From: a bacterium
Lineage (GTDB): Archaea; Nanobdellota; Nanobdellia; Pacearchaeales; GW2011-AR1
DNA: 64,000 bases
Assembly: GCA_036833455.1 (NCBI GenBank)
Contig: DAITPU010000002.1
Coordinates: 16,812 to 80,811, forward strand
Direction: 5' to 3'
In this document: in pieces, positions 1-64,000 of the stretch
Layout: every line of letters begins with the position of its first letter
Numbering within the stretch: position 1 is the first letter of the stretch
Notes under the pieces: model-generated
Databases searched by the model: none
Told to the model about the DNA's origin: nothing
The model's input: the letters and a program-made list of their open reading frames with translations, nothing else
Position numbers and translations under genes: made by a program

Positions 1-435
1 TTCTTTTTCTTGTGATGTTCAACTAAAGGAGTTTTAATTTCTTTTATTTCTTTAATAATTATTTTTCCTCCGGCTTCGTTAACTTTTTCAATTGCAGATT
101 GTGATGCAGAAAGGCAAGTAACAATTAATTTTTCTTTTACTTCTCCCTCTCCCAGTATTTTATAATTTCTAAGATTTATTTCCCAGGAGTCCCCTTTCTT
201 TTTTGCATATTTTTCCAAATTTGTAGAAAGTTCCCTTAAATTTATTCTTTTTCTTATATCTCTTTTCGTTTTTTTAGAAGTTACTCCTTGTTTTCCAAAA
301 TAATTATGCCCATATAATTTTTGAACTAAAGTTTTTTTATGGTCTGCTCTTTTTCCTGAACCAGACATCCCTATTCCACCTTTATTTCCGGACTTCCTTT
401 TATTTTTTCTTGCTCCTGTTCCGGCAGTTCCCATT
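1..435 (-). CDS. rpl15: Ribosomal protein uL15 (3' end runs off window start)
   Basis: rc translation MGTAGTGARKNKRKSGNKGGIGMSG... then ...RNYKILGEGEVKEKLIVTCLSASQSAIEKVNEAGGKII, typical uL15; follows L30 in the conserved order. Confidence 0.75.
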
Positions 436-478
436 TTTCTTCCGTGTGCTCTAGAGTATTTTTTTCTTTTTTTTAATT

Positions 479-751
479 TCATCTTCTTGTTTTTCCATAA
501 TTTATTTTTCTTAATAATCCATAATATTCTGTAGGCTCTATAAATGCTCCTCCTTCTGGAATAATAATTCCTTCTCCTTCAACAGAATAATGGTCAATTG
601 CATAAAGTACCTCTAATCCTTCTTTAACTTTATGGGCAGTCGTTATTAAATCTCCTTCAATTTCCACAATTATTCCTAATCCCTTTCCTAAATCAACTCC
701 CAACTGGATTTCTTTATCAATTTTTATTTTATCTATTAAATTTCTTGGCAT
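479..751 (-). CDS. Small hypothetical protein (90 aa) inserted between L30 and L15
   Basis: Intact ORF in the same orientation as flanking r-protein genes, tight spacing; no recognisable family (weak beta-barrel/PRC-like look only). Confidence 0.35.
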   Translation of the reverse strand: MPRNLIDKIKIDKEIQLGVDLGKGLGIIVEIEGDLITTAHKVKEGLEVLYAIDHYSVEGEGIIIPEGGAFIEPTEYYGLLRKINYGKTRR

Positions 752-752
752 T

Positions 753-1106
753 TTATAACATCCTCAATATTAATTCATCCATTTTTTTATTTTCTCCCAA
801 AATTCCTTTTGGATAATGCGATTTAGTATTGGCTCCTCCTCTCGGGGGATGAAGCCTAAAAAAAGGTTTTAAATTTCCTTCTTTATCTTTCTCTCCTCTG
901 GCACTTAAAAGTTTCTTATGTGTTTCTTCTGAAATTTCTCCATAGGATATAAAATTTCTAGACTTTTTTATCATTCCCATTTGAGCTTCATTTGGATTTT
1001 CTAAAACAACACAAGAATATTTTTTTCTTAATCTAAGTCTAGATAAAGTTTCCTTTTGCTTTTCTTCAAGATTTATTTGCCCTCTAATTCTTATAATTGC
1101 TATCAT
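753..1106 (-). CDS. rpl30: Ribosomal protein uL30 (L30/L7 family)
   Basis: MIAIIRIRGQ... and C-terminal FRLHPPRGG...LILRML match archaeal L30; start trimmed to internal Met so it abuts the S5 stop. Confidence 0.8.
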   Translation of the reverse strand: MIAIIRIRGQINLEEKQKETLSRLRLRKKYSCVVLENPNEAQMGMIKKSRNFISYGEISEETHKKLLSARGEKDKEGNLKPFFRLHPPRGGANTKSHYPKGILGENKKMDELILRML

Positions 1107-1966
1107 TTTGATACTCCTTGATTTGTCTTGCTTAATGCATCTACACAAGCTTTTACTAAATTGAAAGTTGTTTGAACATTTCCCTCTGTCCTAGAATAAA
1201 CATCTTTGATTCCAGCCATCTTTAATATTTTTTTTAATTCACTTGCAACAACAAGTCCGGTTCCTTGAGGAGCAGGTATTAATTTTATTCTAACGCTTCC
1301 AGATTTTCCTTGTACTTCGAAAGGTATTGAGTGTAATTCATCACAAGAACAATCAAAAGCTGAACAAGCTCTTTTTATTCTTATAACATTTAATTTTGCT
1401 TTTCTTGTTGCTTTATCCCTAGCTGGTAAAGTTTCATTTGCTTTTCCAAAACCTATTCCAATATGGCCATTCTCATCTCCAACTATTGCCATTGCTGAGA
1501 AAGTTAAAACTCCTCCTTCTTTTTTTATTCTTTGTGTTTGTCTCCAAGCTCGCCTTTTACCCCCTCCAAACTTTCCTTTCGCTTGCCCTATTGAAATTAA
1601 ATCTGTCTTGGGTTTTAACAGAATATCTACAATTTCCTCTTCTAAAATTCTTTCTCCTTTATCCAATATTTCATCTATATTTTTAATTTCTCCAGATTGA
1701 ACTTTTCTCCCCAAATTAGTTTTTGGTCTCCAAGATTTAATTGCTTCTTCTCTTTCTTCTTCTTGTCTTGTAAGCCTTTTCTTTGGTTTTGGTTCTGTTA
1801 TTTCCATTATTTCTTCTTTTGAAATAATATCCCCTATAATTGAATCATCTTGGCTTTCTTTATTGATTTTTTCTTTTACTTTTTTAGTCTTCTTTCCTTC
1901 TTCCAATTTTTTTTCCTCTGGATTTTTATTTGGAAGTTTTGTTTCTTTTTTCATTTCTTCTTTCAT
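1103..1966 (-). CDS. rps5: Ribosomal protein uS5 with ~100-aa K/E-rich N-terminal extension
   Basis: S5 dsRBD and C-terminal domain motifs (GRKVQSGEIKNIDEIL..., FGKANETLPARDKA..., AGIKDV); position between L18 and L30. Confidence 0.85.
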   Translation of the reverse strand: MKEEMKKETKLPNKNPEEKKLEEGKKTKKVKEKINKESQDDSIIGDIISKEEIMEITEPKPKKRLTRQEEEREEAIKSWRPKTNLGRKVQSGEIKNIDEILDKGERILEEEIVDILLKPKTDLISIGQAKGKFGGGKRRAWRQTQRIKKEGGVLTFSAMAIVGDENGHIGIGFGKANETLPARDKATRKAKLNVIRIKRACSAFDCSCDELHSIPFEVQGKSGSVRIKLIPAPQGTGLVVASELKKILKMAGIKDVYSRTEGNVQTTFNLVKACVDALSKTNQGVSK

Positions 1967-2469
1967 TTTATCTTACCTATACTTAATTTAACTTTTTCAA
2001 AATCTTTTGCAAAATTTTCCTTTAGATGTTCTCCTTTAATTCTCCCTTCCTCAGGAAAAACCTCTGGTTTTGAATTCAATTTTAATCCGGAATCAATTAA
2101 TCCTTTTAAAAATGAAAAGACTCTTGACTTATATTTTGTTCTTAACATTCCAAAATCAACTATAGGCGTATCTAATTTTTCTTTTTTTATTTTATTTCCA
2201 ACTAAATATCCCGTTAAATAAGCAGAAGGAATTGATCTTAGACTCCCTTTAAAATTTTCCGGCCAGGAGTATTTTAGCAATTCTTTAGAAGTTATCCCAA
2301 ATAGGATTTTATCTTTTGCTTCTTCACTAATTACATATTGGACTATAAAATACTTATTCGTTCTTCTAAAAACTAATCTTGGCCTGTTGCTTTTTAAAAG
2401 TTTTATCCTTGTAGAATAATCCGTTTTGAATTCTCTTCTTCTTCTTTTTTGAACTTTTATTGCTTTCAT
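1963..2469 (-). CDS. rpl18: Ribosomal protein uL18
   Basis: RRRRREFKTDYSTRIKLLKSNRPRLVFRRTNKYFIVQ typical L18p; gene order. Confidence 0.8.
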   Translation of the reverse strand: MKAIKVQKRRRREFKTDYSTRIKLLKSNRPRLVFRRTNKYFIVQYVISEEAKDKILFGITSKELLKYSWPENFKGSLRSIPSAYLTGYLVGNKIKKEKLDTPIVDFGMLRTKYKSRVFSFLKGLIDSGLKLNSKPEVFPEEGRIKGEHLKENFAKDFEKVKLSIGKIK

Positions 2470-2873
2470 TTTCTAATTTCTCCTATATAAGATTTTAAAT
2501 TTGATTGGCTCTTAAATGCTTTGTTTCTAATTTTTTTTCTTATTTCTTTTACTTCTTCTTTTGAAATAACTCCTTTTGATTTTAATCCTTTAACATACGA
2601 CCTTAATTTTCTTGTCATTATAACGTAATTTCTTTTTCTAACATTAACTTTCTTTTTTATTTTTCCAGTTCCTCTTGGATTTCTTCTTTTTACATTTGTC
2701 TTCCTTCCCTTTACTGGAATAATTGAAATCGCTCCTTCTTCTTTAAGTGCCCTCATATCTTCTTTAGTTATTGCCTCTTTAATTTCGGCTAAACTATCTT
2801 TTTCAAATTTAACTCTTTCAATGCCGACCTTCAATGCTTTTGAAGCTAAATTCTTTTTAGATTTTAAATTCAT
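2466..2873 (-). CDS. rpl19e: Ribosomal protein eL19
   Basis: N-terminal LASKALKVGIERVKF and basic body typical of L19e; gene order. Confidence 0.8.
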   Translation of the reverse strand: MNLKSKKNLASKALKVGIERVKFEKDSLAEIKEAITKEDMRALKEEGAISIIPVKGRKTNVKRRNPRGTGKIKKKVNVRKRNYVIMTRKLRSYVKGLKSKGVISKEEVKEIRKKIRNKAFKSQSNLKSYIGEIRK

Positions 2874-3247
2874 TTTTTATTTTCTCCCTTCTTATCTTTA
2901 TCTTTCAAGAAAGTTTTAGGATTCATGTTAATTAATTTTACTTTTAATTCTATAGCTTTCTTTGCAATTTCAATTTTTTTCTTTAATCCTAAATTTCCTA
3001 CTTTACCTACATCATCTTTATTTAACTTTTCTAAATCTCTTATGTTTGAAATTGTAATTGGACTTTTTTCTTGTTTTTGTTTGTAACCTATTTTAACCAC
3101 CACCGGATAACCTTTTCTTTTTTCCCTCATTTTGTTATCTCTTCCAGTTGGTTTTCTCCATATTGCTTTCTTTCCTCTTCCCTTACCGAACTTTGAATAC
3201 CTTTTTGAATCTCTTCTTAAAAATTTCATTTTAAATTGCCCTTCCAT
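2870..3247 (-). CDS. rpl32e: Ribosomal protein eL32
   Basis: WRKPTGRDNKMR motif of L32e; gene order. Confidence 0.75.
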   Translation of the reverse strand: MEGQFKMKFLRRDSKRYSKFGKGRGKKAIWRKPTGRDNKMREKRKGYPVVVKIGYKQKQEKSPITISNIRDLEKLNKDDVGKVGNLGLKKKIEIAKKAIELKVKLINMNPKTFLKDKDKKGENKK

Positions 3248-3791
3248 CCTTTTCTATTATATAAATTCCGTCTTGAAAAATTCTTTTATCTCTTCCTCTT
3301 ATTTTAGTTATTGTTTCAAAATTTGCTGCAGCTTGACCTGCAATTTCTTTGCTTACCGATTTTATAGTTATAATATCTTTAGATATTTGGATTTCAGCTC
3401 CTAAAGGAATTTTTACTTTACGATCATGTTTTTCTCCAAGAAAATTTTTTATTATTGCTTGATTTCCTTCGTGCTTAACTGTGAAGGGGAAATGGCCTGA
3501 ACATATTTTTACTTTATACTCAAACTTATTTTGAACTCCTTTAATCATATTTTCAATATGAGCCTTAAAAGTATTTATTAATCTTTTATCATTTTTAGTT
3601 GCTTTTTTGAATCCAAGAATGATCTTATTTCCCTCTACTCTAAAATCAAATATACCTAGTTTTAAATTTTTTTTATTTTCTCCTTCCTTTCCCTTAACTA
3701 TTAATAAATCTCCTTCTAATCTTACTTCAACTCCAGAGGGAATTTCAATTTCGTGATATAATTCTTTTCTCATTTTAATAAAAATAAGCAA
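3231..3791 (-). CDS. rpl6: Ribosomal protein uL6
   Basis: Two-repeat L6 fold sequence (IPSGVEVRLEGDLLIVKG...), gene order. Confidence 0.85.
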   Translation of the reverse strand: MLIFIKMRKELYHEIEIPSGVEVRLEGDLLIVKGKEGENKKNLKLGIFDFRVEGNKIILGFKKATKNDKRLINTFKAHIENMIKGVQNKFEYKVKICSGHFPFTVKHEGNQAIIKNFLGEKHDRKVKIPLGAEIQISKDIITIKSVSKEIAGQAAANFETITKIRGRDKRIFQDGIYIIEKDGRAI

Positions 3792-4155
3792 TTAAGCAAC
3801 CCCCTATTTTTTCTATTTCAGCCTCTTCATGAGTTATTAAACCCTTATTTGTAGAAAGGATCATCGTTCCAGAATTTCTAGAAGGAAGATATCTTCTTCT
3901 GTATTTTTCTATTTGAGATTTATCACAACTAAATCTAGGTTTTATTGCCTTACAATCAATTAAATCCCCAATAGTTACTTCTAAAGATTTTTCTTTACTA
4001 TCTATTTTATATTTCTTTATAGCTCCCTTCTGTTTCATTATTTTTAAAACTTCTATCAATAAGTTCGAAATTATGTTAAATTTAACAATTTCTTTATTTG
4101 CTTTCTTAGCATTCCTTATCATGTTTAGTGCATCTGCAACAATATCGTGACTCAT
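3775..4155 (-). CDS. rps8: Ribosomal protein uS8
   Basis: MSHDIVADALNMIRNA... canonical S8 start; gene order. Confidence 0.85.
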   Translation of the reverse strand: MSHDIVADALNMIRNAKKANKEIVKFNIISNLLIEVLKIMKQKGAIKKYKIDSKEKSLEVTIGDLIDCKAIKPRFSCDKSQIEKYRRRYLPSRNSGTMILSTNKGLITHEEAEIEKIGGCLIAYFY

Positions 4156-4164
4156 TTTTTACTC

Positions 4165-4395
4165 CTATGAATATTTTTTAAAACCTATTTCTGTAGCAAC
4201 TTCTCTAAAACAATGCCTACAAAGATTGATCCCATAAGATTTTATGTGGGCACCGAATCTTCCGCACCTTTCACACTTTCTCTTTGTGATCCCTATTTTT
4301 CTATCTTTTGGTTTGCAATGTTTCAAGAACTTTGCTTTTATAGCTGGTTTCGCATTTAATTGTTTAAAATAATTTTTCCAATCGCTTGCTGGCAT
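4165..4395 (-). CDS. rps14: Ribosomal protein uS14 (Zn-ribbon type)
   Basis: [25 protein letters not shown] zinc-binding S14 signature; between S8 and L5. Confidence 0.8.
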
Positions 4396-4396
4396 T

Positions 4397-4897
4397 TTAG
4401 ATAAAACTTGTTTTAAAGTTTTCCTCCATAAATTTAATTATTTCTTCTTTTTTTATTACTTGCCTATCATGTATTTTTCCTTTCTTTATCTTTCTTAAAC
4501 TTATTCTTCTTGCTGCTCTTTTAAAAACAACAGTAACGTCAAATCCCATTATACCAATATCCCTTTGGTATTCTATTCCGGGTATCTCAATGTATTCTTT
4601 TATCCCAAACGAAAAATTATTTTCACTTATTTGTTTTTTCTTTAAAGTGTTATCTATTGTTATTAACATCTTTTTTAAAAATTCTTCTGAATCTTTTCTA
4701 AGAGTTACGACTGCTCCAACTTCTAAACCAGGTCTAACTCCTAAAGAAGGTATTCTTCTCCTAGCCTTAGTTTTAGCGGGTTTTCTTCCAGTTAATAATT
4801 TTAATAACTTGTATCCTTTTTCTAAAGTGTCTCCTACTCCTCCGACGTTAAGAACTACTTTCTCTATTTTTATTTCTCTCATCTTATTTTCTTCCAT
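4397..4897 (-). CDS. rpl5: Ribosomal protein uL5
   Basis: L5 sequence (NVGGVGDT..., [11 protein letters not shown]), gene order. Confidence 0.85.
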
Positions 4898-5532
4898 TAT
4901 TCAATCACCATTAATTGTTTAATTAAAACATTAAATTCTGACTCTTTTGTCTTTATCCTTACCATTTTTTTATCTAAAATTAATTCAATTATTTCTCCTC
5001 TTTTTCCAGTATGTTTTCCTCCGATAATTAAAACTTTAGATTTTTCTTTTAAAGGTAAAATTCTTTCTATTTTATTTGACTCCAAATTTATTGTTGCTGA
5101 ATCATTTACTTTGCAATTTAAGTTAGAAAGATAATTTCTTCCGTCATAAAGATTTAATTGGATATTTTTATTTTTTAGAATTTTTTTTCCTATTACCTTT
5201 GAACACTTTTGTTTGGAATTTTTAACTTCTTCTAAAGAAAATTTTCCGTTTTCTGAAAAAATTAATTGATAATTTTTTTTCTCTGGAATTATAGTCAAAA
5301 TATCCAAAAGTTGCATTTTTAATTTTTCGTCTACAATTGGTTTATTATTTAACAGTAATGCTCTTACATGTATTGCTTGTTTAACTTCCCTTCTTGTCTT
5401 AGCTATTTTTAAAATGTCTCTTAGTACTAATAGGATAGGTAAACTTTTTGAATTACCTTCTACTACAAAAGCTGTTCCCTTTCTTGGAATTGGCCAATTT
5501 TTTGGCATCGCTTGTCTTTTTTGATGTTTCAT
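4897..5532 (-). CDS. rps4e: Ribosomal protein eS4
   Basis: S4e N-terminal KRQAMPKNWPIPRKGTAFVV and KOW-like region; gene order. Confidence 0.8.
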   Translation of the reverse strand: MKHQKRQAMPKNWPIPRKGTAFVVEGNSKSLPILLVLRDILKIAKTRREVKQAIHVRALLLNNKPIVDEKLKMQLLDILTIIPEKKNYQLIFSENGKFSLEEVKNSKQKCSKVIGKKILKNKNIQLNLYDGRNYLSNLNCKVNDSATINLESNKIERILPLKEKSKVLIIGGKHTGKRGEIIELILDKKMVRIKTKESEFNVLIKQLMVIE

Positions 5533-5981
5533 TTTTTAGTCTCCTTTGATAATTTTCTTTTTGATTCTTCCTTTTTAATTTCTTGTGTTGGTTTATTCTT
5601 AATTCTTTTCTTATCTTCTAAATTTAACTCCAAAATTTGTAGATTTGAAGCTCTTATTGGAACGTTTACTTTTGAACCATCTTGTTTTGAAGTCTGTATT
5701 CCTTCTATATATATTTTTAAATTTTTCAAAAGTATTTCTGTTACTTTTCCTTGCTTGCCCTTAAATTTTCCTCTTAAAATTTTTACCTTGTCTCCTTTTC
5801 TTAGAGGAATGTTTCTCGTCTTTTGTTTTTCCCTTAAATCTTTTGATAAGTTTACGCTTATTAGTTTTGATTTTAAATGTAAAGGTAATTTTATAGAATA
5901 CTTTCTTTGCTTTCGGGGTTGTTTACTTCCTTTCCAAAATTTACTAAATTCTTTTTTCATTTTAATGTACTGATGAGGCAA
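5529..5981 (-). CDS. rpl24: Ribosomal protein uL24 (KOW) with K/E-rich C-terminal tail
   Basis: KGDKVKILRGKFKGKQGKVTEI KOW motif; between S4e and L14. Confidence 0.8.
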   Translation of the reverse strand: MPHQYIKMKKEFSKFWKGSKQPRKQRKYSIKLPLHLKSKLISVNLSKDLREKQKTRNIPLRKGDKVKILRGKFKGKQGKVTEILLKNLKIYIEGIQTSKQDGSKVNVPIRASNLQILELNLEDKKRIKNKPTQEIKKEESKRKLSKETKK

Positions 5982-6363
5982 TCTTAGCTACTGATGGCCA
6001 ACGTTCTAAAACCTCCTTTGCTATTGGTCCTTTAATCTGGGTTCCTTTTGGGTTACCTTTATCGTCTTTTAAAATTGCGACAGCATTATCTTCAAAAGCT
6101 ATTCTTTCTCCTGTTAATCTTCTCCAAGATTTTTTCTGTCTTACCACAACTGCATCAAATACTTTTCCTTTCATATCTGGAATACCTTTTTTTACAGCAA
6201 CTTTTACTTGGTCTGATATCTTTGCACAACCTTGTTTTCCTTTTCTTCCTTTTCCTCTTTTAACTGAGACTATCCTTACTATTTTAGCCCCGCTATTATC
6301 TGCAGAAACTACTCTTGCTCCTAAATTCAATCCTGCCGTCGCCTTTGCGGATATCGCTTTCAT
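5962..6363 (-). CDS. rpl14: Ribosomal protein uL14
   Basis: Highly conserved L14 sequence (LNLGARVVSADNSGAKIVRIVSV...). Confidence 0.9.
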   Translation of the reverse strand: MKAISAKATAGLNLGARVVSADNSGAKIVRIVSVKRGKGRKGKQGCAKISDQVKVAVKKGIPDMKGKVFDAVVVRQKKSWRRLTGERIAFEDNAVAILKDDKGNPKGTQIKGPIAKEVLERWPSVAKIASSVH

Positions 6364-6710
6364 TCTACTTTTTCCTCGCTATTTAATTTTTCCAATACGA
6401 CAAAATGAATTATTTTACTTAATGGTCTACACTCTTGAATTCTTATTAAATCACCAATTTGGATGTCTTTATCCATGCATCTTGGAAGTCTTGCGTGCAT
6501 TTTAGTCTTTGATTTTGAATATCTTTCATATTTTCTTACATAAACCATTCTTTCAAATTCAATTGCTACTCTTTTTTGATTCTTTGAAATTACTTTCCCT
6601 TTGAAAATTTTTCCCCTTGCTTTCAAATTTCCATGAATGGGGCAATCTCTATCATTACATAAGATTGTTTCGTTCTCAATTTTTTTTGATTCTTTTATTT
6701 TTGTTTTCAT
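6360..6710 (-). CDS. rps17: Ribosomal protein uS17
   Basis: S17 OB-fold sequence with CPIHG and KIFKGKVIS; gene order. Confidence 0.85.
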   Translation of the reverse strand: MKTKIKESKKIENETILCNDRDCPIHGNLKARGKIFKGKVISKNQKRVAIEFERMVYVRKYERYSKSKTKMHARLPRCMDKDIQIGDLIRIQECRPLSKIIHFVVLEKLNSEEKVE

Positions 6711-6711
6711 T

Positions 6712-7011
6712 TTAATCTTCTATTAAGTCTCCTTCAAATCCTAGCTTTATTAGTATTTCTTTAACTCGTTTTGTGTGATCTCCTTGTAATTCTATTATTC
6801 CGTCCTTTGAGGTTCCTCCGCAAGCCAGCTCATTTTTAAGATTTTTTGAAACTTGTTTTACATTTATTGCATTGTCGAATCCTTGGATTATTGTAACAAT
6901 TTTTCCGTATCTTTTTTTGTCCGTTGTTATCCTTATCCGTTGTGAACTCTTTGTCATACGTTCGCAAATGCACGCTGGTTGCGGTAAACCGCATTTTGGA
7001 CAAATTTCCAT
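6712..7011 (-). CDS. Translation initiation factor SUI1/eIF1 family
   Basis: CPKCGLP...RIRITTDKKRYGKIVTIIQGFD...ELACGGTSKDGIIELQGDH is the SUI1/YciH pattern; sits between L29 and S17. Confidence 0.8.
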   Translation of the reverse strand: MEICPKCGLPQPACICERMTKSSQRIRITTDKKRYGKIVTIIQGFDNAINVKQVSKNLKNELACGGTSKDGIIELQGDHTKRVKEILIKLGFEGDLIED

Positions 7012-7184
7012 TATCTTATTGTTTTTAACCTCGCTATTGTTCGTTTTATTTCTTTAACTTTATTGCTTCCACCTTGGCTAACTTTTCCTTTTTCTTTAAT
7101 TAGTTCCAATTTTAATTCATTTATTCTCTTTAATTTTTCTTCTTCCTTCATACTCCTTATTTCTTTTGATCTTAATATTGCCAT
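7011..7184 (-). CDS. rpl29: Ribosomal protein uL29 (57 aa, not in ORF track)
   Basis: rc translation MAILRSKEIRSMKEEEKLKRINELKLELIKEKGK...IKRTIARLKTIR; stop overlaps the SUI1 start (TAATG). Confidence 0.7.
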   Translation of the reverse strand: MAILRSKEIRSMKEEEKLKRINELKLELIKEKGKVSQGGSNKVKEIKRTIARLKTIR

Positions 7185-7186
7185 AT

Positions 7187-7867
7187 TTATTTTTTAACCA
7201 TCCTTTTTCTACCTGTCTTTTTTTGTTCAACTAATTCTTCTTTTTCTAAATTTTCTTTTAATTTTTTAATTAGTTCTTCGTTTACAGTAATTCTGTCTTT
7301 TAGAATAGTTCCTGGAGCTAAAATGCTAACTTTTACTCCAACAGTTCCTGGTTTTGTTTCTGCTCTTGCTTGAGCTCTATCTACAACACTTGCTGTGTCC
7401 CCGGTTTTCTTTAAATATCCTTGGGCAAATCTCCAAGATCTCGCTCTAGAACTAGGGAGTTTTCCTCCTAGTCTTATTTCGACCCCTAAAGCTCCTGCCT
7501 TAATTATTTTCTGAAGAGCCTTATAAGCAAGAACCTTGAATTTTAATGGACCAAATCTTTCTAATCCTAGTGCAAGTTCATCTGCAACTAATTGTGCATC
7601 AAATTCAGGTTGTTTAATTTCTTCAATCTCTATGTGGGGATTTTCTAATTTAAAATTTAATTTTATCATCTTTGTTAACTCCTCAATTTTTTCTCCTCCT
7701 CTTCCAATTATTAAACCTGGTTTACTAGTAGTTATTATTATTTTTTCTCCGATAGGTGTATATTCTATTCTAACTTTTGAAACCTTTCCTTTTCCAATAT
7801 TTTGTTTTATATCTTCCCTCATCCTAAATTCTTCTTTCTTGAACTTAACTGTATTTTTTTCTTCCAT
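7187..7867 (-). CDS. rps3: Ribosomal protein uS3 (KH domain) with K-rich C-terminus
   Basis: KH-domain S3 sequence (PGLIIGRGGEKIEEL), gene order. Confidence 0.9.
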   Translation of the reverse strand: MEEKNTVKFKKEEFRMREDIKQNIGKGKVSKVRIEYTPIGEKIIITTSKPGLIIGRGGEKIEELTKMIKLNFKLENPHIEIEEIKQPEFDAQLVADELALGLERFGPLKFKVLAYKALQKIIKAGALGVEIRLGGKLPSSRARSWRFAQGYLKKTGDTASVVDRAQARAETKPGTVGVKVSILAPGTILKDRITVNEELIKKLKENLEKEELVEQKKTGRKRMVKK

Positions 7868-8460
7868 TATTTCTTCTCCTTAGTTTTTTTAGTTTCTTTG
7901 GACTTTGCTACTAGCCTTACATTTGTTCTTTTTTTCTGAGTTCTTCCCCCTCTTCCTAAAGTAGTTGTTCCTTTATTTGCAATTGCGAGATAAATGAAAG
8001 GATCTTCTACTCCATGTTGGTTTGCATTTCCTTCTAATCCTTTTAACATACTAGTAAAAGGTTTTACTGCCCTAACTGGATATCTCCCTGACATTATTTT
8101 TCCTTTTCTGTGGGGAATTTCTCCTTTCATTGGTACTGCTAATTTTAATTTTGAAACTTTTTCCAAGTAAGATAAGGCATCTTCGATTCTTCTTCCCTGA
8201 ATAGCTCTACAAATTGCAATTGCTTTTTTTGTTGATACAGGAATATTAGTTGCATTTAATTCAACTTGATCTTTTATTACTTTCTTAGTTGGAATTTTCT
8301 TTTCTTCCTTTTTTGATTCTGTTTTTTCTTCAACTTTTTTTTCTTTTGGATCTATATTTTTTTGAACTTTCTCTTCAACAATTGGTTTTTGTGTATCTAC
8401 ATTTATAGATCTTTTTTTCTCTTGTTTTCCCATTGGTTTTTCAGTATTTGTTCCTGCCAT
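7867..8460 (-). CDS. rpl22: Ribosomal protein uL22 with ~45-aa K/E-rich N-terminal extension
   Basis: STKKAIAICRAIQGRRIEDALSYLEKV L22 core; gene order. Confidence 0.85.
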   Translation of the reverse strand: MAGTNTEKPMGKQEKKRSINVDTQKPIVEEKVQKNIDPKEKKVEEKTESKKEEKKIPTKKVIKDQVELNATNIPVSTKKAIAICRAIQGRRIEDALSYLEKVSKLKLAVPMKGEIPHRKGKIMSGRYPVRAVKPFTSMLKGLEGNANQHGVEDPFIYLAIANKGTTTLGRGGRTQKKRTNVRLVAKSKETKKTKEKK

Positions 8461-8462
8461 TT

Positions 8463-8873
8463 TTATCCTTTTTTAGATGATTTCTTTTTAGTTGATCCTG
8501 CCTTTTTATCTTTACTTACATGTTTTGCTTTTTGTCTTGTCAAAGAAAATTCTCCTAATTTGTGACCTAGCATTTCAAAACTAATATCTATTGGAATAAA
8601 TTCTCTTCCGTTATATACTTGAATCTTTGTTCCAACTAATTTGGGAATTATAACTAAATCCCTCTTATGGGTTTTAATCGCCTTTTTCCCTTCAGATAAT
8701 TTTTTTTCTACTCTTTTTAAAAAATTTTCATGTTCTTGAAAATTCCTAAGAACAGTTCTCTTTTGTCTTGTCTTTAGTAGTTTTGCAAATTCTCGAACTT
8801 CCAATACTTTTAATTCTTCAAGAGTTTTTCCTCTAAAAGTTGATTCTTTTTTTCTTACTTCCATTTCTGTCAT
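8463..8873 (-). CDS. rps19: Ribosomal protein uS19
   Basis: GHKLGEFSLTR and VYNGREFIPIDI S19 motifs; gene order. Confidence 0.85.
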   Translation of the reverse strand: MTEMEVRKKESTFRGKTLEELKVLEVREFAKLLKTRQKRTVLRNFQEHENFLKRVEKKLSEGKKAIKTHKRDLVIIPKLVGTKIQVYNGREFIPIDISFEMLGHKLGEFSLTRQKAKHVSKDKKAGSTKKKSSKKG

Positions 8874-8874
8874 T

Positions 8875-9576
8875 TTATTTTCTCTTCCCCGTTCTTCTTG
8901 GCCTTATTAATCCAACTCTTGCACCTGCAGGAGCATTTCTTTTAGCAATCTTTGGTTTAGGATTCTTTCCTCTACCTGAACCAAAAGGATGATCTATTGC
9001 ATTCATCTTAACTGCTGAAGTTCTTGGCCATAATTTACTTTTTGATTTTTTTATATGGTATTTTTTTCCTGCCTTCAAAACTGGTTTATCTAATCTTTGT
9101 GTTCCAGCAACAACTCCTACAATTGCCCGGCAATTAAGAGCAAATTCTTTTTCTTTTTTAGAAGGCATTGAGATGAAAACTTTATTTCCTACTAACCTTG
9201 TCACAGTTCCATAATTTCCTCCTGTCTTAATAAACTTTCCTCCGTCATTTGGTTTTGATTCCAAACAATAAACTTTAGTTTTTACAGGAATATCTTTAAT
9301 TTCCAAGATATCTCCATCACTTACTTGCTCTTTCTTTTCAAAATTTATTTTTTGGCCTTCATACATTTTGTCAAAAGCGGGTATGTAAAATGTTCCTTTG
9401 TTTGAATTTATCTTTGCTATTGGGGCTGAATGCGCCCTAGAATTCATTATTTTCAAGACAACTCCTTCTCCTTCTAATCCTCTTAAAAATTGAATTTTAT
9501 ATCGAAAGGCTTTCCTGCTAACTCTATAAGTGGAACTTCCGTGTCCTCTAGCTTGTTGAATTATTCTTTTTCCCAT
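8875..9576 (-). CDS. rpl2: Ribosomal protein uL2
   Basis: Canonical L2 (GGRKNPKP..., MNAIDHPFGSG-like HPFGGG motif). Confidence 0.9.
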   Translation of the reverse strand: MGKRIIQQARGHGSSTYRVSRKAFRYKIQFLRGLEGEGVVLKIMNSRAHSAPIAKINSNKGTFYIPAFDKMYEGQKINFEKKEQVSDGDILEIKDIPVKTKVYCLESKPNDGGKFIKTGGNYGTVTRLVGNKVFISMPSKKEKEFALNCRAIVGVVAGTQRLDKPVLKAGKKYHIKKSKSKLWPRTSAVKMNAIDHPFGSGRGKNPKPKIAKRNAPAGARVGLIRPRRTGKRK

Positions 9577-9577
9577 T

Positions 9578-9814
9578 TTACATTAATCCTAACTTACTTG
9601 CAACATCTATTGCAAGAGTATCTCCTTTTAATTTAACATAAACATATTTCTTGTTTTTTCTTACTAAAGTTCGCATTGATTTTATCTGAACTTTAAACAA
9701 AGATTCAATTTCTTTTTTTATTTCTTCTTTTTGTTTTATCATTGAAACTTGAAAAACCAGAGTGTTGTCTCTTTCAATCATCATTACTGCTTTTTCAGTC
9801 ATTAAAGGTTTCAT
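9578..9814 (-). CDS. rpl23: Ribosomal protein uL23
   Basis: Small L23 fold sequence, between L4 and L2. Confidence 0.8.
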   Translation of the reverse strand: MKPLMTEKAVMMIERDNTLVFQVSMIKQKEEIKKEIESLFKVQIKSMRTLVRKNKKYVYVKLKGDTLAIDVASKLGLM

Positions 9815-10608
9815 TTTAATTTTTCCTCTAAATCTTTAATTGCTTTTTCAGTATAAATTACTAGCCTTCCAACTCCTCCTTCGGCTAGATCTTTCACTCC
9901 TAGCTTTTGGACATTTTGTGTTTCAAATCTTTTTGTTTTGAATTTTTCATCTTTTCCTAATACTAATAAAAATCCTCTATTTTTCTTATATTTTCTTCCC
10001 CTCATTTTTCCTCTACCTGCTCTTTGAGTTTTTTCTGGTAAAGCAATTTCATAAAGATCTTTTCCTAAAATTTTACTTAAGGAATTTAAAAATTCTTTTA
10101 ACTTTAATTCAACAAATTTAGTTTCTAAGATAATTGGCAAATTTTCTATCTTTTTTCCTTCTAAACTTGCATATTTTTTCAAAACATATTTTTCATTTGC
10201 AGTTGCACTTAAAGAAGACATTAATCCTAACTTTGATTCTTTTTTGTTTAATCTTGCTAATCCTAACATAGAAAGTATTTTTGGAGGATGTGCTCTTCTA
10301 CCTCCTCGAGTATTTGGAACAGTTGCACCTACCCAATGGAATTGAGAACCTCTTCGAGTCATTTGTTTTCTTGGAACTCTTGACATTCCCCTACCATATT
10401 GAGATTTCCAAACTTTTCTATGATGTTTTAATTTACCGCTTGCAGAATATTGATTTCCTGCCAAAGGGCTTGGAGCATAAGGTTGCTTTATTTTTTTTGA
10501 TTCTACTATCTTTTGAATTAAATCTTCTCTAACTTTTGTAGAGAAAAAACTAGGTAAAGTTATTTCTTTTCCTTTCTTACCTTCAATTGTATATATTGCT
10601 GATTTCAT
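9811..10608 (-). CDS. rpl4: Ribosomal protein uL4
   Basis: L4 archaeal sequence (GRGMSRVPRKQ...), gene order. Confidence 0.85.
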   Translation of the reverse strand: MKSAIYTIEGKKGKEITLPSFFSTKVREDLIQKIVESKKIKQPYAPSPLAGNQYSASGKLKHHRKVWKSQYGRGMSRVPRKQMTRRGSQFHWVGATVPNTRGGRRAHPPKILSMLGLARLNKKESKLGLMSSLSATANEKYVLKKYASLEGKKIENLPIILETKFVELKLKEFLNSLSKILGKDLYEIALPEKTQRAGRGKMRGRKYKKNRGFLLVLGKDEKFKTKRFETQNVQKLGVKDLAEGGVGRLVIYTEKAIKDLEEKLK

Positions 10609-11546
10609 CTTAATTCAATTAATTCATATTTCTTTTTAATTTGTTTTTTAGTTGGTCTTAAGGCTTGGGTTAAAATAAGTTGTCTTTTAGCTGAACCTTG
10701 AACTGAACCTTGAACTAAAATATAATCCGAATTAACATCTCCATAATTTTTTAAATTTTTTATCTTATGCTCATCTGACTTTTTCATATCTAGAATTAAA
10801 TTATTATAAATTGCCCTTGTGAACATTCCTAATTGACCTGCCATAGGAACTCTAAAAGTAACTCTTGCTGGATGCCATGGTCCGATTGAACCTGGTCTTC
10901 TTCTTCCCTTTTCTGATTTTTGATTCTTTAATTGAATACCGAATCTTTTAACTGGACCTTGAAAACCTTTTCCTTTTGTTAAACCTCTTAAATCTACTAA
11001 TTGTCCTGATTCAAAAAAATCAAAAACTGAAAATTCTTTTGTTTGATTTTCTTTTATAAAATTTAATTTATCTTCATATGATCCGCTTAAACCAATTTCA
11101 ACTATATCTGGAGTTTTTTTCAATTCTGCTTTTTTAACATTTGAATAAAAGATAATTCTCAGGTCATCATATTCTTCAGTTTTTATGGAATCAATTTTTT
11201 TAGAAATTTTAGGGAGCTTTAATTTTCTTTTTAATTCCTTATCTAATTTTTCTGCAAGAATTTCTGTTCCCACGATTCCATTTTTATAAAACCTTATAGA
11301 AAGTATTTTCATATGGGGGCACTCAAGCACAGTCACCGGAATAGCTTTTCTTTTTCCCTTTGTCATAGAATGTTCAGTATCATCTTTCACTATTGCTGAA
11401 ACCATTCCTGCTTTATAGCAAATAAATCCCTTTATCTTTTTTGTAGAATTAATCGCATTCCAGTTCACGCTAGGTAAAAATTTCTTAGCCCTCTTTCTAG
11501 GCCAAAACTGCAAACTTCCTTTTCTCGGTGATTTTCTTGTAGGCAT
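10605..11546 (-). CDS. rpl3: Ribosomal protein uL3
   Basis: L3 sequence (FQGPVKRFGIQ..., PGSIGPWHPARV), first gene of cluster. Confidence 0.9.
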   Translation of the reverse strand: MPTRKSPRKGSLQFWPRKRAKKFLPSVNWNAINSTKKIKGFICYKAGMVSAIVKDDTEHSMTKGKRKAIPVTVLECPHMKILSIRFYKNGIVGTEILAEKLDKELKRKLKLPKISKKIDSIKTEEYDDLRIIFYSNVKKAELKKTPDIVEIGLSGSYEDKLNFIKENQTKEFSVFDFFESGQLVDLRGLTKGKGFQGPVKRFGIQLKNQKSEKGRRRPGSIGPWHPARVTFRVPMAGQLGMFTRAIYNNLILDMKKSDEHKIKNLKNYGDVNSDYILVQGSVQGSAKRQLILTQALRPTKKQIKKKYELIELR

Positions 11547-11643
11547 CTTTTATTATTGTTAATAATGCGGAACTCATTTTAGTTCTACCCTGGAATATTA
11601 ATGATAGAAATAGTTGGTTTATAAAGTTTTGGGGATGACCTTA

Positions 11644-12345
11644 TCAAGCTAAAAAATCATATTCTTTTTTGTCTTGTTTATCATCAATTTTTGTTATCCT
11701 TATTATCTTCCCACCTCGTTTTGCCATTTCACGTATTTTAGCAAAATCTTTTTCTTCAGTTTGAGGTAATTCTATTTTATCTATAATGAAATTATGCTTT
11801 ATTTCTGCTACTTTGAAATCTTCTACTTCAAATACAAAACTTCTTCCAATCTCTTTATCATTTGTAATTAATTTACAAAAATCCGCTTTTGGCTCTTCAT
11901 CCGTTTTTCCAGGTTTTCCTGATTTTGGTGCCTTTGGCTTTATCTTCAAAGAATTATTTTCATCTAAATTAAAACTTAATCCAAAAAAAGTCTTTGGAAA
12001 CTCATTTAATAAAGAAGTGATTTCATTTCCAGACATCTCCTTATCTATGATATAACTCTTTACTCCTTGAAATTGTTTTTTAGATTTAAAGTCTATTTTT
12101 CCAGTTAAATCAGAAGTTGAAACTATTGCCCCGGTAACCTTTGTTATTTTATCTCCTAATTTTTTAGATAAAATTAAAACCATTTCATTTGCAAATTCGG
12201 GACTAGAATTAATAGTAAATTTATCTTTTGATTTTTTTACTTTTAAAATTGCCCTATCTTTGAATTCTCCTTTTGAGAACCTCTGAAATTGAAGATGAAC
12301 TAATTCATCAAAATTTTTATCTGATATTTTTTTTATGAAGTTCAT
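11644..12345 (-). CDS. Hypothetical protein upstream of ribosomal cluster
   Basis: Intact 233-aa ORF, no family recognised. Confidence 0.4.
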   Translation of the reverse strand: MNFIKKISDKNFDELVHLQFQRFSKGEFKDRAILKVKKSKDKFTINSSPEFANEMVLILSKKLGDKITKVTGAIVSTSDLTGKIDFKSKKQFQGVKSYIIDKEMSGNEITSLLNEFPKTFFGLSFNLDENNSLKIKPKAPKSGKPGKTDEEPKADFCKLITNDKEIGRSFVFEVEDFKVAEIKHNFIIDKIELPQTEEKDFAKIREMAKRGGKIIRITKIDDKQDKKEYDFLA

Positions 12346-12431
12346 GCATTATAAAAATTAACTTCTCTTATAAACTTTTTTATGAGAAAAACTTTATTAA
12401 CTAAAGATTCCCTTTATGTTAGAGGTGTTAA

Positions 12432-13463
12432 ATGGATAAAGAAATTTGGAAAAATATAGCTCCGGTAATTATTCTTCTTACATTAATAACTCTTTCATTT
12501 TTATTAATAAAAGAAATTTTATTATCGATAATTTTAGGAATAATTCTTGCTTTTATATTTTTTCCAATTTATCAAAAAATAAATAAAATAATTCCTTCAA
12601 AAAACTTTTCTGCACTCGTGGTATGCTTACTTTCAATTGTACTCATAATTCTCCCTCTTTGGTTTATAGTCCCTATTTTGATAAATCAATCTATTTCAAT
12701 TTATTTGGCTGCACAATCAATTGATTTTGTTGGTCCTTTGGTAAAATACCTTCCTTCTTTCTTTAAGATTGAAGGCCTTTCAACTCAGATTGGAACAATA
12801 CTTTATACTTTTGTAACTAAAACGACAAATTCTATCATGAATTCTCTTGCAAATATAATTTATAACCTACCCCAAGTGTTCTTGCACACGCTTGTAGTTT
12901 TATTTACATTTTATTTTGTTTTAAGGGATAATGAAAAATTTGTAGGATATGTTCAAAGTCTAATTCCCTTTGATAAGGAAGTTGAAAATAAATTATTCAA
13001 ATCTTCTAGAGATATTACTTTTTCCGTTTTATATGGACAGATTATAATTGGAATTGCTCAAGGATTGGTAACCGGAATTGGTTTTTTTATTGCAGGGGTT
13101 AATAACGCTCTTTTCTTAACTATCCTTGCTGCACTTGCAGGAATATTCCCTATAATTGGTTCTTCAGTAGTTTGGATTCCTGTTGCGATTGTTTTATTTG
13201 CCGGAGGAAAAATATGGCCTGCTTTTATAGTAATTTTCTTTGGTATCATCGCTTCATTTTTTGAGAATGCCATAAAACCGGCCTTTGTTTCTAAAAGAAC
13301 TAATGTTCATACTGCAGTTGTTCTTCTTGGGATGATTGGAGGAATCTTTTTTGTAGGAGTTCTCGGAATAATTCTTGGGCCTTTGATTTTAGCTTATTTA
13401 CTAATTATCTTGGAAGTTTATAGAGATAAAAAATCCCCGGGATTAATTCATAAAAATCCTTAA
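12432..13463 (+). CDS. AI-2E family (UPF0118/PerM-like) membrane transporter
   Basis: ~8 TM segments and the conserved C-terminal block LVTGIGFFIAG...IFPIIGSSVVWIPVAIVLFAGG typical of AI-2E family. Confidence 0.65.
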   Translation: MDKEIWKNIAPVIILLTLITLSFLLIKEILLSIILGIILAFIFFPIYQKINKIIPSKNFSALVVCLLSIVLIILPLWFIVPILINQSISIYLAAQSIDFVGPLVKYLPSFFKIEGLSTQIGTILYTFVTKTTNSIMNSLANIIYNLPQVFLHTLVVLFTFYFVLRDNEKFVGYVQSLIPFDKEVENKLFKSSRDITFSVLYGQIIIGIAQGLVTGIGFFIAGVNNALFLTILAALAGIFPIIGSSVVWIPVAIVLFAGGKIWPAFIVIFFGIIASFFENAIKPAFVSKRTNVHTAVVLLGMIGGIFFVGVLGIILGPLILAYLLIILEVYRDKKSPGLIHKNP

Positions 13464-13469
13464 AATAAG

Positions 13470-14936
13470 ATGGAATTAAAAATCAAAGCTTCTAATTGGT
13501 CTGCAGGTTTTCCAGTTTGTATACTTAATGAAAAAACTTCTGAGAAAATTGGGGTTCATGCTGGGGATAGGATAAATATTAAAACTAAATCTAAAGAAAT
13601 TTCTAGCATTATAGACACTTCTTTTAAAGGTGTTGGGTTGGATGAAATTGAAATTTCTAATGAAATTAAGACTAGAATGAATTTAAAACCTGGTCAAAAA
13701 GTTAGTGTTAATATTGCTCCTCCTCCAGAAAGTGTCGTTCATATAAAGAAAAAACTTATTGGAAAAAAATTAGATAACAAAGAAATTCGCTGTATTATTC
13801 AGGATGTTGTTAAAAATAATTTATCTCAACCGGAAATTGCTATGTTCATAAGCGCCATGTATGATAAGGGGATGGACTTTAACGAAACTGTTTCTCTTGT
13901 AGAGGCAATCTCTGAAACTGGAAAAAAAATGTCTTTTAGAAATAAATACGTAGTGGATAAGCATTGTATTGGGGGAATTGCCGGAAACAGAACTACTCCA
14001 ATTGTTGTTTCAATATGTGCCGCTGCAGGACTTATTTTTCCAAAAACTTCTTCTAGGGCAATCACCAGCGCAGCTGGAACTGCAGATACAATTGAGGTTT
14101 TATCTCCTGTTGAATTTGAAATGGATAAATTAAAAAAAATTGTCCAAAAAACAAATGGTTGTCTAGCTTGGGGAGGGGGCCTAGGAATGGTTCCAGCAGA
14201 TTCTAAGATAATTAAGATTGAAAAGATTCTAAAAATTGATCCAACTTCTCAGCTTTTGGCCTCGATAATTTCAAAAAAATTGGCTTCAGGGAGTAAATAT
14301 GTCTTAATTGATATTCCTTATGGAAAAAACGCAAAAGTTTCTAGATTTAAGGGAATAATACTTAAAAGAAAATTTGAAAAATTGGGTAAACATTTTGGAT
14401 TAAAAATGAGAGTTGTATTAACCTCTGCTAGAGAACCTATAGGAAGGGGTGTTGGCCCAGCTTTGGAAATTAAAGATGTTATAAATGTTCTTAATCCAAA
14501 ACAAAAAGGGGAAGAAGATCTTAAAAATAAATCTATTTTTTTAGCTGGAGAAATCTTTGAAAGTGTGGGTATAACAAAAAAAGGAAGGGATATGGCAAGA
14601 GAAATATTAGAATCTGGAAAAGCTTTTGAAAAATTTAAAGAAATTATTGAAGCCCAGGGAGGGAAAATTAAAGAAATAGAAAATTCTGCAATAAAGAAAA
14701 ATATTTTCTCTTCAAAAAATGGGAGAGTTGTTGAAATACATAATAAAAAAATAAATGATTTAGCGAGAATTTCTGGATGCCCTGTTGATAAATTTGCAGG
14801 GGTTTATCTTCATAAAAAAACAAGAGAAAGGGTAAAGAAAGGTGAATTACTTTTAACAATTTATGCTGAATCAAAAAATAGATTAAGAGAAGCAGAAAAA
14901 TATTATCATTGTTCTAAACCAATAAAAATTAGATAA
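13470..14936 (+). CDS. AMP phosphorylase (thymidine phosphorylase family with N-terminal extension)
   Basis: 488 aa; DKHCIGGIAGNRTT (DKHSTGG-like) and TSSRAITSAAGTADTIE motifs of pyrimidine-nucleoside phosphorylase family; length and ~80-aa N-terminal domain fit archaeal AMPpase rather than TP. Confidence 0.7.
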   Translation: MELKIKASNWSAGFPVCILNEKTSEKIGVHAGDRINIKTKSKEISSIIDTSFKGVGLDEIEISNEIKTRMNLKPGQKVSVNIAPPPESVVHIKKKLIGKKLDNKEIRCIIQDVVKNNLSQPEIAMFISAMYDKGMDFNETVSLVEAISETGKKMSFRNKYVVDKHCIGGIAGNRTTPIVVSICAAAGLIFPKTSSRAITSAAGTADTIEVLSPVEFEMDKLKKIVQKTNGCLAWGGGLGMVPADSKIIKIEKILKIDPTSQLLASIISKKLASGSKYVLIDIPYGKNAKVSRFKGIILKRKFEKLGKHFGLKMRVVLTSAREPIGRGVGPALEIKDVINVLNPKQKGEEDLKNKSIFLAGEIFESVGITKKGRDMAREILESGKAFEKFKEIIEAQGGKIKEIENSAIKKNIFSSKNGRVVEIHNKKINDLARISGCPVDKFAGVYLHKKTRERVKKGELLLTIYAESKNRLREAEKYYHCSKPIKIR

Positions 14937-15605
14937 TTATTTTTTCTTATAAGAATATATAATCCAAAACATTGCTAAAACTAGATATAAAATTAGGATT
15001 ACTAAAAATGATTTGAATAGAATAGGGTAATTCTTTATTGAATTTCCTAAATAAGTTTGTAAAAAAGTTGCTGGAATTAATCCTAAAAGAGTAGCCAAAG
15101 TAAATTTAAAGAGCGAAATTTTTGAAATTCCGGCCACATAACTCCATAAATCCGTCGAAGTTAGAGGGTTCAATCTTAATAAGAAAATAGATAAGGTTCC
15201 ATGCTTCTTTGAAAAATGATCAAACTTTTTTAGTTTCTTTCTTGAGATCATTCTTTCAACATATCTTCTTCCAAGTTTTTCTGCTATCTTAAATGCAATT
15301 ATTCCTCCTATAACTCCTCCAGCAAGGGCTATGATTCCTGCTAAAAATGGACCAAATAAAATTGTTCCTGCAACATAAAAAGGAAAAGGGTGTATAGGGG
15401 CTAAGATTACTTCCAAAACCATAACTAAAAAATAAATCAAAAAAGCCCATCCTTTGTAAGGCTCAAAAAATCTAACTATTGAATCTGGATTTAAATTAAG
15501 AAAATTATAAATTATCCCTTTAGAAAAATAAGAATTTACTAAAAAAGTTATTAGAAATAAAAAAAGAGTAATTAAAATTATTTTTTTGAAATTCCTCTTT
15601 TCCAT
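14937..15605 (-). CDS. DedA/TVP38 (SNARE-associated) family membrane protein
   Basis: TM pattern and conserved G-rich loop (AGGVIGGIIAFKIAEKLGRRYVERMIS) typical of DedA. Confidence 0.6.
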   Translation of the reverse strand: MEKRNFKKIILITLFLFLITFLVNSYFSKGIIYNFLNLNPDSIVRFFEPYKGWAFLIYFLVMVLEVILAPIHPFPFYVAGTILFGPFLAGIIALAGGVIGGIIAFKIAEKLGRRYVERMISRKKLKKFDHFSKKHGTLSIFLLRLNPLTSTDLWSYVAGISKISLFKFTLATLLGLIPATFLQTYLGNSIKNYPILFKSFLVILILYLVLAMFWIIYSYKKK

Positions 15606-15683
15606 TTCTATTTGAAGATTTTAGAGTTTAAATAGGAAACTACTTCCTTATATTTGAAATATTAAATAGCAATAGATAAAAAT

Positions 15684-15953
15684 TTAAGACCCGAAGAAAA
15701 AAGCAATAAGAAATAAGAAAAAAATAATTAGAGAGATTATTAAAGAACTTAAAGCTAAATTTTTTCCAGGCATATTTCTTCTTTTTATTGAAATTAAATT
15801 TACTAATGAAAATATTGCTGAAATTAAAGGAAGTAAATAACTAAAGAATAGGATTTGCCATCCCCATAATCCAATAAACCCAAATAAACCCCCTAACATT
15901 ATTAATATAAATAAACCTAATAAACCAAAAGGCCAAAATAATCTTTTTTCCAT
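15684..15953 (-). CDS. Small membrane protein
   Basis: 89-aa ORF with 3 hydrophobic helices. Confidence 0.35.
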   Translation of the reverse strand: MEKRLFWPFGLLGLFILIMLGGLFGFIGLWGWQILFFSYLLPLISAIFSLVNLISIKRRNMPGKNLALSSLIISLIIFFLFLIAFFFGS

Positions 15954-16320
15954 ATGAAAATAAAGAAATTTAACTTTATAAATTATTTTAAAAATTTAAT
16001 TCTTATTTTAGAAAAAGCATACAGAAATTCTTAATTCCCTAAATTAAGCATTCTGTAAAAACAATTTAAAATCCAGAGTTTAATTTTTTTCTATTAGTTT
16101 ATATTCTATTCCAAATTTTGTCAATCCATTAAGGTATCTTGGCTCAACTAAAACATGGTTTACTTTATCTGTAAGATAAAATTTCATTTTGAATCTAAAC
16201 ATAGCTCTACGAGATTCTTCACTAATCTCAATTCTTTCCAAATTTTTTTCGTCAATTAACATAATGTCCTAGAGGATTATTTATTTAAAAATTTAACGTT
16301 AGAAAAAATATATTGGAAAA

Positions 16321-16400
16321 CGCCCCCGCCAGGAATCGAACCTGGTAGCCCAAAGGGCCCCGGTCTCAAGCCGGGTGCAATACCACTATGCGACGGAGGC
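16321..16400 (-). tRNA. tRNA-Ser (anticodon TGA), type II with 13-nt variable arm
   Basis: Hand-folded cloverleaf: acceptor GCCUCCG/CGGGGGC, anticodon stem CCCGG/CCGGG with loop CUUGAGA, T-arm CCAGG-UUCGAUU-CCUGG, variable GCCCUUUGGGCUA. Confidence 0.8.
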
Positions 16401-16454
16401 TTAAATTATATTAATCTATTGTTAGAATTGGTTTTAAAGATTTCTATTTATTAT

Positions 16455-17825
16455 TTAGCTACAAAACTGTCCAACTAATCCTGTATCTGGATAACCTACA
16501 AAATATTTCATTACTAATAAAGAATCTATTGAATTTATTGCCCCATCTCCATTAGAATCTATGCAACATATATTTGAAGGTCTTGGAGTTAAATCTACAA
16601 AAACTTTTGCAATAAGATGTGCATCTCCTGAATTTATTGATCCGTCTCCATTAGCATCCCCTATTAGTGATCCTGAAAAACATTCTACACATGGTTGAGG
16701 GGAAAATTTTTGAATTACATATTTAAAAGGAGGATAATTGTTTCCGGGTAATTCATAAACTGTAGGAAAGTAAACTTTTCCTAGACTATCTACAACAATT
16801 GATCTAAGGCTTCCATTTTCAAATTGCCACGTTGAAACTCCGTATGTATCCCAAGAATCAACTAAATTTCCGTTAAAATCATATTTGGATATTAATCTTT
16901 TTGAGGGGGAAGTGGCATATATGTTTCCATATCCGTCTAAAGCGATCCCATAAGAAGAATTTCCAAAACTAAAAATATGACTTAAATTTGAAGAAAATTT
17001 TTTGATTTGCTTCTCGTATTCAGATACATATACGTTTCCATAAATATCTGTTGCGATATCTAAAGGAGAATTTTCAAATTGATAATTTTCTGTGCCGAAA
17101 CCTCCTCCTTGACCAATTAAACTCATGTTTTGGTTGAATTTGAAAATCTTTCCTTCTGAGTAATCTAAAATATAAATATTTCCAAAATAATCTAAAGCTA
17201 TTTTATCTAAAGTTCCTAAAATGGAGATGTTCCAATAATTAATTAAACTTCCATTCGAATTAAATTTTTCTAATTTATTTAAAGAGGGGGTTACTGCAAA
17301 AATATTTCCTTGGTTATCTATCTCTAAATCTTTAGCTGAGCTAGAAAAAGACAAAAGATAATTTCCATTTGAATCAAATTTTTTTATCACCCCATTTGAA
17401 GCATCTGTTGCATATATATTTCCAAAATTATCTGTATCTATGCCTGAAGGAATCTCTCCAAATTGAGAATAACTTGTTCCGTACCCTCCCCATTGCGTTT
17501 CATAAATATAGGTTAAACAAGCGCCTTGAGGACCAATTGGTGTGCTTATCATTGTTGGAGAAAAATCTTCTTCTAAAATTTTTTCTTCTTCAGTTAAAAA
17601 AATTGTATCTTCTACTTCAGAAATTTTTTTCTTTTGATTGAAGTCTGCCTTATTAAAATTTTCTTCAAAAAAACATTTCCAAAAACTATTGCATTTTAAG
17701 TTTGAATTTAATTCTGATAATTGAGAGGAGTTTACTAAAGGAGATATTCCTAAAAGAATTATTAAAATTAAAAAATATGTCCTTAAAATAATTTTAAATT
17801 TTTTATTTTCCATATCTTCAACCAA
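16455..17825 (-). CDS. Secreted NHL-repeat beta-propeller protein with C-terminal dockerin-like module
   Basis: Signal peptide; repeated GNIYV(A/S)D..N.I.KF NHL-type blades; C-terminal GDANGDGSINSGDAHLIAKVF...DSNGDGAINSIDSLLVMKYF resembles duplicated Ca-binding dockerin type I repeats. Confidence 0.6.
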   Translation of the reverse strand: MVEDMENKKFKIILRTYFLILIILLGISPLVNSSQLSELNSNLKCNSFWKCFFEENFNKADFNQKKKISEVEDTIFLTEEEKILEEDFSPTMISTPIGPQGACLTYIYETQWGGYGTSYSQFGEIPSGIDTDNFGNIYATDASNGVIKKFDSNGNYLLSFSSSAKDLEIDNQGNIFAVTPSLNKLEKFNSNGSLINYWNISILGTLDKIALDYFGNIYILDYSEGKIFKFNQNMSLIGQGGGFGTENYQFENSPLDIATDIYGNVYVSEYEKQIKKFSSNLSHIFSFGNSSYGIALDGYGNIYATSPSKRLISKYDFNGNLVDSWDTYGVSTWQFENGSLRSIVVDSLGKVYFPTVYELPGNNYPPFKYVIQKFSPQPCVECFSGSLIGDANGDGSINSGDAHLIAKVFVDLTPRPSNICCIDSNGDGAINSIDSLLVMKYFVGYPDTGLVGQFCS

Positions 17826-17865
17826 TTAAAAGAATATTTAAACATTTATGTTTAATTTTATTTAA

Positions 17866-18162
17866 TTATTTTATACTCTTTCCCTTAAAAAGATATTTTA
17901 ATTTATCCCAAAATCCTAAAGGCTCTATATGAACTACCTGATTTTTTTCATCTAAAAGTTCATATTTTATAACTGGCTTTTCTTTCATAGAAGAGGCACT
18001 TTTTGCTAATTGATGATGTGCTTCTTTAAGAGCTTGCTCTACAATAACCCGAGAATAACTTTGCTTGAATAATGCAAACTTTAAAGATTCTTCAGAATAA
18101 CCCTTAGAAAGATTTCTTTTGAAATATTCTATCAATTGATCCTTATTATCTGGCCTTCTCAT
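17866..18162 (-). CDS. Hypothetical protein
   Basis: 98-aa ORF, no family recognised. Confidence 0.4.
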   Translation of the reverse strand: MRRPDNKDQLIEYFKRNLSKGYSEESLKFALFKQSYSRVIVEQALKEAHHQLAKSASSMKEKPVIKYELLDEKNQVVHIEPLGFWDKLKYLFKGKSIK

Positions 18163-18215
18163 TGATTTTAGAAGACTGTCGAGTTTAAAAAATTTATTCC
18201 ATACAAGAATATAGA

Positions 18216-20138
18216 TTAAATTCTTTCAAAGAACTCAATTACCCTTAAATCTGGGCTTAAAACGTTGACTTTATCTTCAAAAAATCTCAATCCCCTATAA
18301 AGTTTTTGCAATAACTCTCTTTTGGCCTTATCTCTATAAAACATCCAATAGTAATTTGGTTTGGTATTCATTAAAATTTTCCAAAAAGGGTCTTCTACAT
18401 TTGGATTTGGATACTTTGTAAAAACAATAGAATTGCACTCTTCACCAGGAAAATCTATTCCTCTTGAATCCTTAGTTGAAAATAAAAGATCTAAATTTCC
18501 TTCCTTAAAATCTTTAACTCTTCTTCCCGTTTTATCTTTGGATTGCATCTCAATTAGATCTTCTCTGGAAATAAGATTTTTTATAGAAAAATTTTCTTTT
18601 TCTCTATTCGTGGGAAGATCTTTAAAGGAATTTACATGAACTAAAATTGGTTTTGTTGCTTTTTCTATTGATTTATCTAAGGCCAAAAGATAATCTTCTC
18701 TAGTATAATTTTTACTAAAATTTGAATATTTGCAATCAAATTCCAAACCAGTTCTAACTACATTTATTTTACCTTGTTCTTTTGTTTCGGCTTCAACTAT
18801 TTTGAAATTTGTTATTCCAAAAATATTTTTTAACACTTCTTCTGAATGAAGGGTTCCGGACATTAAGACAAGTTTTTTATTTTTTTTTGTGAACTCTTCT
18901 AATTTTTTTGCAAGATTAGTCGTTACTAAATGAATAAAAAGAGAATTGTCTTTTTTTGAAAAAGTTAAATAAGTTTCTTCTAAAAAATTAGAAAAAATCA
19001 TTGCCGTTTCAAAAACTTCTAAAAGATAACTCTCTTCATCTATTTCTTCTAAAAAGTTTTTAGTTAAAAAAAGTTTTAGAATATCATAAATCCCTGTTTT
19101 CCTTAATTCAATTATCTGATTTGATTCAATAGCTCTCTGAATTCTTTTATCTTTTTTTAAATGTTTAATGAGTTCAAATATTTCTTCTATTGCTTCTCCT
19201 TTTCCTTCTCCAGATCCCAATGCCACTAACAAAGAATTTTGTAATCTTTCTAAATTAATTGTTCTTTCATTAGAAAGACTATCTAAAAATTCATCACATT
19301 CATCAATTATTTCAACTTCCGTTAAGGGTTTTCTGTTTAATATAGTCTCTAATTTGTACTTGAGTGAATTAAAAACGATTACATCTGATTCTATATAAGA
19401 ATTGAATTGCTCATAATAAGGACACCCTGGTTTTCTTTTGTATTGAATAAAATTTACATTATCCAGCCCTTTGTATGTTCTTTTATCTCCTTCTAAGTTT
19501 TTTAAATCATACTTATCTGGGAGAACTGGACTCCAATAAGGACAAACACTTGCAATAGAAATTCTTTTTACATCAGAAATTTTTTGAAAATTATTTGAAT
19601 TTATTTTTGGATTCTTTTTTAAATATTCTCTTAATTTATTCCAGTTTTTTTCTCGTATTTCTACCTTACAAGGAAGTTCATTATTGTCTGCGGATGGATC
19701 TTTTTCTTGAATTTCTTTGCCTTCTTTTTTTCCTTCAAAAATATCATGAAGTTTTAGATTAATTTCCTTTTTTATCTTGGGTATTAACTTTTCATTATCT
19801 TCTAAAAATTTACATTTATGGTTTTTTCTTCCAGTGATTATGCTTATCTTTAAGTTCTCTCCATTTTCTTTCTTTAAAAATTTTTTATCTTCATAATCTC
19901 TTTTGTATTGCGATTGTAAATTTTTTCCTGGAACAACAATTGAGGTTTTCCCTAATTTATTTGCAATATTTAGGGCTATTGCAGATTTTCCGGTTCCACA
20001 CATTCCGTGAATAAAGATTATTTTTTCATCTTTTTTTATTAAATCCAAAACTTCTTTAACTATGTCCTTTTGAGTCTTCCCGTTAGAAAAACATAAAGGT
20101 TCCAAAAATTTTCCATTTTCATAAAGATTCCATGTCAT
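18216..20138 (-). CDS. Rad3/XPD-family (DinG-like) FeS DNA helicase
   Basis: Walker A GTGKS, DExD-like IIDECDEF, SGTL motif, C-terminal RGIDFPGE; four Cys (incl. two CPY) between Walker A and B consistent with XPD 4Fe-4S domain. Confidence 0.55.
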   Translation of the reverse strand: MTWNLYENGKFLEPLCFSNGKTQKDIVKEVLDLIKKDEKIIFIHGMCGTGKSAIALNIANKLGKTSIVVPGKNLQSQYKRDYEDKKFLKKENGENLKISIITGRKNHKCKFLEDNEKLIPKIKKEINLKLHDIFEGKKEGKEIQEKDPSADNNELPCKVEIREKNWNKLREYLKKNPKINSNNFQKISDVKRISIASVCPYWSPVLPDKYDLKNLEGDKRTYKGLDNVNFIQYKRKPGCPYYEQFNSYIESDVIVFNSLKYKLETILNRKPLTEVEIIDECDEFLDSLSNERTINLERLQNSLLVALGSGEGKGEAIEEIFELIKHLKKDKRIQRAIESNQIIELRKTGIYDILKLFLTKNFLEEIDEESYLLEVFETAMIFSNFLEETYLTFSKKDNSLFIHLVTTNLAKKLEEFTKKNKKLVLMSGTLHSEEVLKNIFGITNFKIVEAETKEQGKINVVRTGLEFDCKYSNFSKNYTREDYLLALDKSIEKATKPILVHVNSFKDLPTNREKENFSIKNLISREDLIEMQSKDKTGRRVKDFKEGNLDLLFSTKDSRGIDFPGEECNSIVFTKYPNPNVEDPFWKILMNTKPNYYWMFYRDKAKRELLQKLYRGLRFFEDKVNVLSPDLRVIEFFERI

Positions 20139-20172
20139 GAAAAAGAATAAATAAACTAAGAGTTATAAAGTT

Positions 20173-23160
20173 TTATTTTGAACAAGGTGGAACGAACTTT
20201 TGAATAGAACGACTAGAAGTGTCTCCTACATAAACATTTCCAGAGGAATCAACAAAAAGACTTTGAGGGTTGCTTAATTGACCATCTCCTGTCCCTGAAG
20301 ATCCAATCTTATCTAAATAGTTTCCATTTGAATTAAATATTTGTACTCTCTTATTATTTAGATCCAGTACATAAACTTTCCCTTCTGAATCTAAAGCTAC
20401 TTTCTGCGGATTCTTTAATTGACCGTTTCCTACTCCATAAAATCCAAATTTCCTTAAGAAATTTCCATTTGAATCAAAAACTTGTATCCTATGGTTATTT
20501 GAATCAACTACATATAAATTTCCTATCGAGTCTGTAGCAAGACCTCTTGGATTATTTAATTGGCCGTCTCTAGATCCTCTTACTCCGAAACTTTTTATTA
20601 AATTTCCATTGGAGTCATATTTGTTTATCAAATTTTTATAATAATCTGAAGCATAAATATTTCCCGAAGCATCTATAGCTATTCCGCTTGGGGTTCCAAG
20701 TGAGAATTGTCCTTTTGCTCCTATAGTTGATATATAATTTCCATTTGAATCAAACTTTACAATGTTGTTATTTCCTGTATCTATAACATAAAGATTTCCT
20801 AATGAATCTGATGAAAAATCTATTGCAGCTCCTTTAAACTTTCCATTTTCGGTTCCATAAGATCCAAAACTTAAAAGATGATTTTTCTCTTTATCAAACT
20901 TTAAAATTTTGCTGTTACTTAGCATATAAAAATTTCCTAAAGAATCTATAAAAATTCCCATTGGAAAAAACTGTTCATTTAAGTTTGGAGAAGAAGTCCA
21001 CTTTGCTAAAAACTCGTAACCATTGTTTCCGCAATAATTAGGATCTCCTAAACTAAATCCAGTTATAACAGGAGGATTTATTATTGAAGGTTCTTGCTGA
21101 AAAAAAGAAAATTCTTGTATTCTTGTATTTCCTCTTTCTGCAACATAAACTCTATTTTCTGGACCTATTTCAACAGCAGACGGCATGTTGAATTTTCCAT
21201 CTTCTATTCCGTAAGAACCAAAACTTTTTAAGAAATTTCCATTTGAATCAAAAACTTGTATTCTGTTGTTGCTTGAATCTGCAATGTAAACTCTTCCATA
21301 TGAATCTAAAGAAATTCCCAAAGGAGAACTGAATTCTCCTTCTTCATAACCTTTAACTCCCCATTTAAGTAAATAATTTCCATTTGAATCAAATTTTTGA
21401 ACTCTATTATTGCTTGAATCCACTACATATAAATTATTATTTGCATCTATTGCTAATGTCCTGGCATAAATAAATTGTCCATCTCCAGAGCCTTTAGTTC
21501 CAAATTTAGAAATATATTTTCCATCTGGACCAAACTTTTGAACACGAAAGTCATTATCTAAAATATAAATATTCCCAAAATTATCTATTTCAATTCCCGA
21601 AGGATTTTTCAAATATCCTTCTCCAGAGCCTTTAGTTCCAATATTTCCTAAATAAACTCCCTCTGAATTGAACTTTACTATACGAGAATTATACTTATCT
21701 ACAACGTAAATATTATTTGAAAAATCTATTGCTAAATCAGATGCAAACTTAAATTGCCCATCTCCTGATCCAGAAGAACCAAAACTTATTAAAAAATTTC
21801 CATTTGAATCAAATTTCAAAACTTCGTCTTCCATACTTAAACTGTATATGTTTCCTGAAGAATCTATAACCATTGCTGAAGGCCCAAACATTTGAGATCC
21901 AGTTAATTTTTTATAAGGCCATTTTTTGACAAAAAAATATTCCAAACTAGAATTAGTCATATTAGTAGAATTTGTTACATTTGTAAAATTTGAATAATTT
22001 TGTTGTAACATTGAGCACGGAATTAAAAATTTCTTGATTAATTCATTTCCAGAATCTCCTACATAAACATTTCCTTGATTGTCTACTGCTACAGAATAAG
22101 GGTGGTTTGAAAACTGCTCATCATCTTCAGGGGATATTTTTTTAAGGTAGTTTCCATTTGAATCAAAAACTTGTATTCTGTTGTTGCTTGAATCTGCAAT
22201 GTAAACTCTTCCAGATGAATCTAAAGAAATTCCCCAAGGGTTATTGAACTGACCTTCTTCTGAACCAAGAGTTCCCCATTTAGTTAAATAATTTCCATTT
22301 GAATCAAATTTTTGAATTCTATGATTCCCAGTATCAACAACATAATAATTTCCTAAAGAATCTATTGCAATTCCTCTTGGAAAAGAAAAATATCCAGATA
22401 AAGATCCCCCTGTAAGAGCTTTAGAAGAAGATAAATAATTCCCTTCTAAATCAAATATTTGAATTCTATGATTATTTGTATCGGCAATATAAATTTTGTT
22501 TGAAGAATCTATTGCTATTCCTAAAGGAGATTTGAATTGTCCTTCTTTTACTCCTAACAAACCAAAATTTGAAACATACTCTCCTTTTGAATTATACTTA
22601 ACAATTCTATTGTTTCCTGTATCAACTACATAATAATTTCCTAATGAATCTAAAGCAAAATCCCTTGGGAATTTTAATTGCCCTTCTCCAGTTCCATAAG
22701 ACCCTATTGTTGTAAGATGTGCTCCTTCCGAATCAAATTTTATAATTTCATTGTTACTTAAAACATAGATATTCCCTAATGCATCTGTTTTTATTGAGAT
22801 AGGGAAGAAATTTCCATTTGAATTAGAAAGTTTGTCATATCCCCACTTTAATTTAAATTCATAATCTTCAGAAGAACTACATTCCGGATTTTGAATATAA
22901 CCTTCAGAATATACTATTTCATTTTTTTCTTCTATATTTCCTTCTTCAACTCTCTTTTGTTCTTCTATCCTCTTTTGTTCTTCTAATCGGGCTTGCTCTT
23001 TTTCAGCAACTTGTTTCATTAATAGACATTCAAAAAAACCTTTGCATTCTTTTTGTTCAGAAACTGCATAACCCGTTAATGAAGCTCCAATTATAAGAGA
23101 ACCAACTAAAAATAGAAACAGCACACTTAATGAAATGTAAAGATATGTTTTTCGTTTCAT
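20173..23160 (-). CDS. Giant (995 aa) membrane-anchored NHL-repeat surface protein
   Basis: N-terminal TM anchor, coiled-coil K/E/Q segment, then ~18 NHL-type repeats (GN.YV.D..N.RIQ.FDSNGN) forming probably three propellers. Confidence 0.65.
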   Translation of the reverse strand: MKRKTYLYISLSVLFLFLVGSLIIGASLTGYAVSEQKECKGFFECLLMKQVAEKEQARLEEQKRIEEQKRVEEGNIEEKNEIVYSEGYIQNPECSSSEDYEFKLKWGYDKLSNSNGNFFPISIKTDALGNIYVLSNNEIIKFDSEGAHLTTIGSYGTGEGQLKFPRDFALDSLGNYYVVDTGNNRIVKYNSKGEYVSNFGLLGVKEGQFKSPLGIAIDSSNKIYIADTNNHRIQIFDLEGNYLSSSKALTGGSLSGYFSFPRGIAIDSLGNYYVVDTGNHRIQKFDSNGNYLTKWGTLGSEEGQFNNPWGISLDSSGRVYIADSSNNRIQVFDSNGNYLKKISPEDDEQFSNHPYSVAVDNQGNVYVGDSGNELIKKFLIPCSMLQQNYSNFTNVTNSTNMTNSSLEYFFVKKWPYKKLTGSQMFGPSAMVIDSSGNIYSLSMEDEVLKFDSNGNFLISFGSSGSGDGQFKFASDLAIDFSNNIYVVDKYNSRIVKFNSEGVYLGNIGTKGSGEGYLKNPSGIEIDNFGNIYILDNDFRVQKFGPDGKYISKFGTKGSGDGQFIYARTLAIDANNNLYVVDSSNNRVQKFDSNGNYLLKWGVKGYEEGEFSSPLGISLDSYGRVYIADSSNNRIQVFDSNGNFLKSFGSYGIEDGKFNMPSAVEIGPENRVYVAERGNTRIQEFSFFQQEPSIINPPVITGFSLGDPNYCGNNGYEFLAKWTSSPNLNEQFFPMGIFIDSLGNFYMLSNSKILKFDKEKNHLLSFGSYGTENGKFKGAAIDFSSDSLGNLYVIDTGNNNIVKFDSNGNYISTIGAKGQFSLGTPSGIAIDASGNIYASDYYKNLINKYDSNGNLIKSFGVRGSRDGQLNNPRGLATDSIGNLYVVDSNNHRIQVFDSNGNFLRKFGFYGVGNGQLKNPQKVALDSEGKVYVLDLNNKRVQIFNSNGNYLDKIGSSGTGDGQLSNPQSLFVDSSGNVYVGDTSSRSIQKFVPPCSK

Positions 23161-23346
23161 ATAACCACCTAATTTTATTTAGAGTGTATCTTATTTAAAT
23201 GTTTTTAATTTATTTTGTTATAAAAAAATTTAAAAAATATTCAAGAAAATTAGATGAATTATCTTCCTAAAAATTTCTATTAAAATTAAGTTCGTGTTCC
23301 AACTAAAGAAGTTGGGATTGTCTACGCGGTTAAATTAAAAATAAAA

Positions 23347-23634
23347 TTATCCGAATAAAGCAGACAATCCTTCAGCTGCAGCAGCTTTCTTTTCTTCTTT
23401 CTTTGGTGCTTCTTCTTTCTTTTCAACTGCCGGCGCATTTGCTGGAGCAGAGGAAATTAAAGCCGCATTTTCTAATTCAGCTGCGATATTAACACCATTT
23501 AAGCTAACAATTAAGGATTTAACCTTAGACTCGTCAACTTTTTCGCCTGTAGCTGCAACTACGCTTTTTATTGCGTTTTCAGTTACTTCTTTTCCAAGTT
23601 TGTGCAACAATAAAGCTGCATATATGTATTCCAT
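23347..23634 (-). CDS. rpl12: Ribosomal stalk protein P1 (aL12)
   Basis: MEYIYAALLLH... start and acidic/Ala-rich tail ending GLSALFG. Confidence 0.85.
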   Translation of the reverse strand: MEYIYAALLLHKLGKEVTENAIKSVVAATGEKVDESKVKSLIVSLNGVNIAAELENAALISSAPANAPAVEKKEEAPKKEEKKAAAAEGLSALFG

Positions 23635-23661
23635 CTTCTTTTCCTTTATTTAATTAGTAGA

Positions 23662-24549
23662 TTAACCAAAAAGACTTGCAAGTCCTGCAGTTGAATCTAC
23701 TTTGGGCTCCTCCTTTTTATTTTCCAGAGGAGTTTTTTCTGAAGAATCTTCTAAAATTTCGTCTTCTTCTCCAGTTATTACTTTTATTAATCTTTTCTCT
23801 TGTCTTCCTGCTTTTTGAATCATTAATTTAATTGTTTCCGTACAGAAATAACTCAAATTTACTGCAAAAGATAATGCTTTCAAATGAGATTCTTTCAATT
23901 CCTTTAATGTTCCTTCTTTATCAATAATAATTTCAGAATAAAACATTCCTGATTCTTTATCTATAGCACAAAGCGGTTTGAATCCAATTGAAAAAGGCAT
24001 TATATTTAATTTACTTAAAATGTCTGCTGCTGCTTGAGTTATTGAGGCTCCTTTTTTTGCAACCACCTTAGATTGCTTTATATGGATCTTTCCTCCTTGG
24101 ATCTGTATTTGAATTCCTACTGCCCCTAATTCTGAAATTGCGGGTCCTGGAACTAAATCTGTCGGACCTTCAGGAATTTCTATATCTTCTGGAGCTATCT
24201 GTCCGGGTTTCGCTTTTGAAGGACTCTTGTTTTTTAATAAATCTCCTGCCAAATTAAAAGAATCTTCATTAGAAAATAATATTGCAAAAGCGCTTTCTTC
24301 TTTAATTCTTTTTTTCATTTCTTCTGAATTGCTTAACTTAACTTTATCCATTGCCATAAGGATTAAATTTTTTTTAGGAACTTTAATTGTAGATTTATTC
24401 CTCATTTTCTTCTTTATTTGTTCGTATTGAGTTCCAGGAATTCCGCTTATTGACGCCAATAGAATTGTTTTATTATTACTTAATAAGTCGATTAATTCTT
24501 TCAATGCTTTTGTTTTTTTCACAGGTATTTGTTCTACAACTTTTTTCAT
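23662..24549 (-). CDS. rpl10: Ribosomal stalk protein P0 (uL10)
   Basis: 295 aa with C-terminal GLASLFG stalk tail; between L1 and P1. Confidence 0.85.
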   Translation of the reverse strand: MKKVVEQIPVKKTKALKELIDLLSNNKTILLASISGIPGTQYEQIKKKMRNKSTIKVPKKNLILMAMDKVKLSNSEEMKKRIKEESAFAILFSNEDSFNLAGDLLKNKSPSKAKPGQIAPEDIEIPEGPTDLVPGPAISELGAVGIQIQIQGGKIHIKQSKVVAKKGASITQAAADILSKLNIMPFSIGFKPLCAIDKESGMFYSEIIIDKEGTLKELKESHLKALSFAVNLSYFCTETIKLMIQKAGRQEKRLIKVITGEEDEILEDSSEKTPLENKKEEPKVDSTAGLASLFG

Positions 24550-24550
24550 T

Positions 24551-25174
24551 TTACTTGATAGTTAATTTAATTGGTTTAGTCATTGTGAATTTTAATTCTA
24601 AATTTTTTACATTTTCTTTTCCTCTAGGGAGGTTTTTTATTATTTCGTGATAAATTGAAATAATGTTCTCAATTAAATCTTCATCTTTCATAGACTGTTT
24701 TCCAACAGGCAATTTTATTGAAGATTCTTTTACCCTTATTTTTACAGAAGTATTTATCTTTTGTTTAAGTTCATTTATTGTCTTTTCATCTGCATTCAAT
24801 ATAATTCCTAGTTGAGGAGAAGGCATTTTTCCAGTTGGACCTAAAACTCTTCCGAAAGTTGTCGCAACTTGAGGCATTATTTTTGCTTGAGAAATAAAAA
24901 AATCATATTTTCTAACCAAAGATTTTAATTTTTTCTTGTCTGAATATTTTTTAAAATCTTGAAAAGTTATTGTGTCAATTAATTCTGAATTTGATTCTAA
25001 AAAAGCGGCGACTTTTTTATCTTTAGTTTTATGAGGAACTGTGGCAAAAAGATTTATGGGATTTTTTTTAACAGAATATTTTTGAAGATTTACAATTAGG
25101 TCTAAAGTTTGGTCAAATTTTCTTTCTTTGTTTTTTCTTAGTTCTTCTAATGCTTTTTTTAATTCAGCTTCCAT
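24551..25174 (-). CDS. rpl1: Ribosomal protein uL1
   Basis: L1 sequence; start trimmed to MEAELKKALEEL (ORF extends 18 codons further upstream). Confidence 0.8.
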   Translation of the reverse strand: MEAELKKALEELRKNKERKFDQTLDLIVNLQKYSVKKNPINLFATVPHKTKDKKVAAFLESNSELIDTITFQDFKKYSDKKKLKSLVRKYDFFISQAKIMPQVATTFGRVLGPTGKMPSPQLGIILNADEKTINELKQKINTSVKIRVKESSIKLPVGKQSMKDEDLIENIISIYHEIIKNLPRGKENVKNLELKFTMTKPIKLTIK

Positions 25175-25289
25175 TGAATCTCCTCCTACAGTATGCTTGG
25201 AATCAGTCAAGAACTGTCGACTTACCAAGATGTAGTTAATTGGATATTCTTTTTATAAGAAAAAGGTTTATAAAAGTTTTGATTGCCTT

Positions 25290-25919
25290 TTAATTAAGAG
25301 ATGAAGGAGGTTCCTTAAGTCTATACCAGAATACCCATCCTTTATGGTAATAGGCATCTTTAGAAGGTTTATATTTAATTGCGCAATATCTAAAATCAAT
25401 TAAAGGATAATTAGAAGAATCTTCCTCGTAAATTTCCCCCGGAATAAGCTCTCCTTCTGTGCTCTCTCTTATAAGAGAGATTTCTTCTCCAGATTCAATT
25501 CTTTCTTTTATTTTGTTTTCTTCTAAATACCTTAAGATTTCCCCTTTAGCATATTCTTCATATTCTGTTAATTCTCCCTCATATTCTTTTATTAATTCAT
25601 TTTCTTTTACAAAACTTTTTATTTTTTCTGCACATTCTCCGTAAGTTTTATCAAATTCTTCTTCAGACATAAAACCTGTCCAATCCTTTTCCTCGTATCT
25701 TTTATTTTCAAAATTTAAATCTTCATTTTGTTCTGTGTTTTCTTCTTGAATTTTTTCTTGAGTTTGTTTCATGAATATACATTCAAACAAATTTGAACAA
25801 GATTTTTCCCCATTGCTTGAAATTACATTTCCTGTGATAACTGAACCAGCAATAAAAAACCCAAGAAAAAAAGCAAACACTGCAACTATTGCAATATAAA
25901 TATAAATTTGTTTTTTCAT
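25290..25919 (-). CDS. Membrane-anchored acidic hypothetical protein sharing N-terminal Cys module with NHL proteins
   Basis: N-terminal TM then CSNLFECIFMKQ, compare CKGFFECLLMKQ in 20173..23160 and CNSFWKCFFEEN in 16455..17825. Confidence 0.45.
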   Translation of the reverse strand: MKKQIYIYIAIVAVFAFFLGFFIAGSVITGNVISSNGEKSCSNLFECIFMKQTQEKIQEENTEQNEDLNFENKRYEEKDWTGFMSEEEFDKTYGECAEKIKSFVKENELIKEYEGELTEYEEYAKGEILRYLEENKIKERIESGEEISLIRESTEGELIPGEIYEEDSSNYPLIDFRYCAIKYKPSKDAYYHKGWVFWYRLKEPPSSLN

Positions 25920-26003
25920 TTCTTCACCTTAATTTGATTATTAAGAGAATTATTTAAATGTTTTTATGGATCAAAAGTCCATTTTTAAAATAAAAAAAAT
26001 AGT

Positions 26004-26375
26004 TTAATTAAAAGGACATTCTCCCGAGTTTTTATTTTGCTTATGCATTCCTTTTCCCTTGCCAAATTCCGATTTTAATTCTTGGATTTTTGAGTAATCT
26101 CCAGATTCTCTTGCTTCTTCCATAAGTAATCGAAATTCATTTCTTTCTTTATGCCTTTCTTGGATTTCTTTAAATCTTTCTTCTGAAATTTGAGATCTCT
26201 TCATTTCTGCCCAAGATTCATAATCTCCTTGCTCGATAGCTAATTTCATTGATTCTCTATCTTCTTCTGAAAGAGCTTTGTTTTTTAAACTTCCTCCAAA
26301 AGCAGAGACGAGCCCGATTCCTAAAAGCGCGACCATAAATAAAGCAAAAATTGTTAATGTTTTTTTATTCTTCAT
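26004..26375 (-). CDS. Secreted/anchored hypothetical protein
   Basis: Signal/anchor helix then charged helical region. Confidence 0.4.
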   Translation of the reverse strand: MKNKKTLTIFALFMVALLGIGLVSAFGGSLKNKALSEEDRESMKLAIEQGDYESWAEMKRSQISEERFKEIQERHKERNEFRLLMEEARESGDYSKIQELKSEFGKGKGMHKQNKNSGECPFN

Positions 26376-26484
26376 TTTATATACCTCCTTTCAGTTCTAT
26401 AATTAACTAAAAATTTTTCTATTTAAAAGAAAGATGGAATTTAAATCCATAATCCTTTAAATATTAGGATCTCTTGTTTAATTT

Positions 26485-27159
26485 ATGCCGCCGGGAATGA
26501 TTGGGTCTTTTGCCCAAATTGGAGCCAGTAGTGAAATTCTTTATTCATTTGTAATTATAATTTTTAGCTTAATGATCTATCTTGGAACTAAAGAAATTTA
26601 TAATCTTAGTTCGGATAAAGGAATTGGATATTTTCGAGATGCTTTTTTATTTTTTTCTGTTGCATACTTTTTGAGAGCAATAATTAAATTAGCCCTAATT
26701 AATTTTAATCTTCGTCCGAAAAATTTTGAATATTTCTTTTTAATACAAGAGATTTCTATTTTATTATTCATGTTCTTTAGTTCTATTGCTATTTTTTCAC
26801 TTCTACAAGGAGTTTTAGTTAAAAAGTTTAAATCTCTAAATACTTCAATCTATTCTTATTTATTTGCTTTTTTAATTTCCTTTGTTGTTTTTTTCTCTAA
26901 GGTAAAAGAGGTTTACTTTGGAATAAATCTTTTTTTACTATTGATTGTCTTATTTGTTATTTTTTATTCCCATAATTATTCTGAATCTAAAGATAATCTT
27001 TTCTATATAGTTTACATTTTATTATCCTTTTTTTGGATTTTGAATATTTTGGACACTTTGATTCCTCAATTTTTACAAAACCTTCAACTCTTAATTTATA
27101 CTTTATCTACACTGACTTTTTCATTTATCGCATATAAAGTTTTAAGGAAGGTGGGTTAA
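26485..27159 (+). CDS. Polytopic membrane protein, unknown function
   Basis: 224 aa, ~6 TM helices; stop overlaps start of next gene (ATGA). Confidence 0.45.
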   Translation: MPPGMIGSFAQIGASSEILYSFVIIIFSLMIYLGTKEIYNLSSDKGIGYFRDAFLFFSVAYFLRAIIKLALINFNLRPKNFEYFFLIQEISILLFMFFSSIAIFSLLQGVLVKKFKSLNTSIYSYLFAFLISFVVFFSKVKEVYFGINLFLLLIVLFVIFYSHNYSESKDNLFYIVYILLSFFWILNILDTLIPQFLQNLQLLIYTLSTLTFSFIAYKVLRKVG

Positions 27160-27431
27160 TGACAAAAAGAGAAAGATTAGAAATAATAAGGGATATTTTG
27201 AAAATAATAAAAGAAAATAATAATTCAATAAAACCAACTCCTCTTCTAAGAAAATCTAACCTTTCTTCTGAGAGATTTAAGGAATATTACTTGGATTTAG
27301 TTTCAAAAAAAATGATAGTTAAAAGAGTTGACTTTAGAGGAGAAAAAATTATTTCTCTGACAGAAAAAGGATTTAAATTTTTGGAGAAATATAATATTAT
27401 AGTTTCTTTCATAGAAGAGTTTGATTTGTAA
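27159..27431 (+). CDS. Small winged-helix-like DNA-binding protein (putative regulator)
   Basis: 90 aa, helix-rich basic pattern; translationally coupled to the preceding membrane protein. Confidence 0.4.
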   Translation: MTKRERLEIIRDILKIIKENNNSIKPTPLLRKSNLSSERFKEYYLDLVSKKMIVKRVDFRGEKIISLTEKGFKFLEKYNIIVSFIEEFDL

Positions 27432-27469
27432 TTAGAAAGCCTTAAATAGATTAAATTGTCCTTATTTTT

Positions 27470-27763
27470 GTAAGTCAGGGAGCTAACTTTCGAGAATTTG
27501 ACATTAAATTGTCAAGCAATGAAATATGATTGCTGATTCTTGAGGAAGGTCCGCGCACCTCCGACTTTTGTTGGAACAAAACTACGAAGGAAATCTTCGG
27601 CCTCGTGAGGGGTAGCTCTGGTATAGAAACGATCCTATTAAGTTAGGCTGGAACGAGCATCTTGGTTGGTGCAAGGGTAACAAATGTACGCCCGCTTAGT
27701 TAGATGTTAGCACATTCCGTCTGAAAACAGGGAATGACAGAACGTGGCCTACTCTGACTTACT
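27470..27763 (+). ncRNA. rnpB: Candidate RNase P RNA (reduced, ~294 nt)
   Basis: GC-rich island in AT-rich DNA; termini pair (GUAAGUCAG.. / ..CUGACUUAC, P1); GAGGAAGGUCCGCGCA (P4 5' strand-like) and GACAGAACGUGGCCUAC (ACAGAA + P4 3' strand-like); P3-like hairpins. Confidence 0.5.
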
Positions 27764-27815
27764 TTTTTCTTTTAACAAACTTTAAAAAAGAGATTCTTTT
27801 GTTATTTCTATATAA

Positions 27816-27887
27816 GGGAGTGTAGCTCAGGGGGAGAGCACATGACTGAAGATCATGGTGTCGAGGGTTCGAGTCCCTCCACTCCCA
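27816..27887 (+). tRNA. tRNA-Phe (anticodon GAA)
   Basis: Cloverleaf by hand: acceptor GGGAGUG/CACUCCC, anticodon loop CUGAAGA, T-arm GAGGG-UUCGAGU-CCCUC, 72 nt. Confidence 0.85.
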
Positions 27888-27934
27888 TATTAAGAAAAGA
27901 GTAATCTTATAAATATATTTTTCTTGAGTTTAAT

Positions 27935-28474
27935 ATGAGAAAGAATAAAGAGGGTAGTTTTAGAATAATAGCAATAGTGTTCTTTTTAACTATGCTTATT
28001 GCAATTAATTGGGAAAAATGGACTTGGATGAAAAACGGAATACATTCTATTTTAGATCCCACCTTAGGAGCTATGCTTAATTGGAATTTGGCCATTGGTA
28101 TGACTATTGCGGTTTTTTTAATTTCTTTAATCATAACTCTTGTTCAAAAATATACTACAGATCAAGAAGAGCTTAAAAGATTGAAAAAAGAACAGAAAGA
28201 AATTCAGAAAAAGATGAAGGAATTTAAAGACAATCCAAAAAAAATGAGCGAAATACAAAAAGAAAATTGGCCTTTGATGATTAAACAATTTAAACTTGGA
28301 TTGGGAACTATAATTTATACCGGTATTCCTTTTGTTTTATTATTTCGTTGGTTTTATGATTTTTTTGCCCTAATCGGTAGTACAAAAGTTTTAGGAATGC
28401 ATTGGTTCTTATTTTACTTTATAGCGACACTTATTTTCTCAAGTATTCTAAAAAAGAAGTTGGATGTTGCTTAG
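27935..28474 (+). CDS. DUF106 family membrane protein (archaeal Oxa1/YidC/EMC3-like insertase candidate)
   Basis: 179 aa, three TMs flanking a charged coiled-coil (KRLKKEQKEIQKKMKEFK), architecture of DUF106. Confidence 0.5.
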   Translation: MRKNKEGSFRIIAIVFFLTMLIAINWEKWTWMKNGIHSILDPTLGAMLNWNLAIGMTIAVFLISLIITLVQKYTTDQEELKRLKKEQKEIQKKMKEFKDNPKKMSEIQKENWPLMIKQFKLGLGTIIYTGIPFVLLFRWFYDFFALIGSTKVLGMHWFLFYFIATLIFSSILKKKLDVA

Positions 28475-28508
28475 AAAGACTTAAAAACAAATTTAATCTG
28501 AAGGAAAT

Positions 28509-28976
28509 ATGAATCAAGATTTGGAAAGAAAGTTTAAAGTTTTTGAAAGGCAAATAATGCAAATTCAAGAGCAATTACAAGCTGTGGAACAAGCAGTTGA
28601 AGACATGAATAAAGTTTCTAAAGGAATTCTTGAATTGGAAGGTAAAACTGGGGAAGAAATTTTTGCACCAATAGGAAGGGGTATTTACGTTAAAGCAAAA
28701 TTGTTAGAAGAAAATCTTTTAGTAGATGTTGGAGAAAAAAATCTTGTTAATAAAAGCATAAAAGAAACTGAAAAAATAATTTCTGATCAAAGAGTTAAAT
28801 TAGAAGAAATTCATGAGGAACTTCAAAAAGAATTGGAGTCGATTAATGAAGAATTGACTAAAACATTTATGGAATATCAAAATAAGCACGGGCACGTGCA
28901 TAATTCTGATTGCGAATGTGAAGAAGAGTGTGATTGTTCAGAAGAAGATAATTGCGGTTGCGGACATTTGCATTAA
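28509..28976 (+). CDS. pfdA: Prefoldin alpha subunit with Cys/His-rich C-terminal tail
   Basis: coiled coil - two beta hairpins (FAPIGRGIYVKAKLLEEN..LVDVGEKNLVNKS) - coiled coil; tail HGHVHNSDCECEEECDCSEEDNCGCGHLH. Confidence 0.6.
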   Translation: MNQDLERKFKVFERQIMQIQEQLQAVEQAVEDMNKVSKGILELEGKTGEEIFAPIGRGIYVKAKLLEENLLVDVGEKNLVNKSIKETEKIISDQRVKLEEIHEELQKELESINEELTKTFMEYQNKHGHVHNSDCECEEECDCSEEDNCGCGHLH

Positions 28977-29794
28977 TTTTTCTTAATAACCCTTAAAAAG
29001 GTTTTATATTTCATTAATCCGAGTTCGGTGATTATTCCTTTTATGTATTTTCTCTGAATAAGTTCAAAAGCGGGATTTCTTATTTTAATATTAGATTTTT
29101 TAGGAATCTTTTCCCAAACTTCATGAAAATTTCTCTCTTCAATCTTCAAATCTTTAGGAGAATACTTCCAAGAATCTGCAACGATATATAAAGGAATTCG
29201 GTTTATTTTTGCAAGTTTTGAAATTGTCCCACTTCCAACTTTATTTATGACTCCTTTTTTTAAAAGCGCATCTGCTCCCAAAAATATTTTTGTGACTTTT
29301 TTTGTGTCTTGTTTTTTTGAGAGTGCTATGTCCATTGCAGAATCTACGAACATTGTAGTTTTGATTCCTGCAGCCCTTAATTCTTTTGCGGTTTTTCTTC
29401 CTTGAAATAAGGGACGTGTTTCAGTATTATAAACTTCAAATTTTTTTCCCTTTCTCTTAGAATAAATTAGAGCATTGACTACATTTGTTGAATGGCAATG
29501 AGTGTAAATTATGTCTCCATCCTCGATTATTTCAAAAACTTCTTCATTTATTTTTGACTGAGCCAAATCAAAATGAGCCAATAAATCTGAAAAATTTTCC
29601 TTATTAGCTTTTTTTAAAACATTGACTAACATGGGTTCAGTTGGCCTTAGAGAGATTAATTTCCTTTTTGAATTTTCAGTTGGAATTAAAGAATAAGCAT
29701 AAAGTGCATTTTTAGCTATGTTTCTGGCACCTTGAATTTTTATTGACTTTATATCTTTTGAAATCCTATTAAACTCTTTTATTTTTTTCTTCAT
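28973..29794 (-). CDS. eIF-2B alpha/beta/delta family protein (possible ribose-1,5-bisphosphate isomerase)
   Basis: Family signature around THCHSTNV...TETRPLFQGR...GADALLKKGVINKVGS; 273 aa; AMP phosphorylase present at 13470. Confidence 0.55.
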   Translation of the reverse strand: MKKKIKEFNRISKDIKSIKIQGARNIAKNALYAYSLIPTENSKRKLISLRPTEPMLVNVLKKANKENFSDLLAHFDLAQSKINEEVFEIIEDGDIIYTHCHSTNVVNALIYSKRKGKKFEVYNTETRPLFQGRKTAKELRAAGIKTTMFVDSAMDIALSKKQDTKKVTKIFLGADALLKKGVINKVGSGTISKLAKINRIPLYIVADSWKYSPKDLKIEERNFHEVWEKIPKKSNIKIRNPAFELIQRKYIKGIITELGLMKYKTFLRVIKKN

Positions 29795-29828
29795 TCAATT
29801 ATAAGTTTAAAGATATTTAAAAAACTCT

Positions 29829-30824
29829 CTAAAAGAAAATTATGAATCCTAAAACAATTATTATTAATTGGAAGAGATTAATTACAATAGGAACTTCCCA
29901 TTCGTAAGCTTTTCCTTTTATTTTCTTAAGAATAACTATTGCAAGGTGTTCTAATCCATATATCTTATCGTATCTTAAATCTAAACTTCCATCTTTTCTT
30001 ATTTTTCCAAAGCTTTCTTTTTTTAATTTCCCTCTTAATTTCAAAATAACTTCAAGAACATATGGAATAAAAAAGAAGATTGTTATTAATTCTACATTTC
30101 CAATTATGGCTATGCAAGCAATTAATGCCCCTACTGGATAAGTTAAAATGTCTCCTGGGAAAACTTTTGAAGGGTATTTATTAAATATCCAAAATGCAAG
30201 TAAACTTGCAACCATGCATGCAGAAATTAAACTTAACCAAGGATTTCCAGTTATAAAAGTCACTATTGAAAGTGCAGAAAGAAAAAGTATTCCTTGGCTT
30301 GCTTCCAATCCATTATATCCTGCTAAAAAATTAAATGTGGATGTTGCACCAACTATTCCTATCGGAACTAAAACAAGAGGAAACCACAATCCAAAATTAA
30401 TTCCTAAAATATTTGGATCCCCCAAATTTAAAACCATAATTGGAACTGCTGTGAAGATTAGAAATATTATTCTTGATCTATTGCTTAATCCTCTTTTCCA
30501 ACCTAATAAGTCATCGAAGATTCCTATAAATCCTGCAAGAGTTAAAACTCCCAAAATTGCGAGTATTTCTATTATGTGTGTTCTATCATCAAAAATAAAA
30601 GTTCTCAAAGCAATGTAAAGCATGATTGCGATTACGAATCCCATTAGAACTGCAATTCCTCCTCCCTCGGCAACTTCTCTTCCATCTAGCTTATGGATAT
30701 CTTTTCCCACTAATTTTTCTTCTTTTGCCCTTTTGATCCAAGCCGGAATAAATAAAACTGTTATTAAAAATGAAATCATAAGAATCGGTCCAAATAGAAA
30801 ACCTAAAAAAGTTAAATTATCCAT
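29829..30824 (-). CDS. aglH: Glycosyltransferase family 4 polyprenyl-phosphate HexNAc-1-P transferase (AglH/WecA/MraY-like)
   Basis: 10-11 TM, conserved DDxxG (IFDDLLGWKRGL) and NxxNxxDGxDGL-like region; heads the glycosylation locus. Confidence 0.7.
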   Translation of the reverse strand: MDNLTFLGFLFGPILMISFLITVLFIPAWIKRAKEEKLVGKDIHKLDGREVAEGGGIAVLMGFVIAIMLYIALRTFIFDDRTHIIEILAILGVLTLAGFIGIFDDLLGWKRGLSNRSRIIFLIFTAVPIMVLNLGDPNILGINFGLWFPLVLVPIGIVGATSTFNFLAGYNGLEASQGILFLSALSIVTFITGNPWLSLISACMVASLLAFWIFNKYPSKVFPGDILTYPVGALIACIAIIGNVELITIFFFIPYVLEVILKLRGKLKKESFGKIRKDGSLDLRYDKIYGLEHLAIVILKKIKGKAYEWEVPIVINLFQLIIIVLGFIIFF

Positions 30825-30863
30825 GGATTTTAATCAAAGCTCAAGTATTTAAATTTAATTACA

Positions 30864-31742
30864 CTAAAAAAAAGCAGGAGTTAAATATACTTCCATTATT
30901 GCTGCAATTATTAAAATTGATATTGCTAAAAATATTAAAAGGATCATATTTTCCAAAACATGATAAAATCTTTTTCCCCTAAATCCGTTTCTAATGATTC
31001 CAACTCCCAAAATTCCTCCAGCTAAAGCGGCTATGAAATAAGCCGCAATTTCAGGAACTCCGTGAAGCATGTATCTTGCCACTCCAAGTGGGATTTTACT
31101 TAGTTGATATTCACTAAATATTCCTATTGCTCCCGCAATTACACTTGCGTTCCAGGCTAAAATAAAAATTGCTCCTGCACCAAAAATTATTGAAAAAATT
31201 AGGGTGAAAATTAAAACATAAACATTGTTTTCTAGAATTAACATTAATCTTGATCCCTTTGTAATTCCTCCAGTTATTGATGAAGAAGATCCTCCCGAAT
31301 ATTGGTTGACACAATCTTCAACATTTGAAGGGTAATTTATTGAACAATAAGTTTCTATTTGGGCGTTAAGCAAATTGTGATCATGGAGAGCTATGTGCCA
31401 GAAAGAGAAGGCGATAACAAATCCAACGAAAAGCCATATAAGAGCATAAATGGCATCTTTATGAACTTTCCAAACATCTCTAAATCCCTCTATAACCTCG
31501 TCTCTTTTTTCTTCTTTCTTTATAATGTAATACATAAAAGGTAAGGAGAACATAACACAAAAAGTCACAACTATTAAACCTGAAAATTTAGACAAAACTT
31601 GGTCTTGAGTGAAAAAAAGATGGGCCAAAATTAAAGAAAGTGATCCGTAAAGTAACCCGACAAGTAACATTTTCCAGGGTGCTTTTTCTGCTCTTTTTGG
31701 ATTTATTAAGGCCTCTAACATATTTCTATTAGACCAAGACAT
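30864..31742 (-). CDS. Polytopic membrane protein, unknown function
   Basis: 292 aa, 6-7 TM. Confidence 0.4.
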   Translation of the reverse strand: MSWSNRNMLEALINPKRAEKAPWKMLLVGLLYGSLSLILAHLFFTQDQVLSKFSGLIVVTFCVMFSLPFMYYIIKKEEKRDEVIEGFRDVWKVHKDAIYALIWLFVGFVIAFSFWHIALHDHNLLNAQIETYCSINYPSNVEDCVNQYSGGSSSSITGGITKGSRLMLILENNVYVLIFTLIFSIIFGAGAIFILAWNASVIAGAIGIFSEYQLSKIPLGVARYMLHGVPEIAAYFIAALAGGILGVGIIRNGFRGKRFYHVLENMILLIFLAISILIIAAIMEVYLTPAFF

Positions 31743-31771
31743 TTTTTAAATGTTCTTTAATTTAAAATATA

Positions 31772-33136
31772 ATGGACTTTATTCATGAAGGAGGAAAAGA
31801 TTTGAAGGGTCTTTTTAATCGTTTTAAAAAAAGAGATTTTTCTGGAGATACCGGACAAACTATAAAAAATTCTAGCTATCAACTTGCTCAAAATTTAGTT
31901 TTTAAACTTGGAAGTTTAATTTTTACCATAATTGTTGCTAGAATATTACTTCCGGATTTAATGGGATTATATAACTTGGCTTTAACTACGATAATTTTAA
32001 TTTCTTCGTTTAGTGATTTGGGAATTGGGTCTGCATTAATTACTTTTTGTTCTAAAAATATTGGAAATAAAAAATATGGTAAAGCTAAAGGTTATTTGAA
32101 AAAACTATTTGAATGGAAGATTTATCTTCTATTAATTTCTTCTTTAATGATACTAGGGGGGGCTTATTTTATAAGTGAATTTTATTACCAAAAACCTATA
32201 TTTTATGCTCTTTTAGTTGGAGGAATTTATATTCCTGTTTTGGGTTTAATTGGGTTTTTTGAACAAGTTTTCAAATCTGAACAAAATTTTAGAATTCCTC
32301 TATTTAAAGAGATTCTTTTTCAAATTTCAAGGATGGTTATTGTTCCTTTAGCTATTCTCTTATTCATTAGTTCAAGTATTTCTCCAGAAAAATTAATTCC
32401 TGTCGTTTTATTATCTTTAATTTTTGCTTATTCTTTGAGCCTCCTATATTTATTTAAATTTTTGAAAAGAGTTAAATTTTTGAAAACGAAATCTGAAAAA
32501 TTGAACTCTTTGGAAATTAAAGAATTGAAGAAATTTATTTACCCTTTAAGTGCTACCGCAATGACTGGTTTGTTTTTTGGTTACACAGATACTTTGATGT
32601 TAGGTCATTTTATTAGTGCTAAATTTATTGCGTATTACATAGCTGCTTTTAGTTTAGTTGGGGGGGCTACTGCAATTATAGGATTTATGGCTTCGGCAAT
32701 GATCCCTATATTTGCAAGAAAACAAGGTAAAGAATTGGAAAATATTTTCAAAAAGACTCGAAATTTTAGTATTTTTATTTCGCTCTTGGCAGGTATTTTT
32801 ACTTATTTTGTTTCTTGGTATGTTGTTAAATTGACTTATGGTGTAGAGTATCTTCCTGCAAGCCAGGTTTTAAAATTGTTTAGTGTTTTGGTTTTCTTAT
32901 TGCCTATATCTGGGATATATGAAGGTTACTTTACAACTCAAAAAAGAACAAAAGAGCTTGCGATTTTGCTTGTTGGTAGCACAATTTTAAATGTTATTTT
33001 AAATTTTATTGGAATAACTTATGGTTTGAATAATTTTGGAGAAATGGGTGCTGTTTATGGAGCATGCTTTGCAACTATTTTAAGTAGGATTATATATTTA
33101 GGAGGGTTGGTTATTTGGAGAGGAAGAGTGTTTTGA
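31772..33136 (+). CDS. Oligosaccharide flippase (Wzx/MOP superfamily polysaccharide biosynthesis protein)
   Basis: 454 aa, ~12-14 TM, typical polysaccharide-biosynthesis-protein layout in glycan cluster. Confidence 0.65.
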   Translation: MDFIHEGGKDLKGLFNRFKKRDFSGDTGQTIKNSSYQLAQNLVFKLGSLIFTIIVARILLPDLMGLYNLALTTIILISSFSDLGIGSALITFCSKNIGNKKYGKAKGYLKKLFEWKIYLLLISSLMILGGAYFISEFYYQKPIFYALLVGGIYIPVLGLIGFFEQVFKSEQNFRIPLFKEILFQISRMVIVPLAILLFISSSISPEKLIPVVLLSLIFAYSLSLLYLFKFLKRVKFLKTKSEKLNSLEIKELKKFIYPLSATAMTGLFFGYTDTLMLGHFISAKFIAYYIAAFSLVGGATAIIGFMASAMIPIFARKQGKELENIFKKTRNFSIFISLLAGIFTYFVSWYVVKLTYGVEYLPASQVLKLFSVLVFLLPISGIYEGYFTTQKRTKELAILLVGSTILNVILNFIGITYGLNNFGEMGAVYGACFATILSRIIYLGGLVIWRGRVF

Positions 33137-33155
33137 GAATTTTATTTTTTTAAAT

Positions 33156-33740
33156 TTATAATAAATTTTCTTTTTTGAATTTTTCTTTTAAAAAATAAGC
33201 AACCGAATGTAAAATTAACATATGTAAATCTTCTACACACCCATAATGTTCTTTTGGGATGTGTATACTTAAATCTGCTAATTCTTTTAACATTCCCCCT
33301 TTAAAACCCGACAATCCTATAACAAATAATTTTCCTTCTTTTGCTGTTTTGACTGCTTTAATTATATTGGGAGAATTTCCACTTGAAGACACTGCAACCA
33401 GAATATCCCCCGGATTCATTAAATTTTTTAATTGTTCCGAAAATATGTTTTCATAACCCAAATCATTTCCATAAGCAGAAATTAAAGGTATATTTTCCGA
33501 AAGAGAATTCACCTTAAATCTTTTATTTTTATTTGAAAAAAAGTTATTGATTGTTCCTTTTCCCAAATCACAAGCAAAATGAGATGCAATGGACGCTGAA
33601 CCTCCATTACCTATAATGAATATATTTTTATCTTTAAAATAAGCCTCTTCTAGAAGGGATGCAAATTTTTCAATTGAATCTAGACTTATTGAATGAAAAA
33701 TTTCGTTGAATTCCTTAAAATAATCCTTTATCGATTCCAT
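33156..33740 (-). CDS. gmhA: SIS-domain sedoheptulose-7-phosphate isomerase (GmhA-like)
   Basis: IIGNGGSASIASHFACDLGKG and VAVSSSGNSPNI motifs of GmhA. Confidence 0.7.
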   Translation of the reverse strand: MESIKDYFKEFNEIFHSISLDSIEKFASLLEEAYFKDKNIFIIGNGGSASIASHFACDLGKGTINNFFSNKNKRFKVNSLSENIPLISAYGNDLGYENIFSEQLKNLMNPGDILVAVSSSGNSPNIIKAVKTAKEGKLFVIGLSGFKGGMLKELADLSIHIPKEHYGCVEDLHMLILHSVAYFLKEKFKKENLL

Positions 33741-34718
33741 TTAAATTTCATAAATAATTTTTGAACCTTCCTTTTCAAATTCTATTTTAAACTCCTTTAG
33801 ATGAGATAAACTCTCTCTTAATTTTTCCTGGAATTTTTTTTCACAATAAAATAAGATAAATCCTCCTCCTCCTGCTCCCAATACTTTTCCTCCTGATGCT
33901 CCCGCGGATAATCCTTTATCATATATTTCATCAATAAATTTATCCGAAATAGAATTTGTTAACTCCCTTTTAATTTTCCAACTTTCTCCCAATTTTTTCC
34001 CAAAATTTTCTAAATTGTTATTTTCTAGATCTTCCTTCATTTTTAGCGTTATTTCTTTTAACTTTTTTAAAGATTCAAATTTTTCTACTTTAGACTCTAT
34101 TTCAGAAGATTGTTCTTTTAAAATATCTGAAGCATTTCTTACTTTATTTAAATAAAAAAGAACCAAATTATTTTGAATTATCTCTTTATTTTTTTCTGAA
34201 ATATTTAGGGGAGATATTTCAACCGAATCATCTTCATTAAACTTAATAAAATTAAATCCTCCAAATGCAGCTGCATATTGATCTTGTTTTCCAATTGGTT
34301 CTTTTAAATTTTTTATTTCTATTTCGCAAGCTTTTTCAGCAAAAAACCTTTTTGATTTTTTCTCACGATTAAAATGGCAGATTAAATTAATTAAACCAAC
34401 TGTAAAAGAGCTACTAGATCCAAGTCCTGTGCCATGAGGGACTTCTCCAATTGAATATAATTCAAATCCTTTATCTAACTTAAGTTCCTTAAATGCTTCT
34501 TTTACCCTAGTATTTTTTATTTGATTTATTGAATCAACAATTTCCGTTATATTGTAATGAATTTTATAATTCCCTTCAAAAGATTTGTGCCCAATTAAAT
34601 GAACATACTTATTTATGCTCGTGCTAATTACACAACCATATTCCCTTTTATAAAAAGAAGGTAAATCTGTTCCCCCTCCAAAAAAACTAATTCTTAAAGG
34701 AGTTCTTGAAATAATCAT
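33741..34718 (-). CDS. hddA: GHMP sugar kinase, D-glycero-D-manno-heptose-7-phosphate kinase-like (HddA)
   Basis: RTPLRISFFGGGTD N-terminus and GTGLGSSSS ATP motif; adjacent to gmhA. Confidence 0.65.
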   Translation of the reverse strand: MIISRTPLRISFFGGGTDLPSFYKREYGCVISTSINKYVHLIGHKSFEGNYKIHYNITEIVDSINQIKNTRVKEAFKELKLDKGFELYSIGEVPHGTGLGSSSSFTVGLINLICHFNREKKSKRFFAEKACEIEIKNLKEPIGKQDQYAAAFGGFNFIKFNEDDSVEISPLNISEKNKEIIQNNLVLFYLNKVRNASDILKEQSSEIESKVEKFESLKKLKEITLKMKEDLENNNLENFGKKLGESWKIKRELTNSISDKFIDEIYDKGLSAGASGGKVLGAGGGGFILFYCEKKFQEKLRESLSHLKEFKIEFEKEGSKIIYEI

Positions 34719-34762
34719 AAAACTAATAAACTTGATTTCTTTTTAAGATTTACCATAGAAAA

Positions 34763-35458
34763 ATGAAAGCTTTACTTTTATCTGCCGGATTTGGAACTAG
34801 ATTATCTCCCCTTACAGACAAAATTCCTAAAGTGATGGTTCCAATTAACAAAAAACCTTGTATTGAATATTGTATAGAAAATTTAAAGAAACAAGGGATA
34901 AAAGAGTTTTTAATAAATACCCATTATCTACCTGAAGAAATTAAAAAGTATTTTGGCAATGGAAAAAAATTTGGAATTAAAATAAATTATTCTTTTGAAA
35001 AGCAAATTTTAGGGACAGCTGGTTCTCTAAATAATTTTAAAACTCAACTTAATGAAACATTTTTAGTTGTATGCGCAGATGTTCTTGCAAATTTTAATAT
35101 TAAAAAAGCAATAAATATTCATAAAAAAAACAAAGCGGATATTACCCTCTTTTTAGATAAAAAAAGAAGTTTTAAAGATAAAGGTTTAGTAATAAAAGAA
35201 AAAAATCTTGTTAAAATGTTTGTCGAAAAACCTCAAAAAAAAATCTCTAAAGCATATATTAATTCTGGATTTTATATTGTAGAGCCAAGTATATTATCTG
35301 AAATTCCCCCTGGATTTTATGACTTTGGAAAAGATTTATTTCCTAAAATTATCAATAAGAAAAAAATTTGTTGTGTAGACCACGAAGGGTATATTTTTGA
35401 TATTGGAACCTTAGAAGATTTAAAAAAAGCAGAAGAATTTCTACAAAAGAATTTATAA
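34763..35458 (+). CDS. hddC: Sugar-1-phosphate nucleotidyltransferase (HddC/GDP-heptose pyrophosphorylase-like)
   Basis: MKALLLSAGFGTRLSPLT nucleotidyltransferase signature, 231 aa. Confidence 0.65.
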   Translation: MKALLLSAGFGTRLSPLTDKIPKVMVPINKKPCIEYCIENLKKQGIKEFLINTHYLPEEIKKYFGNGKKFGIKINYSFEKQILGTAGSLNNFKTQLNETFLVVCADVLANFNIKKAINIHKKNKADITLFLDKKRSFKDKGLVIKEKNLVKMFVEKPQKKISKAYINSGFYIVEPSILSEIPPGFYDFGKDLFPKIINKKKICCVDHEGYIFDIGTLEDLKKAEEFLQKNL

Positions 35459-35480
35459 AAAGTAGATAATACTTAATCTT

Positions 35481-36590
35481 ATGAAAATTTGTTTTGTATT
35501 GCCAGGGATGACTAAAACTGGAGGGGTTCAGTATATTTTTGAGATATGTAATAAATTGAAAAAAAGAGGGTATGATGTATCTATAGTTTCTTTAGGAAAT
35601 TATAGAAAAAAATGGTTTGATTTGAATCACGAGATAAATATAATTTTGCCTGAAAAAAAATACTCTATTCTTCTTCCATTTAAAGGGTATGTTTCTTTAA
35701 CTTCAATTTTAAATAAATTATTTAAAATTTCTAATCTTCCCTACAAGATAGATTTATCTCGTATTTTGGCAAACGCAATACCTCCTTCAGATGTAGTTAT
35801 AGCTACAGCGTATAATACTGCTTATTCTGTTTTTTTAAGTGAATCTAAAAAGAAATTTTATTGCATTCAACATGATGAATCTACTTTTTCTAAAGACCAA
35901 TTAGAAATTAATATTGCAAAAAATAGCTACCTTTTACCTCTAAAACAATTTGCTGCTTCTAGGTGGATAGTTAAAAGAATAAATTTAATAGGAGGCCAAA
36001 ATCCAATTTACTTAATGAATCCTGTGGATGCAAAAACATTTTGTTTAAAATCAAAAAAAGAAAACATGAGTGTTATGGGTTTTTTAAGAGGGATAGAGTG
36101 GAAAGGGGATGATGATATGCTAAAGGCTTTTGAAATAGTTAATAAGAACATCAAAGACGTTAAATTTAATATTGTTGATCCAAAAGGATTATTGCAAAAA
36201 AAAATGAAAAAGTTAAAAATTAAATTAAATAAATTTGAAGTTTTAGGCAAACATAATAAGGAAGAACTTTCTCAATTTTATTCCAAATCAGAAATTTTTG
36301 TTTTTGCTTCACATTTAGAAGGTTTTGGATTGCCCCCTTTAGAAGCAATGGCTTGTAAATGTGCCGTAGTTATGACTGATTCTGGGGGAATAAATGATTA
36401 TGGAAAACATGAAAAAAATTGCTTAATAAGCAAACCAAAAGATTATAAATCCCTTGCAAATAATATTATTAAGTTACTTAAAGATGAAGAATTTAAGAAA
36501 AAAATAGGAAATGAAGGTCTTTTAACTGCAAAAAAATTAAGTAAATGGGATCAAGTGATAAATACGTTGGAAAAAGAATTTAAAAAATGA
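35481..36590 (+). CDS. Glycosyltransferase family 4 (GT-B)
   Basis: EGFGLPPLEAMACKCAVV motif. Confidence 0.7.
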   Translation: MKICFVLPGMTKTGGVQYIFEICNKLKKRGYDVSIVSLGNYRKKWFDLNHEINIILPEKKYSILLPFKGYVSLTSILNKLFKISNLPYKIDLSRILANAIPPSDVVIATAYNTAYSVFLSESKKKFYCIQHDESTFSKDQLEINIAKNSYLLPLKQFAASRWIVKRINLIGGQNPIYLMNPVDAKTFCLKSKKENMSVMGFLRGIEWKGDDDMLKAFEIVNKNIKDVKFNIVDPKGLLQKKMKKLKIKLNKFEVLGKHNKEELSQFYSKSEIFVFASHLEGFGLPPLEAMACKCAVVMTDSGGINDYGKHEKNCLISKPKDYKSLANNIIKLLKDEEFKKKIGNEGLLTAKKLSKWDQVINTLEKEFKK

Positions 36591-37654
36591 AAATAATAAA
36601 GAGATTTAAAAAAGGTATGTTTTTGGCAATTTCTGCACCAAAAAATATTTTCTTTCGAAGAACATCTCGTCCTTTATATCCTGAATTTATGGTCTTTGAA
36701 ATAACAAGTTTATGTAATTCAAGATGTACCCATTGTAGTATTTGGAAACATCCTGGAAATATTAAAGAAGAGATTACAAGAAAAGAAATAAAAAAAGCCC
36801 TTCAGGATAAAGTATTCAAAAAACTTAAATTTGTTTTAATTACGGGGGGAGAGGCCTTATTAAAAAAAGATTTAAAGGAAATTATTCATGATATGAATGA
36901 AATATTTCCAGGGATACACATTTACTTAAGTACAAATGGATTGCTACCGGATAAGGCGATAGATTTGATTAAATTTTCAAAAGAAAAAGGAATTAATATA
37001 GGTATTGGGATTTCTTTAGATGCGTTAGGAGAAAAACACGATTTAATAAGAGGTGTTCCTGGAAATTTTAAAAAAATAGAATATTTGTTAAAAGAATTAG
37101 TAAAAATTAGAGAAAAATATGGTTGTGACATGCCTATTGGGTTGGGATTTACTTTATCTAAATATACCGCTAAAGATTATATTGCTGTTAAAAAATATGC
37201 AGAAAAATTTGATGTTGGTTTTTTAAGCCAGACCTATAATGAAGCAGAATATTACAAAAATGACTTAAAAGAAAAAGATAAAAAAATTGATTCTCAAGGG
37301 AACGAGGAACTTATAAATGTAATCAATCAGTTACCTGCCTCTCTATTAAAAAAACTTTCCATAAAATCTTTAAAAGGAGAGAATATGAAATTTTCTTGCT
37401 ATGCTTTACAAAAGTTTTTTCTTTTAAGACCCAATGGAGATGTTGCACCCTGCTTGAACTGGTGTAACTCTACTATTGGCAACATTAAATATAATTCCCC
37501 TTCAGAAGTTTGGAAAAGTAAAAAAGCTAAAGAAGTTAGGAAGAAGATTTTAAAATGTGATGGCTGTTTAAATGATTGGTGCACAAATAAAAGTTTTGAA
37601 GCTTCCTTTTATCCCATGATTCCTTATTACCTAAGGAAATTGATTCAAAAATGA
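36587..37654 (+). CDS. Radical SAM enzyme with C-terminal SPASM/twitch Cys-rich domain
   Basis: CNSRCTHC (CxxxCxxC) near N-terminus; C-terminal CYALQ...CLNWCNS...CDGCLNDWC cysteine cluster. Confidence 0.7.
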   Translation: MKIIKRFKKGMFLAISAPKNIFFRRTSRPLYPEFMVFEITSLCNSRCTHCSIWKHPGNIKEEITRKEIKKALQDKVFKKLKFVLITGGEALLKKDLKEIIHDMNEIFPGIHIYLSTNGLLPDKAIDLIKFSKEKGINIGIGISLDALGEKHDLIRGVPGNFKKIEYLLKELVKIREKYGCDMPIGLGFTLSKYTAKDYIAVKKYAEKFDVGFLSQTYNEAEYYKNDLKEKDKKIDSQGNEELINVINQLPASLLKKLSIKSLKGENMKFSCYALQKFFLLRPNGDVAPCLNWCNSTIGNIKYNSPSEVWKSKKAKEVRKKILKCDGCLNDWCTNKSFEASFYPMIPYYLRKLIQK

Positions 37655-37659
37655 AAAAA

Positions 37660-38292
37660 TTATTTTATTAACTCTTTTTTAAAATATAATCTATATGATA
37701 ATTTGGGAAAATAATATGTTAAGTACCCAAATAAAAAACAAATAATTTGAGAGATTAATTCCGGGGAATATTTGTAACTTCCATTGTCTCTTTTTAAAAA
37801 CTTAAATCCGTCAATTCCATAAACTTTATATCCTAATTCTCTTAATTCGTCTGTTTCCCATCCTGAAATATGTTTTTCTTCGGGATTATCCTCTTTTGTA
37901 GGGTGTAAATCAATCATTAATCCATTTGGAGTAGTCAAAATGACTTTATTAATAGCGACTCTTTCCATTTCATTTAATAAATTTAATCCATCTTCTTTTG
38001 ATAAATGTTCTATAACTTCTGTGCAGATAATAACTTCAAATGAATTTTCTTGAAAAGGCAATTTTCTAGTAATATCGTGTAAAAGGTATTTATTATGTAT
38101 TTTTTCTGATTTACTTTTATTAATATAAGGTTCATAATAATCTATTCCAACAGAATAGATGGGCCTATTAATTCCTTTTAAAATGGAATCTCTTCCGCAT
38201 CCGACATCTAATACAGATTTTACATTTTTTAATTCTTTCTCAATTAAATTTTTTGTTCTAAATTTTCTTTTTATTGATCTTGGAGGCTTCAT
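37660..38292 (-). CDS. Class I SAM-dependent methyltransferase
   Basis: VLDVGCGRDSIL motif I. Confidence 0.65.
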   Translation of the reverse strand: MKPPRSIKRKFRTKNLIEKELKNVKSVLDVGCGRDSILKGINRPIYSVGIDYYEPYINKSKSEKIHNKYLLHDITRKLPFQENSFEVIICTEVIEHLSKEDGLNLLNEMERVAINKVILTTPNGLMIDLHPTKEDNPEEKHISGWETDELRELGYKVYGIDGFKFLKRDNGSYKYSPELISQIICFLFGYLTYYFPKLSYRLYFKKELIK

Positions 38293-38324
38293 TTGTCATT
38301 TAAATGATTACCTTATTTAAAAAA

Positions 38325-39149
38325 TTATTGATTTAATTTTCCAAACTTTCCTTTTTTAAAATCCCTGTATCCTCTCCAAATCATCTTTAAATTTTCAACC
38401 TTATTTTTTTCAAAAAGAATTATTTTCAACACTAACCTATATATAAAAAAGAGATCCTTCTGATATTCTGGGAATACTTTTTTTAATTCCAAATAATTTC
38501 TAGCAATATAATATTTAACATTTGGATTTTCATTTATCCTTAAGATTATTTTTTTTCTTAAAATTTTTTTTGTTTTATAATCATCAAATACATTCCATTT
38601 CATTTTAATGTTTTTTATTTGATACTGCATAAATCCTTCTCTTTTTAAAGAATATCCAAAAAAAGTATCAACGAGATAAATAAATAATTTTTCGTTGAAC
38701 TTTCCTATTTTTTTCCAAGCATCTAGTTTTAATAAATTTCCGCTTGTGATTACAGAATCAACTTTTTCATTTTTTTTTATGGGGCTTGAGTTCCAATTTG
38801 GAGAAAAACTTACACTTTTATTATCCTTTTTGTGGATTCTTTTGGCTTCTTTAAAATATCCGACTATTTCTTTTTTTTCAAAATAGCAATCTTGATCCAT
38901 TGTTAAAACCCAATCAAATTTCATTTTTTGTGCTAATTCACACCCCTGATTTAGAGCTTTGGCAATTCCAAAATTATCCTTGTTAGTAATATAAATTATC
39001 TTTTTAATTTCAGATTTTATTAGATTTATATTACTTCTTTTTGAGTTATCTACTATTATGCACTTATTTACAAAAGGCAAATATCTTTCTATATTTTTCC
39101 ACATATTTTCATTTGGATTATACCAAATAACTATCGCGCATATCTTCAT
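38325..39149 (-). CDS. Glycosyltransferase family 2
   Basis: GT-A N-terminus, DxD-like TMDQD. Confidence 0.65.
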   Translation of the reverse strand: MKICAIVIWYNPNENMWKNIERYLPFVNKCIIVDNSKRSNINLIKSEIKKIIYITNKDNFGIAKALNQGCELAQKMKFDWVLTMDQDCYFEKKEIVGYFKEAKRIHKKDNKSVSFSPNWNSSPIKKNEKVDSVITSGNLLKLDAWKKIGKFNEKLFIYLVDTFFGYSLKREGFMQYQIKNIKMKWNVFDDYKTKKILRKKIILRINENPNVKYYIARNYLELKKVFPEYQKDLFFIYRLVLKIILFEKNKVENLKMIWRGYRDFKKGKFGKLNQ

Positions 39150-39753
39150 TTTCCAACTCCATAATTAATGTTTGATTAAAAAAACTTTTATTTTTAAATG
39201 GAAAATAATTTGTCCACCTAAATTCAGGAAAATCAGAGCAATATTTTATTTTCTTTATTTTTACATTAGAGGGTAAAACCTTCTTAAAAGAACTTAATTT
39301 CCAATGATGCAAGTGAGAGGTTAATTCTACCGGGGGGTTTTCTAATTTTGGAAATAACCTGTAAAGAAAAAAATTAAGATTGGGTATTGATACTATGCAT
39401 TTATTTGTATGTTTAAAGGCATCTCCTAAAATTTTTTGGGGATTCTCTAAATGTTCTAAAACATCTGCAAAAATTATATAATCAAATTTTTCTTTAAATG
39501 GGAAGTTATTAGATTTAGTTACTTTCCTGTATTTGAAATTTTTATGTTTAAAATCGGATTTATTTATTAAATCGCAACCTATAACTTTTGCATTCTTTCT
39601 TTCAATTAATATTCTTGATAAATCTCCTTGCCAACATCCAAAATCAAGAACTTTACTATCTTTTTCTATTAAACCTGCAATTTTAAAATACTTAGGTAAG
39701 GTTTTGGAATTATTAATTAATTTTCTCCTTATTTTTTTAATTAAAATTTTCAT
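39118..39753 (-). CDS. Class I SAM-dependent methyltransferase
   Basis: VLDFGCWQGDLS motif I, ADVLEHL motif. Confidence 0.6.
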   Translation of the reverse strand: MKILIKKIRRKLINNSKTLPKYFKIAGLIEKDSKVLDFGCWQGDLSRILIERKNAKVIGCDLINKSDFKHKNFKYRKVTKSNNFPFKEKFDYIIFADVLEHLENPQKILGDAFKHTNKCIVSIPNLNFFLYRLFPKLENPPVELTSHLHHWKLSSFKKVLPSNVKIKKIKYCSDFPEFRWTNYFPFKNKSFFNQTLIMELENEDMRDSYLV

Positions 39754-40439
39754 TCCTTCCTCCTATATTCTTGTTTTCCTTTGAAAAAAGCTTTCCAAAA
39801 TTCTTTTCCGTATGAAAAAGGATACATAAAGCACAAAATTAATGCTTTAAACCATTTAGGATTTTTAATCCCCCATCTTCTGAATAAAGCTCCATTTATA
39901 CTTCCATTCTGTTTCTTTTTTTCAATAGTTTTGTTTCCTTTGTAATTTGGATGCATATGTAAAAGTCCGGTATTGACTTTAATTATTTTTCCTCTCTTCT
40001 TTAATTTTAACCAAAGATCAACATCTTCTCCTCCAGTAAAAAAAGTTTTCTCATCAAAAAATCCGACTTTTTCTAAAATAGATTTTCTAAATGCGTTGAA
40101 TTTCCCATCCGGTGCAAAAGGATAATACTTTTTTCTTACGTCTTCTTCCATAATCCATGAATAAGTTAAAACAACTTCTTTATTTTTAAAGGGTTTAATT
40201 AATTTTTTAATAGAATCTTTTTCTAAAGGAATACAGTCTTGATGAAGAGTTATTATTATATCTCCTTTTGATTTTTTTATTCCTTCATTATATGCATTTG
40301 AAAGTCCTTTTGTTCCTTGAATCTCAATTATTTCTATTCCTTCTGCATTTTGTTTCAAATAATCTTTTAATCTCGAATAAATTTCTTTTTTAGGTTTATA
40401 TAATGGGATTATTATAGATATCTCTTTTCTATTTTTCAT
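39750..40439 (-). CDS. Glycosyltransferase family 2
   Basis: ISIIIPLYK...LSNAYNEG...LHQD GT-A pattern. Confidence 0.65.
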   Translation of the reverse strand: MKNRKEISIIIPLYKPKKEIYSRLKDYLKQNAEGIEIIEIQGTKGLSNAYNEGIKKSKGDIIITLHQDCIPLEKDSIKKLIKPFKNKEVVLTYSWIMEEDVRKKYYPFAPDGKFNAFRKSILEKVGFFDEKTFFTGGEDVDLWLKLKKRGKIIKVNTGLLHMHPNYKGNKTIEKKKQNGSINGALFRRWGIKNPKWFKALILCFMYPFSYGKEFWKAFFKGKQEYRRKE

Positions 40440-41530
40440 TTCCTTGCTTCCTCATAAATTTTTTTCAATTTTTTATTTCTTTCTTTAATAGAAAACTTTC
40501 CTTCTTTAATAACTTTTATGCAATTTTTAGATATCTTTTCTCTAAGAGATTTATTTTCTATTAATTTTGAAGTAGATTTTACTAAATTATTTATTACCTC
40601 TTCTTCTCTTTTTCCTATTTTTTTAAAGTCTAGAGGTTTTCCAACTTCAAGGATGAAACCAGTTTGATTATTTTCAATTATTTCTTTTCGCGACATTGTC
40701 CATTCAGTATTGATGGTTATTATTGGTAAACCAAAAGCCATTGCTTCTAATAATGAGAAACCGAATGTATCTACTGAGCTAGGATACAAGAATAAATCTG
40801 AGCTTTCTAATAATTTGCATAATTCCTTATGAGGCATTAAACCATGAATTTTTAGTTTAGGGTATTTTTTCTTTAAATTTTCAGAAACATTTGAGATTAC
40901 TATTCCTTCAATTTCGTATTTTTTCCTTAATTTTTCTAAAACCTCTAGAGCTATTAACCCTCCTTTAATATCAAAATATCTCGCAACAAATATTATTCTT
41001 AATTTTTTGTTTTTTGGTTTTTTCAGATCTTTTATTTCAGGTACTGTAGGATATACTACCTCTATTTTTTTTTCTATTTCCGGATAAAATTGGATTAATT
41101 CTCTTTTTATTGAATTTGTCCAAGGAATTATTTTTTTACAGTTTTTTCTTAAAAGTATTTTTTTTATTTTCTCTCTTCCTTTTTTTGTTTCTCCTCCAGA
41201 AATCGCTAAAGAGGGCAACATTTCTACATCTGCAACCCAAGGTTTATCTTTATTTTTTGATAAACAATGGGCACAATGTATTAAATCATAATTTCCTTTG
41301 GGGCTTAAATGTGCATTTGGTATATTGAAATTAAACTTATTTGTGCATCTACGAATATTTCTCTTCAAAAAATTTGAAAACCAAAAAAATCTTTTATTTG
41401 TAATCACTCCTTTTTGCTTTTTAGTATTTAGGTATTCGATTCCTTTCGGATGATCTTCTAAAAGATATTTGTAGTAAGGACTATCTGGAAATTTCCAAGG
41501 ATATTGTAGATATATTTTTATTGGATCCAT
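40436..41530 (-). CDS. Glycosyltransferase family 4 (GT-B)
   Basis: FGFSLLEAMAFGLPII motif. Confidence 0.65.
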   Translation of the reverse strand: MDPIKIYLQYPWKFPDSPYYKYLLEDHPKGIEYLNTKKQKGVITNKRFFWFSNFLKRNIRRCTNKFNFNIPNAHLSPKGNYDLIHCAHCLSKNKDKPWVADVEMLPSLAISGGETKKGREKIKKILLRKNCKKIIPWTNSIKRELIQFYPEIEKKIEVVYPTVPEIKDLKKPKNKKLRIIFVARYFDIKGGLIALEVLEKLRKKYEIEGIVISNVSENLKKKYPKLKIHGLMPHKELCKLLESSDLFLYPSSVDTFGFSLLEAMAFGLPIITINTEWTMSRKEIIENNQTGFILEVGKPLDFKKIGKREEEVINNLVKSTSKLIENKSLREKISKNCIKVIKEGKFSIKERNKKLKKIYEEARK

Positions 41531-41566
41531 AATAAATCTTATAAATAGCCTTCCTTTTTATTAATT

Positions 41567-42580
41567 GTGGAAAAGAAAAATATTTTTATTACTGGTGTGG
41601 CTGGATTTTTAGGAAGCCATTTGGCAGAGGCTTTAATTAAAGAAGGCCATAACGTTTCAGGATGCGATAGTTTAATTGGAGGTTATATTGATAATATCCC
41701 TGATGGAGTAGATTTCCATCAAGTAGATTGTAAATACCTTAATACGATGAAAAAATTATTAAAAGGGGTTGATATTGTTTATCATTGTGCTTGTACTGCA
41801 TACGAAGGGTTAAGTGTCTTTTCTCCTCATTTAGTTTGTGAAAATACCGGACAAATAACCGTTACTGTTGCAACTGCTGCAGCAGAAAATAAAGTTAAGA
41901 GATTCGTTTATTGTTCTAGTATGGCAAGATATGGAGTTCAAGATAAAATTCCTTTTACTGAAGACATGATTCCAAAACCTCAAGATCCTTATGGAATTTC
42001 TAAACTTTATTCAGAGAAAATTATAAAGAATTTATCTGAGGTACATGGAATGGAATATGTAATTGCAGTTCCACATAATATTATTGGACCAAAACAAAAA
42101 TATGACGATCCTTATAGAAATGTGGCTTCAATAATGATTAACTTGATGCTTCAAGGAAGGCAACCGATCATTTACGGAGATGGTGAACAAAAAAGATGTT
42201 TCTCTTTTGTTCAAGATGACATTGATTGCTTAGTGAAATTAGGATTTCAAGAAAATGTTATAGGAGAAATCATTAATATTGGTCCAGATGAAGAATTTGT
42301 AACAATTAACGAATTAGCAAAAAAAATTGCAGAATTATTGGATTTTAATTTAAAACCTATCTATAAAAAAGGTAGACCGCAAGAAGTTAAATTGGCTACT
42401 TGTTCAGCGAATAAAGCAAGAAAGCTTTTAGGTTATGAAACGAAAACTTCCTTAGAAGAAGGATTAAAAGAAATGATTGAATATATTAAAAAGAGAGGGA
42501 CAAAACAATTTAGGTACCATTTAGCTTTGGAAATAATTAATGAAAAGACTCCTGAAACATGGAAAGATAAATTATTTTAA
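41567..42580 (+). CDS. NAD-dependent nucleotide-sugar epimerase/dehydratase (SDR family)
   Basis: ITGVAGFLGSHL Rossmann motif, YxxxK (YGISKLY). Confidence 0.75.
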   Translation: MEKKNIFITGVAGFLGSHLAEALIKEGHNVSGCDSLIGGYIDNIPDGVDFHQVDCKYLNTMKKLLKGVDIVYHCACTAYEGLSVFSPHLVCENTGQITVTVATAAAENKVKRFVYCSSMARYGVQDKIPFTEDMIPKPQDPYGISKLYSEKIIKNLSEVHGMEYVIAVPHNIIGPKQKYDDPYRNVASIMINLMLQGRQPIIYGDGEQKRCFSFVQDDIDCLVKLGFQENVIGEIINIGPDEEFVTINELAKKIAELLDFNLKPIYKKGRPQEVKLATCSANKARKLLGYETKTSLEEGLKEMIEYIKKRGTKQFRYHLALEIINEKTPETWKDKLF

Positions 42581-43431
42581 TTTTTATAAGGGAACTCTAT
42601 TTTAACTTTTTTTCTATTTAGATACCCTTCTTTATATGCATTGAATAAATCTTTAAAATAAATCTTTTTTCTTGCTCTGAATGAATCCGTTAAAAATCTG
42701 AGAATAAAACCTAAAAGAAGGTATTTAGAAAAAAATCTTGCACGATTTTTATAAAAAACCAAATTAAAATTTATTCTTTTTTCTTTCTTTGAATCTTCAC
42801 CTCCCTTGTGAAAGAAAATAGATTTCGGAGAATGTATTATTTTAAAACCTTTTTTTATCATTCTTTTCTCCCAATCTGATTCTTCATAATAAATAGGGGA
42901 ATACATTTCGTCCAATAAACCAACTTTCTTTATTGCTTCTTTTTTTACTAAAAAACCTGCTCCTGAAACCCAACCAACTTCTTTTTCTTTGTTTCCCCAA
43001 TAATACTTCACTCCAAATGCATTTATCCAACCTGCGGAAATTGCTGGTTTTTTTTCAAAAGTAAATTGTTTTGAGCCAACTATTCCAACATATCCATATT
43101 TCTCAGAAGTTTTTACTGCTTCATTTAACCAATTTTTTTCTACAAGAGTATCATTGTTTAATAAATAAAAATAATCTGAATTGAAATTTTTTATTGCATA
43201 TTTTATTCCAGAATTATTTGCTTTAGAAAAACCTTCATTATTTTTATTTTCTATTATATCTACCCAATTATACTTTGATTTAATCATTTCTTGCGTCCCA
43301 TCATTAGAACCATTATCAACAAGAATAACATTATAATTTTTATAAGAAGTATTTTTTTTAATTGAATTCAAACAATTTTTTGTATATCTTTTTCCATTTA
43401 AATTTATGATGATTATTGAAACATGCTTCAT
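42577..43431 (-). CDS. Glycosyltransferase family 2
   Basis: VSIIIINLNG...VDNGSNDGT GT-A pattern. Confidence 0.7.
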   Translation of the reverse strand: MKHVSIIIINLNGKRYTKNCLNSIKKNTSYKNYNVILVDNGSNDGTQEMIKSKYNWVDIIENKNNEGFSKANNSGIKYAIKNFNSDYFYLLNNDTLVEKNWLNEAVKTSEKYGYVGIVGSKQFTFEKKPAISAGWINAFGVKYYWGNKEKEVGWVSGAGFLVKKEAIKKVGLLDEMYSPIYYEESDWEKRMIKKGFKIIHSPKSIFFHKGGEDSKKEKRINFNLVFYKNRARFFSKYLLLGFILRFLTDSFRARKKIYFKDLFNAYKEGYLNRKKVKIEFPYKN

Positions 43432-43432
43432 T

Positions 43433-44566
43433 TCATCTCCTTAAAATCTCCGCTATTTTTTTACTAACTCCTACTTCTCCATATGGATTTTTGAAATTTT
43501 TTATTTTAAATTTGGGATCTAAATATTCTTCTATTTTTTGTTTTGTTTTTTCAACATCTAATTTAGAAAGAAACTGAAAATTTGTTTCTAAACCCTCTTG
43601 CCTTTCAGTTGCCATTCTTAAAACCACACAAGGTTTGCCAAAAATTAAAGATTCCTCTTGCATTGAACCTCCATCGCAAACTATAAGAGAGCATTTAGAA
43701 ATTTGAAAAATAAATTCTGGATAATCTAACGGAGGTAAAATGTTTATTTTTTTATTTTCCATTAGTTTTTTATAAAGTCCAAATTCTTTTAATTTTTCCT
43801 CTGTATTTGAATGCATCGCAAAAAAAGAAGTTATCGGAATTGAATTTAAAATATCTACAATTTTTGAAAGTCTTTCTTTAGATTTTAAATTTTCATGCCT
43901 GTGGACTGTAATTAAGGCAAACTTTCCTGAATATAATTTTTTTATCTTCTTTTTCTTAGCTAATTCTAATGCATAATTGGCTGAATCAACAATTGTGTTT
44001 CCAACTACGTGCAATTCTTTGAATTTTTTTCTTCTTAAATTGTATTTTGAAAATTCAGAAGGAGCGAATAAAACTTTTGAAAAGGTTCCTGCTATTCTTC
44101 GAGAAATTTCTTCTGGAAAAGGCTCAAAAATATTAAAACTTCTTAGCCCAGCTTCTAAATGAACATTTTTGTATTTTTTGAATAAATTAAATAATCTAGA
44201 AGAAGCGAAAGAAGCAGAGGCCGTAGTCATAGTATCTCCGTGATATAAAACATATTTAAGGGATTTTAATTTTTTCAAATTTCTTCGTATTTTAAATATT
44301 AATTTTAAATTCCAAAAAATGGCTTTTCTTTCATTTGAATTAAACTTAGAAGACTTTTCTGGTTCTTTTGACAAAATTATATCCGGTTTTTTTACTCCAA
44401 ATTTTTCACATAAATCTCCTAATGAATGCTGTCCCGTATGTATAAAATAATAAGAAATTTTTCTCTTTTCAAATTCTTTCATCAAAGGAAATGTCTTTAT
44501 TAGCTCCGCCCTTGTTCCGATTATTATTGCAAACTCATAATCTTTCATTTTAAATTTGATTGGCAA
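43433..44566 (-). CDS. wecB: UDP-N-acetylglucosamine 2-epimerase (non-hydrolysing, WecB-like)
   Basis: IIGTRAELIK...HTGQH N-terminus and overall 377-aa length typical of WecB/MnaA. Confidence 0.7.
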   Translation of the reverse strand: MPIKFKMKDYEFAIIIGTRAELIKTFPLMKEFEKRKISYYFIHTGQHSLGDLCEKFGVKKPDIILSKEPEKSSKFNSNERKAIFWNLKLIFKIRRNLKKLKSLKYVLYHGDTMTTASASFASSRLFNLFKKYKNVHLEAGLRSFNIFEPFPEEISRRIAGTFSKVLFAPSEFSKYNLRRKKFKELHVVGNTIVDSANYALELAKKKKIKKLYSGKFALITVHRHENLKSKERLSKIVDILNSIPITSFFAMHSNTEEKLKEFGLYKKLMENKKINILPPLDYPEFIFQISKCSLIVCDGGSMQEESLIFGKPCVVLRMATERQEGLETNFQFLSKLDVEKTKQKIEEYLDPKFKIKNFKNPYGEVGVSKKIAEILRR

Positions 44567-44589
44567 ATTAATTATTTAAAGATATAGTT

Positions 44590-47223
44590 TTATTTTTTAA
44601 TGAATTCCAAATTGTCCAATTCTCCGAAAATTCCGTCAGTTGCTAAAAATTCTTGATTAATTAGTATTTCTTCTGTTGGAGTAAATTTATAGATATTAAT
44701 AGGCCCATTAAATCCTCCATAATTAAAATTAAAAGGATATGTGCTTTGGGAATTTACTAGTTCTAACTCAGGATATTCTTCAAGCGGATCTCCTAATAAA
44801 TAAAGTTTAACTACTAAACTATCTTTTATTTTAGGTGAAAGATAAATTAAAGCTCCATCCATATCTAAGTTAGGCCCAGAGGAAGCCCCATAAACATTAG
44901 GATAGATATATGCTCCTGCCTCGAATCCTCTTCCAAAATCAATATAATCCCCCATAGTTGAAAGGTATCTCAAAGGTACTTGATATTGTTCTCCATTTAA
45001 ATAATAAACTCCGACTGGTTGATTATAGCCTTCACTTCCTTTTGAAACAATGAATCCTGCAACTATAGCTTTATTTTTTGGAAAATATACTTTCTTTCCA
45101 TCAAATTCGTAAAAGAAATCTTCATCCACATAAATTCCTCCCTGATAATATCTAATAGTTGAATTCGCTGTTTCTTGCGTTGTTTTTGGATCAGAAACGA
45201 AACTTACTAAAGCTGAAGCTCTATCTGAAGAATCATTATCGTCCGCTATAGAAGAGTACGCAGAATATTTCCCTATATCTGTTGGATCGATTAGAAGATA
45301 TGAAACGTTATGGGTTTTCATGTAACTCTTTGCTATTTCTGGACGAGGAGTAGTTAAAACATATCGTGCAATCAAGTGGTCCCAATATCCATTAAAATGT
45401 CCTCCGTCTGTAAGGGTTGCCCTTTTACCTCCTGTTTGAACCCAATATCCGTAGTCCCACCAATGCAAAAATATTGCATCTTCAGAAGTATTTTCTCTAA
45501 CCCAAGCCATAGATTTTTGCCAATCGGAATTATAAGGGGGTGTGCTGTACTTAGCTTGCGCAAAAGAGGCTTTTCCGAAGTTCATAGAAGCGAAAATTAA
45601 ATTTATTAATAAAAATAAAATTAAAGCGACTAAAAATATTTTTAACAAATCATCTTTTGATTTTCTTAGATAAGAATATAATTCAAATAACAATAAAACT
45701 GAAATTAAAGTCACAAAAGGGACTATAACAAAAAATACTCTTATTGCAGATCTAACGGATAAAATCATAACTATTGCAATTATTCCCAAAAAAATCCATT
45801 TTAAATCTACTTTCCATTCAGATTTATTGTAAATATAAATAGAACAAACTAAAAATAAAAAAAATCCTAAAAAGAAAAAAGCTTTACTTATGAAATTTTC
45901 TCCATTAAAAATAGAGGAAGAAGAAAATCTTGAAAATAACATTCCGGAAATGAAAAGAATAAAACTTAAGGAAAATAAGTAATGTAAATTCTTTTTAGAT
46001 ATTCCTTTAGAAATTTGATATCCTATTGCAAAGCATCCTAAGAAAAAACTCCAAAAAAGAGTTTTACCAAGCTGAGCGATTAAATCTGTTAAATAAGGTT
46101 GCCTGTTTTCAGCAACTGTTAAACCAACTCTTCCAGTTCCAAAAGGAGTTATTATTGTTCGCAATAAATTAAAAACCATTTCAAAAACATGGCCCACGAA
46201 AATCTGATAAAATAAAATTCCTGCAACAATTGTTAATCCAAAGGAAATTAATCTAGGATTTTTTTTAATTCTTTCATCAAGATTAGAATATTTTTTTAAT
46301 ATTAATTCAAAACCGGCATAAAAAAGAGCAAAAAAAGTTAAAATTCCAGATATTCCCAACATATATCCTTCCAAAATTCCCTTTGGAGAATAATTAAAAA
46401 TAAAACTAGAAACTAAAGTTCCTAATATAAAAAATAGATAGAATAAAAAGTTTTGAAGATGATTTTCTTTTTTATTAAGAAACCAATTTAAAAAGAATAA
46501 AAGAGGCAAAATCATAAACAAATATTTTCCACTTCCTCCCCAAGAAGTAATAGAAAACATTGTAAAAAAACCAGCAATTAAACCGTATAAAATAGACTTA
46601 GTCAAATTTATTTTTTTTTCTTGCACTCGAGAAAATAGCCAATAAAATATTAAGAGTGCTAGAAAAAATCCGAACATTCCAAATGAATCGTGATCTGAAG
46701 AACCAACTAAATTTCTATAAAGATAAGGAGGTAAAATTGAAACTAAAAAAGAGGCAAAGAGTGCTAACCATTTATTTTTTGTTACTAAATAAAATAAAAA
46801 GAAAAAAGCTATTAGGCCCATAAGAAAAAAGATTAAAGGACTCATTACATTTGCGTACATTAAAGTTCGAGATCCATCAAGGGAATTTATTATCTTATAT
46901 AAAATAGCTACTGCATAAGGCATTGTTTCTGGAGAGAAAGCTGGATTTAAAGTAGGATAACGCATTAAATCTATTTCAGGGTACTTCCAATTATTTTCTA
47001 ATAAAACTTGAGAGTGCCTCAAAAAATAATAAGAATCTAAATCTAAAGGAGTATAATCTTCTGTAGTTGAATCTATTAAGTTTGGAAGAGTTTGCAATCT
47101 TATCCAACTAGACAAAATTAAAATTCCTAATGCTAAGATGATAAAAATTGCCCACTGAACTCGCTTATCTAAAAAAAATTTTTTTGTTTTATTTAGATAT
47201 TCTTTAGCTTGACTCTTCATCAA
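44590..47223 (-). CDS. aglB: Archaeal oligosaccharyltransferase AglB (STT3 family)
   Basis: 13-TM N-terminal domain and WWDYGYW catalytic motif; 877 aa. Confidence 0.85.
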   Translation of the reverse strand: MMKSQAKEYLNKTKKFFLDKRVQWAIFIILALGILILSSWIRLQTLPNLIDSTTEDYTPLDLDSYYFLRHSQVLLENNWKYPEIDLMRYPTLNPAFSPETMPYAVAILYKIINSLDGSRTLMYANVMSPLIFFLMGLIAFFFLFYLVTKNKWLALFASFLVSILPPYLYRNLVGSSDHDSFGMFGFFLALLIFYWLFSRVQEKKINLTKSILYGLIAGFFTMFSITSWGGSGKYLFMILPLLFFLNWFLNKKENHLQNFLFYLFFILGTLVSSFIFNYSPKGILEGYMLGISGILTFFALFYAGFELILKKYSNLDERIKKNPRLISFGLTIVAGILFYQIFVGHVFEMVFNLLRTIITPFGTGRVGLTVAENRQPYLTDLIAQLGKTLFWSFFLGCFAIGYQISKGISKKNLHYLFSLSFILFISGMLFSRFSSSSIFNGENFISKAFFFLGFFLFLVCSIYIYNKSEWKVDLKWIFLGIIAIVMILSVRSAIRVFFVIVPFVTLISVLLLFELYSYLRKSKDDLLKIFLVALILFLLINLIFASMNFGKASFAQAKYSTPPYNSDWQKSMAWVRENTSEDAIFLHWWDYGYWVQTGGKRATLTDGGHFNGYWDHLIARYVLTTPRPEIAKSYMKTHNVSYLLIDPTDIGKYSAYSSIADDNDSSDRASALVSFVSDPKTTQETANSTIRYYQGGIYVDEDFFYEFDGKKVYFPKNKAIVAGFIVSKGSEGYNQPVGVYYLNGEQYQVPLRYLSTMGDYIDFGRGFEAGAYIYPNVYGASSGPNLDMDGALIYLSPKIKDSLVVKLYLLGDPLEEYPELELVNSQSTYPFNFNYGGFNGPINIYKFTPTEEILINQEFLATDGIFGELDNLEFIKK

Positions 47224-47243
47224 AATAACAAGATAAATCGTTT

Positions 47244-47699
47244 TTAAAATCTTTCTAACTTTGAAAATAGAAAAAGATCGTAAATTATTGAAATCTTTGA
47301 AGGATATTTATAGAAAAGTAGTCTATCTATTTGATCTAAAACTAAATGGAATAAAACTCCAATAGAAACAAAATAGAAAACCTTGTGTAAAAAATGGCCC
47401 ATTATTAATAAAATAAAAACTGATTCTATTCCGTGGAAAATATAAATTCCTCTTGAAATTTTTTTTCTTCTGTTTTTTGGAAGTTTTTTTAATAGATTTA
47501 TTTTTTTCTTGAAGTAGACGAAAGAATTTTTTAAAGAAAAATCTTTTTTATGGAAGATATAATAAAGATAATGGTCAAAATCTATTAAAAAGCTTGAAAT
47601 AAATATTGCAAAAACATAAATTAGGGGTGTTTTAGGAAAAATTATATAAAAAAATAAAGAAAATAAGAATCCATAGATTATATGGGCTTTGGGAAACAT
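47244..47699 (-). CDS. Small polytopic membrane protein
   Basis: 151 aa, 4 TM. Confidence 0.4.
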   Translation of the reverse strand: MFPKAHIIYGFLFSLFFYIIFPKTPLIYVFAIFISSFLIDFDHYLYYIFHKKDFSLKNSFVYFKKKINLLKKLPKNRRKKISRGIYIFHGIESVFILLIMGHFLHKVFYFVSIGVLFHLVLDQIDRLLFYKYPSKISIIYDLFLFSKLERF

Positions 47700-47700
47700 T

Positions 47701-49227
47701 TTATTCTTTTTTTAGACCCTTTATCATGTCTGAGAATGCAGGTCTAGTTATAAAAACTCCTACAGAAATTCCTATCATTGTTGTTATTGCAAATCCTTTC
47801 AATAATCCTGCTCCTGCCCATATAAGAGGAAGTAGAGAAGCAAAAGTTGTAAAATAGGCTCCCATAATAATTACAAATCCTCTCTTTAATCTTTGCTTTA
47901 AACTTAGAATTACTTTTTGATTCGACTCATCTAAAAGGATGATTAAATCATCAACTCCTGTTCCAAGAGTTGCTAAAATTCCTGCGATTCCCGGAAGATC
48001 TATGTTCCACCTTATCATCGCTGCAACCCCCAAAATTATTATAACTTCTGAAATTGTAGTTGCTACTAAAGCCAAAGAAGATTTGAAACTTTTATATCTA
48101 AAAAACAAAGTTAATGCTACAATTAAAATTATTCCTAATGCAGTAAAAATAATCGTTTTTATAATTTCTTTTCCTAGAGTGGGGGAAATTGTATCTAATT
48201 TGACAATTTCTAATTTATAAGGTAAACTTCCCGTCATAAGAATAGTTTGAAGTTTTTTCATATTTTCTTTTGCGGAATTTAGAGCATCATCATAAGTCTG
48301 TCCTGTTCCAGATCCGGAAATAGAAATTTGGGTTGTTAATTGACCCTTTAATCCTTCACTAATTAACAAACTATCCACTAAATTTCCATCTAAGATTAGA
48401 TCTAACTTTTCAGAGAGATAATTTCCTTGAGAAGTCATATTTACTCCAAGATTAGAAGTTATATCTGCGTGTTTTTTTGCGGCTTCTGGACTAAGAGTTA
48501 TTGTAAAACTAAAAGTACAATAATAAGTCCCGTCTGAACTTTGATCACATGATTCTATCCTTGCATTTTGTGCATCTCTTCCTACTGAAGCTATATCTCT
48601 TTCTCCCCCTGTGAAGACAGTCTTATTTCCAATTCTTGCTTCAAATTCTCCTTGCTCTGAGATTAAATTTCTCAAATCCTTAGGAGTTGCACCCGCTATT
48701 TCGATTAACATAAAATTATTTCCGGATAAATCTGAAACAGAAGTTACAAAAAGATCAGTTAATCCAAAAGCATTTAGTCTGTTTGCAGTTATTGTCGCTA
48801 AATCTGAAGCTTCCTCAGAAGTTAGGGATTTATTTTCTGCTTTAATTAAAGCCCTTGAACCTCCCGCAAGATCTAATCCTAACTCTATATTTGTTTGAGG
48901 AATTTTAGAAATAGATATTGGGGGAAATTCTTTTTCAAAAACAATTATCTCTTTTTTATTTTGAGTTAAAAAAGTTATTCTCTCTTCATTTAATTTGGGA
49001 TATTCTGAAACTATTTGAGAATAATCTTCTAAATTTTTTATCGAATTTCCATTTACAGATATTAAAATATCTCCTGCCCTAAGTCCTTGTTCAAAAACGC
49101 TGCTTGATTTTTCAACATCTGTTATTAAAACTCCGGATTGAATTGCTTTTGGGGGAATTCCAAAAATAGCTACTAGTGAAAAGAAAACTAAAATTAATAA
49201 AATCCAAATTTTAAAAGTCAATTTCAT
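47701..49227 (-). CDS. secD: Protein-export membrane protein SecD
   Basis: Large periplasmic-type domain then 6-TM SecD/SecF core (ILATLGTGVDDLIIL). Confidence 0.75.
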   Translation of the reverse strand: MKLTFKIWILLILVFFSLVAIFGIPPKAIQSGVLITDVEKSSSVFEQGLRAGDILISVNGNSIKNLEDYSQIVSEYPKLNEERITFLTQNKKEIIVFEKEFPPISISKIPQTNIELGLDLAGGSRALIKAENKSLTSEEASDLATITANRLNAFGLTDLFVTSVSDLSGNNFMLIEIAGATPKDLRNLISEQGEFEARIGNKTVFTGGERDIASVGRDAQNARIESCDQSSDGTYYCTFSFTITLSPEAAKKHADITSNLGVNMTSQGNYLSEKLDLILDGNLVDSLLISEGLKGQLTTQISISGSGTGQTYDDALNSAKENMKKLQTILMTGSLPYKLEIVKLDTISPTLGKEIIKTIIFTALGIILIVALTLFFRYKSFKSSLALVATTISEVIIILGVAAMIRWNIDLPGIAGILATLGTGVDDLIILLDESNQKVILSLKQRLKRGFVIIMGAYFTTFASLLPLIWAGAGLLKGFAITTMIGISVGVFITRPAFSDMIKGLKKE

Positions 49228-50096
49228 TTTTTTCTTTCAGCGTACCATTTAATTATTGAAACGTTTGTAATCCATGTATTAATTAAATCAAAACCTAACC
49301 CAATTACTAAAATTGAAAAAATTTGTGTTAAAACATTTGAAAAAGACTTTACTAAAAATAAAGCAAATAAAAAAGCAAATAGAGAAGTTAGAGTCATAGT
49401 CATTCCAGTTTTAAAAGCACCAAAAATTCTTTGGTTTATTGTTCCTTCTTTTCTTTTAAGAACTCTGTTTGTTAACAGAATATCCGTGTCTACAGAATAA
49501 CCGATAAGCATTAAGAAAGCTACAATTCCAGCTGTAGACATTTTCATTCCAATTAGATTTACAAAAACCAAAGTCATAAGAATATTTGCAAACGCAGAAA
49601 TTATTACTGCTAAAGAAGGTATTGCCGTTCTAAAAATAATGAACACAACTACCGCCATTAAAATAAAAGCCAATAAAATTGCGAATAAAAGTTGTTTATA
49701 AAAATTTTCGCTTAAACTTGAACCAGTAAATTCAAAATCAAAATTCTCTCCTTCTGTGAGTTCGTATCCTAAAAATTCTTCTATTAAATTAAGAGAATAT
49801 TCTCCTTCAGAAGTTGTTTCAATTATGATTGCTTTTTGTTCACGTGTAGTAAAATCATAAACTTGTCTTGTGTTTAGATCTTCTAATTTTCCTAGAAGAA
49901 AACTCTCTAATTCGGCTTGATTTATTTCTCCATAAATCGTTATTGTTGTTCCTCCTGTTAAAGAAATATCTTTGTAAATAAAATCTCCATTTATTGTATT
50001 GAAATTTATTAAATAAATTAAAGAGATAATAATTAAAATTGCGGGAAATATTAGTATTTTTTTATAATATTTATCATGTAATTTTGCAATCTTCAT
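49224..50096 (-). CDS. secF: Protein-export membrane protein SecF
   Basis: SecF core (LIGYSVDTDILLTNRVLKRKEG); archaeal secF-secD order. Confidence 0.75.
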   Translation of the reverse strand: MKIAKLHDKYYKKILIFPAILIIISLIYLINFNTINGDFIYKDISLTGGTTITIYGEINQAELESFLLGKLEDLNTRQVYDFTTREQKAIIIETTSEGEYSLNLIEEFLGYELTEGENFDFEFTGSSLSENFYKQLLFAILLAFILMAVVVFIIFRTAIPSLAVIISAFANILMTLVFVNLIGMKMSTAGIVAFLMLIGYSVDTDILLTNRVLKRKEGTINQRIFGAFKTGMTMTLTSLFAFLFALFLVKSFSNVLTQIFSILVIGLGFDLINTWITNVSIIKWYAERKK

Positions 50097-50131
50097 TATT
50101 TAAGGAAAATTTAGCTATATATAAAGATTTT

Positions 50132-50246
50132 TAAAATGAAATGCGCCGGAATGTTCGCACTCCTGTCGTCAAAACATTTGTAATGGAGGATGTCAGAAGA
50201 TACCCAGATTCGAAGTTATCATCCCGCCTAAAATGAAATGCGCCGG
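50132..50246. repeat. 18-bp perfect direct repeat (taaaatgaaatgcgccgg) at 50132-50149 and 50229-50246 with degenerate T-arm-like copy between
   Basis: Second copy contains last 8 nt of tRNA-Gly plus 10 nt trailer; 79-nt spacer carries GGAGUGCGAACAUUCCGGCGCA resembling the tRNA T-arm/acceptor. Confidence 0.6.
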
Positions 50247-50310
50247 CCGGGATTCGAACCCGGGTCAACTGGGTGGAAGCCAATTATACTAACCACTATA
50301 CTACCGACGC
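50239..50310 (-). tRNA. tRNA-Gly (anticodon TCC)
   Basis: Cloverleaf: acceptor GCGUCGG/CCGGCGC (one G-U), anticodon stem AUUGG/CCAGU loop CUUCCAC, T-arm CCGGG-UUCGAAU-CCCGG. Confidence 0.75.
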
Positions 50311-50395
50311 CTATACTTATTTTTTGATGGCTTATTTAATAAACCTTACTATTTTGGTTAATAAGATTTATTAATAAGTTTTATTTGTTTTATAT

Positions 50396-50869
50396 ATGGA
50401 TAAAAAGAAAACCTTTCTTTTTCTTGAATTAATTATTTTTTTCTCAATGGGAATTATTACTTTTTTAGAAATTATTAAATTTGAATTATTTGAAAAGACA
50501 TTTAGTTTTTTACAACCATATATCGGTTGGTTTATAGGACTTAGTTTTGGTTTTGTTTTTTTAGGTTTTCTTAATACCCTAACAAGGAAATTTAAAATAG
50601 GCCTTATTGAAAAAAGAAAAGAATATTTTTCTATATTTCTTATAAATTTATGTCTTTCTTTTACTCTCGTTACATTCATAAAGGTTATTGCAATTTCTTT
50701 TTTTAGTAAATTTTTTATTTATTTTCATGTTCTTTTTTTGCAATGGATTTTAATTTTATATGTGATGTTTAAATTAAAAAATAATTACGAAATTTCTCAA
50801 AATTATTTAATAATAAATGAGTTGATTGTTCTTTTTTATACGGTTATAATTATGATTTTTGTGCTTTAA
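50396..50869 (+). CDS. Hypothetical membrane protein (overlaps an alternative minus-strand ORF)
   Basis: 157 aa with 4 hydrophobic helices; very AT-rich, weak support. Confidence 0.3.
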   Translation: MDKKKTFLFLELIIFFSMGIITFLEIIKFELFEKTFSFLQPYIGWFIGLSFGFVFLGFLNTLTRKFKIGLIEKRKEYFSIFLINLCLSFTLVTFIKVIAISFFSKFFIYFHVLFLQWILILYVMFKLKNNYEISQNYLIINELIVLFYTVIIMIFVL

Positions 50870-50870
50870 T

Positions 50871-50945
50871 GCCCGGGACAGGATTTGAACCTGCGACTTC
50901 CACCTTAGGAGGGTGGCACTCTAATCCAGGCTGAGTTACCCGAGC
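50871..50945 (-). tRNA. tRNA-Arg (anticodon CCT)
   Basis: Acceptor GCUCGGG/CCCGGGC, anticodon stem CCACC/GGUGG loop CUCCUAA, T-arm GCAGG-UUCAAAU-CCUGU. Confidence 0.8.
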
Positions 50946-50958
50946 AAGTTTGTTTTAT

Positions 50959-51040
50959 GCAAGGGACAGGATTCGAACCTGCGTAGGCATACACCACTGG
51001 AGCCTTAATCCAGCCCATTTGACCACTCTGGCACCCCTGC
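50959..51040 (-). tRNA. tRNA-Leu type II; anticodon loop UUAAGGC reads as AAG (unusual)
   Basis: Acceptor GCAGGGG/CCCUUGC, D-loop GAGUGGUCAAA, anticodon stem CUGGA/UCCAG, variable arm GGUGUAUGCC, T-arm GCAGG-UUCGAAU-CCUGU. Confidence 0.7.
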
Positions 51041-51104
51041 ATATTAACATTATAGAAAAAGAGCAGTATAAAAAACTTTATAAATGAAACATTACCTTTA
51101 ATTT

Positions 51105-51221
51105 TGAAGACGGCCATAGTAGGTTGGAAACACCTGTTCCCTTTCCGAACACAGAAGTTAAGCTTCCTACGTTGTTGGCAAGTAGTGTCCGACAAGACGC
51201 GAAACCTTCAAGTCGTCTTTC
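51105..51221 (+). rRNA. rrf: 5S rRNA
   Basis: GACGGCCAUAG...CACCUGUUCCCUUUCCGAACACAGAAGUUAAGC...GUAGUGU 5S consensus; helix I between 51106-51113 and 51213-51219. Confidence 0.8.
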
Positions 51222-51963
51222 ACCCTTTTAATTTTGAAAATTTATTTAATATTTTTAGGTAATCTTTATTTATTCCTTCTAATCTGAAGATTACAACTTT
51301 TTTGAATCCTGTCTTTTTTATAAATTCTAAATCTTTTTCTAAATTCTCTGGAGAAAGAATGGGCTCATTTCCCAAGATCCCTATTGCAATTGTTCCCAAA
51401 GATATTGAATAGTTTGATTTACTATTTAATTTTATCAGATTTTTCTTAACAAGACTATTTATTCTTCTTTTCATCATACTAGAATACCACATTATACTTC
51501 TCTCATAATCAATATTATAATTCAATCCCATGATCCTCATAAATTTTGAAATAAAAATAAAAGGATATTCCGCAGTAGTTATTCTTCTTTTATTTTTCTC
51601 TAGAAAATGTTTTATCAATTTCTTATTTTTTCTAAATGAAAAAAAATTCTTAAAATACATTTTCCACCTTTTTCTTAAGGGCAACTCCAAATCAATTAAA
51701 AGGTGATTTCTGATTGTGTTTAATTCTTCGAACAATTCTGACAAATCCTTATTATTTGAAAAAGGGGATATCCAATAAGAATTTTTAATTATTGGCCAAT
51801 AGGCTACCTCTAAATCTTTTTTATATGACTTTGCCATTTTTTCATGGCGTTGAAATTCTTCTAGAGATTTTGCTGCAATAAAGATTTTGGTTGGAAATTT
51901 TATTGTTTTGAGTTTCTTAAGGTTTTTTTCATTTGGAAACTCTTCATAAAATTCTATTTCCAT
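51220..51963 (-). CDS. Hypothetical protein
   Basis: 247-aa ORF, no family recognised. Confidence 0.4.
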   Translation of the reverse strand: MEIEFYEEFPNEKNLKKLKTIKFPTKIFIAAKSLEEFQRHEKMAKSYKKDLEVAYWPIIKNSYWISPFSNNKDLSELFEELNTIRNHLLIDLELPLRKRWKMYFKNFFSFRKNKKLIKHFLEKNKRRITTAEYPFIFISKFMRIMGLNYNIDYERSIMWYSSMMKRRINSLVKKNLIKLNSKSNYSISLGTIAIGILGNEPILSPENLEKDLEFIKKTGFKKVVIFRLEGINKDYLKILNKFSKLKG

Positions 51964-51987
51964 AAGAAGATAAATCCAAAAAGGTAT

Positions 51988-52185
51988 TTAAGACTTTTTG
52001 AATTTAGAAACAAGTTCAATCGTGTCAGCTTGGCCTAAAAAAACACTTCTGCAACAAAATCTCTCCAATCCTAAATCATCCAAAACTGATTTTTTAGATT
52101 CTCCTTCAGAAGTTCTCTTTTTGAATTCTTCCCAAAGGTGACCAATAGGTTTTCCACAAGAAAAACATCTAACTGGAATTATCAT
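51988..52185 (-). CDS. rpoN: DNA-directed RNA polymerase subunit N (Rpb10)
   Basis: MIIPVRCFSCGKPIG...LGLERFCCRSVFL canonical RpoN. Confidence 0.85.
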   Translation of the reverse strand: MIIPVRCFSCGKPIGHLWEEFKKRTSEGESKKSVLDDLGLERFCCRSVFLGQADTIELVSKFKKS

Positions 52186-52297
52186 ATTATAGTTCGCAAT
52201 TATGAGTTTTTAAAAGTTGTGTTTATCCAAAAGTTGGCATTTTATTTACATAAATATTTAAAAACTAAAAGAAATTCAAAATGAGGTGAGGTGAAAA

Positions 52298-52465
52298 ATG
52301 TCCAAAAAATGTATTTATTGTAAAACTGCCATTTCGGATGACAGCGTTATCGATTTTTGTGATAGATGCGGAACACGTGTTTGGGGAGACAAGATGTTCA
52401 AAGCAATAGTTGATAACATGGAATCTGCTAGGAATAATGGGGACCTTTGTCATTCTCGAAATTAA
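52298..52465 (+). CDS. Small zinc-ribbon protein (55 aa, below ORF-track cutoff)
   Basis: MSKKCIYCKTAISDDSVIDFCDRCGTRVWG... two CxxC pairs; GGTGAGGTGA SD-like sequence upstream. Confidence 0.35.
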   Translation: MSKKCIYCKTAISDDSVIDFCDRCGTRVWGDKMFKAIVDNMESARNNGDLCHSRN

Positions 52466-52523
52466 ACCTTTCTTTTTATTTCTAAAAGAGAAGTTTTTTA
52501 AAGGGGCTTTTTTTCAGTTAATC

Positions 52524-52778
52524 ATGGTAATGAGAAAGCAAATTAGAACTAGGGGAAAGATTCCTTTAAGTAAATATTTTCAAAAACTTGAGAAAGGAGA
52601 TAGTGTTGCAGTTGTTTTAGAGAGATCCTTGACCTCTAACGTTCCAAAAAGAATGCAAGGAAGAACAGGAGTTATTAAGGGGAAACAAGGAGATTTTCAG
52701 GTAGTAAACTTAAAAGATCAATCTAAAGAAAAAACATATTTAATTCATCCAGTACACTTAAAAAAAATAAAACAATAA
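52524..52778 (+). CDS. rpl21e: Ribosomal protein eL21
   Basis: MRKQIRTRGKIPLSKYFQKLEKGDSVAV...RMQGRTGVIKG matches L21e; start trimmed to internal Met. Confidence 0.8.
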   Translation: MVMRKQIRTRGKIPLSKYFQKLEKGDSVAVVLERSLTSNVPKRMQGRTGVIKGKQGDFQVVNLKDQSKEKTYLIHPVHLKKIKQ

Positions 52779-52779
52779 A

Positions 52780-53079
52780 ATGATAAAATCAAGACAACCT
52801 TTAAGCTTTCCGGAATCATTAGAATATATTAAAGATTCTAGTAGTAACGAAGTTAAAACATTTATAAAGAGTTTTAATATCCTTAGTGCTAAGGAAGGAA
52901 AAGAACTTAGAGAAAAAATTAGGAAATTAAATATCCTTAAATTGAATGAAAATTCAATAACTAAGATAATTGATCTTCTTCCAGATAGTAAAGAAGAACT
53001 TCAAAAAATAACTCAACAAATAAACCTTGATGAAAACGAGATCAACCATGTTTTGGACACAATTAAACAATATAAATAA
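52780..53079 (+). CDS. rpoF: RNA polymerase subunit F (Rpb4-like)
   Basis: C-terminal KIIDLLPDSKEELQKI...NHVLDTIKQYK resembles archaeal RpoF (LVDLLPED...IIKVIDEYR); conserved L21e-RpoF-DUF655 neighbourhood. Confidence 0.55.
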   Translation: MIKSRQPLSFPESLEYIKDSSSNEVKTFIKSFNILSAKEGKELREKIRKLNILKLNENSITKIIDLLPDSKEELQKITQQINLDENEINHVLDTIKQYK

Positions 53080-53084
53080 AGAAA

Positions 53085-53618
53085 ATGAAAGAAGATTATG
53101 CAGTAATACTCGAATATTTGCCAAACGGTTATCCTTTGGAGAAAAAAAGAATGCCTATAGCTCAAGCTATTGGTAAAAACAATTTTACTCTTCTAGAATT
53201 AGTACCTAGGAGAGGAGAAGCACTTGAGATTGGAGAAGAAGTCTACATCGGAGAGGGTAAGAGAGATAAAGTTTATTATATCCTCGGAAGACTTAAGAGA
53301 GAAAAACTTACTGAAGCTGGAAAAAATCAACTTCAAGAAGTAATATCTAAGGTTGTGAAAGAACAAGAAGAAAAACTTATAAAGTTTTTTAATGAATCTC
53401 TTGCAATAAATAAAAGACTTCACCAGATTGAGCTTTTACCTGGAATCGGAAAAAAGCACATGCAAGAAATTTTGCGTGTAAGGGAAGAAAAACCTTTCAC
53501 TTCATTTCAAGAAATGAAAGAAAGAATTTCTAATCTTCCGGATCCTGAAAAAGCAGTTGAAAAACGGATATTTCAAGAATTAACAAATATGGAAAGATAT
53601 AATCTATTTACAAAATGA
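53085..53618 (+). CDS. DUF655-family putative RNA-binding protein
   Basis: AVILEYLPNGYP..., LELVPRRGEALEIGEEVY and HhH-like LLPGIGKK; conserved partner of rpoF. Confidence 0.55.
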   Translation: MKEDYAVILEYLPNGYPLEKKRMPIAQAIGKNNFTLLELVPRRGEALEIGEEVYIGEGKRDKVYYILGRLKREKLTEAGKNQLQEVISKVVKEQEEKLIKFFNESLAINKRLHQIELLPGIGKKHMQEILRVREEKPFTSFQEMKERISNLPDPEKAVEKRIFQELTNMERYNLFTK

Positions 53619-54124
53619 AAAAACAAGAAGAACCTAAAAAAAATGAAAAAGTGGCAAGGCCTGAAAATGTTAGGCCAGCCGTTAAGCAAGAGTATAAAGA
53701 TAGAGTTGTAAGAATTCTTTCTAAAGATATAGAGGGTAAAACAAAGGTTTATGCCGGCTTAACAAAAATAAAAGGAGTTTCTTGGTCTATCTCTAATGCA
53801 ACTTGTAAAAAATTGAATATTCCTGAATCAAAAAAAATAGGAGAACTTAGTGAAACTGAAATAAAAAAAATAGAATCTTTTTTAAAAAATCCAGAGATTC
53901 CAAGGTATTTATACAATAGAAAAAATGATTTTGAAAGTGGAAAAGAAAATCATATGGTTGGAACTGATTTAGAATTGAAAAGTGAGTTTGATATAAAAAG
54001 ATTAAAAAAAATAAGAAGTTATAGGGGAATAAGGCACACTCTTAAATTGCCTTTGAGAGGTCAAAGAACTAAATCTAATTTCAGACCTAATAGAAGGAAA
54101 GGATCTGGGATAAAAAAGAAATAA
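53615..54124 (+). CDS. rps13: Ribosomal protein uS13
   Basis: GIRHTLKLPLRGQRTKSNFRPNRRKGSG C-terminus. Confidence 0.85.
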   Translation: MKKQEEPKKNEKVARPENVRPAVKQEYKDRVVRILSKDIEGKTKVYAGLTKIKGVSWSISNATCKKLNIPESKKIGELSETEIKKIESFLKNPEIPRYLYNRKNDFESGKENHMVGTDLELKSEFDIKRLKKIRSYRGIRHTLKLPLRGQRTKSNFRPNRRKGSGIKKK

Positions 54125-54125
54125 A

Positions 54126-54608
54126 ATGAAAAGAAAACACAAACAATATTCAAGACCAAAAAGACCATTTGATAAAGCTAGAATCGAAGAAGAAGCTGAA
54201 ATTAAAAAGAAATACGGACTAAAAAATAAAAAAGAAATTTGGAAATCTGATGCTAAAGTTAGATTTATAAGAAGAAAGGCTAAAAAATTAATTAAAGCAA
54301 GTTCCGAGGATCAAAAAGCACTTTTTATTCAACTTCAAAAAATTGGGCTTAAGGTCAATTCAATTGCAGAAGCGTTAAGTTTGGATAAAACAGATTATTT
54401 GAATAGAAGATTACAAACAATAGTTTATGAAAAAAAATTAGCTCCTACTGTTAAAACAGCTAGACAAATGATTGTGCATAAAAAAATTTTAGTTAATGGA
54501 AAAACAGTTAGCGTCCCCTCTTACATCGTGCCTGTTGAATTTGAAGATAGTATTTCAATAAAAAAACAAAATAAAAAAGGAGTGAAAGAACATGCCAAAG
54601 AAGAGTGA
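54126..54608 (+). CDS. rps4: Ribosomal protein uS4
   Basis: YSRPKRPFDKARIEEE N-terminus and S4 domain. Confidence 0.85.
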   Translation: MKRKHKQYSRPKRPFDKARIEEEAEIKKKYGLKNKKEIWKSDAKVRFIRRKAKKLIKASSEDQKALFIQLQKIGLKVNSIAEALSLDKTDYLNRRLQTIVYEKKLAPTVKTARQMIVHKKILVNGKTVSVPSYIVPVEFEDSISIKKQNKKGVKEHAKEE

Positions 54609-55056
54609 GGAAATTGTTGAAGAAATTGTTGAAGAAAGCACAGAAGAAATAAAAAATGTTTCTAAAAAACCTGTTGCTAGCAAAGAATCTGAAGCAATAA
54701 TTAATATTTATACTTCATTCAATAATACAATTGCGCATGTTACAGATATGGCTGGAAAAACCATAACTAAAGTTTCTGGAGGGATGGTTACAAAACATAG
54801 TCGATTAAAAGCAAATCCTACTGTTGCTATGTTTATCTCTAAAAGAATTTCGGAAGAAGTTAAGGATTTGGGAATTAAGGCTTTTTATATTCGAATTAGA
54901 GCTAAGACTAGAAATCCGGGCCCTGGACCAGGAGCAAATACAATAGTTAAAAGTCTTACTAGGGAAGGATTTAAAATTTTAAACATACTTGATACAACTA
55001 GGATACCTCGAGGAGGACCAAAAAAGAAAGGGGGGCGTAGAGGTAGAAGGCCATAA
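54592..55056 (+). CDS. rps11: Ribosomal protein uS11
   Basis: S11 core (INIYTSFNNTIAHVTDMAG...) with acidic N-terminal extension. Confidence 0.85.
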   Translation: MPKKSEEIVEEIVEESTEEIKNVSKKPVASKESEAIINIYTSFNNTIAHVTDMAGKTITKVSGGMVTKHSRLKANPTVAMFISKRISEEVKDLGIKAFYIRIRAKTRNPGPGPGANTIVKSLTREGFKILNILDTTRIPRGGPKKKGGRRGRRP

Positions 55057-55087
55057 GCCTTAAATAACTAAAAAAACAAAAAGTAAA

Positions 55088-55798
55088 ATGGAAATTATAA
55101 AAAAAACAGATGAAAAATTAGTTTTTTCTGCAAATGTGGGAATTGAATTGGCTAATGCAATTAGAAGAAGTGTTTCGGAAATCTCTACAATTGCTATTGA
55201 TGAATTAGAAATTTCAAAAAATGATTCTGCTTTATACGATGAAACTATTGCTCATAGGATTGGCTTGATTCCTCTCAAAATGGATAAGAGCTACAAAGAA
55301 GGAGAAAGTTTTAATTTAAAATTAAGCTCCAATAAAAAAGGATTTGTTTATTCTGGGGATTTAAAGGGAGATGTTGAAGTTGTATTCGATAAAATACCCA
55401 TAACTCTTCTTGAAGAAAATCAAGAAATAAAATTAAAGTGTAAAACTAAAATTGGAACAGGAAAAGAACACTCTAAATTCAGTCCTGGTTTTATAAGTTA
55501 TAGAGAATCTTTAGAATTAAGCATGGATAAAATCTTTGAAGAAGAATTGCGAAGAGTTTTTCCAGATATTGAAATTAAGAAAAAAGGTGAAAAGATTTTG
55601 GTTTATGATAAAGGAGAGAGATCTATTGTAGATTTTTGTGAGGGAATTAGCACTAAAAATAAAAAAGAATTTTCAGCTAAAGAAAATGGAGAAATGATTT
55701 TTGTTATTGAATCTTTTGGTCAAATGAAAGCAGAAGAAATTTTTAAAAAATCTGTTGAAGTTTTAGAAAAAAATTTGAAGAAAATAAAATTAAAATAA
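55088..55798 (+). CDS. rpoD: DNA-directed RNA polymerase subunit D (Rpb3-like), no Cys-rich insert
   Basis: Follows S13-S4-S11 as in archaea; Rpb3 fold sequence (ELANAIRRS..., HRIGLIPLK). Confidence 0.7.
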   Translation: MEIIKKTDEKLVFSANVGIELANAIRRSVSEISTIAIDELEISKNDSALYDETIAHRIGLIPLKMDKSYKEGESFNLKLSSNKKGFVYSGDLKGDVEVVFDKIPITLLEENQEIKLKCKTKIGTGKEHSKFSPGFISYRESLELSMDKIFEEELRRVFPDIEIKKKGEKILVYDKGERSIVDFCEGISTKNKKEFSAKENGEMIFVIESFGQMKAEEIFKKSVEVLEKNLKKIKLK

Positions 55799-55901
55799 TT
55801 CTTTTTTTTTTTCTTTTAAGAGTATGGTTGTTTTTTTGCAGTTCTTTTTGAAAAAAAATATCTTCAAATCTTTTTAGGGATAGGAAGATATTTTCGTAAT
55901 T

Positions 55902-56075
55902 TTTACTCCTTTCTTCTTTTTTGGAAAAGAGATTTGATCCCAATTCCTATGATTAGAAAAAAAGACACGATTCCTCCTACTGCTAGAAAGAATCCTTCCC
56001 ATTTTACTACCTTGATCACCCAATAAAGGAAAATCAAAATGGCAATGAGAATTAGGAAAAAGGTTAGTGTGCTCA
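55902..56075 (-). CDS. Small (57 aa) membrane protein, not in ORF track
   Basis: rc translation MSTLTFFLILIAILIFLYWVIKVVKWEGFFLAVGGIVSFFLIIGIGIKSLFQKRRKE. Confidence 0.25.
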
Positions 56076-56090
56076 TTGTTTTTGTTTTTT

Positions 56091-56477
56091 TTAGTTAAAG
56101 GTTTTCTTTCCCCAGAATTGTCCGAGAACTATTCCAAGAATAAGTGCTAAAAAGGAAACTAGGATGCTTCTGAAAATGATTCCTTCTTTTAGTCCCAATA
56201 ATATGAAAACTACCATACAGATTGCGGCCATGCTTATCCAAATATACCAAAAAAAGGCTATCAGGAATCCTTCCGTTCCAAGAGGATAATCTCTTTTTAG
56301 GATGAAGGCAATTATTCCTGCAAGAGATATTCCTGTAAGAATGTATGGCCAGACATTAGGATCCTTTGAGAGATCTTCTGTTCCCCCAAAAACATTTAAG
56401 GCAAAAAGTATGCCAAAAATAAATAATAAAGCAAGTTCTTTTTTCATAGTTGTGATTTTTGTTTTTTTGTTTGACAT
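56091..56477 (-). CDS. Small membrane protein, first gene downstream of repeat element copy A
   Basis: 128 aa, 3-4 TM; higher-GC codon usage than left part of window. Confidence 0.45.
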   Translation of the reverse strand: MSNKKTKITTMKKELALLFIFGILFALNVFGGTEDLSKDPNVWPYILTGISLAGIIAFILKRDYPLGTEGFLIAFFWYIWISMAAICMVVFILLGLKEGIIFRSILVSFLALILGIVLGQFWGKKTFN

Positions 56478-56487
56478 TAAAAAATAA

Positions 56488-56548
56488 ATAGCACTCGCAT
56501 CATAGCAGTGCTCTTACCAACTTCGCTTGTCGTTCTCAATTAAGAGTT
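56488..56548. repeat. Structured intergenic repeat element, copy A (~60 nt)
   Basis: ATAGCACTCGCATCATAGCAGTGCTCTTACCAACTTCGCTTGTCGTTCTCAATTAAGAGTT; near-identical to copies at 59405, 61482, 62924. Confidence 0.75.
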
Positions 56549-56558
56549 TGGAAATTCT

Positions 56559-58040
56559 TTATTCTATCTGGATAAACATTGTTTGTATTGATCCAGATGT
56601 AGCCGTTATAGGAGTTCCAGCCGGAACAAAGATGACTGCCACATAGCTTCCCGGAAGGGCAACATAATTCCCTCCGTACAGATTTGCTGCAGCATACATC
56701 TCTTGGGCCTTTGTAGTCAGGGCCGGAACACCGCCTAAGGGCAGTCCATTCCATTGGGGTACATCAAAAAGCCATAGGGCTTGTTGCAAATCCCACCAGG
56801 AGTACGACCCAAAATAATCCAGGTGATTATAAAGCCAATTTATTTTCTTCCACCTTTCTTCCCCCCGAGCGAACAGCGGCAACTTGTCTTGATACAGCGA
56901 TGAGTACACATCCATGTTATACGCCACTCCTATGTAAATTAAAGTGGAGTGATCGGCGCAATTGGAAGGATATACTCCATTTTGCAAAATATATCCCGTC
57001 GGTATATTGCTCAATGTTGCATCCACATACCCCCCCATTGTGGATGGTTGAGCAGTAATGGTGTATGTGCACGTGGAGGGCAAATTCATATACTCCGGGA
57101 TTATTACGTCCGGCGGAGTGGCAGGATCATAGCATCCTCCTAAAACAAAATCAACTACTCCGTCGTTTCCTTGAGGAATGTTGGATACATCGTTAAAGGA
57201 AAATTCTTTGAATAGGACATATCCGAACGTTGTTCCTGTCTTCACATAGATGAAGAGTTTAAAGATAAATTCCTCATTTTCATCTAGATAATCTCCATAA
57301 TTCACTGCTAGCTTTTCTCCCTGGACGGAATTCAGAAAAGTGTTCTGCAATACTCCGTTTCTCCACACCTCGACTTTAAATATCGCCGGTACATCGATAT
57401 ACGGTCCGGGGGAAAGACTCCAATTTGCTTGCTGAGAATATAAAGACCCCACGTATTCCGACTTATTTCTGATACAGAAATTTCCGAAAAACCACTGCTC
57501 GCGGATAACCACCTGGTTTAACTGGAAGTACACAAACCCGAAATTTGCGTGGGTTGCAGGATCATAACAAGCAACATCCATTTTGAGTTCATTTTTTTTG
57601 TCTGTGGATACTTGAAAAGTTTTTTCCAAAGGTGTCGTGACGTAGCCGGCAAACGCGCTTCCAATATGAGGTGTAGCAAATATTAAAACATCATCACCCA
57701 AATTATTTGGTGTGTTGTTGTTGTTATACACAAGGAATTCACTTATGAGGTGTGTTCCGGCAGGTAATTTTATTGAGGATGTGTATTTGTTCCCCCCTAC
57801 ATTAAAAATCGGAATCTCCTGAAAATTCCCCTGGTTTATTCTCAACCGGACATAATCCGCTCTCAAACCAGAGCAGATGACAGTATCGATCTTTGTGATT
57901 GGGCCAGATTTCTGAGAAAGGTTATTAGTTCTGTTCTCCACTTCAATTGAAACTTCAAAAAGTTCTGAAAGTGGAGTATCTTCCTTTTTGCATCCAAAAA
58001 GCAAAAGGAATGGAACAAGCAAAAAAAGTTTTGTTTTCAT
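56559..58040 (-). CDS. Lipoprotein with bacterial-type lipobox (LLLFGC), 493 aa, unknown function
   Basis: MKTKLFLLVPFLLLFGCKKED signal/lipobox; GC-richer codon usage; conserved start-proximal motif AAAAAACTTTTAACAC-ATG. Confidence 0.55.
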   Translation of the reverse strand: MKTKLFLLVPFLLLFGCKKEDTPLSELFEVSIEVENRTNNLSQKSGPITKIDTVICSGLRADYVRLRINQGNFQEIPIFNVGGNKYTSSIKLPAGTHLISEFLVYNNNNTPNNLGDDVLIFATPHIGSAFAGYVTTPLEKTFQVSTDKKNELKMDVACYDPATHANFGFVYFQLNQVVIREQWFFGNFCIRNKSEYVGSLYSQQANWSLSPGPYIDVPAIFKVEVWRNGVLQNTFLNSVQGEKLAVNYGDYLDENEEFIFKLFIYVKTGTTFGYVLFKEFSFNDVSNIPQGNDGVVDFVLGGCYDPATPPDVIIPEYMNLPSTCTYTITAQPSTMGGYVDATLSNIPTGYILQNGVYPSNCADHSTLIYIGVAYNMDVYSSLYQDKLPLFARGEERWKKINWLYNHLDYFGSYSWWDLQQALWLFDVPQWNGLPLGGVPALTTKAQEMYAAANLYGGNYVALPGSYVAVIFVPAGTPITATSGSIQTMFIQIE

Positions 58041-58182
58041 GTGTTAAAAGTTTTTTGTGAAAAGGATTAAAACTCTTCTGCAACATAGACTTAACTTACT
58101 AAATTCCGTCACAGTGGTTCCCTATTTTTTTATAGCGATTGGATTCAACGCTCACAATTTCTTCTCAATTAAGAGTAAAGAG

Positions 58183-58212
58183 GTTGGCGACGAGATTCGA
58201 ACTCGTACCTTT
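58183..58212 (-). other. tRNA 3'-half-like fragment (T-arm + acceptor 3' strand), no 5' half found
   Basis: rc GGUACGAG-UUCGAAU-CUCGU-CGCCAACC; upstream sequence does not fold into D/anticodon arms. Confidence 0.35.
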
Positions 58213-58304
58213 TCTTCTCTCCGTGCGTGGGATCTCTGCCGTAAAAAGAAAAACGCTAGGGAGGAAGAGAGAAGAAAACTTCTACTTAAAATACGCCAAC
58301 CATT

Positions 58305-58634
58305 TCAATCACATAAATTCACCCTGTTCTTTTCATCCTCTTCTTTCATTCTGGATATCCAGCCCGAAAGAGGAGAAAGTTCTGAATCTAAAACCATCTT
58401 ATGATCCGCACGATAAAGAATAATTCTGCCACATTTGCAGAATTTTATCCTGTCGTCGTACCAATCTGTTCTGGAATTTGCCTTTCTTCCAGACCGAACT
58501 AGGACTTTTAGTCCGTCCGGGTCGGAAACTTCATAGTATGTTTTTGATCCTTGGTTCTCAAAAACAAACCTTATTTTCCGAATTGAATACTTCATTGGAT
58601 CTCCAATCCTAACACACTCTTTTAAAATATTCAT
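58305..58634 (-). CDS. Hypothetical protein (island)
   Basis: 109-aa ORF, overlaps next gene start/stop (operon-like). Confidence 0.4.
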   Translation of the reverse strand: MNILKECVRIGDPMKYSIRKIRFVFENQGSKTYYEVSDPDGLKVLVRSGRKANSRTDWYDDRIKFCKCGRIILYRADHKMVLDSELSPLSGWISRMKEEDEKNRVNLCD

Positions 58635-58891
58635 TCTGCCCTCCTTTCCAGTTTGAAGTTAAAGATGTGTTGGCCTTCTTTCCGGCGTGAAGCCTTTTTG
58701 TCAAACTCCAGGGAGAAAGAGTCGGCCGGAAATATCTTGGAGAGTTCTTTCACAAGAGAGCTCTTTGAGCTCACTCTCTTAATGAAATTTCCTCTTTCTT
58801 CAAAAGGAACTATGCTCAAAGAGGACGACTCGGGGTGGAGCTGAAAAGATCCCTCTCTTTTTAGGAGGACGAATTCATTTTTCTTTCCCAT
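58631..58891 (-). CDS. Hypothetical protein (island)
   Basis: 86-aa ORF in tight tandem array. Confidence 0.4.
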   Translation of the reverse strand: MGKKNEFVLLKREGSFQLHPESSSLSIVPFEERGNFIKRVSSKSSLVKELSKIFPADSFSLEFDKKASRRKEGQHIFNFKLERRAE

Positions 58892-58902
58892 GATTTTAAT
58901 TT

Positions 58903-59214
58903 TTAGTTGATTGTAATAGCTGATTTGTTTAAAGGGGTTAAGAAATAAATTACTTTTCCGTCTTCCGACGAAAAGGAAGAAACTCTTCGCAATTTTTCCT
59001 CTAAAAGAAAAATTATTTCTTCTATTGCCTCGTTTGGATTTCCGTTCCTTTTAAGAGTGGTTTTTCCAAAGATAGAAGTTAAACTTTTCTTTATTTCCTC
59101 TTTAGAGAGAAAAATTCCTTGAGAAAGGATTGATATGAGATAGGCCATTTCTTCTTGATAAGGAGAAGATGGATGCCTTTCCTGTAAAAAAATTCTAAAA
59201 TTTTGCTTTTCCAT
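58903..59214 (-). CDS. Hypothetical protein (island)
   Basis: 103-aa ORF. Confidence 0.4.
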   Translation of the reverse strand: MEKQNFRIFLQERHPSSPYQEEMAYLISILSQGIFLSKEEIKKSLTSIFGKTTLKRNGNPNEAIEEIIFLLEEKLRRVSSFSSEDGKVIYFLTPLNKSAITIN

Positions 59215-59226
59215 AATTAATTTCGA

Positions 59227-59367
59227 TTAATCTTCCAAACAGCATTTTTTTCGGGCCCAGGCATTCCTTTTTTGAAGAGAAAGTATTGCTCTCCTATATT
59301 GAGCTGCCTCTTTTTTTTCGAGACATTTTTGGCGAAGGGCCTCAATTTTTTTTTGAATTTTTTTCAT
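59227..59367 (-). CDS. Small basic protein (46 aa) directly downstream of repeat copy B
   Basis: MKKIQKKIEALRQKCLEKKEAAQYRRAILSLQKRNAWARKKCCLED; start preceded by AAAAAACTTTTAACAC. Confidence 0.35.
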   Translation of the reverse strand: MKKIQKKIEALRQKCLEKKEAAQYRRAILSLQKRNAWARKKCCLED

Positions 59368-59404
59368 GTGTTAAAAGTTTTTTTGTTAAACATAAAATTA
59401 AAAA

Positions 59405-59464
59405 ATAGCACTCGCTCACAGCAGTGCTCTTACCAACTTCGCTTGTCGTTCTCAATTAAGAGTT
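59405..59464. repeat. Structured intergenic repeat element, copy B
   Basis: ATAGCACTCGCTCACAGCAGTGCTCTTACCAACTTCGCTTGTCGTTCTCAATTAAGAGTT; overlaps stop of 59452..59703. Confidence 0.75.
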
Positions 59465-59703
59465 GGCTGCATCTTAGATTGAATTATTATAAGATTCCTC
59501 TTGAACCTCTTGCGATTAAAGGTCCAGAGAAAACTTTCAAACAAGAAGTGCATTGCTGCAAATCCATAATGGGCGATTCCGGTTAGGAAAATTACGAGAA
59601 AGAAAGTTAAAAAATTAGCTCTCTTCTCTTTCAAACCTTTCCAGGTTCTTCTCCAGAAAATCTTTTCTTTCTGAAGGACAATTTTGAGCAGGCTTGTCTT
59701 CAT
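59452..59703 (-). CDS. Small membrane protein (island)
   Basis: 83 aa, one TM. Confidence 0.4.
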   Translation of the reverse strand: MKTSLLKIVLQKEKIFWRRTWKGLKEKRANFLTFFLVIFLTGIAHYGFAAMHFLFESFLWTFNRKRFKRNLIIIQSKMQPTLN

Positions 59704-60290
59704 GATTTTTTCCTCCTCATGTTCTGGACAATAGCAAAATGAACTGAATCTTTTGGAAGATGCAGATTATATTTCTTATTGATCTTTGGCATTCCTAATG
59801 TTGAACACCAAATGTTTGGAGCTTTCACTGCCTCTTCCTTTGTTATTTCATAATACGGAAGGGGTGAATGAATCTCGGTCACAATAGTTTTTCTGTCTAC
59901 CTCTGAAGAGGAGTCCAGCTTCAAGGAATTACTATCTCTTTCAAAGAAATGGATATTTATCTCTTCATAAGAGAAAGAAAGAGTGCCTCCTTTTGTTCGA
60001 ATTAGAATATTGCTATCCTCTCTCAATAGAGCAAAGTGAGGTGTGACACGGACCATACTATCATTTACCTGAACTGAATCCCCCTCGACAGGCGATAAAA
60101 TTCTTGTTCTCATAATAACTGTCTCTCGCTCTGCGGATTTTGCTCCAACTGCATTTAAGACTGCCATCGGAACGAATGCTATGCCTGCAGCAAGAAGAAT
60201 GATAGTAAACTTCTTCTGGTATGCCCTTTTTCCGAACACCATCGCAATCACGATGATTGCAATTAAGGTGGAAACTAGATATGTTGCCAT
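59700..60290 (-). CDS. Membrane-anchored hypothetical protein (island)
   Basis: 196 aa, two N-terminal TMs. Confidence 0.45.
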   Translation of the reverse strand: MATYLVSTLIAIIVIAMVFGKRAYQKKFTIILLAAGIAFVPMAVLNAVGAKSAERETVIMRTRILSPVEGDSVQVNDSMVRVTPHFALLREDSNILIRTKGGTLSFSYEEINIHFFERDSNSLKLDSSSEVDRKTIVTEIHSPLPYYEITKEEAVKAPNIWCSTLGMPKINKKYNLHLPKDSVHFAIVQNMRRKKS

Positions 60291-60302
60291 TTTTCTTCCT
60301 CC

Positions 60303-61442
60303 TTATTTATCTTGTTTCCACTCTATTCCGGGGCAGTAATCTGTGTAAGCACTTCCAAAATATTCTCCGAATATTCCTAGAAATCCCAGGAAACCCTTCC
60401 AAAAGATTTCGCATCCATTTGCGATAAGACCCACGCAAAGAATATTCCAGAAGAAACTTACGGCCAAAATCTTAACAAAGAACCCATAGATTAACCATTC
60501 CCATAATAGTTTGACCAGAAGATAATAAAAGGGAGTTATAAATATTCCCTTAAGCAATTTCCCATACCAGGATTCTGGGTTAAAAGAATAATATATGCCT
60601 CTGAAAAGTAGGAAAATTAGATAACCCGCGGTTAAAAACGCCGCAATAAGGCCAAATACTTCTCCAAAAACGATTAAGAAACGAATTATTTCTTGACCAT
60701 CCCAGATATAAACTATCCAGGTAATTCCTCTTGTGAGAAAAGTTAACACAAAATAGAGCCCAACAAAAAGGATTGTTGAAACGATGAATCCCGTCACTCT
60801 TTTGGTCCATTTAATGAGCTTGGCCTGTCGACGAATCTTATCTGCTGCAGAATTGCGTGCAGCGGATATCTTTTCTCCAAATTCTTCGAAGATAGGTCTA
60901 AATTGTTTCCTGGGCTTGGGAGGATTTTTCTTCGATATTTCTTCGAGCCTCTTGTTTCTTTTTTCAATCAGTTCGTTTCGTAGAATTATCCAATGTTTTC
61001 CTTTTTTCTCTGCCTCTTTTTTAAGCCAAGAATACATTTTTGAATCCTGCTCGAAAGTTATCCTTCCTCCAAAAATCTCTTTTTGACAAGGTCCTCCTTT
61101 TTCACACCAAGCATCAAATTCTCTCCAAAAGAATTCTCTTTCTTCCCTCATCTGCCTGTCCCATTTTTCATACATTGGTTCCATGAGGTATTTTTCCTGA
61201 AGGAGGAGGAGGTAATTGAAAAATTTTGCGAATAACTTCAGAATGTTCCAAAGAAGAAGAAGAATTAGTTTCACCGGCCCCCATGTAAAGAAAAGGAGTC
61301 CAGATAGGATAGTTAACCAGAAGTAGGGACAAAGATTCCGCATTGTCTCTGGATCTGGAGCCAGATTTCCCAGAATAAACTGGTTCATTCTGTAATGCCA
61401 AGACTTTGTGCTTAGCGTGATTAAATTTATGTGTTCTTCCAT
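60303..61442 (-). CDS. Polytopic membrane protein (island), 379 aa
   Basis: multiple TMs with W/F-rich helices; preceded by repeat copy C. Confidence 0.45.
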   Translation of the reverse strand: MEEHINLITLSTKSWHYRMNQFILGNLAPDPETMRNLCPYFWLTILSGLLFFTWGPVKLILLLLWNILKLFAKFFNYLLLLQEKYLMEPMYEKWDRQMREEREFFWREFDAWCEKGGPCQKEIFGGRITFEQDSKMYSWLKKEAEKKGKHWIILRNELIEKRNKRLEEISKKNPPKPRKQFRPIFEEFGEKISAARNSAADKIRRQAKLIKWTKRVTGFIVSTILFVGLYFVLTFLTRGITWIVYIWDGQEIIRFLIVFGEVFGLIAAFLTAGYLIFLLFRGIYYSFNPESWYGKLLKGIFITPFYYLLVKLLWEWLIYGFFVKILAVSFFWNILCVGLIANGCEIFWKGFLGFLGIFGEYFGSAYTDYCPGIEWKQDK

Positions 61443-61481
61443 GATTGAAAAAGTTTTTTTGTTGATACTAAGTTAATAAAA

Positions 61482-61541
61482 ATAGCACTCGCTCACAGCA
61501 GTGCTCTTACCAACTTCGCTTGTCGTTCTCAATTAAGAGTT
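61482..61541. repeat. Structured intergenic repeat element, copy C
   Basis: ATAGCACTCGCTCACAGCAGTGCTCTTACCAACTTCGCTTGTCGTTCTCAATTAAGAGTT, identical to copy B; overlaps stop of 61533..62006. Confidence 0.75.
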
Positions 61542-62006
61542 GGGGATTTTTTTCTTTCTTTTGAACTCAAAAAGAAGTCCAAGAGAAATTCCTAATATTG
61601 TGAAAAAAGGGATAATCCATTTCCACAACGCAAACGATGGATCAAAATCTGGAAGTTCGTGGAGGGCAGATGTATTTTGAAATGCCGGAATTAGGAATCC
61701 CGGAATAAATCCAAGGAAAAAAAAACTTCCGCTCCAAGAGAGATAGCCCCCTTCTACTTTTACTCTTTTGAAAAAGAGGATTAGAAAGAAGTGGAATATT
61801 ATTCCTATCCCACAACCAACTAAAAGGTAAGGTAGAAATCTAAAATTGGGAACTTCTTCCCAAGGGAAGAGAAGTTTCCAGTTTCCTAATTCTATTCCTG
61901 CTCTTCGAATTAAAAGGTTGAAGGCTAGTGCGCTCCAAAGGAGGCACATGATGGCGATTAAAGAACGAAACTTTGTTTCGTTCAAAAATAGAATCATCCT
62001 TTTCAT
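61533..62006 (-). CDS. Membrane protein (island)
   Basis: 157 aa, 4 TM. Confidence 0.45.
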   Translation of the reverse strand: MKRMILFLNETKFRSLIAIMCLLWSALAFNLLIRRAGIELGNWKLLFPWEEVPNFRFLPYLLVGCGIGIIFHFFLILFFKRVKVEGGYLSWSGSFFFLGFIPGFLIPAFQNTSALHELPDFDPSFALWKWIIPFFTILGISLGLLFEFKRKKKIPNS

Positions 62007-62443
62007 TTTTCCTCCTTTCTTATTTGGATTACTTCCAACATAACTCCTAGAATAGAAAAACAGATTCCTCCGAACCCCAGGAGATAGGAAGTTCCTACTT
62101 TTGCGTTATGGAGAAACTTTGAAAAATGGGTTAAGGAATCTTCAGGATTCACTTCCCATCTGTATTCAAGGTTCATTAAAAGGAACAGAAGATAAATCCC
62201 CAAGATAAATAGGAGATACTTGTATCCTTTTAAGAATGTATACCCCATTCCCTTTCTATTGTAAGGGAGAATCTCCCGCTTGAAGAGGAGCCAGAAGAGC
62301 ACAGTAAAAATGTTCAGGGAAAGGGCAAATCCCCCTGTGCTTAGAAGTCCACGTTCCATTCTTAGGAAAAAAATCATTCCTACGAAAGAAATAATTACTC
62401 CTAGAAGGAGAAAAATTTCGGTTAAATTCTTTTTTGTTTTCAT
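62003..62443 (-). CDS. Membrane protein (island)
   Basis: 146 aa, 4 TM; start preceded by AAAAAACTTTTAACAC. Confidence 0.45.
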   Translation of the reverse strand: MKTKKNLTEIFLLLGVIISFVGMIFFLRMERGLLSTGGFALSLNIFTVLFWLLFKREILPYNRKGMGYTFLKGYKYLLFILGIYLLFLLMNLEYRWEVNPEDSLTHFSKFLHNAKVGTSYLLGFGGICFSILGVMLEVIQIRKEEK

Positions 62444-62465
62444 GTGTTAAAAGTTTTTTTGTTTG

Positions 62466-62882
62466 CTAAATTTTTTCTTTTAAGAAAAGTCTCCTTATGG
62501 GAGGGATCTTTTCAAGGATCCAACTTCCTCCCCAGATAAGGATAAAGACAATTAGTAAGTCCTTCAAAAAGGTAGGGTCCTTGAACATGTAATATGTCCA
62601 GACCATCATTAGAATGGTCATTATTAATAGTGTCAAGAAAAAAATATTTTTTACTTTTCTGTAATTTTCTTTCTCTCTTGACATTGCCCGGACTAGTATT
62701 CCCATTCCAAATAAAAAGATCACAAGTGGGGCTCCTGAAATGCGATAGATATCTCTTTTGGAAAATCCCTCTTGTTCTGCTGCAGAGTCAAATTCCGAAA
62801 ACTTTATTTGCTTTCTGCTCATAGCTTCCGTCGAGCAAGAAAACAAAATTAATGAAATTAAAAAGACAAATAATTTTTTCAT
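62466..62882 (-). CDS. Lipoprotein/membrane protein with lipobox LFSC
   Basis: MKKLFVFLISLILFSCSTEA then 2 TM; start preceded by conserved motif and truncated repeat copy D. Confidence 0.5.
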   Translation of the reverse strand: MKKLFVFLISLILFSCSTEAMSRKQIKFSEFDSAAEQEGFSKRDIYRISGAPLVIFLFGMGILVRAMSREKENYRKVKNIFFLTLLIMTILMMVWTYYMFKDPTFLKDLLIVFILIWGGSWILEKIPPIRRLFLKEKI

Positions 62883-62923
62883 GTGTTAAAAGTTTTTTTT
62901 GTTTAACATAAAATTAAAATAAA

Positions 62924-62959
62924 TAACACTCGCTCACAGCAGTGCTCTTACCAACTTCT
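62924..62959. repeat. Structured intergenic repeat element, copy D (truncated)
   Basis: ATAACACTCGCTCACAGCAGTGCTCTTACCAACTTC then abuts stop of 62968..63747. Confidence 0.65.
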
Positions 62960-62967
62960 TAAAAAAA

Positions 62968-63747
62968 TTATTTCAATTTGAGGATTTGACCCACCCTCAA
63001 TTTGTTCGGATTATCAAGACTATTCAAAACCTGGATTTCCCTCCAGGAAAGCCCGTATTTTTGGGCTATACTTCCCAGAGTTTCTCCTGATTTTACGATG
63101 TGGGAAGTGGGAATCTCTGAGGGGGCAGAGGGGACAGGTGAATCCGACGAAGAAGGCTGTACCTTCCGCTTTGAATAGAGACGGGTATTAGCTATCCAAA
63201 CTCCATCTTGTCCCTCTTTTGATTGGACAAATAAGTTGAGAGTGTAGTTATCATACACCTCATCGAACTTTCCCTGTTCAAAGAGATAAACAAAAATTCC
63301 TCTTTGGAACACAAGGAAATTTCTTTTTCCCAATTTTATTGGGAAGGTGTGATTTCCCGCACTTTCACGGTAATCTCTGTTCTTTAGAGTTTTGATCTCT
63401 TTCTCTTTGTCGAACAGAGGGGAAACTTTTGTGTTTCTTGCGATCAATACTCGTTCGTTTGTTTTTTCAAAAAAGAACATTCTATCCTCGTCCCAAATCA
63501 TCTTCCCTTTTTTCTTCCCTTCTTTGAGAGTAAGGGTAAAACGTTTATTGATCCCCCAGATTTGATCTTCTTCAAACTGGAGAATAAAATCTCCCTGTCC
63601 GTCAAGGTGGATAACATCATATTCCCCCAAAGGAGCTTCTTTAGAAATTCCTCTTTCGATCTTGGAAGTGTTTTCCAACTTCTGGGGGGAGGAGCAACTG
63701 GCGATCATAAAAAAGATCGCGATGGAACAAATTTGTTGTGTTTTCAT
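62968..63747 (-). CDS. Lipoprotein with C-terminal LysM domain
   Basis: MKTQQICSIAIFFMIASCSS lipobox; C-terminal VKSGETLGSIAQKYGLSWREIQVLNSL...LRVGQILKL LysM signature. Confidence 0.6.
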   Translation of the reverse strand: MKTQQICSIAIFFMIASCSSPQKLENTSKIERGISKEAPLGEYDVIHLDGQGDFILQFEEDQIWGINKRFTLTLKEGKKKGKMIWDEDRMFFFEKTNERVLIARNTKVSPLFDKEKEIKTLKNRDYRESAGNHTFPIKLGKRNFLVFQRGIFVYLFEQGKFDEVYDNYTLNLFVQSKEGQDGVWIANTRLYSKRKVQPSSSDSPVPSAPSEIPTSHIVKSGETLGSIAQKYGLSWREIQVLNSLDNPNKLRVGQILKLK

Positions 63748-64000
63748 GGTTGAAAAGTGATTTGGGTTTTGTGAAAAAATTTATTGAATTTCAAGGTTAT
63801 TTCAAGGTATTTCACTTGAAAAATATATTATCGTCTAGCTTATGCTTGACTGTTATTTCTTTCCTAAAAGGTATTTCGCTTCGGAATTTTCATTTCGAAG
63901 GTTTTTCACTTAATCTCTTTGTCGAGTTTAAGTTTTTTCAGTTATTTTCTTTTTCGAAATCAACTTTTTTAGATATTTCAAATACGAATCTTGTTAAAGA

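Follow-up and report, generated by a model that had tools for sequence, protein, structure and literature searches.

An N-terminal leader with a Cys-aromatic core shared by surface-type proteins of one DPANN lineage

Type II single-pass membrane proteins consist of a cytoplasmic tail, a membrane helix and a stem region. In Gram-positive bacteria, the YSIRK-G/S and KxYKxGKxW motifs lie inside the signal peptide; they are widespread across genera and have no Cys pair. Class III signal peptides are short charged leaders ending in [KR]-[GA] that are cut before the hydrophobic stretch. Dependence on contact with host cells is assumed for DPANN archaea, and to our knowledge little is known about how adhesins and enzymes are mounted on their surface. 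Archaeal lipidation depends on AliA/AliB, lipoproteins are predicted to be common in DPANN, and the lipobox ([LVI] at -3, [ASTVI] at -2, [GAS] at -1 and C at +1) comes directly after the hydrophobic region (PMC12462473). The PGF-CTERM tags of diverse surface proteins, which are C-terminal and need an archaeosortase (ArtA), are short and conserved and lie by a membrane helix (review: PMC6098224).

The window analysed here, a stretch of 64,000 nucleotides, comes from a Pace-/Woesearchaeota-like DPANN lineage, a tiny symbiotic-type archaeon. It contains three genes, here called A, B and C, whose products share a Cys motif (Table 1), and both the ORFs and the motifs lie where an earlier note on this DNA had placed them. 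A longer form of gene A with 456 aa (16455-17825, minus strand) would begin at an upstream TTG at 17825, but the gene callers choose the ATG. In Pfam, A matches SBBP/NHL-type propeller repeats and Dockerin_1 (6.5e-11), and B matches NHL repeats (3.8e-107) that form its three propellers. Gene C has no match in Pfam, NCBIfam or the PDB.

Table 1. Positions in the window of genes A, B and C and of their N-terminal features
Feature	Positions	Strand	Description
Gene A	16455..17813	-	452 aa from ATG at 17813 (ORF list, gene callers); signal peptide, Cys motif, acidic linker, NHL/SBBP propeller, C-terminal dockerin
A, signal peptide	17727..17813	-	Residues 1-29, MENKKFKIILRTYFLILIILLGISPLVNS; canonical-looking Sec type, by sequence reading
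A, Cys motif	17667..17693	-	CNSFWKCFF, residues 41-49 of the 452-aa form
Gene B	20173..23160	-	995 aa; N-terminal module, then three NHL beta-propellers
B, N-terminal module	22975..23160	-	Residues 1-62; homology to C residues 1-64
B, Cys motif	23020..23046	-	CKGFFECLL, residues 39-47
Gene C	25290..25919	-	209 aa; N-terminal module and an acidic domain without known family
C, N-terminal module	25728..25919	-	Residues 1-64
C, Cys motif	25773..25799	-	CSNLFECIF, residues 41-49

In B and C the motif is the core of a longer module of about 60 aa at the N-terminus. This begins with a positively charged n-region, MK[KR][KQ][IT]YxY, followed by about 20 hydrophobic residues in which F17 and G20 are invariant, then T-G-x-[AV]-[VI], 4-10 polar residues, the Cys block C-x2-3-[FL]-F-[EG]-C-[LI]-[LF]-M-K-Q, and finally a stretch of 30-50 residues, rich in E, K and Q, that reaches up to the first globular domain. 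In B the order reads MKRKTYLY, hydrophobic helix, LTGYAV, CKGFFECLLMKQ and an E/K/Q-rich stalk, and in C it reads MKKQIYIY, hydrophobic helix, ITGNVI, CSNLFECIFMKQ and an acidic stalk. The N-termini of B and C align over the whole module (BLASTP E=2e-15, 39% identity), with a score that none of 2000 shuffles reached. A profile built from B and C alone, run with HMMER against 1.84 billion representative proteins, found two more proteins, P0003 with 84.7 bits and P0006 with 40.1 bits (aligned over residues 1-58). P0003, with 237 aa, is a paralogue of C encoded on the same 161-kb contig and is the only full-length relative of C (42% identity), while P0006 is a 1310-aa subtilase/FG-GAP/dockerin protein whose contig comes from the same sample and likewise has a GC of 0.30. 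A profile of all four gives 109 bits for B, 114 for C, 117 for P0003 and 92 for P0006, scores that are self-inclusive because it was built from those same four sequences. As judged from these alignments, the N-termini of B, C, P0003 and P0006 are homologous and modular, since the passengers differ: NHL propellers in B, a small acidic domain in C and P0003, and subtilase, FG-GAP and dockerin domains in P0006. The conserved post-signal module postulated in the earlier note is thus borne out, with the motif as its core.

The best explanation, in which we have moderate confidence, is that a single homologous leader, of which the three motifs form the most strongly conserved part, was duplicated and recombined onto varied extracytoplasmic passengers within one lineage, and that it works as a Sec leader or signal anchor peculiar to that lineage, with a juxtamembrane disulfide loop and a stalk. 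Like a Sec class I signal peptide or a type II signal anchor with stem, it has a positive N-terminus, one hydrophobic helix and an extracytoplasmic passenger, and like the type II proteins it has a linker or stem, with Cys in it, between membrane and globular domain. Unlike in such anchors, the whole 60-residue leader, including the n-region and the Cys-aromatic motif, is conserved across passengers, and the module has no match to any curated family. A leader common to a subset of surface proteins with varied passengers is also found with the YSIRK-G/S and KxYKxGKxW signal peptides, and implies common handling during export. In contrast to these, the archaeal motif follows the hydrophobic segment and occurs in a single lineage.

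The similarity between these N-termini might also have arisen by chance, in proteins that are poor in Cys, rich in Phe and biased by AT content, or as a by-product of a recent 5'-end duplication or gene conversion, without any functional signal. The genome does have 30% GC and is rich in Phe (6.5% F), and A by itself is not significant against the B/C-type profile. However, the strict pattern C..[FLIWM][FWL][EKQDR]C[FLIVM][FLIVM], which was written with the motif already in view, has an expected count of 0.026 for the 153,913 residues of ORFs of at least 100 aa from the window and related loci, and occurs three times. A slightly relaxed pattern is found in five distinct proteins among 608 ORFs, all from the organism of the window and all at residues 36-44. 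The six-frame translation of the window holds one further pattern match, in a non-coding frame broken by stops. The strength of the B-C alignment is equally hard to reconcile with chance, and the conservation is clearly region-specific: the n-region averages 69% pairwise identity and the block from the Cys to MKQ 68%, compared with 31% for the hydrophobic helix and 38% for the stalk, and C and P0003 are 67% identical in the first 60 alignment columns and 32% beyond. The motif has been kept although synonymous sites between the module copies are saturated. Codon identity at conserved residues is near what codon usage predicts (16 identities for an expectation of 14.7, 15 for 15.5 and 25 for 21.4), and the largest excess is in the C-P0006 pair, with 20 against 13.7. 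The copies are therefore old and have not been homogenised by recent gene conversion, which the codon analysis rules out as the source of the conservation. Saturated synonymous sites together with the high identity of the n-region and the Cys core imply that selection maintains both, and on this codon and alignment evidence it is purifying. A reading without any functional signal is largely refuted, and we regard it as very improbable.

Gene A stands somewhat apart. Against the four-sequence profile it reaches 5.6 bits (E=1.8), which leaves it outside the B/C-type module as defined by that profile, and shuffle tests of its N-terminus with the propeller left out give p values of 0.007-0.1. As far as sequence comparison goes, the connection of A to the B/C-type leader is weak without the propeller. 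With the propeller included, A and B can be aligned collinearly over residues 8-153 (E=1e-9), a stretch that spans the motif and extends to the first blade of the propeller, and the Cys positions agree (41/47/99 in A, 39/45/94 in B). A protein almost identical to A, P0009, is a strain variant with 96% identity, in which 9 of the 19 substitutions fall within the first 67 residues. Its motif is CKGFWKCFF, so that the change with respect to A is confined to the x positions and C, F, W, K, C, F and F are unchanged; the core has been kept while flanking residues changed, which again argues against a similarity without function. The putative cleavage site of the A signal peptide would lie between VNS and S. 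A may be a diverged NHL paralogue of B that kept the Cys core and the stalk, that now has an ordinary cleavable signal peptide, and whose attachment would rely on its dockerin. The dockerins of A and P0006 are 72% identical. These two proteins carry Dockerin_1 as a second shuffled attachment module in the protein set, comparable to cohesin-dockerin attachment. Unlike the leader, the dockerin is C-terminal, absent from B, C and P0003, and independent of the Cys motif.

The module has a narrow distribution. In the exhaustive HMMER search of 1.84 billion representatives, the only credible matches were C itself, P0003 and P0006. Four other matches were rejected as spurious, being without the N-terminal architecture of the leader: P0004, P0005 and P0008 are proteins with internal repeats, and for P0007, with 5332 aa, no aligned stretch was reported. 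In a word-indexed protein search, full-length C retrieved nothing besides C itself; the same kind of search with the three-sequence N-terminal alignment had no match at all, missing even the query's own protein, and is therefore uninformative for such a short hydrophobic query. Neither the module profile nor C had a meaningful match in PDB sequence searches. In 24 loci around the L10 ribosomal gene of related Pace-, Woese- and Nanoarchaeota genomes there is no orthologue of A, B or C and no motif in context. A 123-aa neighbour protein has no orthologue in these loci either, and a 98-aa neighbour is the only one of the proteins looked for that is conserved there. A scan of JGI/ENA metagenomes with back-translated module patterns gave 600 matches, of which none was confirmed, and a metagenome scan at the DNA level for CKGF[FW..][EK]C[LF][LF] gave 41 matches, none behind an N-terminal hydrophobic segment and all in non-coding frames or unrelated contexts. 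Closer to the genes, about 17 kb of contig beyond the window (9 kb and 7.4 kb past its two ends) contain no additional carriers. About 150 kb of the genome were sampled, and about half of the other exported proteins sampled are without the module. Literature on DPANN together with dockerin and NHL yielded nothing relevant. In all these sequence searches, then, the module is restricted to one lineage; it is a private family feature of that lineage and no general archaeal sorting signal. The earlier note had suggested a candidate sorting signal in DPANN-type archaea, and the profile search returns only paralogues from the same organism. Measured by the refuting condition given in the note (no enrichment beyond the three proteins, or absence from orthologues), the outcome is mixed: the motif is found in two more paralogues and retained in the A variant, and there are no orthologues outside the lineage.

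The leader has the generic features of a Sec signal peptide or signal anchor, namely a positive n-region, one hydrophobic helix and extracytoplasmic-type domains. In A, B, C and P0003, the sole 19-residue window with hydropathy above 1.6 has its start at residues 1-17; in P0006 there is an extra window, starting at residue 415 within the passenger region. More specialised signals were compared as well. There is no RR, as needed for a Tat signal, in the n-regions MKRKTY, MKKQIY, MKRQIY and MENKKFK. A class III (type IV pilin-like) signal does not fit, as there is no G/A cleavage site ahead of the helix after the start MK[KR][KQ][IT]YxY, and true pilin-like N-termini in the same genome look otherwise, e.g. 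MKRGQMELSFGMIFSII. The archaeosortase/PGF-CTERM architecture (C-terminal motif, hydrophobic helix, basic tail) resembles the module in being a short conserved tag by a membrane helix of diverse surface proteins, but the module is N-terminal, and the C-termini of the five proteins (..GQFCS, ..VPPCSK, ..EPPSSLN, ..SWAHL, ..QLCSSI) have no hydrophobic segment. Lipobox signal peptides are similar in that a conserved Cys comes shortly past an N-terminal hydrophobic segment of surface proteins. Their Cys is at the end of the hydrophobic region, however, whereas the first Cys of A, B and C lies 11-14 residues past the end of the sole N-terminal segment, which agrees with the order of segment and motif described in the earlier note. 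The residues at -3 to -1 of the first Cys (QKE, EKS, NLK, EKE, DED) are charged and none fits a lipobox, and those before the second Cys (FFE, LFE, FWK, FFG, FFE) do not fit either. The lipidation that the note had offered as an option therefore finds no lipobox at either Cys, the preceding residues being charged or aromatic.

The view taken in the earlier note was that of a candidate new N-terminal sorting signal. In the form considered here, a dedicated enzyme would recognise the Cys-aromatic motif after export and would process it or attach a covalent modification, such as a lipid or a thioether link, by which the protein becomes fixed to the cell surface. Several observations agree with this: the module is found on unrelated passenger domains, the Cys core and n-region are its most conserved parts, the motif lies 6-11 residues after T-G or VNS in all five proteins, and B, C and P0003 would be without other anchor if the leader were cleaved. 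In addition, an archaeal signal peptidase I (TIGR02228, 82.9 bits) is encoded 88 bp from the P0006 gene in divergent orientation, and could possibly be a component of such a sorting machinery. It is, however, the only signal peptidase I in the sampled DNA and so may be the housekeeping copy, and it is the sole nearby candidate for the co-occurring enzyme that the note had envisaged; no candidate transferase or peptidase adjoins A, B, C or P0003. The missing lipobox also speaks against such modification, as does a scan of the first 80 residues of the five proteins with the NCBIfam/Pfam sorting-signal models (YSIRK, KxYKxGKxW, PGF-CTERM, PEF-CTERM and others; E<=10), in which none matched and there was only sub-threshold noise. 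The restriction to one lineage means that an argument from phylogenetic profiles is ruled out for now. A dedicated new sorting pathway is thus not supported, and we consider this reading improbable. A more specific form of it, in which the leader is cleaved at T-G and a dedicated enzyme modifies or cross-links Cys-x2-3-aromatic-aromatic-x-Cys, so that adhesins and a protease are tethered to the envelope or to a host cell, seems to us decidedly improbable.

Another possibility is that the leader is simply a Sec signal peptide of the ordinary kind that is cleaved off, and that the conserved mature N-terminus, with Cys loop, hydrophobic patch and charged helix, is a peptide for non-covalent interaction or oligomerisation. 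It might form an interchain disulfide ring under a coiled-coil or single-helix stalk, or dock to a component of the envelope or the host. By eye, the [ILF]-T-G and T-G-x-A after the helix are compatible with the (-3,-1) rule of signal peptidase, and every carrier may therefore lose its leader by cleavage. SG or SA is found at the end of the signal peptides of other exported proteins from this genome, A has a separate canonical signal peptide ahead of the same motif, and E, K, Q and R abound in the stalk, as in EEQKRIEEQKRVEE. In two Nanoarchaeota MAGs, T-G-N-V also comes after the hydrophobic helix of a small Cys-rich protein that is unrelated, which suggests a generic habit of c-regions or cleavage sites. 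On the other hand, an uncharged stretch of 23-24 residues with conserved F17 and G20 and a conserved Tyr at its inner end looks rather like a membrane helix that is retained, cleavage would leave B, C and P0003 without visible means to stay on the cell, and no partner for the peptide was identified. We consider such a cleaved leader rather unlikely.

On the reading that we prefer, a Sec leader or signal anchor peculiar to this lineage, the n-region and hydrophobic helix would bring about Sec export while the N-terminus stays inside. B, C and P0003 have no other anchor, and their helix would probably stay in the membrane. The two Cys may then close a small disulfide loop of 7-8 residues, which would expose a pair of aromatic side chains on the outer face of the membrane. 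Next to it, the charged helix would serve as a stalk and keep adhesin-like propellers, protease or small acidic domain away from the cell. The topology, the choice between anchor and cleavage, disulfide formation and the role of the stalk are what we infer here from sequence features.

The locus shows one lineage reusing a single conserved cassette, made up of the leader, the Cys loop and the presumed stalk, on proteins as different as NHL propellers, a subtilase and small acidic proteins, and reusing a shared dockerin cassette beside it. Its value is limited by its confinement to one uncultured lineage and by the fact that dedicated machinery was not found. Within that lineage the cassette is a simple marker for surface proteins of such a class, and its two Cys and two aromatic residues offer a small handle for studies of anchoring.

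Some minor observations concern the Cys residues and the n-region. B has Cys at 39, 45, 94, 382, 710 and 993, of which those outside the motif bracket propellers 1 and 3. Total Cys numbers are even in A, B and C and odd in P0003 and P0006. A disulfide between positions i and i+6 or i+7 is not the sole possible role of the Cys pair. An AlphaFold2 model of C, run with P0003, has a pLDDT of 43.6, too poor for a fold search, and gives no more than a weak hint of a loop that separates the hydrophobic helix from a helix starting at residue 44. The strong conservation of the n-region goes beyond what a plain anchor role accounts for.

Three genes in the window (A, B and C; see the table) encode surface proteins for which a shared N-terminal Cys motif had been claimed, and both the ORFs and their motifs were found where the earlier note placed them. 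A has propeller repeats and a dockerin (Dockerin_1, 6.5e-11 in Pfam) and starts with MENKKFKIILRTYFLILIILLGISPLVNSSQLSELNSNLK-CNSFWKCFF-EEN. B has NHL propellers (3.8e-107 in Pfam) and starts with MKRKTYLYISLSVLFLFLVGSLIIGASLTGYAVSEQKE-CKGFFECLL-MKQ, and C, which has no match in Pfam, starts with MKKQIYIYIAIVAVFAFFLGFFIAGSVITGNVISSNGEKS-CSNLFECIF-MKQ. Each has a single hydrophobic segment, which is N-terminal; a C-terminal one is absent. The sharing of the motif is real and not due to chance. Based on the amino acid composition of 647 ORFs, the pattern originally given is expected 0.026 times in 153,913 residues. A slightly relaxed pattern matched five distinct proteins (608 ORFs of ≥100 aa), all from the source organism and all within residues 36-44.

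Coordinates of the features discussed. Positions are those of the window, or, after an L handle, local to another locus that was read.
Feature	Position	Strand	Description
Gene A	16455-17825	-	456 aa from TTG start; 452 aa from ATG at 17813, the start used by gene callers
98-aa protein	17866-18162	-	between helicase and A; no Pfam/NCBIfam match
Gene B	20173-23160	-	995 aa
Gene C	25290-25919	-	209 aa
SecD-like protein	47701-49227	-	508 aa; N-terminal PDZ domain (PDZ_6, 3e-07) before SecD_SecF_C
High-GC island	~56000-63900 (L036 7500-15000)		GC 0.36-0.42, flanks 0.27-0.31
Signal peptidase I, archaeal	L028 2419-3069	-	TIGR02228, 82.9 bits (cut-off 51.85); no Pfam match
P0006 gene	L028 3158-7090	+	divergent from signal peptidase I, 88 bp apart
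Small-protein cluster	L031 2143-4454 and 9126-9890		class III (type IV pilin-like) N-termini
H41 Cys-rich protein	L013 7868-8305	+	~100 aa
H41 Cys-rich protein	L014 8232-8552	+	~100 aa

What is shared extends beyond the 9-residue motif of the three proteins to a module of ~60 residues, present in four proteins, with A as a motif-level relative. B and C are 39-42% identical over their first ~60 residues (BLASTP E=2e-15), and their N-terminal score was matched by 0 of 2000 shuffles. An HMMER profile of the two N-termini found seven proteins at E<=0.001 among 1.84 billion representative proteins, and three of the seven are credible: C itself, P0003 (237 aa, 84.7 bits) and P0006 (1310 aa, 40.1 bits, residues 1-58 aligned). 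The remaining matches were rejected as lacking the N-terminal architecture of the module; P0004, P0005 and P0008 have internal repeats, and for P0007 (5332 aa) no aligned stretch was reported. P0003 (MKKQIYTYVAIAAIAAFFLGLFISSSIITGNVVKNEKE-CSGFFGCLF-MKQ) is a paralogue of C over its full length (42% identical), and its gene is on the same contig as A-C, ~50 kb off. P0006 (MKRQIYLYSSFFLILIFFGGIFLSGVSFTGRAVDED-CKGSFFECLA-KNAK) contains Peptidase_S8, FG-GAP repeats and a dockerin at the C-terminus. Its contigs share the GC of the window and its sample set, which includes SRR6007447, and very probably P0006 derives from the organism or population that encodes A-C. Since the passengers of B, C/P0003 and P0006 differ, the module precedes passengers of at least three unrelated architectures.

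A itself falls short of a match to the B/C-type profile (its score is 5.6 bits, E=1.8 in a set of 1954 ORFs), and judging by its hydrophobic segment, which ends in ...ISPLVNS↓S, it seems to have an ordinary cleavable signal peptide. Three observations still tie it to the family. Residues 8-153 of A are collinear with residues 9-149 of B in a single BLASTP alignment (30% identity, E=1e-9) that spans the hydrophobic segment, the motif, the acidic linker and then the first propeller blade, and the first three Cys of A (41/47/99) have counterparts at similar positions in B (39/45/94). The dockerins of A and P0006 are 72% identical. The best reading of A is as a diverged NHL paralogue of B in which the Cys core and the stalk would have been kept.

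Similar leaders could also arise by recent copying. Same-residue codons agree between copies about as often as expected from codon usage (observed/expected 16/14.7, 16/14.0, 15/15.5 and 25/21.4; the largest excess is in the C-P0006 pair, 20 versus 13.7); the copies are thus old, and what has been conserved is the protein sequence. Pairwise identity among B, C, P0003 and P0006 averages 69% in the n-region, 31% in the hydrophobic helix, 46% in the T-G plus linker, 68% in the Cys-to-MKQ block and 38% in the stalk. Identity between C and P0003 is 67% up to alignment column 60 and 32% beyond it. P0009 (SRR26719225) is a strain variant of A, 96% identical, with 9 of 19 substitutions within the first 67 residues. 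Here CNSFWKC has become CKGFWKC by two non-synonymous changes, at x positions only, and the C, F, W, K, C, F and F of the motif are unchanged. These comparisons directly show a homologous, selectively maintained N-terminal cassette on proteins of extracytoplasmic type.

The window belongs to a metagenomic contig of 161 kb (ENA ERZ724101 NODE_25, where window position 1 is ~56,809) and has a GC of ~29%. Identical DNA is present in the Logan assemblies of several runs, SRR6007447 among them. The gene for ribosomal protein L10 sits between B and C, and its best relatives (52-59% identity) are in MAGs labelled Pacearchaeota, Woesearchaeota, Nanoarchaeota and Diapherotrites; the guess of a DPANN-type archaeon was therefore right. 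The 185,579 species representatives scanned included no close relative. The idea of a conserved post-signal module on surface proteins holds, but as a general DPANN signal it does not: the module is lineage-private, with nothing outside the source organism in the searches. A word-indexed search with C returned only C, orthologues of A, B or C are absent from 24 related DPANN loci (all around the L10 gene), and the motif is absent from all 96 other homologues of A's propeller. Module patterns gave no confirmed match in metagenome contigs, where 41 matches to a CKGF-type core were all out of context, and the N-terminal 80 residues match nothing in Pfam, NCBIfam or PDB. Other exported proteins in the ~150 kb of the source genome that were read (C's 123-aa neighbour, three Cys-rich proteins of 849, 725 and 606 aa, and two others of 379 and 224 aa) have ordinary signal peptides without the module, and a pilin-like cluster has class III-type N-termini; the module thus marks a subset of surface proteins and not all of them.

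In two Nanoarchaeota MAGs (H41 bins), the gene for a small Cys-rich protein lies ~1.5 kb upstream of the L1-L10 operon; the protein has a hydrophobic helix, FRTGNVAKE, six residues and CFVGTCNTYY[KR]C. The T-G-N-V after the helix and the C-x2-Y-Y-[KR]-C unit echo the module; similarity to the module profile is not significant (E ~1.2) and kinship is putative. The 98-aa protein next to A has, unlike its neighbours A, B and C, counterparts of 40-53% identity in at least eight related DPANN loci.

As to function, the positive n-region and the uncharged stretch of 23-24 residues would direct Sec export with the N-terminus inside. Cleavage of the leader may occur, as both [ILF]-T-G and T-G-x-A satisfy the (-3,-1) rule for a signal-peptidase site. 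Retention of the helix as a signal anchor is favoured, because B, C and P0003 have no other anchor (no further hydrophobic segment and no dockerin), F17 and G20 are invariant in the helix, and Tyr residues at its inner end are conserved. The E/K/Q/R-rich 30-50 residues after the motif, e.g. EEQKRIEEQKRVEE, would serve as a stalk. In the motif only the two Cys and the aromatic pair are invariant. Extracellular disulfides in A, B and C, with the motif closing a small loop of its own, are suggested by the even Cys totals and by the Cys of B outside the motif, which bracket propellers 1 and 3 (94/382 and 710/993). A low-confidence AlphaFold2 model of C (pLDDT 43.6), in which the hydrophobic helix leads through a loop into a helix from residue 44, adds little. 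In B each of the two propeller-bracketing Cys pairs is followed by a ..PCS.. context and the middle propeller is without such a pair, and in A, P0006 and B a Cys lies 2-4 residues from the C-terminus (..FCS, ..LCSSI, ..PPCSK), a layout that suggests disulfide clasps on propellers and dockerins.

The motif is not a lipidation box, as the defining lipobox residues ([LVI][ASTVI][GAS]C; PMC12462473) are missing ahead of both Cys. Tat, class III and C-terminal archaeosortase-type signals were likewise rejected from the sequences and a hydrophobicity scan. The module is outside every curated family. It resembles YSIRK-type signal peptides of Gram-positive bacteria, in being a leader common to a subset of surface proteins, and type II membrane proteins, in its anchor-plus-stem region. 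Dedicated machinery, which the earlier note suggested looking for, was not identified around A, B, C and P0003: the genes there encode ribosomal proteins, a helicase, a DedA/VTT protein, PCNA, primase and pilin-like proteins, with no transferase or peptidase evident. The signal peptidase I beside P0006 is the only one in the sampled DNA of the source genome, and may be a housekeeping enzyme. We rate the module as a shared leader or anchor cassette, a variant of a known principle and of modest significance.

Other features of the contig were also observed. The SecD-like gene adjoins SecF and an AglB/STT3 oligosaccharyltransferase gene. The pilin-like cluster, ~40-50 kb upstream of the window and directly upstream of the P0003 gene, adjoins large Cys-rich secreted proteins (849 aa with 26 Cys, 725 aa with 42 Cys), and an S_layer_C-domain protein is at the edge of this locus. 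The high-GC island, flanked by two ribosomal/RNA-polymerase gene blocks, resembles a mobile element that has integrated, or DNA of foreign origin. Its ORFs of 493, 379 and 196 aa have no Pfam match, small membrane proteins are present, and two N-termini have bacterial-style lipoboxes (..LFSC↓S, ..IASC↓S). Just past the window are genes for a LysM protein and a DUF87/HerA-like ATPase; ~5 kb beyond them come a phage-type integrase and part of a recombinase. The island's 379-aa protein is also found on an unrelated Logan contig (SRR33870714).

Follow-up and report, generated by a model that had tools for sequence, protein, structure and literature searches.

A putative protein N-glycosylation island with a heptose-activation cassette and an uncharacterised radical SAM enzyme in a Pacearchaeota-like DPANN archaeon

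The question raised by this locus is what an archaeal gene cluster ending in aglB would make when it also carries a heptose-activation cassette and an uncharacterised radical SAM enzyme, the two unusual parts of the island. The stretch of DNA analysed (64,000 nucleotides, hereafter the window) contains, at positions 29829-47223, 17 contiguous ORFs (Table 1), which run from an AglH/DPAGT1-like initiating transferase at one end to AglB at the other, and Pfam or NCBIfam profiles matched glycan-biosynthesis domains in 16 of these 17 genes. Taken together with the pathway and radical chemistry proposed below, the region is probably the agl island, for protein N-glycosylation, of a Pacearchaeota-like DPANN archaeon that has not been cultured, in line with the initial annotation, which had described a 17-kb N-glycosylation locus ending in AglB. 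The island is flanked by housekeeping genes, with aIF-2B and prefoldin at one end and SecDF at the other, so the boundaries drawn in that annotation hold. A related archaeon (L002/L003) has a cluster at the corresponding chromosomal site that contains the best match for 14 of the 17 genes, and the grouping is therefore not a matter of chance; two of those 14, GT2b and MT1, have weak matches there (24-31% identity). In relatives, the island site likewise lies between aIF-2B and SecDF. The AglH and AglB genes enclose the same cassette in L002/L003, with a GmhB-like HAD gene between kinase and nucleotidyltransferase, and other content in L133; since different gene sets occupy the same chromosomal site in related Pacearchaeota-like genomes, the region is a hypervariable agl island.

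Table 1. Genes of the island in the window, with strand and main profile matches
Feature	Coordinates	Strand	Profile match
AglH-like polyprenol/dolichol-phosphate HexNAc-1-phosphate transferase (initiating)	29829..30824	-	PF00953, 101 bits
SpoIIM-like multi-pass membrane protein, conserved beside AglH gene	30864..31742	-	PF01944, 54 bits
Wzx/MATE-type lipid-linked oligosaccharide flippase	31772..33136	+	PF01943, PF13440, PF01554
GmhA-like sedoheptulose-7-phosphate isomerase (SIS)	33156..33740	-	TIGR00441, 117.5 bits; cut-off 209
HddA-like GHMP kinase (D-glycero-alpha-D-manno-heptose 7-phosphate 1-kinase)	33741..34718	-	NF049969 HddA, 171.7 bits
Sugar-1-phosphate nucleotidyltransferase	34763..35458	+	PF00483, 145 bits
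GT4a glycosyltransferase, paired with radical SAM gene	35481..36590	+	PF00534, 111 bits
Radical SAM enzyme with Twitch-like (partial SPASM) domain	36587..37654	+	PF04055, 69 bits; PF13186, 35 bits
MT1 class I SAM methyltransferase, convergent with radical SAM gene (5-nt gap)	37660..38292	-	PF08241, PF13649
GT2a glycosyltransferase	38325..39149	-	PF00535
MT2 class I SAM methyltransferase	39118..39753	-	PF07021, PF13489
GT2b, short GT2-family protein	39750..40439	-	PF00535, 46 bits; match from profile position 45
GT4b glycosyltransferase	40436..41530	-	PF00534, 68 bits
Extended SDR nucleotide-sugar epimerase/dehydratase	41567..42580	+	PF01370, 163 bits
GT2c glycosyltransferase	42577..43431	-	PF00535, 87 bits
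WecB, UDP-GlcNAc 2-epimerase (makes UDP-ManNAc)	43433..44566	-	TIGR00236; PF02350, 210 bits
AglB oligosaccharyltransferase (STT3/AglB)	44590..47223	-	PF02516 + PF21436

The AglH-like enzyme, flippase, five glycosyltransferases, two methyltransferases, SDR protein and WecB listed in the initial annotation were all recovered by their domains. The best solved relatives of the initiating transferase are human DPAGT1 (6bw6, 5lev; E about 2e-13), against 1.6e-5 for MraY, and by this comparison the enzyme is nearest human DPAGT1 rather than MraY; an ortholog with 46% identity is present in the syntenic L002 cluster. AglB carries the catalytic motifs DLD61, DHD177, TVAE369, WWDYG588 and DIGK649 and about 13 predicted TM segments, and its relatives (53-58% identical) come from Pacearchaeota/'Nanoarchaeota' MAGs. 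Orthologs in L002 were also found for the flippase (44% identical), GT2a (51%) and GT4b (70%). GT2a resembles rhamnosyltransferases (TIGR01556, 96 bits, under cut-off), while the best NCBIfam match of the SDR protein is a LegB-like 4,6-dehydratase (135 bits, under cut-off) and its best PDB matches are UDP-hexose and UDP-GlcA 4-epimerases and GDP-mannose 3,5-epimerase. Among the island genes, WecB is the only one to reach a curated NCBIfam equivalog cut-off (TIGR00236, 231.5 bits against 210). As well, a SpoIIM-like gene, missing from the earlier list, adjoins the AglH-like gene; its ortholog does so in L002/L003 (51% identity) and lies near the AglH-like gene in L133.

What the analysis observed is the content of the island, the families and motifs of its proteins, its synteny, the neighbour statistics and the gene fusions; the sugar identities, nucleotide, order of steps and radical chemistry are inferred. 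The pathway proposed here would begin with the AglH/DPAGT1-like enzyme loading HexNAc-1-phosphate onto dolichol phosphate, followed by extension on the cytoplasmic face by two GT4 and three GT2 glycosyltransferases, five at most. The donors would include UDP-ManNAc from WecB and nucleotide-activated D-glycero-D-manno-heptose; one donor may be epimerised or dehydrated by the SDR protein, and the two class I methyltransferases may O-methylate the sugars. The finished lipid-linked glycan would be flipped by the Wzx-type protein, and AglB would transfer it to Asn of secreted proteins.

Like characterised agl clusters, such as the aglB-linked cluster of Haloferax volcanii with its AglP methyltransferase and AglR flippase, or AglH/AglB of Methanococcus, the island is linked to aglB and holds an initiating transferase, soluble glycosyltransferases, a flippase candidate, nucleotide-sugar enzymes and a SAM methyltransferase. 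Unlike them, it contains a GmhA/HddA-type heptose cassette and a radical SAM enzyme, neither of which turned up for a characterised agl cluster in literature searches, and its host is a DPANN archaeon, a group with essentially undescribed N-glycans. Gene content that varies strongly between relatives is a further likeness (PMC11407970). Alternatively, part or all of the cluster might build a surface polysaccharide or glycolipid that depends on Wzx and stays unattached to protein, with the proximity of aglB reflecting a general glycan island. Cassettes of heptose genes and radical SAM-GT4-MT1 genes do occur in bacteria without an oligosaccharyltransferase gene in the locus (L008, L009, L029, L040), AglB is present in just 2 of 34 radical SAM loci, and the island is divided between the two strands into several transcription units. 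However, domain search of the cluster revealed no Wzy-type polymerase, chain-length regulator or export machinery, AglH and AglB bracket the island here as in L002/L003 and L133, and archaeal agl genes are typically clustered with aglB (PMC11407970), which makes this alternative unlikely beside N-glycosylation of protein.

The heptose-activation cassette had been annotated as GmhA, HddA and HddC of a GDP-heptose pathway, and its first two members are borne out. The SIS protein has C. jejuni GmhA as its best solved relative (1tk9, E 2e-31) and keeps the GNGGSA, GND.G and S-S-G-N-S-P-N motifs, with HFACDL and VEDLH where the C. jejuni enzyme has HFAAEL and IQEMH; judged from these similarities, it is nearest GmhA. 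For the GHMP kinase, the HddA model exceeds the next family (72.8 bits) by about 100 bits, with an equivalog cut-off of 600, and the heptose kinases of the PDB (3k85, 4n3o and WcbL 4usk) match at E 5e-43 to 2e-36, against 1.5e-11 for fucokinase and about 1e-9 for galacto- and mevalonate kinases. An assignment to another sugar pathway, named beforehand as the result that would speak against heptose, was not obtained, and the kinase is nearest D-glycero-D-manno-heptose 7-phosphate kinases; heptose-7-phosphate kinase is also the JGI name for its relatives. The third member is ambiguous by NCBIfam profile (ManC-like 140, MurU 140, HddC 104 bits), and in the PDB it matches ManC/UGPase-like enzymes at 100-128 bits and HddC 5xhw at 65, so that neither the HddC identity nor GDP as the nucleotide is established from sequence. 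Its orthologs (100-144 bits) lie directly upstream of an HddA-like kinase in most of 45 metagenome loci, where the kinase homologues form an NTP-GHMP-GmhA operon, and also in L002, L008, L009 and L040. We infer that it is a heptose-1-phosphate nucleotidyltransferase, whichever nucleotide it acts with. In this scheme, the activated heptose would come from sedoheptulose-7-phosphate through GmhA, the HddA-type kinase and this adjacent nucleotidyltransferase, together with a phosphatase whose gene lies elsewhere.

As the initial annotation had remarked, gmhB is not in the cluster, and no GmhB-like HAD phosphatase was detected in the whole 64-kb window (tblastn best E = 0.36). The heptose branch might therefore be incomplete, with the 1,7-bisphosphate stuck, or the divergent GmhA, kinase and nucleotidyltransferase might use another phosphosugar, so that no heptose enters the glycan; all three stay under their equivalog cut-offs (GmhA 117 of 209, HddA 172 of 600), Glu and Gln of C. 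jejuni GmhA are aligned to Asp and Glu in the SIS protein, and ManC and MurU models outscore HddC for the nucleotidyltransferase. Against this stand the lead of heptose kinases over any other GHMP kinase and the wide conservation of the NTP-GHMP-GmhA operon: a gmhB/HAD gene accompanies only 10 of 45 unrelated HddA operons and is missing from 35, so that an unlinked phosphatase is the norm, and the operon without gmhB is the commoner state for this HddA-type kinase family. Moreover, the GmhB-like gene of the orthologous L002/L003 cluster has the DRDG motif, and E. coli gmhB mutants are only partly heptose-deficient. An incomplete or diverted heptose branch is quite improbable.

The cassette with predicted heptose activation resembles the GDP-D-glycero-alpha-D-manno-heptose pathway (GmhA-HddA-GmhB-HddC) of Aneurinibacillus thermoaerophilus, Campylobacter jejuni, Yersinia pseudotuberculosis and Burkholderia (WcbL) in its clustered SIS isomerase, GHMP-type kinase, which is closest to WcbL/HddA structures, and PF00483 nucleotidyltransferase. 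It differs in having no linked GmhB, a nucleotidyltransferase no closer to HddC than to ManC/MurU, members that all fall under equivalog cut-offs, and an archaeal N-glycosylation setting instead of a bacterial capsule, S-layer glycan or LPS. Heptose in an archaeal N-glycan, which had been called unusual, is indeed rare, but it has a precedent, as the N-glycan of Thermoplasma acidophilum contains heptose (PMC11407970). That archaeon belongs to a different phylum, and the review passage on it gives the glycan structure only, without biosynthetic genes.

The radical SAM protein reaches no NCBIfam family at its cut-off (e.g., NirJ1, 75 of 650). Cysteines C43, C47 and C50 are invariant among its homologues, and the only invariant cysteines of its C-terminal part are C271, C289, C324 and C327, spaced C-X17-C ... 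C-X2-C, which points to one auxiliary cluster of the Twitch-like type and not to a full two-cluster SPASM domain. The earlier radical SAM/SPASM assignment is hence retained for the radical SAM core and the PF13186 match, and narrowed for the rest. BtrN, a Twitch-domain radical SAM dehydrogenase of butirosin biosynthesis with Cys169, Cys187, Cys232 and Cys235 as auxiliary-cluster residues, shares with the window enzyme a radical SAM core and a truncated SPASM with a single four-Cys site. The AF2 model (pLDDT 93) finds its best PDB folds in SkfB, anSME, BlsE, SuiB, MoaA and DesII (TM 0.5-0.63), none of them a close structure, and SkfB is also the best PDB sequence match (40 bits). As with BtrN, DesII, BlsE, NeoN and AprD4, the context is a carbohydrate one and not a peptide one, and two of these, DesII and BlsE, are among the fold matches. 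The window enzyme shows no detectable sequence relationship to BtrN, and the homologues belong to primary surface-glycan clusters beside GT4 and Wzx genes, not to antibiotic pathways. Since BtrN is missing among the top 50 fold matches and the TM values are only 0.5-0.63, the chemistry is argued from the cysteine pattern alone. By definition, Twitch is a SPASM domain shortened to a single auxiliary cluster; the reaction of BtrN is a two-electron sugar-like oxidation (PMC9012708).

The gene arrangement indicates what this enzyme might act on. Spacings around the radical SAM gene are 22 nt, a 4-nt overlap and 5 nt; the overlap (ATGA), read directly from the sequence, joins the GT4a stop to the radical SAM start, so the two genes are translationally coupled, and no small ORF is found in the intergenic gaps, in agreement with the earlier remark that no peptide substrate gene lies nearby. 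Of 34 loci with a radical SAM homologue, 25 have a GT4 gene (GT4a-type or longer) as its immediate neighbour, 29 have one no more than two genes away, and 14 contain Wzx, which the homologues often follow; conservation of the GT4 and Wzx neighbours spans more than 30 loci from at least 10 phyla. In addition, radical SAM domains of the same family are fused to a class I methyltransferase (P0252) and to a B12-radical-SAM protein (P0248), and GT2 and GT4 domains occur in fusion with remoter relatives, among them GT2+GT4+rSAM+rSAM giants. Given the GT4 and Wzx neighbours and the methyltransferase and glycosyltransferase fusions, a glycan is a well-supported predicted substrate, as the initial annotation had suspected in proposing the sugar. 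The family is uncharacterised, and its pairing with GT4 is a two-gene module conserved among anaerobic bacteria and archaea in clusters for Wzx-dependent glycans. That the protein is instead an island bystander, either a peptide/protein maturase (SPASM-type; anSME- or sactisynthase-like) or a cofactor enzyme (NirJ/AhbD/MoaA-like), as its top NCBIfam and fold matches (NirJ/Ahb, SkfB, anSME, SuiB, MoaA) and the SPASM domain called by Pfam might suggest, is very improbable in view of the scores of all these matches, which are far under family cut-offs, the single conserved auxiliary-cluster motif, the lack of a precursor ORF or of gaps for one, the coupling to GT4a, the conserved neighbours, the fusions, and a domain search of the island that gave no genes for heme, molybdopterin or sulfatases.

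Acting on a glycan and not as a peptide maturase, the radical SAM enzyme, which has a single SAM cluster plus a single auxiliary cluster of four cysteines, would take hydrogen from the sugar handled by GT4a, either as donor or as lipid-linked intermediate. Transfer of the electron to the auxiliary cluster would amount to a BtrN-type oxidation to a keto-sugar, while return of hydrogen to the opposite face would result in epimerisation. The radical SAM gene was found in none of the 45 HddA loci, any heptose gene occurs in only 9 of the 34 mapped radical SAM loci (about 10 of 37 when three loci outside the map are added), and the family as a whole has no general link to heptose. In L018, which is the closest outgroup among archaea, the partners of GT4a and the radical SAM gene are B12 enzymes, heptose genes being absent, and we know of no radical SAM link to the Thermoplasma heptose glycan. 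In the subclade of the window, the target would probably be heptose, and MT1 might then methylate the product. A crude UPGMA ordering places the window together with L002, L018, L008, L009, L040 and L006, and heptose genes accompany the radical SAM gene in L008, L029, L021, L042, L016, L012 and L017. Immediately after their radical SAM homologue, L006, L009 and L040 each have an MT1 ortholog (153-164 bits), and L009 and L040 also carry NTP-GHMP-GmhA.

The glycosylation island consists of 17 back-to-back ORFs, 16 of which receive a glycan-biosynthesis assignment from Pfam and NCBIfam, while the seventeenth, a SpoIIM-like membrane protein, was missing from the initial annotation. The window is archaeal, with about 28% G+C, and the island is flanked by aIF-2B, prefoldin, ribosomal proteins L1 and L10, SecDF and an Rpb3-type RNA polymerase subunit; since these housekeeping genes lie on both sides, the boundaries fall where they had been placed, and the contiguous locus ending in AglB is confirmed. 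WecB, a non-hydrolysing UDP-GlcNAc 2-epimerase also named at the outset, is the sole island protein exceeding a curated equivalog cut-off. Past SecDF, three tRNA genes and a 5S rRNA gene are tightly packed, and a tRNA-Phe gene stands some 2 kb beyond the island's other end. The glycosyltransferase GT2b has only 229 residues, its Pfam GT2 match starts at profile position 45, and its counterpart in L002 has 288 residues and is 24% identical (L002/L003 hold the corresponding, syntenic cluster in a related archaeon); GT2b may be degenerate, or a GT2 enzyme whose nucleotide-binding fold lacks its first strand.

Features of the glycosylation island, the rest of the window and compared loci
Feature	Coordinates	Strand	Assignment (Pfam/NCBIfam for island proteins) or remark
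Glycosylation island	29829-47223
Initiating transferase			PF00953
Flippase			Wzx/MATE-type
SIS protein	33156-33740	-	GmhA-like isomerase
Kinase	33741-34718	-	HddA-like GHMP kinase
Nucleotidyltransferase	34763-35458	+	PF00483
GT4a	35481-36590	+	GT4, one of two in island
Radical SAM protein	36587-37654	+	radical SAM/PF13186
MT1	37660-38292	-	class I methyltransferase
MT2	39118-39753	-	class I methyltransferase
GT2b	39750-40439	-	GT2, one of three in island
SDR			extended SDR
WecB			231.5 bits, TIGR00236 equivalog cut-off 210.15
AglB			STT3/AglB, 877 residues
SpoIIM-like membrane protein			17th ORF
Beta-propeller protein	16455-17825	-	456 residues, dockerin domain
Beta-propeller protein	20173-23160	-	995 residues, NHL repeats
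tRNA-Phe	27816-27887
tRNA-Gly, tRNA-Arg, tRNA-Leu, 5S rRNA	50239-51221
High-G+C region	56000-64000		G+C 0.36-0.40 (0.25-0.32 in remainder of window)
ORF	60303-61442	-	weak match to phage membrane-protein family
ORF	62968-63747	-	ends in LysM domain
L132 (aglB locus of a relative)	6960-7855; 3692-3961		toxin-antitoxin-type genes
L133 (aglB locus of a relative)	7287-8266		toxin-antitoxin-type gene
L004 (bacterial polysaccharide cluster)	3336-5570		second, different radical SAM/SPASM gene

The identity of AglB is borne out by its motifs DLD61 and DHD177 (acidic, DXD-type), TVAE369 (TIXE-type), WWDYG at residues 588-592 and DIGK649, of which WWDYG lies in the C-terminal soluble domain, as STT3 membership demands; in addition, PF02516 and PF21436 both match, and a crude hydrophobicity scan gives about 13 transmembrane segments. 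The protein scores 102 bits against the NCBIfam model TIGR04154 (archaeosortase-A-associated STT3; cut-off 450) and is, therefore, a generic AglB outside that subfamily. For the initiating enzyme, human DPAGT1 (E about 2e-13) is nearer than MraY (1.6e-5), and so the AglH-like assignment made at first fits, pointing to an AglH/Alg7-type HexNAc-1-phosphate transferase. Among named sequences, those nearest to AglB and to the kinase (53-57% identity) belong to MAGs of Candidatus Pacearchaeota and 'Nanoarchaeota', from which the host can be inferred to be a DPANN archaeon of this group. Moreover, the window encodes two beta-propeller proteins with hydrophobic N-termini, which are likely secreted surface proteins and hence candidate AglB substrates; N-X-S/T sequons are not enriched in these two proteins, with six in the 995-residue and seven in the 456-residue protein.

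The heptose genes were assigned by comparison with curated models and solved structures. The kinase matches the solved D-glycero-D-manno-heptose 7-phosphate kinases 3k85, 4n3o and WcbL 4usk at E 5e-43 to 2e-36, far ahead of fucokinase (1.5e-11) and of galacto- and mevalonate kinases (about 1e-9), while in NCBIfam HddA scores 172 bits and the next family 73, with the strict equivalog cut-off of 600 missed; a kinase of another sugar pathway is thus rejected, and the HddA-like reading holds in both databases. For the SIS protein, GmhA is the best match in NCBIfam and the PDB (C. jejuni 1tk9, E 2e-31), and the motifs GNGGSA, GND.G and SSGNSPN are kept. However, it reaches 117 bits where the GmhA model asks for 209, and reads HFACDL and VEDLH where C. 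jejuni GmhA has HFAAEL and IQEMH, with Asp and Glu aligned to Glu and Gln, so that GmhA stands as the nearest relative rather than as a full assignment. The nucleotidyltransferase is ambiguous, with ManC-like and MurU models (140 bits each) outscoring HddC, the GTP-specific heptose-1-phosphate guanylyltransferase (104 bits), and ManC/UGPase-like PDB entries at 100-128 bits against 65 bits for HddC 5xhw. The alpha-anomer (GDP) route is built on a GHMP-type kinase and a PF00483 transferase, while the ADP route has HldE; given the ambiguous scores, the 'GDP' in the proposed GDP-heptose is an analogy and not a result. The linkage of the gene to the kinase in operons is conserved.

Conserved gene order supports a common pathway. 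The comparison covered 45 metagenome loci, each 8 kb or longer and encoding a kinase homologue (HddA control loci); in most of them, a nucleotidyltransferase ortholog lies upstream and GmhA downstream of the kinase. For GmhB, the HAD-type heptose-1,7-bisphosphate phosphatase already noted as not visible in the cluster, tblastn gives no homologue in the whole 64-kb window (best E = 0.36), while a GmhB-like HAD gene with the motif DRDGVIN stands between the kinase and the nucleotidyltransferase in L002/L003. Since a HAD gene occurs near the kinase in only 10 of the 45 control loci, an unlinked phosphatase is the usual state. Among the kinase-homologue loci L052-L130, the common operon is SDR-NTP transferase-GHMP kinase-GmhA, and the heptose genes are accompanied by an SDR much more frequently than by a GmhB-like phosphatase.

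The radical SAM protein belongs to a large and nameless family. A search of 5.8 billion proteins gave about 90 relatives at 33-59% identity, all without a name or with a generic one, and a family profile matches 1815 cluster representatives (clustering at 50% identity) at E <= 1e-30; the family comprises roughly a thousand or more such clusters. We found no curated model, close structure or literature for it, nor anything relevant in the literature on radical SAM enzymes with nucleotide sugars, polysaccharides, heptose or glycosyltransferases. No NCBIfam model comes near its cut-off (best NirJ1, 75 of 650), and the best PDB sequence match is SkfB with 40 bits. The AlphaFold model (mean pLDDT 93) matches the folds of SkfB, anSME, BlsE, SuiB, MoaA, DesII and EpeE at TM-scores of only 0.5-0.63. 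The HS:19 capsule cluster of C. jejuni (PMC8743553) also encodes a radical SAM protein, a superficial parallel only. In the close family member P0250 (792 aa, 434 bits), the radical SAM domain appears to be preceded or interrupted by a LAGLIDADG/intein-type insertion.

In a 40-sequence alignment of the family, the SAM-cluster motif C43-X3-C47-X2-C50 is invariant, while the only invariant downstream cysteines are C271, C289, C324 and C327, and the seven-cysteine SPASM motif for two auxiliary clusters is not matched. Twitch is a truncated SPASM domain with one auxiliary cluster, as reviewed in PMC9012708. Because four conserved C-terminal cysteines make one auxiliary motif, the C-terminal domain is, by sequence, Twitch-like with one predicted auxiliary [4Fe-4S] site, unlike the two-cluster SPASM typical of peptide maturases; the radical SAM part of the original radical SAM/SPASM label and its PF13186 match stand, while full SPASM does not. 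Such a single, fully Cys-ligated site resembles BtrN, a Twitch radical SAM carbohydrate dehydrogenase that oxidises a secondary alcohol by two electrons, by the pattern of four conserved cysteines alone, and BtrN is absent from the PDB sequence matches and the top 50 Foldseek matches. The start codon of the gene overlaps the GT4a stop by 4 nt (ATGA), the gene ends 5 nt from the convergent MT1, and the gap ahead of GT4a is 22 nt. Every nearby ORF of at least 20 aa lies inside a larger gene, leaving no room for a precursor peptide next to the radical SAM gene, in agreement with the first reading.

To follow the genomic company of the family, 46 loci were recovered from GTDB species representatives, nearly all MAGs, spanning Saccharibacteria, Omnitrophota, Elusimicrobia, Gammaproteobacteria, Thermodesulfobacteriota, Spirochaetota, Micrarchaeota, Woesearchaeota, Bathyarchaeia and others; 34 were mapped, with neighbours labelled by phmmer using the window's own proteins and recurrent unlabelled ones by Pfam. 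A GT4 gene, of GT4a type or the longer 450-residue type, directly adjoins the radical SAM gene in 25 of the 34 and is at most two genes away in 29. GT4a itself gave only generic GT4/PglA-like matches when its donor was sought among solved structures. A Wzx-type flippase is present in 14 loci, often directly upstream of the radical SAM gene, and B12-binding radical SAM genes in five. In L004, a sulfatase gene is immediately preceded by a second radical SAM gene, making an anSME-sulfatase-like pair, in the polysaccharide cluster that also holds a family member.

Heptose genes (all or some of the nucleotidyltransferase-GHMP-GmhA trio, HAD present or absent) occur within 10 kb in L002/L003, L008, L009, L012, L016, L017, L021, L029, L040 and L042, and in L041 the trio lies beside a truncated radical SAM match at a contig end. 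In L006, L009 and L040, the gene immediately after the radical SAM gene is an MT1 ortholog (153-164 bits), and a cassette of nucleotidyltransferase, GHMP kinase, GmhA, radical SAM, MT1 and GT4a is common to the window archaeon, a Saccharibacterium (L009) and a Syntrophaceae member (L040). In a crude UPGMA ordering, the window protein groups with L002 and L018, then with L006, L040, L009 and L008. About two thirds of the radical SAM loci have no heptose gene; in the Woesearchaeota locus L018, GT4a and radical SAM genes with two B12 enzymes stand beside AglH and AglB without heptose genes. That the radical SAM gene is a constant companion of heptose operons is rejected, as none of the 45 HddA control loci carries it. 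The stable unit is radical SAM plus GT4, and the heptose link is not general.

Gene fusions point the same way as this adjacency, and both tie the family to glycosyltransferases in many anaerobic phyla. In P0252 a class I methyltransferase is fused to a full-length family member (429 bits), and in P0248 a B12-binding radical SAM domain is (437 bits). Distant relatives (190-230 bits) include GT2 fusions (P0303, P0306 and P0368), a GT4 fusion (P0359) and two giants, P0379 (1764 aa) and P0380 (1941 aa), which combine GT2, GT4 and two radical SAM/SPASM units; we know of no description of such giant fusion proteins. The P0252 methyltransferase was rejected as an ortholog of MT1 or MT2, showing generic class I similarity only (E 2.4 and 0.002), and the recurring theme is, therefore, methylation generally and not one enzyme. 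GT adjacency and fusions together argue strongly for a glycan or glycan precursor as the substrate, which favours the early suggestion that the enzyme acts on the sugar.

From the family assignments and the established logic of agl pathways, an assembly scheme can be proposed. The glycan would be initiated by the AglH-type enzyme on dolichol phosphate and extended by up to five transfers from donors including UDP-ManNAc and NDP-heptose, after which would come tailoring by the SDR, two methylations, flipping by the Wzx-type protein and transfer by AglB. The radical SAM enzyme is proposed to abstract a hydrogen from the sugar handled by GT4a, after which an electron could pass to the auxiliary cluster to give a keto-sugar, as proposed for BtrN, or hydrogen return could give an epimer. 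In the window's subclade the target would probably be the heptose, with MT1 acting afterwards. We tentatively propose, at slightly under an even chance, that the reaction is sugar-directed and of a type so far undescribed in glycan clusters; any single chemistry is much less probable.

More broadly, radical SAM plus GT4 might form an undescribed module for glycan tailoring, widespread among anaerobic bacteria and archaea. While surface glycans are being assembled, it would modify a sugar by radical chemistry (epimerisation, deoxygenation or oxidation to a keto-sugar), in many cases with methylation as the next step, and would give here a modified, methylated N-glycan heptose; our confidence in this falls a little short of one half. 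If true, this would be an enzyme chemistry so far unknown for protein N-glycosylation in any domain. Archaeal N-glycans are the chemically most diverse known, and DPANN surfaces mediate attachment to hosts; to our knowledge, essentially nothing is known of DPANN N-glycans. With the island, the proposal of a methylated N-glycan containing heptose has a defined set of genes on which it can be tested, while the radical SAM reaction, once solved, would bring a new radical reaction into glycan biosynthesis and help to annotate many surface-polysaccharide clusters of candidate-phyla bacteria and of archaea. As a kind of system, aglB-linked islands are already known; new are the recognisable heptose-activation cassette in an agl island, the DPANN host of such an island, and the uncharacterised radical SAM-GT4 module common to many anaerobic bacteria. 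The heptose chemistry, initially regarded as unusual, is thus new as a cassette in an agl island but not as a glycan constituent, since PMC11407970 records heptose in the N-glycan of Thermoplasma acidophilum, as well as methylated sugars in archaeal N-glycans.

AglB orthologs in three relatives (57%, 58% and 53% identity) occupy the same chromosomal place, adjoining SecDF, or aIF-2B, SpoIIM and AglH. Their loci differ in GT sets, have one to several methyltransferases each, and add a B12 radical SAM gene in one, an aminotransferase and SDRs in another, and a CMP-sugar synthetase in one; the heptose and Twitch-radical-SAM cassette is, among the compared agl islands, present only in the window and L002/L003. 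By this pattern of content, the locus is a hypervariable agl island, as already described for haloarchaea and Sulfolobales (PMC11407970). In relatives (L132 and L133), toxin-antitoxin-type genes, HepT-like plus nucleotidyltransferase and ParE-like, lie right beside aglB, which fits a gene-insertion hotspot. At the far end of the window, the high-G+C region consists mostly of ORFs without a Pfam or PHROG match, the PHROG scan giving LysM and membrane-protein matches only; a foreign element may have integrated here, or the region may mark a junction from binning or assembly.

Follow-up and report, generated by a model that had tools for sequence, protein, structure and literature searches.

A compositionally distinct island of apparently mixed ancestry next to rpoD in a DPANN archaeon, probably recent cargo of a variable surface-protein slot

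Genomic islands and genes of bacterial type have been described in DPANN archaea (PMC8204110, PMC7414124), and Pacearchaeota and Woesearchaeota with murein-binding or murein-degrading proteins have been proposed to live as episymbionts of bacteria (PMC8204110). Lipoproteins and the lipidation enzyme AliA have also been reported in DPANN (PMC12462473). From outside the archaea, two further systems are relevant here: the PeSL, mobile regulatory cassettes in the hyperplastic regions of T4-type phages (PMC2839356, PMC4122927), and the Q-rule that describes signal peptides in Bacteroidetes (PMC5837995). Here we compare these with an island of ~7.9 kb next to rpoD, at ~55.85-63.8 kb and almost entirely within the window, by which we mean the whole 64,000-nucleotide stretch of DNA that was analysed. 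We propose, with a probability of about 0.6, that the island is the recent cargo of a hypervariable surface-protein slot in a DPANN clade of the Pacearchaeota/Nanoarchaeota type.

The island differs in composition from its host. Its GC content is 0.38 against 0.29, with 1-kb windows at 0.34-0.41 over 56-64 kb and at 0.24-0.33 over 1-56 kb. The preliminary description had reported GC-richer third codon positions right of ~55.9 kb and called for sliding-window GC and tetranucleotide analysis; GC3 is indeed 0.39 for the 14 island ORFs versus 0.18 for 12 host genes, and the profile is far from uniform, stepping at ~55.85-55.9 kb. Tetranucleotide distances to the host mean are 36-37 for island windows, while all host windows lie at 11-24. 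Individual genes follow the same pattern (GC3 of 0.38 for p57, 0.30 for p128 and 0.43 for p259; 0.16 for rpoD). The high-GC segment ends at ~63.8 kb (L004 position 4200), just upstream of the start of the LysM gene, where an AT-rich spacer of host composition (63748..64000, no strand assigned) marks the right boundary and leads to the stop of a DUF87 ATPase gene at ~64069. The compositional island is real, and horizontal acquisition of its DNA is supported because this composition departs from that of the host.

Both flanks belong to the archaeal host. On the left, the archaeal identity given earlier holds for L21e, Rpb4/RpoF, DUF655, S13, S4, S11 and RpoD, and rpoN lies ~4 kb upstream on the opposite strand as stated (51988-52185, minus). 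The last host gene on this side is rpoD (RNA polymerase subunit D/Rpb3; 55088..55798, plus; Pfam RNA_pol_A_bac and RNA_pol_L), which is convergent with the island genes. It had been thought that the island truncates the ribosomal cluster, with the advice to look for L18e, L13 and S9 elsewhere on the contig. They are present: beyond the LysM gene, the parent 161-kb contig continues with the DUF87 ATPase (656 aa), a 148-aa coiled-coil gene and L18e-L13-S9, which pick up 2.8 kb beyond the window edge in the expected orientation, so the cluster is not truncated. The window ends inside the locus, which accounts for the apparent truncation. The ATPase gene has host composition, and this HerA/FtsK-type protein is native to the host: its ~60% homologs number in the hundreds and carry the names Nanoarchaeota, Pacearchaeota or archaeon. 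A XerA-like recombinase 3 kb past S9 is conserved in relatives and is thus a host gene.

The same position is occupied in related genomes. Of the four relatives compared (L092/L093, L094, L143, L144), all DPANN, at least three carry the ATPase unit between rpoD and rpl18e, and the interruption of the ribosomal cluster is ancestral to the clade. Downstream of the ATPase, all four have an array of small genes in the same direction, which encode unrelated secreted, lipobox or membrane proteins. An AT-rich spacer of 300-700 bp lies between ATPase and array. The window genome, L092 and L094 have nothing in common here except the coiled-coil protein and the ATPase, at ~60% identity, and none of the island proteins was found in the slots of L092 and L094 (by direct comparison) or of L143 and L144 (from gene tables). 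GC3 for flank, core and array is 0.17/0.19/0.39 in the window genome and 0.14/0.16/0.15, 0.19/0.19/0.28, 0.25/0.26/0.31 and 0.33/0.34/0.39 in the four relatives; the array of the window genome is unameliorated in composition. Proteins with signal peptides, lipoboxes or transmembrane segments dominate the arrays, and lipobox proteins are also found in the ameliorated arrays of the relatives. The L143 array includes an OmpA-domain protein (Pfam OmpA); the OmpA domain binds peptidoglycan. SPI-type signal peptides ending in [A/S]-Q, in keeping with the Bacteroidetes Q-rule (PMC5837995), make up 7 of 8 in the relatives' arrays versus 0 of 4 among secreted proteins of the window host, counts that are small and rest on cleavage sites read manually. 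Altogether, the island is probably the recently replaced cargo of a slot that varies across this clade of DPANN archaea.

The cargo itself is a tight minus-strand array with membrane proteins, as first described: 14 closely packed ORFs, 8 of them with transmembrane segments. No homologs were detected for ten of the 14 or for the N-terminal region of the LysM lipoprotein. The leftmost cassette, whose distal end carries no repeat, consists of the predicted membrane proteins p57 (55903-56076, minus; 2 TM) and p128 (56091-56477, minus; 4 TM), neither of which matched a family in the profile search. Four small soluble orphans, all on the minus strand, lie in the middle of the island: p109 (58305-58634), p86 (58631-58891), p103 (58903-59214) and p46 (59227-59367), the last of which begins at a conserved start-codon motif. 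None had a significant match in Pfam, PHROGs or NCBIfam, nor did p109, p86 and p103 in PADLOC. Further right, also on the minus strand, are three small multi-pass membrane proteins, p157 (61533-62006), p146 (62003-62443) and p138 (62466-62882), again with no significant family match; p146 and p138 both begin at the conserved motif.

Where relatives can be found, they point in more than one direction. The 493-aa lipoprotein p493 (56559..58040, minus) has Ig-like beta-sandwich domains and is adhesin-like; its AF2 model (pLDDT 84) best matches the folds of Bacteroides BT_0210 and of Gram-positive pilins and adhesins. It has 149 homologs, and 72 of 75 genome loci are in Bacteroidota, spanning Bacteroidales, Flavobacteriales, Lentimicrobiaceae and Prolixibacteraceae, with no member in archaeal representative genomes. 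Its lipobox is followed by CKKED, and the family alignment (A1) has an invariant C17. A dN/dS of 0.13 against an 83% homolog indicates purifying selection on p493. The nearest relatives (83% and 69%) sit on mostly AT-rich contigs in unrelated contexts, so the DNA could have come most immediately from another DPANN/CPR-like organism or from a virus. In Bacteroidota, p493 homologs have none of the other island genes as neighbours, and the comparison therefore points to no single donor segment. The bacterial origin that had been proposed thus fits p493, while the island as a whole does not correspond to one syntenic stretch of bacterial DNA.

A second source is suggested by three minus-strand genes that form a phage-type membrane module, p379 (60303-61442), p196 (59700-60290) and p83 (59452-59703). 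The p379 family has 187 representatives, and 32 of 33 members match phrog_944, a membrane 'moron' family in PHROGs. On IMG/VR contigs of 20-425 kb the three genes stay together and in one direction (41, 26 and 34 loci), beside genes for a NUMOD3 endonuclease, a Rv2179c-like exoribonuclease, HAD_SAK_2 and R2K ATP-grasp proteins, and the cassette appears to derive from a large-phage gene pool. The homology search advised earlier therefore gives a divided answer, with p493 pointing to Bacteroidota, as anticipated, and the trio to phages, alongside the ORFs that lack homologs. Bacteroidota affinity is thus demonstrated for p493 alone among the island genes, and the origin of the island looks mixed, combining Bacteroidota, large-phage and orphan genes.

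The cassettes are flanked by four composite units of ~110 nt, in which two hairpins and a T-run precede an AT-rich box and then an A-rich leader that runs up to an ATG. These repeats are island-specific and terminator-like, and two units share an identical 66-nt core: R3 (59401..59466, minus) is 100% identical to R2 (61478..61543, minus). Their sequence reads ...CCAACT...AAGTTGGTAAG..., and the 5' end of R3 provides the last codons and stop codon of p83, as R2 does for p157. R4 (unit at 56445..56556, minus) has its 66-nt repeat at 56485-56550, R1 (62919..62984, minus) is diverged, at 64% identity to the reference, and a partial fifth copy of the repeat 5' end is found at 58162-58176. The energy of the repeat hairpins is by itself unexceptional (z = -1.1). 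Beside the partial copy is a tRNA-like element of ~118 nt (58185..58301, minus; z = -3.2) with an 8-bp acceptor stem and a perfect T-arm (ACGAG-TTCGAAT-CTCGT). It has no canonical D or anticodon arm and no ARAGORN or Rfam call, and the T-arm is not conserved in L006/L007.

Three lipobox-like N-termini had been listed, and all are present: LLLFGC in p493, ILFSC in p138 and MIASC in p259 (62968..63747, minus), a lipoprotein with an orphan N-terminal region. MIASC conforms fully to the canonical pattern [LVI][ASTVI][GAS]C, and in LFGC and LFSC the -2 position is relaxed. The LysM domain also stands: p259 ends in a LysM glycan-binding domain (PF01476, residues 216-258; 55.6 bits against a Pfam cut-off of 20.9, E = 4.9e-15), and its PHROG matches (endolysin, LysM) cover the C-terminus only. 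However, the view of the lipobox as a classic bacterial marker has to be given up, because lipobox proteins and AliA are reported in DPANN (PMC12462473) and these archaea have lipoprotein machinery of their own.

How might such a locus arise and work? The DNA may have come recently from a Bacteroidota/phage gene pool, possibly through an intermediate. The terminator- and promoter-like units could supply expression signals to the cassettes, and the repeats could act as homology patches through which cassettes are inserted, swapped or looped out, as with the PeSL of T4-type phages. The products (p493 with its adhesin-like Ig fold, the glycan-binding LysM lipoprotein p259 and the small membrane proteins) would likely remodel the archaeal envelope. 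The imported lipoproteins would be anchored through the archaeal AliA-type pathway and could plausibly mediate contact with peptidoglycan-bearing neighbours, possibly including adhesion to such cells.

It is worth asking whether simpler explanations would do. One is that assembly or binning fused an archaeal contig with DNA of bacteria or phages, as the preliminary description had allowed; the compositional step is sharp, and the exact 66-nt repeats inside the island break k=31 assemblies. However, the left junction, from RpoD into island DNA, is found again in conservative Logan assemblies of SRR26719225 and SRR6007447, and the right junction, with the LysM gene beside the DUF87 ATPase, in those of SRR26719225, SRR6007447 and SRR6007444. 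The SRR26719225 contig represents a distinct strain at 99.2% identity, with 90 differences in 10.8 kb, every one in host DNA, and it retains the junction. The Logan k=31 contigs break at R4, and contigs from three runs end at R1, so the breaks fall on repeats and not on compositional boundaries. Since both junctions recur in these assemblies, and since the genes on both sides are archaeal and ordered as in relatives, we reject a chimera, whose probability is very slight. It is just as hard to credit that these are native genes whose GC is raised by their amino-acid content or level of expression. The slot in relatives does hold lipobox and membrane-protein arrays at native composition, yet here the shift is in GC3, beyond GC1 and GC2, and extends to the tetranucleotide signature; the host membrane proteins SecD and SecF have a GC3 of 0.15-0.16; and the relatives of p493 are in Bacteroidota, with none among archaeal representative genomes.

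A better case can be made for a virus remnant, i.e., an accessory segment, resembling a hyperplastic region, of a large phage or archaeal virus captured in the chromosome instead of cellular Bacteroidota-derived DNA. The p379-p196-p83 trio is widespread on IMG/VR contigs beside phage-type genes, homologs of p493 occur on a phage-like contig with T4 gp13 (55%) and on a 316-kb viral contig (31%), PeSL-like composite terminator/promoter repeats surround the cassettes (PMC4122927), a tRNA-like element is present, and the genes are all co-directional and tightly packed. Nonetheless, we consider this origin unlikely. The island has no capsid, portal, terminase, tail, replication or integrase gene and no other virion or conjugation hallmark, its PHROGs matches being limited to phrog_944 and LysM; the p493 family is overwhelmingly cellular, occurring in 72 Bacteroidota genomes and on 1-2 viral contigs; neither the repeat nor the start motif has an exact copy in IMG/VR; and relatives hold unrelated arrays in the same slot. 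Less probable again is that the array encodes membrane or pilus parts of a Ced-, T4SS- or FtsK-like translocation machine, the GC difference being incidental. Arrays always lie downstream of the ATPase in the same direction, their proteins are mostly membrane or secreted, and the ATPase is weakly similar to CedD, HerA, Zot and terminase families. But a conserved machine would have conserved partners, and among the three genomes compared directly the array proteins lack detectable homology while the ATPase is ~60% identical. Moreover, the NCBIfam CedD match reaches 64 bits against a cut-off of 600, the AT-rich spacer sets ATPase and array apart, and GC3 of 0.39 versus 0.19 shows a different evolutionary history. 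Nor is the island a classical integrated element, since no ORF has an integrase domain by Pfam, PHROGs or NCBIfam profiles and no terminal direct repeats bracket 55.9-63.8 kb as att sites.

Recent cargo in a variable slot thus remains our preferred reading, and the locus resembles several known systems in part. It falls short of a Ced/T4SS-like system, with a CedD score below the family threshold and array partners that differ between the genomes compared. Like integron arrays, the island has short unidirectional cassettes that each close with an imperfect-palindrome repeat; unlike them, it has no IntI integrase, attI or RYYYAAC...GTTRRRY core sites, its repeats include a T-run and a leader close to the start codon, and its cassettes hold one to five genes. 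The lipobox and CKKED of p493, together with the A/S-Q signal peptides in the relatives' arrays, recall the surface lipoproteins and Q-rule secreted proteins of Bacteroidota (PMC5837995). However, these genes reside in an archaeon without Lgt/Lsp, an outer membrane or glutaminyl cyclase, so anchoring would need AliA-type archaeal lipidation (PMC12462473).

The island also resembles the PeSL: short composite terminator- and promoter-like repeats lie between co-directional accessory ORFs of unknown function, near-identical copies flank cassettes, and one cassette, p379-p196-p83, is itself a large-phage module. The island repeats differ in lying in an archaeal chromosome, in a sequence unrelated to T4 early promoters and in a source phage not found in IMG/VR. 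As in the genomic islands and bacterial genes of DPANN (PMC8204110, PMC7414124), we see a deviant block in a conserved neighbourhood with part-bacterial cargo, and, as reported for Pacearchaeota and Woesearchaeota, that cargo encodes extracellular and membrane proteins, one with a peptidoglycan-binding domain. In contrast to such islands, this one lacks an integrase, a tRNA target and att sites formed by direct repeats, and its cargo is a mosaic of Bacteroidota, phage and orphan genes instead of a single donor segment, held in a slot whose contents vary throughout the clade and whose anchor is a conserved ATPase.

The island stands apart from the rest of the window in both composition and content. 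In 1-kb windows, GC is 0.24-0.33 over 1-56 kb versus 0.34-0.41 over 56-64 kb. At a finer scale, the rise begins at ~55.85-55.9 kb, just past the rpoD stop codon at 55,798, and its end, read on the parent contig, is at ~63.8 kb, directly upstream of the LysM gene start. Codon third positions carry the change, with a GC3 of 0.39 in the 14 island open reading frames (ORFs) versus 0.18 in 12 host genes; the host membrane proteins SecD and SecF are at 0.15-0.16. Measured from the host mean, the tetranucleotide distance is 36-37 in the three island windows versus 11-24 in all 28 host windows. The compositional step proposed in the preliminary description is thus confirmed by sliding GC, GC3, and tetranucleotide distance. 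Its account of the genes also holds: the ORFs are closely packed on the minus strand, 8 of the 14 have transmembrane segments, three have lipobox-like N termini (LLLFGC, ILFSC, and MIASC), and one has a LysM domain above the Pfam threshold, while the left flank is archaeal (L21e, Rpb4, DUF655, S13, S4, S11, and RpoD), with rpoN on the opposite strand at 51,988-52,185. Ordinary archaeal RNA genes are found at 50239-51221, namely, tRNA-Gly, tRNA-Arg, and tRNA-Leu on the minus strand and a 5S rRNA (51106-51221) on the plus strand.

Does the island truncate the archaeal gene cluster, or does it mark a false join between two organisms? The window comprises bases 56,809-120,808 of the 161-kb contig ERZ724101 NODE_25. 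Past the window edge, after the LysM gene, this contig continues with the genes for a 656-amino-acid DUF87 (HerA/FtsK-type) ATPase and a 148-amino-acid coiled-coil protein, and then with all three of L18e, L13, and S9 in the expected orientation. The truncation suspected earlier is therefore an artifact of the window edge. The other suspicion was an assembly chimera. However, the left junction lies within Logan contigs (assemblies of read runs) of SRR26719225 and SRR6007447, and the right junction lies within those of SRR26719225, SRR6007447, and SRR6007444. The right-hand contig of SRR26719225 matches the window's contig at 99.2% identity, and since all 90 differences are in host DNA, a second strain has the same junction. 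Logan contigs do end inside the island, at ~56,533, ~59,430, and ~62,929, but these ends fall exactly on a 66-nt repeat. Because the repeat is longer than the assembler k-mer, the breaks represent repeat collapse and not joined organisms. Strain variation as the cause of the coincident ends at ~56,533 and ~62,929 was rejected on the same grounds (repeats longer than k = 31). With both junctions recurring in independent assemblies, including that of a second strain, the chimera explanation is wrong.

The coiled-coil and ATPase genes (1554-3972 of the parent contig's right flank; window equivalent, ~64069-66487) sit side by side between rpoD and rpl18e as a conserved pair of this DPANN clade. 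Both are of host composition (GC, ~0.28; GC3, 0.17-0.20), and homologs of the ATPase at ~60% identity number in the hundreds, of which the named ones are from Nanoarchaeota, Pacearchaeota, Diapherotrites, or an “archaeon.” As these homologs are DPANN, a DPANN host is confirmed and the ATPase is native; its membership in the island, which we also considered, is ruled out by the same composition and homologs. Its similarity to the CedD, HerA, mad8, Zot, and terminase families is weak, and PADLOC gave no defense system match among the island proteins tested, with the ATPase only weakly HerA/mad8-like.

The coiled-coil partner adjoins the ATPase in 5/5 genomes examined, and the wider layout is the same in all four relatives: S9-L13-L18e come first, and the genes for the coiled-coil protein and the ATPase then follow on the other strand, with an array of small genes running in the same direction. 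These arrays have 9-16 or more genes with few or no Pfam matches, and one or two extra genes sometimes accompany the coiled-coil protein. In the related DPANN genomes L092/L093 and L144, the array terminates at RpoD-S11-S4-S13, as in the window. When the window genome, L092, and L094 (another relative) are compared directly, homology is confined to the coiled-coil protein and the ATPase, with nothing in common between the arrays. A shared layout with unrelated arrays means that the interruption between S13-S4-S11-RpoD and L18e-L13-S9 is ancestral to the clade and that the island is one version of a hypervariable array. GC3 values for flank/core/array are 0.17/0.19/0.39 in the window genome and 0.14/0.16/0.15, 0.19/0.19/0.28, 0.25/0.26/0.31, and 0.33/0.34/0.39 in the relatives. 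The window's array is by far the least ameliorated of the five, which points to a recent arrival. L094 also has a LAGLIDADG homing endonuclease gene (8137-8892) between rpl18e and the coiled-coil gene, a further sign of a neighborhood that accepts insertions.

The best-resolved cargo gene is p493 (56,559-58,040, minus strand), encoding a 493-amino-acid lipoprotein with 149 homologs. Across one genome per prokaryotic species, its family occurs at 75 loci, 72 of them in Bacteroidota and none archaeal, with a best identity of 52%; the Bacteroidota are mostly Bacteroidales, along with Flavobacteriales, Lentimicrobiaceae, Prolixibacteraceae, and Carboxylicivirga. The nearest relatives (83% and 69% identical) are on metagenomic contigs, in contexts unrelated to the island, with RtcB, glycosyltransferases, a type I-F-like CRISPR-Cas locus, or a P-type ATPase as neighbors. 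GC3 is 0.45 in one of these contigs (L006) and 0.20 in two others (L008/L009). The differing contexts and GC3 values imply that the p493 gene moves alone and that its residence time varies among AT-rich genomes; no other island genes were found near p493 homologs in 82 loci examined. The 69% homolog, P0004 (L095, 6879-11814), is directly upstream of Cas3, Cas7fv-like, and Cas6 genes resembling a type I-F variant. Two more distant homologs are on a phage-like contig (ERZ4201038 NODE_737; 55% identity) and a viral contig (L142; 31%), with T4 gp13-like, PRPP synthase, AAA, and HSP20 neighbors, and thus this Bacteroidota lipoprotein family is occasionally phage-borne. In its predicted structure (pLDDT, 84), p493 consists of Ig-like beta-sandwiches linked in a chain, with the best fold matches to Bacteroides BT_0210 and to Gram-positive pilins and adhesins, and dN/dS against the 83% homolog is 0.13. 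Nucleotide identity to the L006 gene (1898-3373) is itself mosaic, standing at 58% at the 5' end and reaching 94-96% over some stretches of 120 nt, a pattern that suggests intragenic recombination.

The origin of p379 (60,303-61,442, minus strand) is different. It belongs to a family of 187 cluster representatives (identity, ≤34%), and 32 of 33 family members match phrog_944, a phage membrane “moron” family. Forty-two IMG/VR contigs carry the family, and many are 100-425 kb in length. On them, p379 homologs are followed by co-directional homologs of p196 and p83 (41, 26, and 34 loci for the trio), and the surrounding genes are of phage type, encoding a NUMOD3 endonuclease, an Rv2179c-like exoribonuclease, HAD_SAK_2, and R2K ATP-grasp. 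A tblastn search of GenBank phages with p379 gave no match, and single-protein scans (p379 and the LysM lipoprotein p259 in IMG/VR; p259 in JGI metagenomes) returned nothing or the LysM domain alone. One metagenome-assembled genome (MAG) label would make p379 a Pacearchaeota family. We rejected this: the homolog labeled “Candidatus Pacearchaeota archaeon” in NCBI is also labeled “Clostridia bacterium,” and its IMG/VR contig (L103; IMGVR_UViG_3300035208_004923, 425,361 bp), with phage-type neighbors, is probably a huge phage misbinned into MAGs. No relatives were detected for ten other island ORFs or for the LysM lipoprotein's N-terminal region. The expectation of bacterial homology is thus borne out for p493, while the other cargo is phage-type or without detected relatives; of the earlier proposal of horizontal transfer, the import is supported, but the cargo is a mosaic of Bacteroidota, phage, and orphan genes.

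Four copies of a ~110-nt intergenic unit, found inside the island only, set out five blocks: LysM, p138-p146-p157, p379-p196-p83, p46-p103-p86-p109-(tRNA-like element)-p493, and p128-p57. Each unit runs from a hairpin (CCAACT...AGTTGG) through a second hairpin (AGCACT...AGTGCT), a T-run after it, and an AT-rich box to an A-rich leader, AACAAAAAAACTTTTAACAC, into ATG. Two copies share an identical 66-nt core, and the p379-p196-p83 trio is exactly the block between them. The 5' end of the repeat, CCAACTCTTAATTGA (59452-59466 and 61533-61543), supplies the last codons and stop of p83 in one frame and of p157 in another; the cassette end doubles as a portable stop signal. Neither the exact repeat core nor the start motif was found in IMG/VR. 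The tRNA-like element (~118 nt, 58185-58301, minus strand) has an 8-bp acceptor stem, GGTTGGCG/CGCCAACC, a perfect T-arm (ACGAG-TTCGAAT-CTCGT), and a fold z score of -3.2, and is followed by a partial copy of the repeat's 5' end at 58162-58176. Canonical D and anticodon arms are absent, the element was called by neither ARAGORN (relaxed settings included) nor Rfam, and a sensitive Rfam scan of the island gave chance-level matches only. Upstream of the 83% p493 homolog (L006/L007), the T-arm is not preserved.

What might this cargo do? We infer that its products belong to the envelope, where an adhesin-like lipoprotein and a LysM glycan-binding lipoprotein would sit alongside small multipass membrane proteins. 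A lipobox alone is no sign of bacteria, since DPANN too are reported to have lipobox proteins and AliA, a lipidation enzyme (PMC12462473); AliA could provide an anchoring route for imported lipoproteins. The relatives' arrays encode comparable proteins, among them an OmpA domain protein in L143 and a 666-amino-acid CBM96 lipoprotein in L144 (12969-14969); the L143 array (15344-21938) also has a VWA lipoprotein and an ABC transporter pair. SPI-type signal peptides end in A/S-Q in 7/8 cases in the relatives' arrays and in 0/4 secreted host proteins elsewhere in the window, in small counts with cleavage sites read by eye. This ending is the Bacteroidetes-specific “Q-rule” (PMC5837995). The endings NAQ, IAQ, LAQ, FSQ, and KAQ and the lipoboxes LFGC and FASC (L092, 16387-20290; L143, 12664-19564; L144, 12297-15622) occur even with fully host-like codon usage (L092; GC3, 0.15). 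PDB sequence searches with three of the relatives' array proteins gave no match. Some Pacearchaeota and Woesearchaeota have been proposed to bind bacterial walls (PMC8204110), and this proposal and the Q-rule signal peptides suggest that the slot may collect Bacteroidota-type surface proteins.

Altogether, the best description of the feature is recently imported cassette cargo, a mosaic of Bacteroidota, phage, and orphan genes, that occupies a variable slot found across the clade and anchored by the native ATPase. It is tempting to go further and see the slot as a locus dedicated to capture and display, where a Pacearchaeota-like DPANN clade repeatedly installs surface protein genes from Bacteroidota and their phages (Ig-fold lipoproteins, LysM- and OmpA-type peptidoglycan binders, and Q-rule proteins), with turnover aided by portable terminator/promoter cassette ends, though we consider this unlikely. 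If true, these archaea would be physically associated with Bacteroidota in a cross-domain episymbiosis, and the slot would record the host lineage.

Bacterial genes in DPANN genomes are often written off as binning errors. Here, an interdomain (or virus-to-archaeon) transfer is flanked by archaeal ribosomal and RNA polymerase genes and reproduced in independent assemblies. The variable slot keeps its position across a DPANN clade and is rich in secreted and lipid-anchored proteins, several with Bacteroidota hallmarks and some with peptidoglycan-binding domains, which offers a testable handle on the partners of Pacearchaeota/Woesearchaeota-type DPANN and on whether some of these archaea attach to bacteria. 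The repeat units suggest that phage-style regulatory cassette ends can work in an archaeal chromosome. In T4-type phages, composite terminator/promoter cassettes (PeSL) mediate modular shuffling of accessory genes (PMC2839356, PMC4122927); the island units resemble these cassettes, a functional analogy that we draw without claiming membership. Taken as a whole, the feature is a variant of something already known, the genomic island or hypervariable region.
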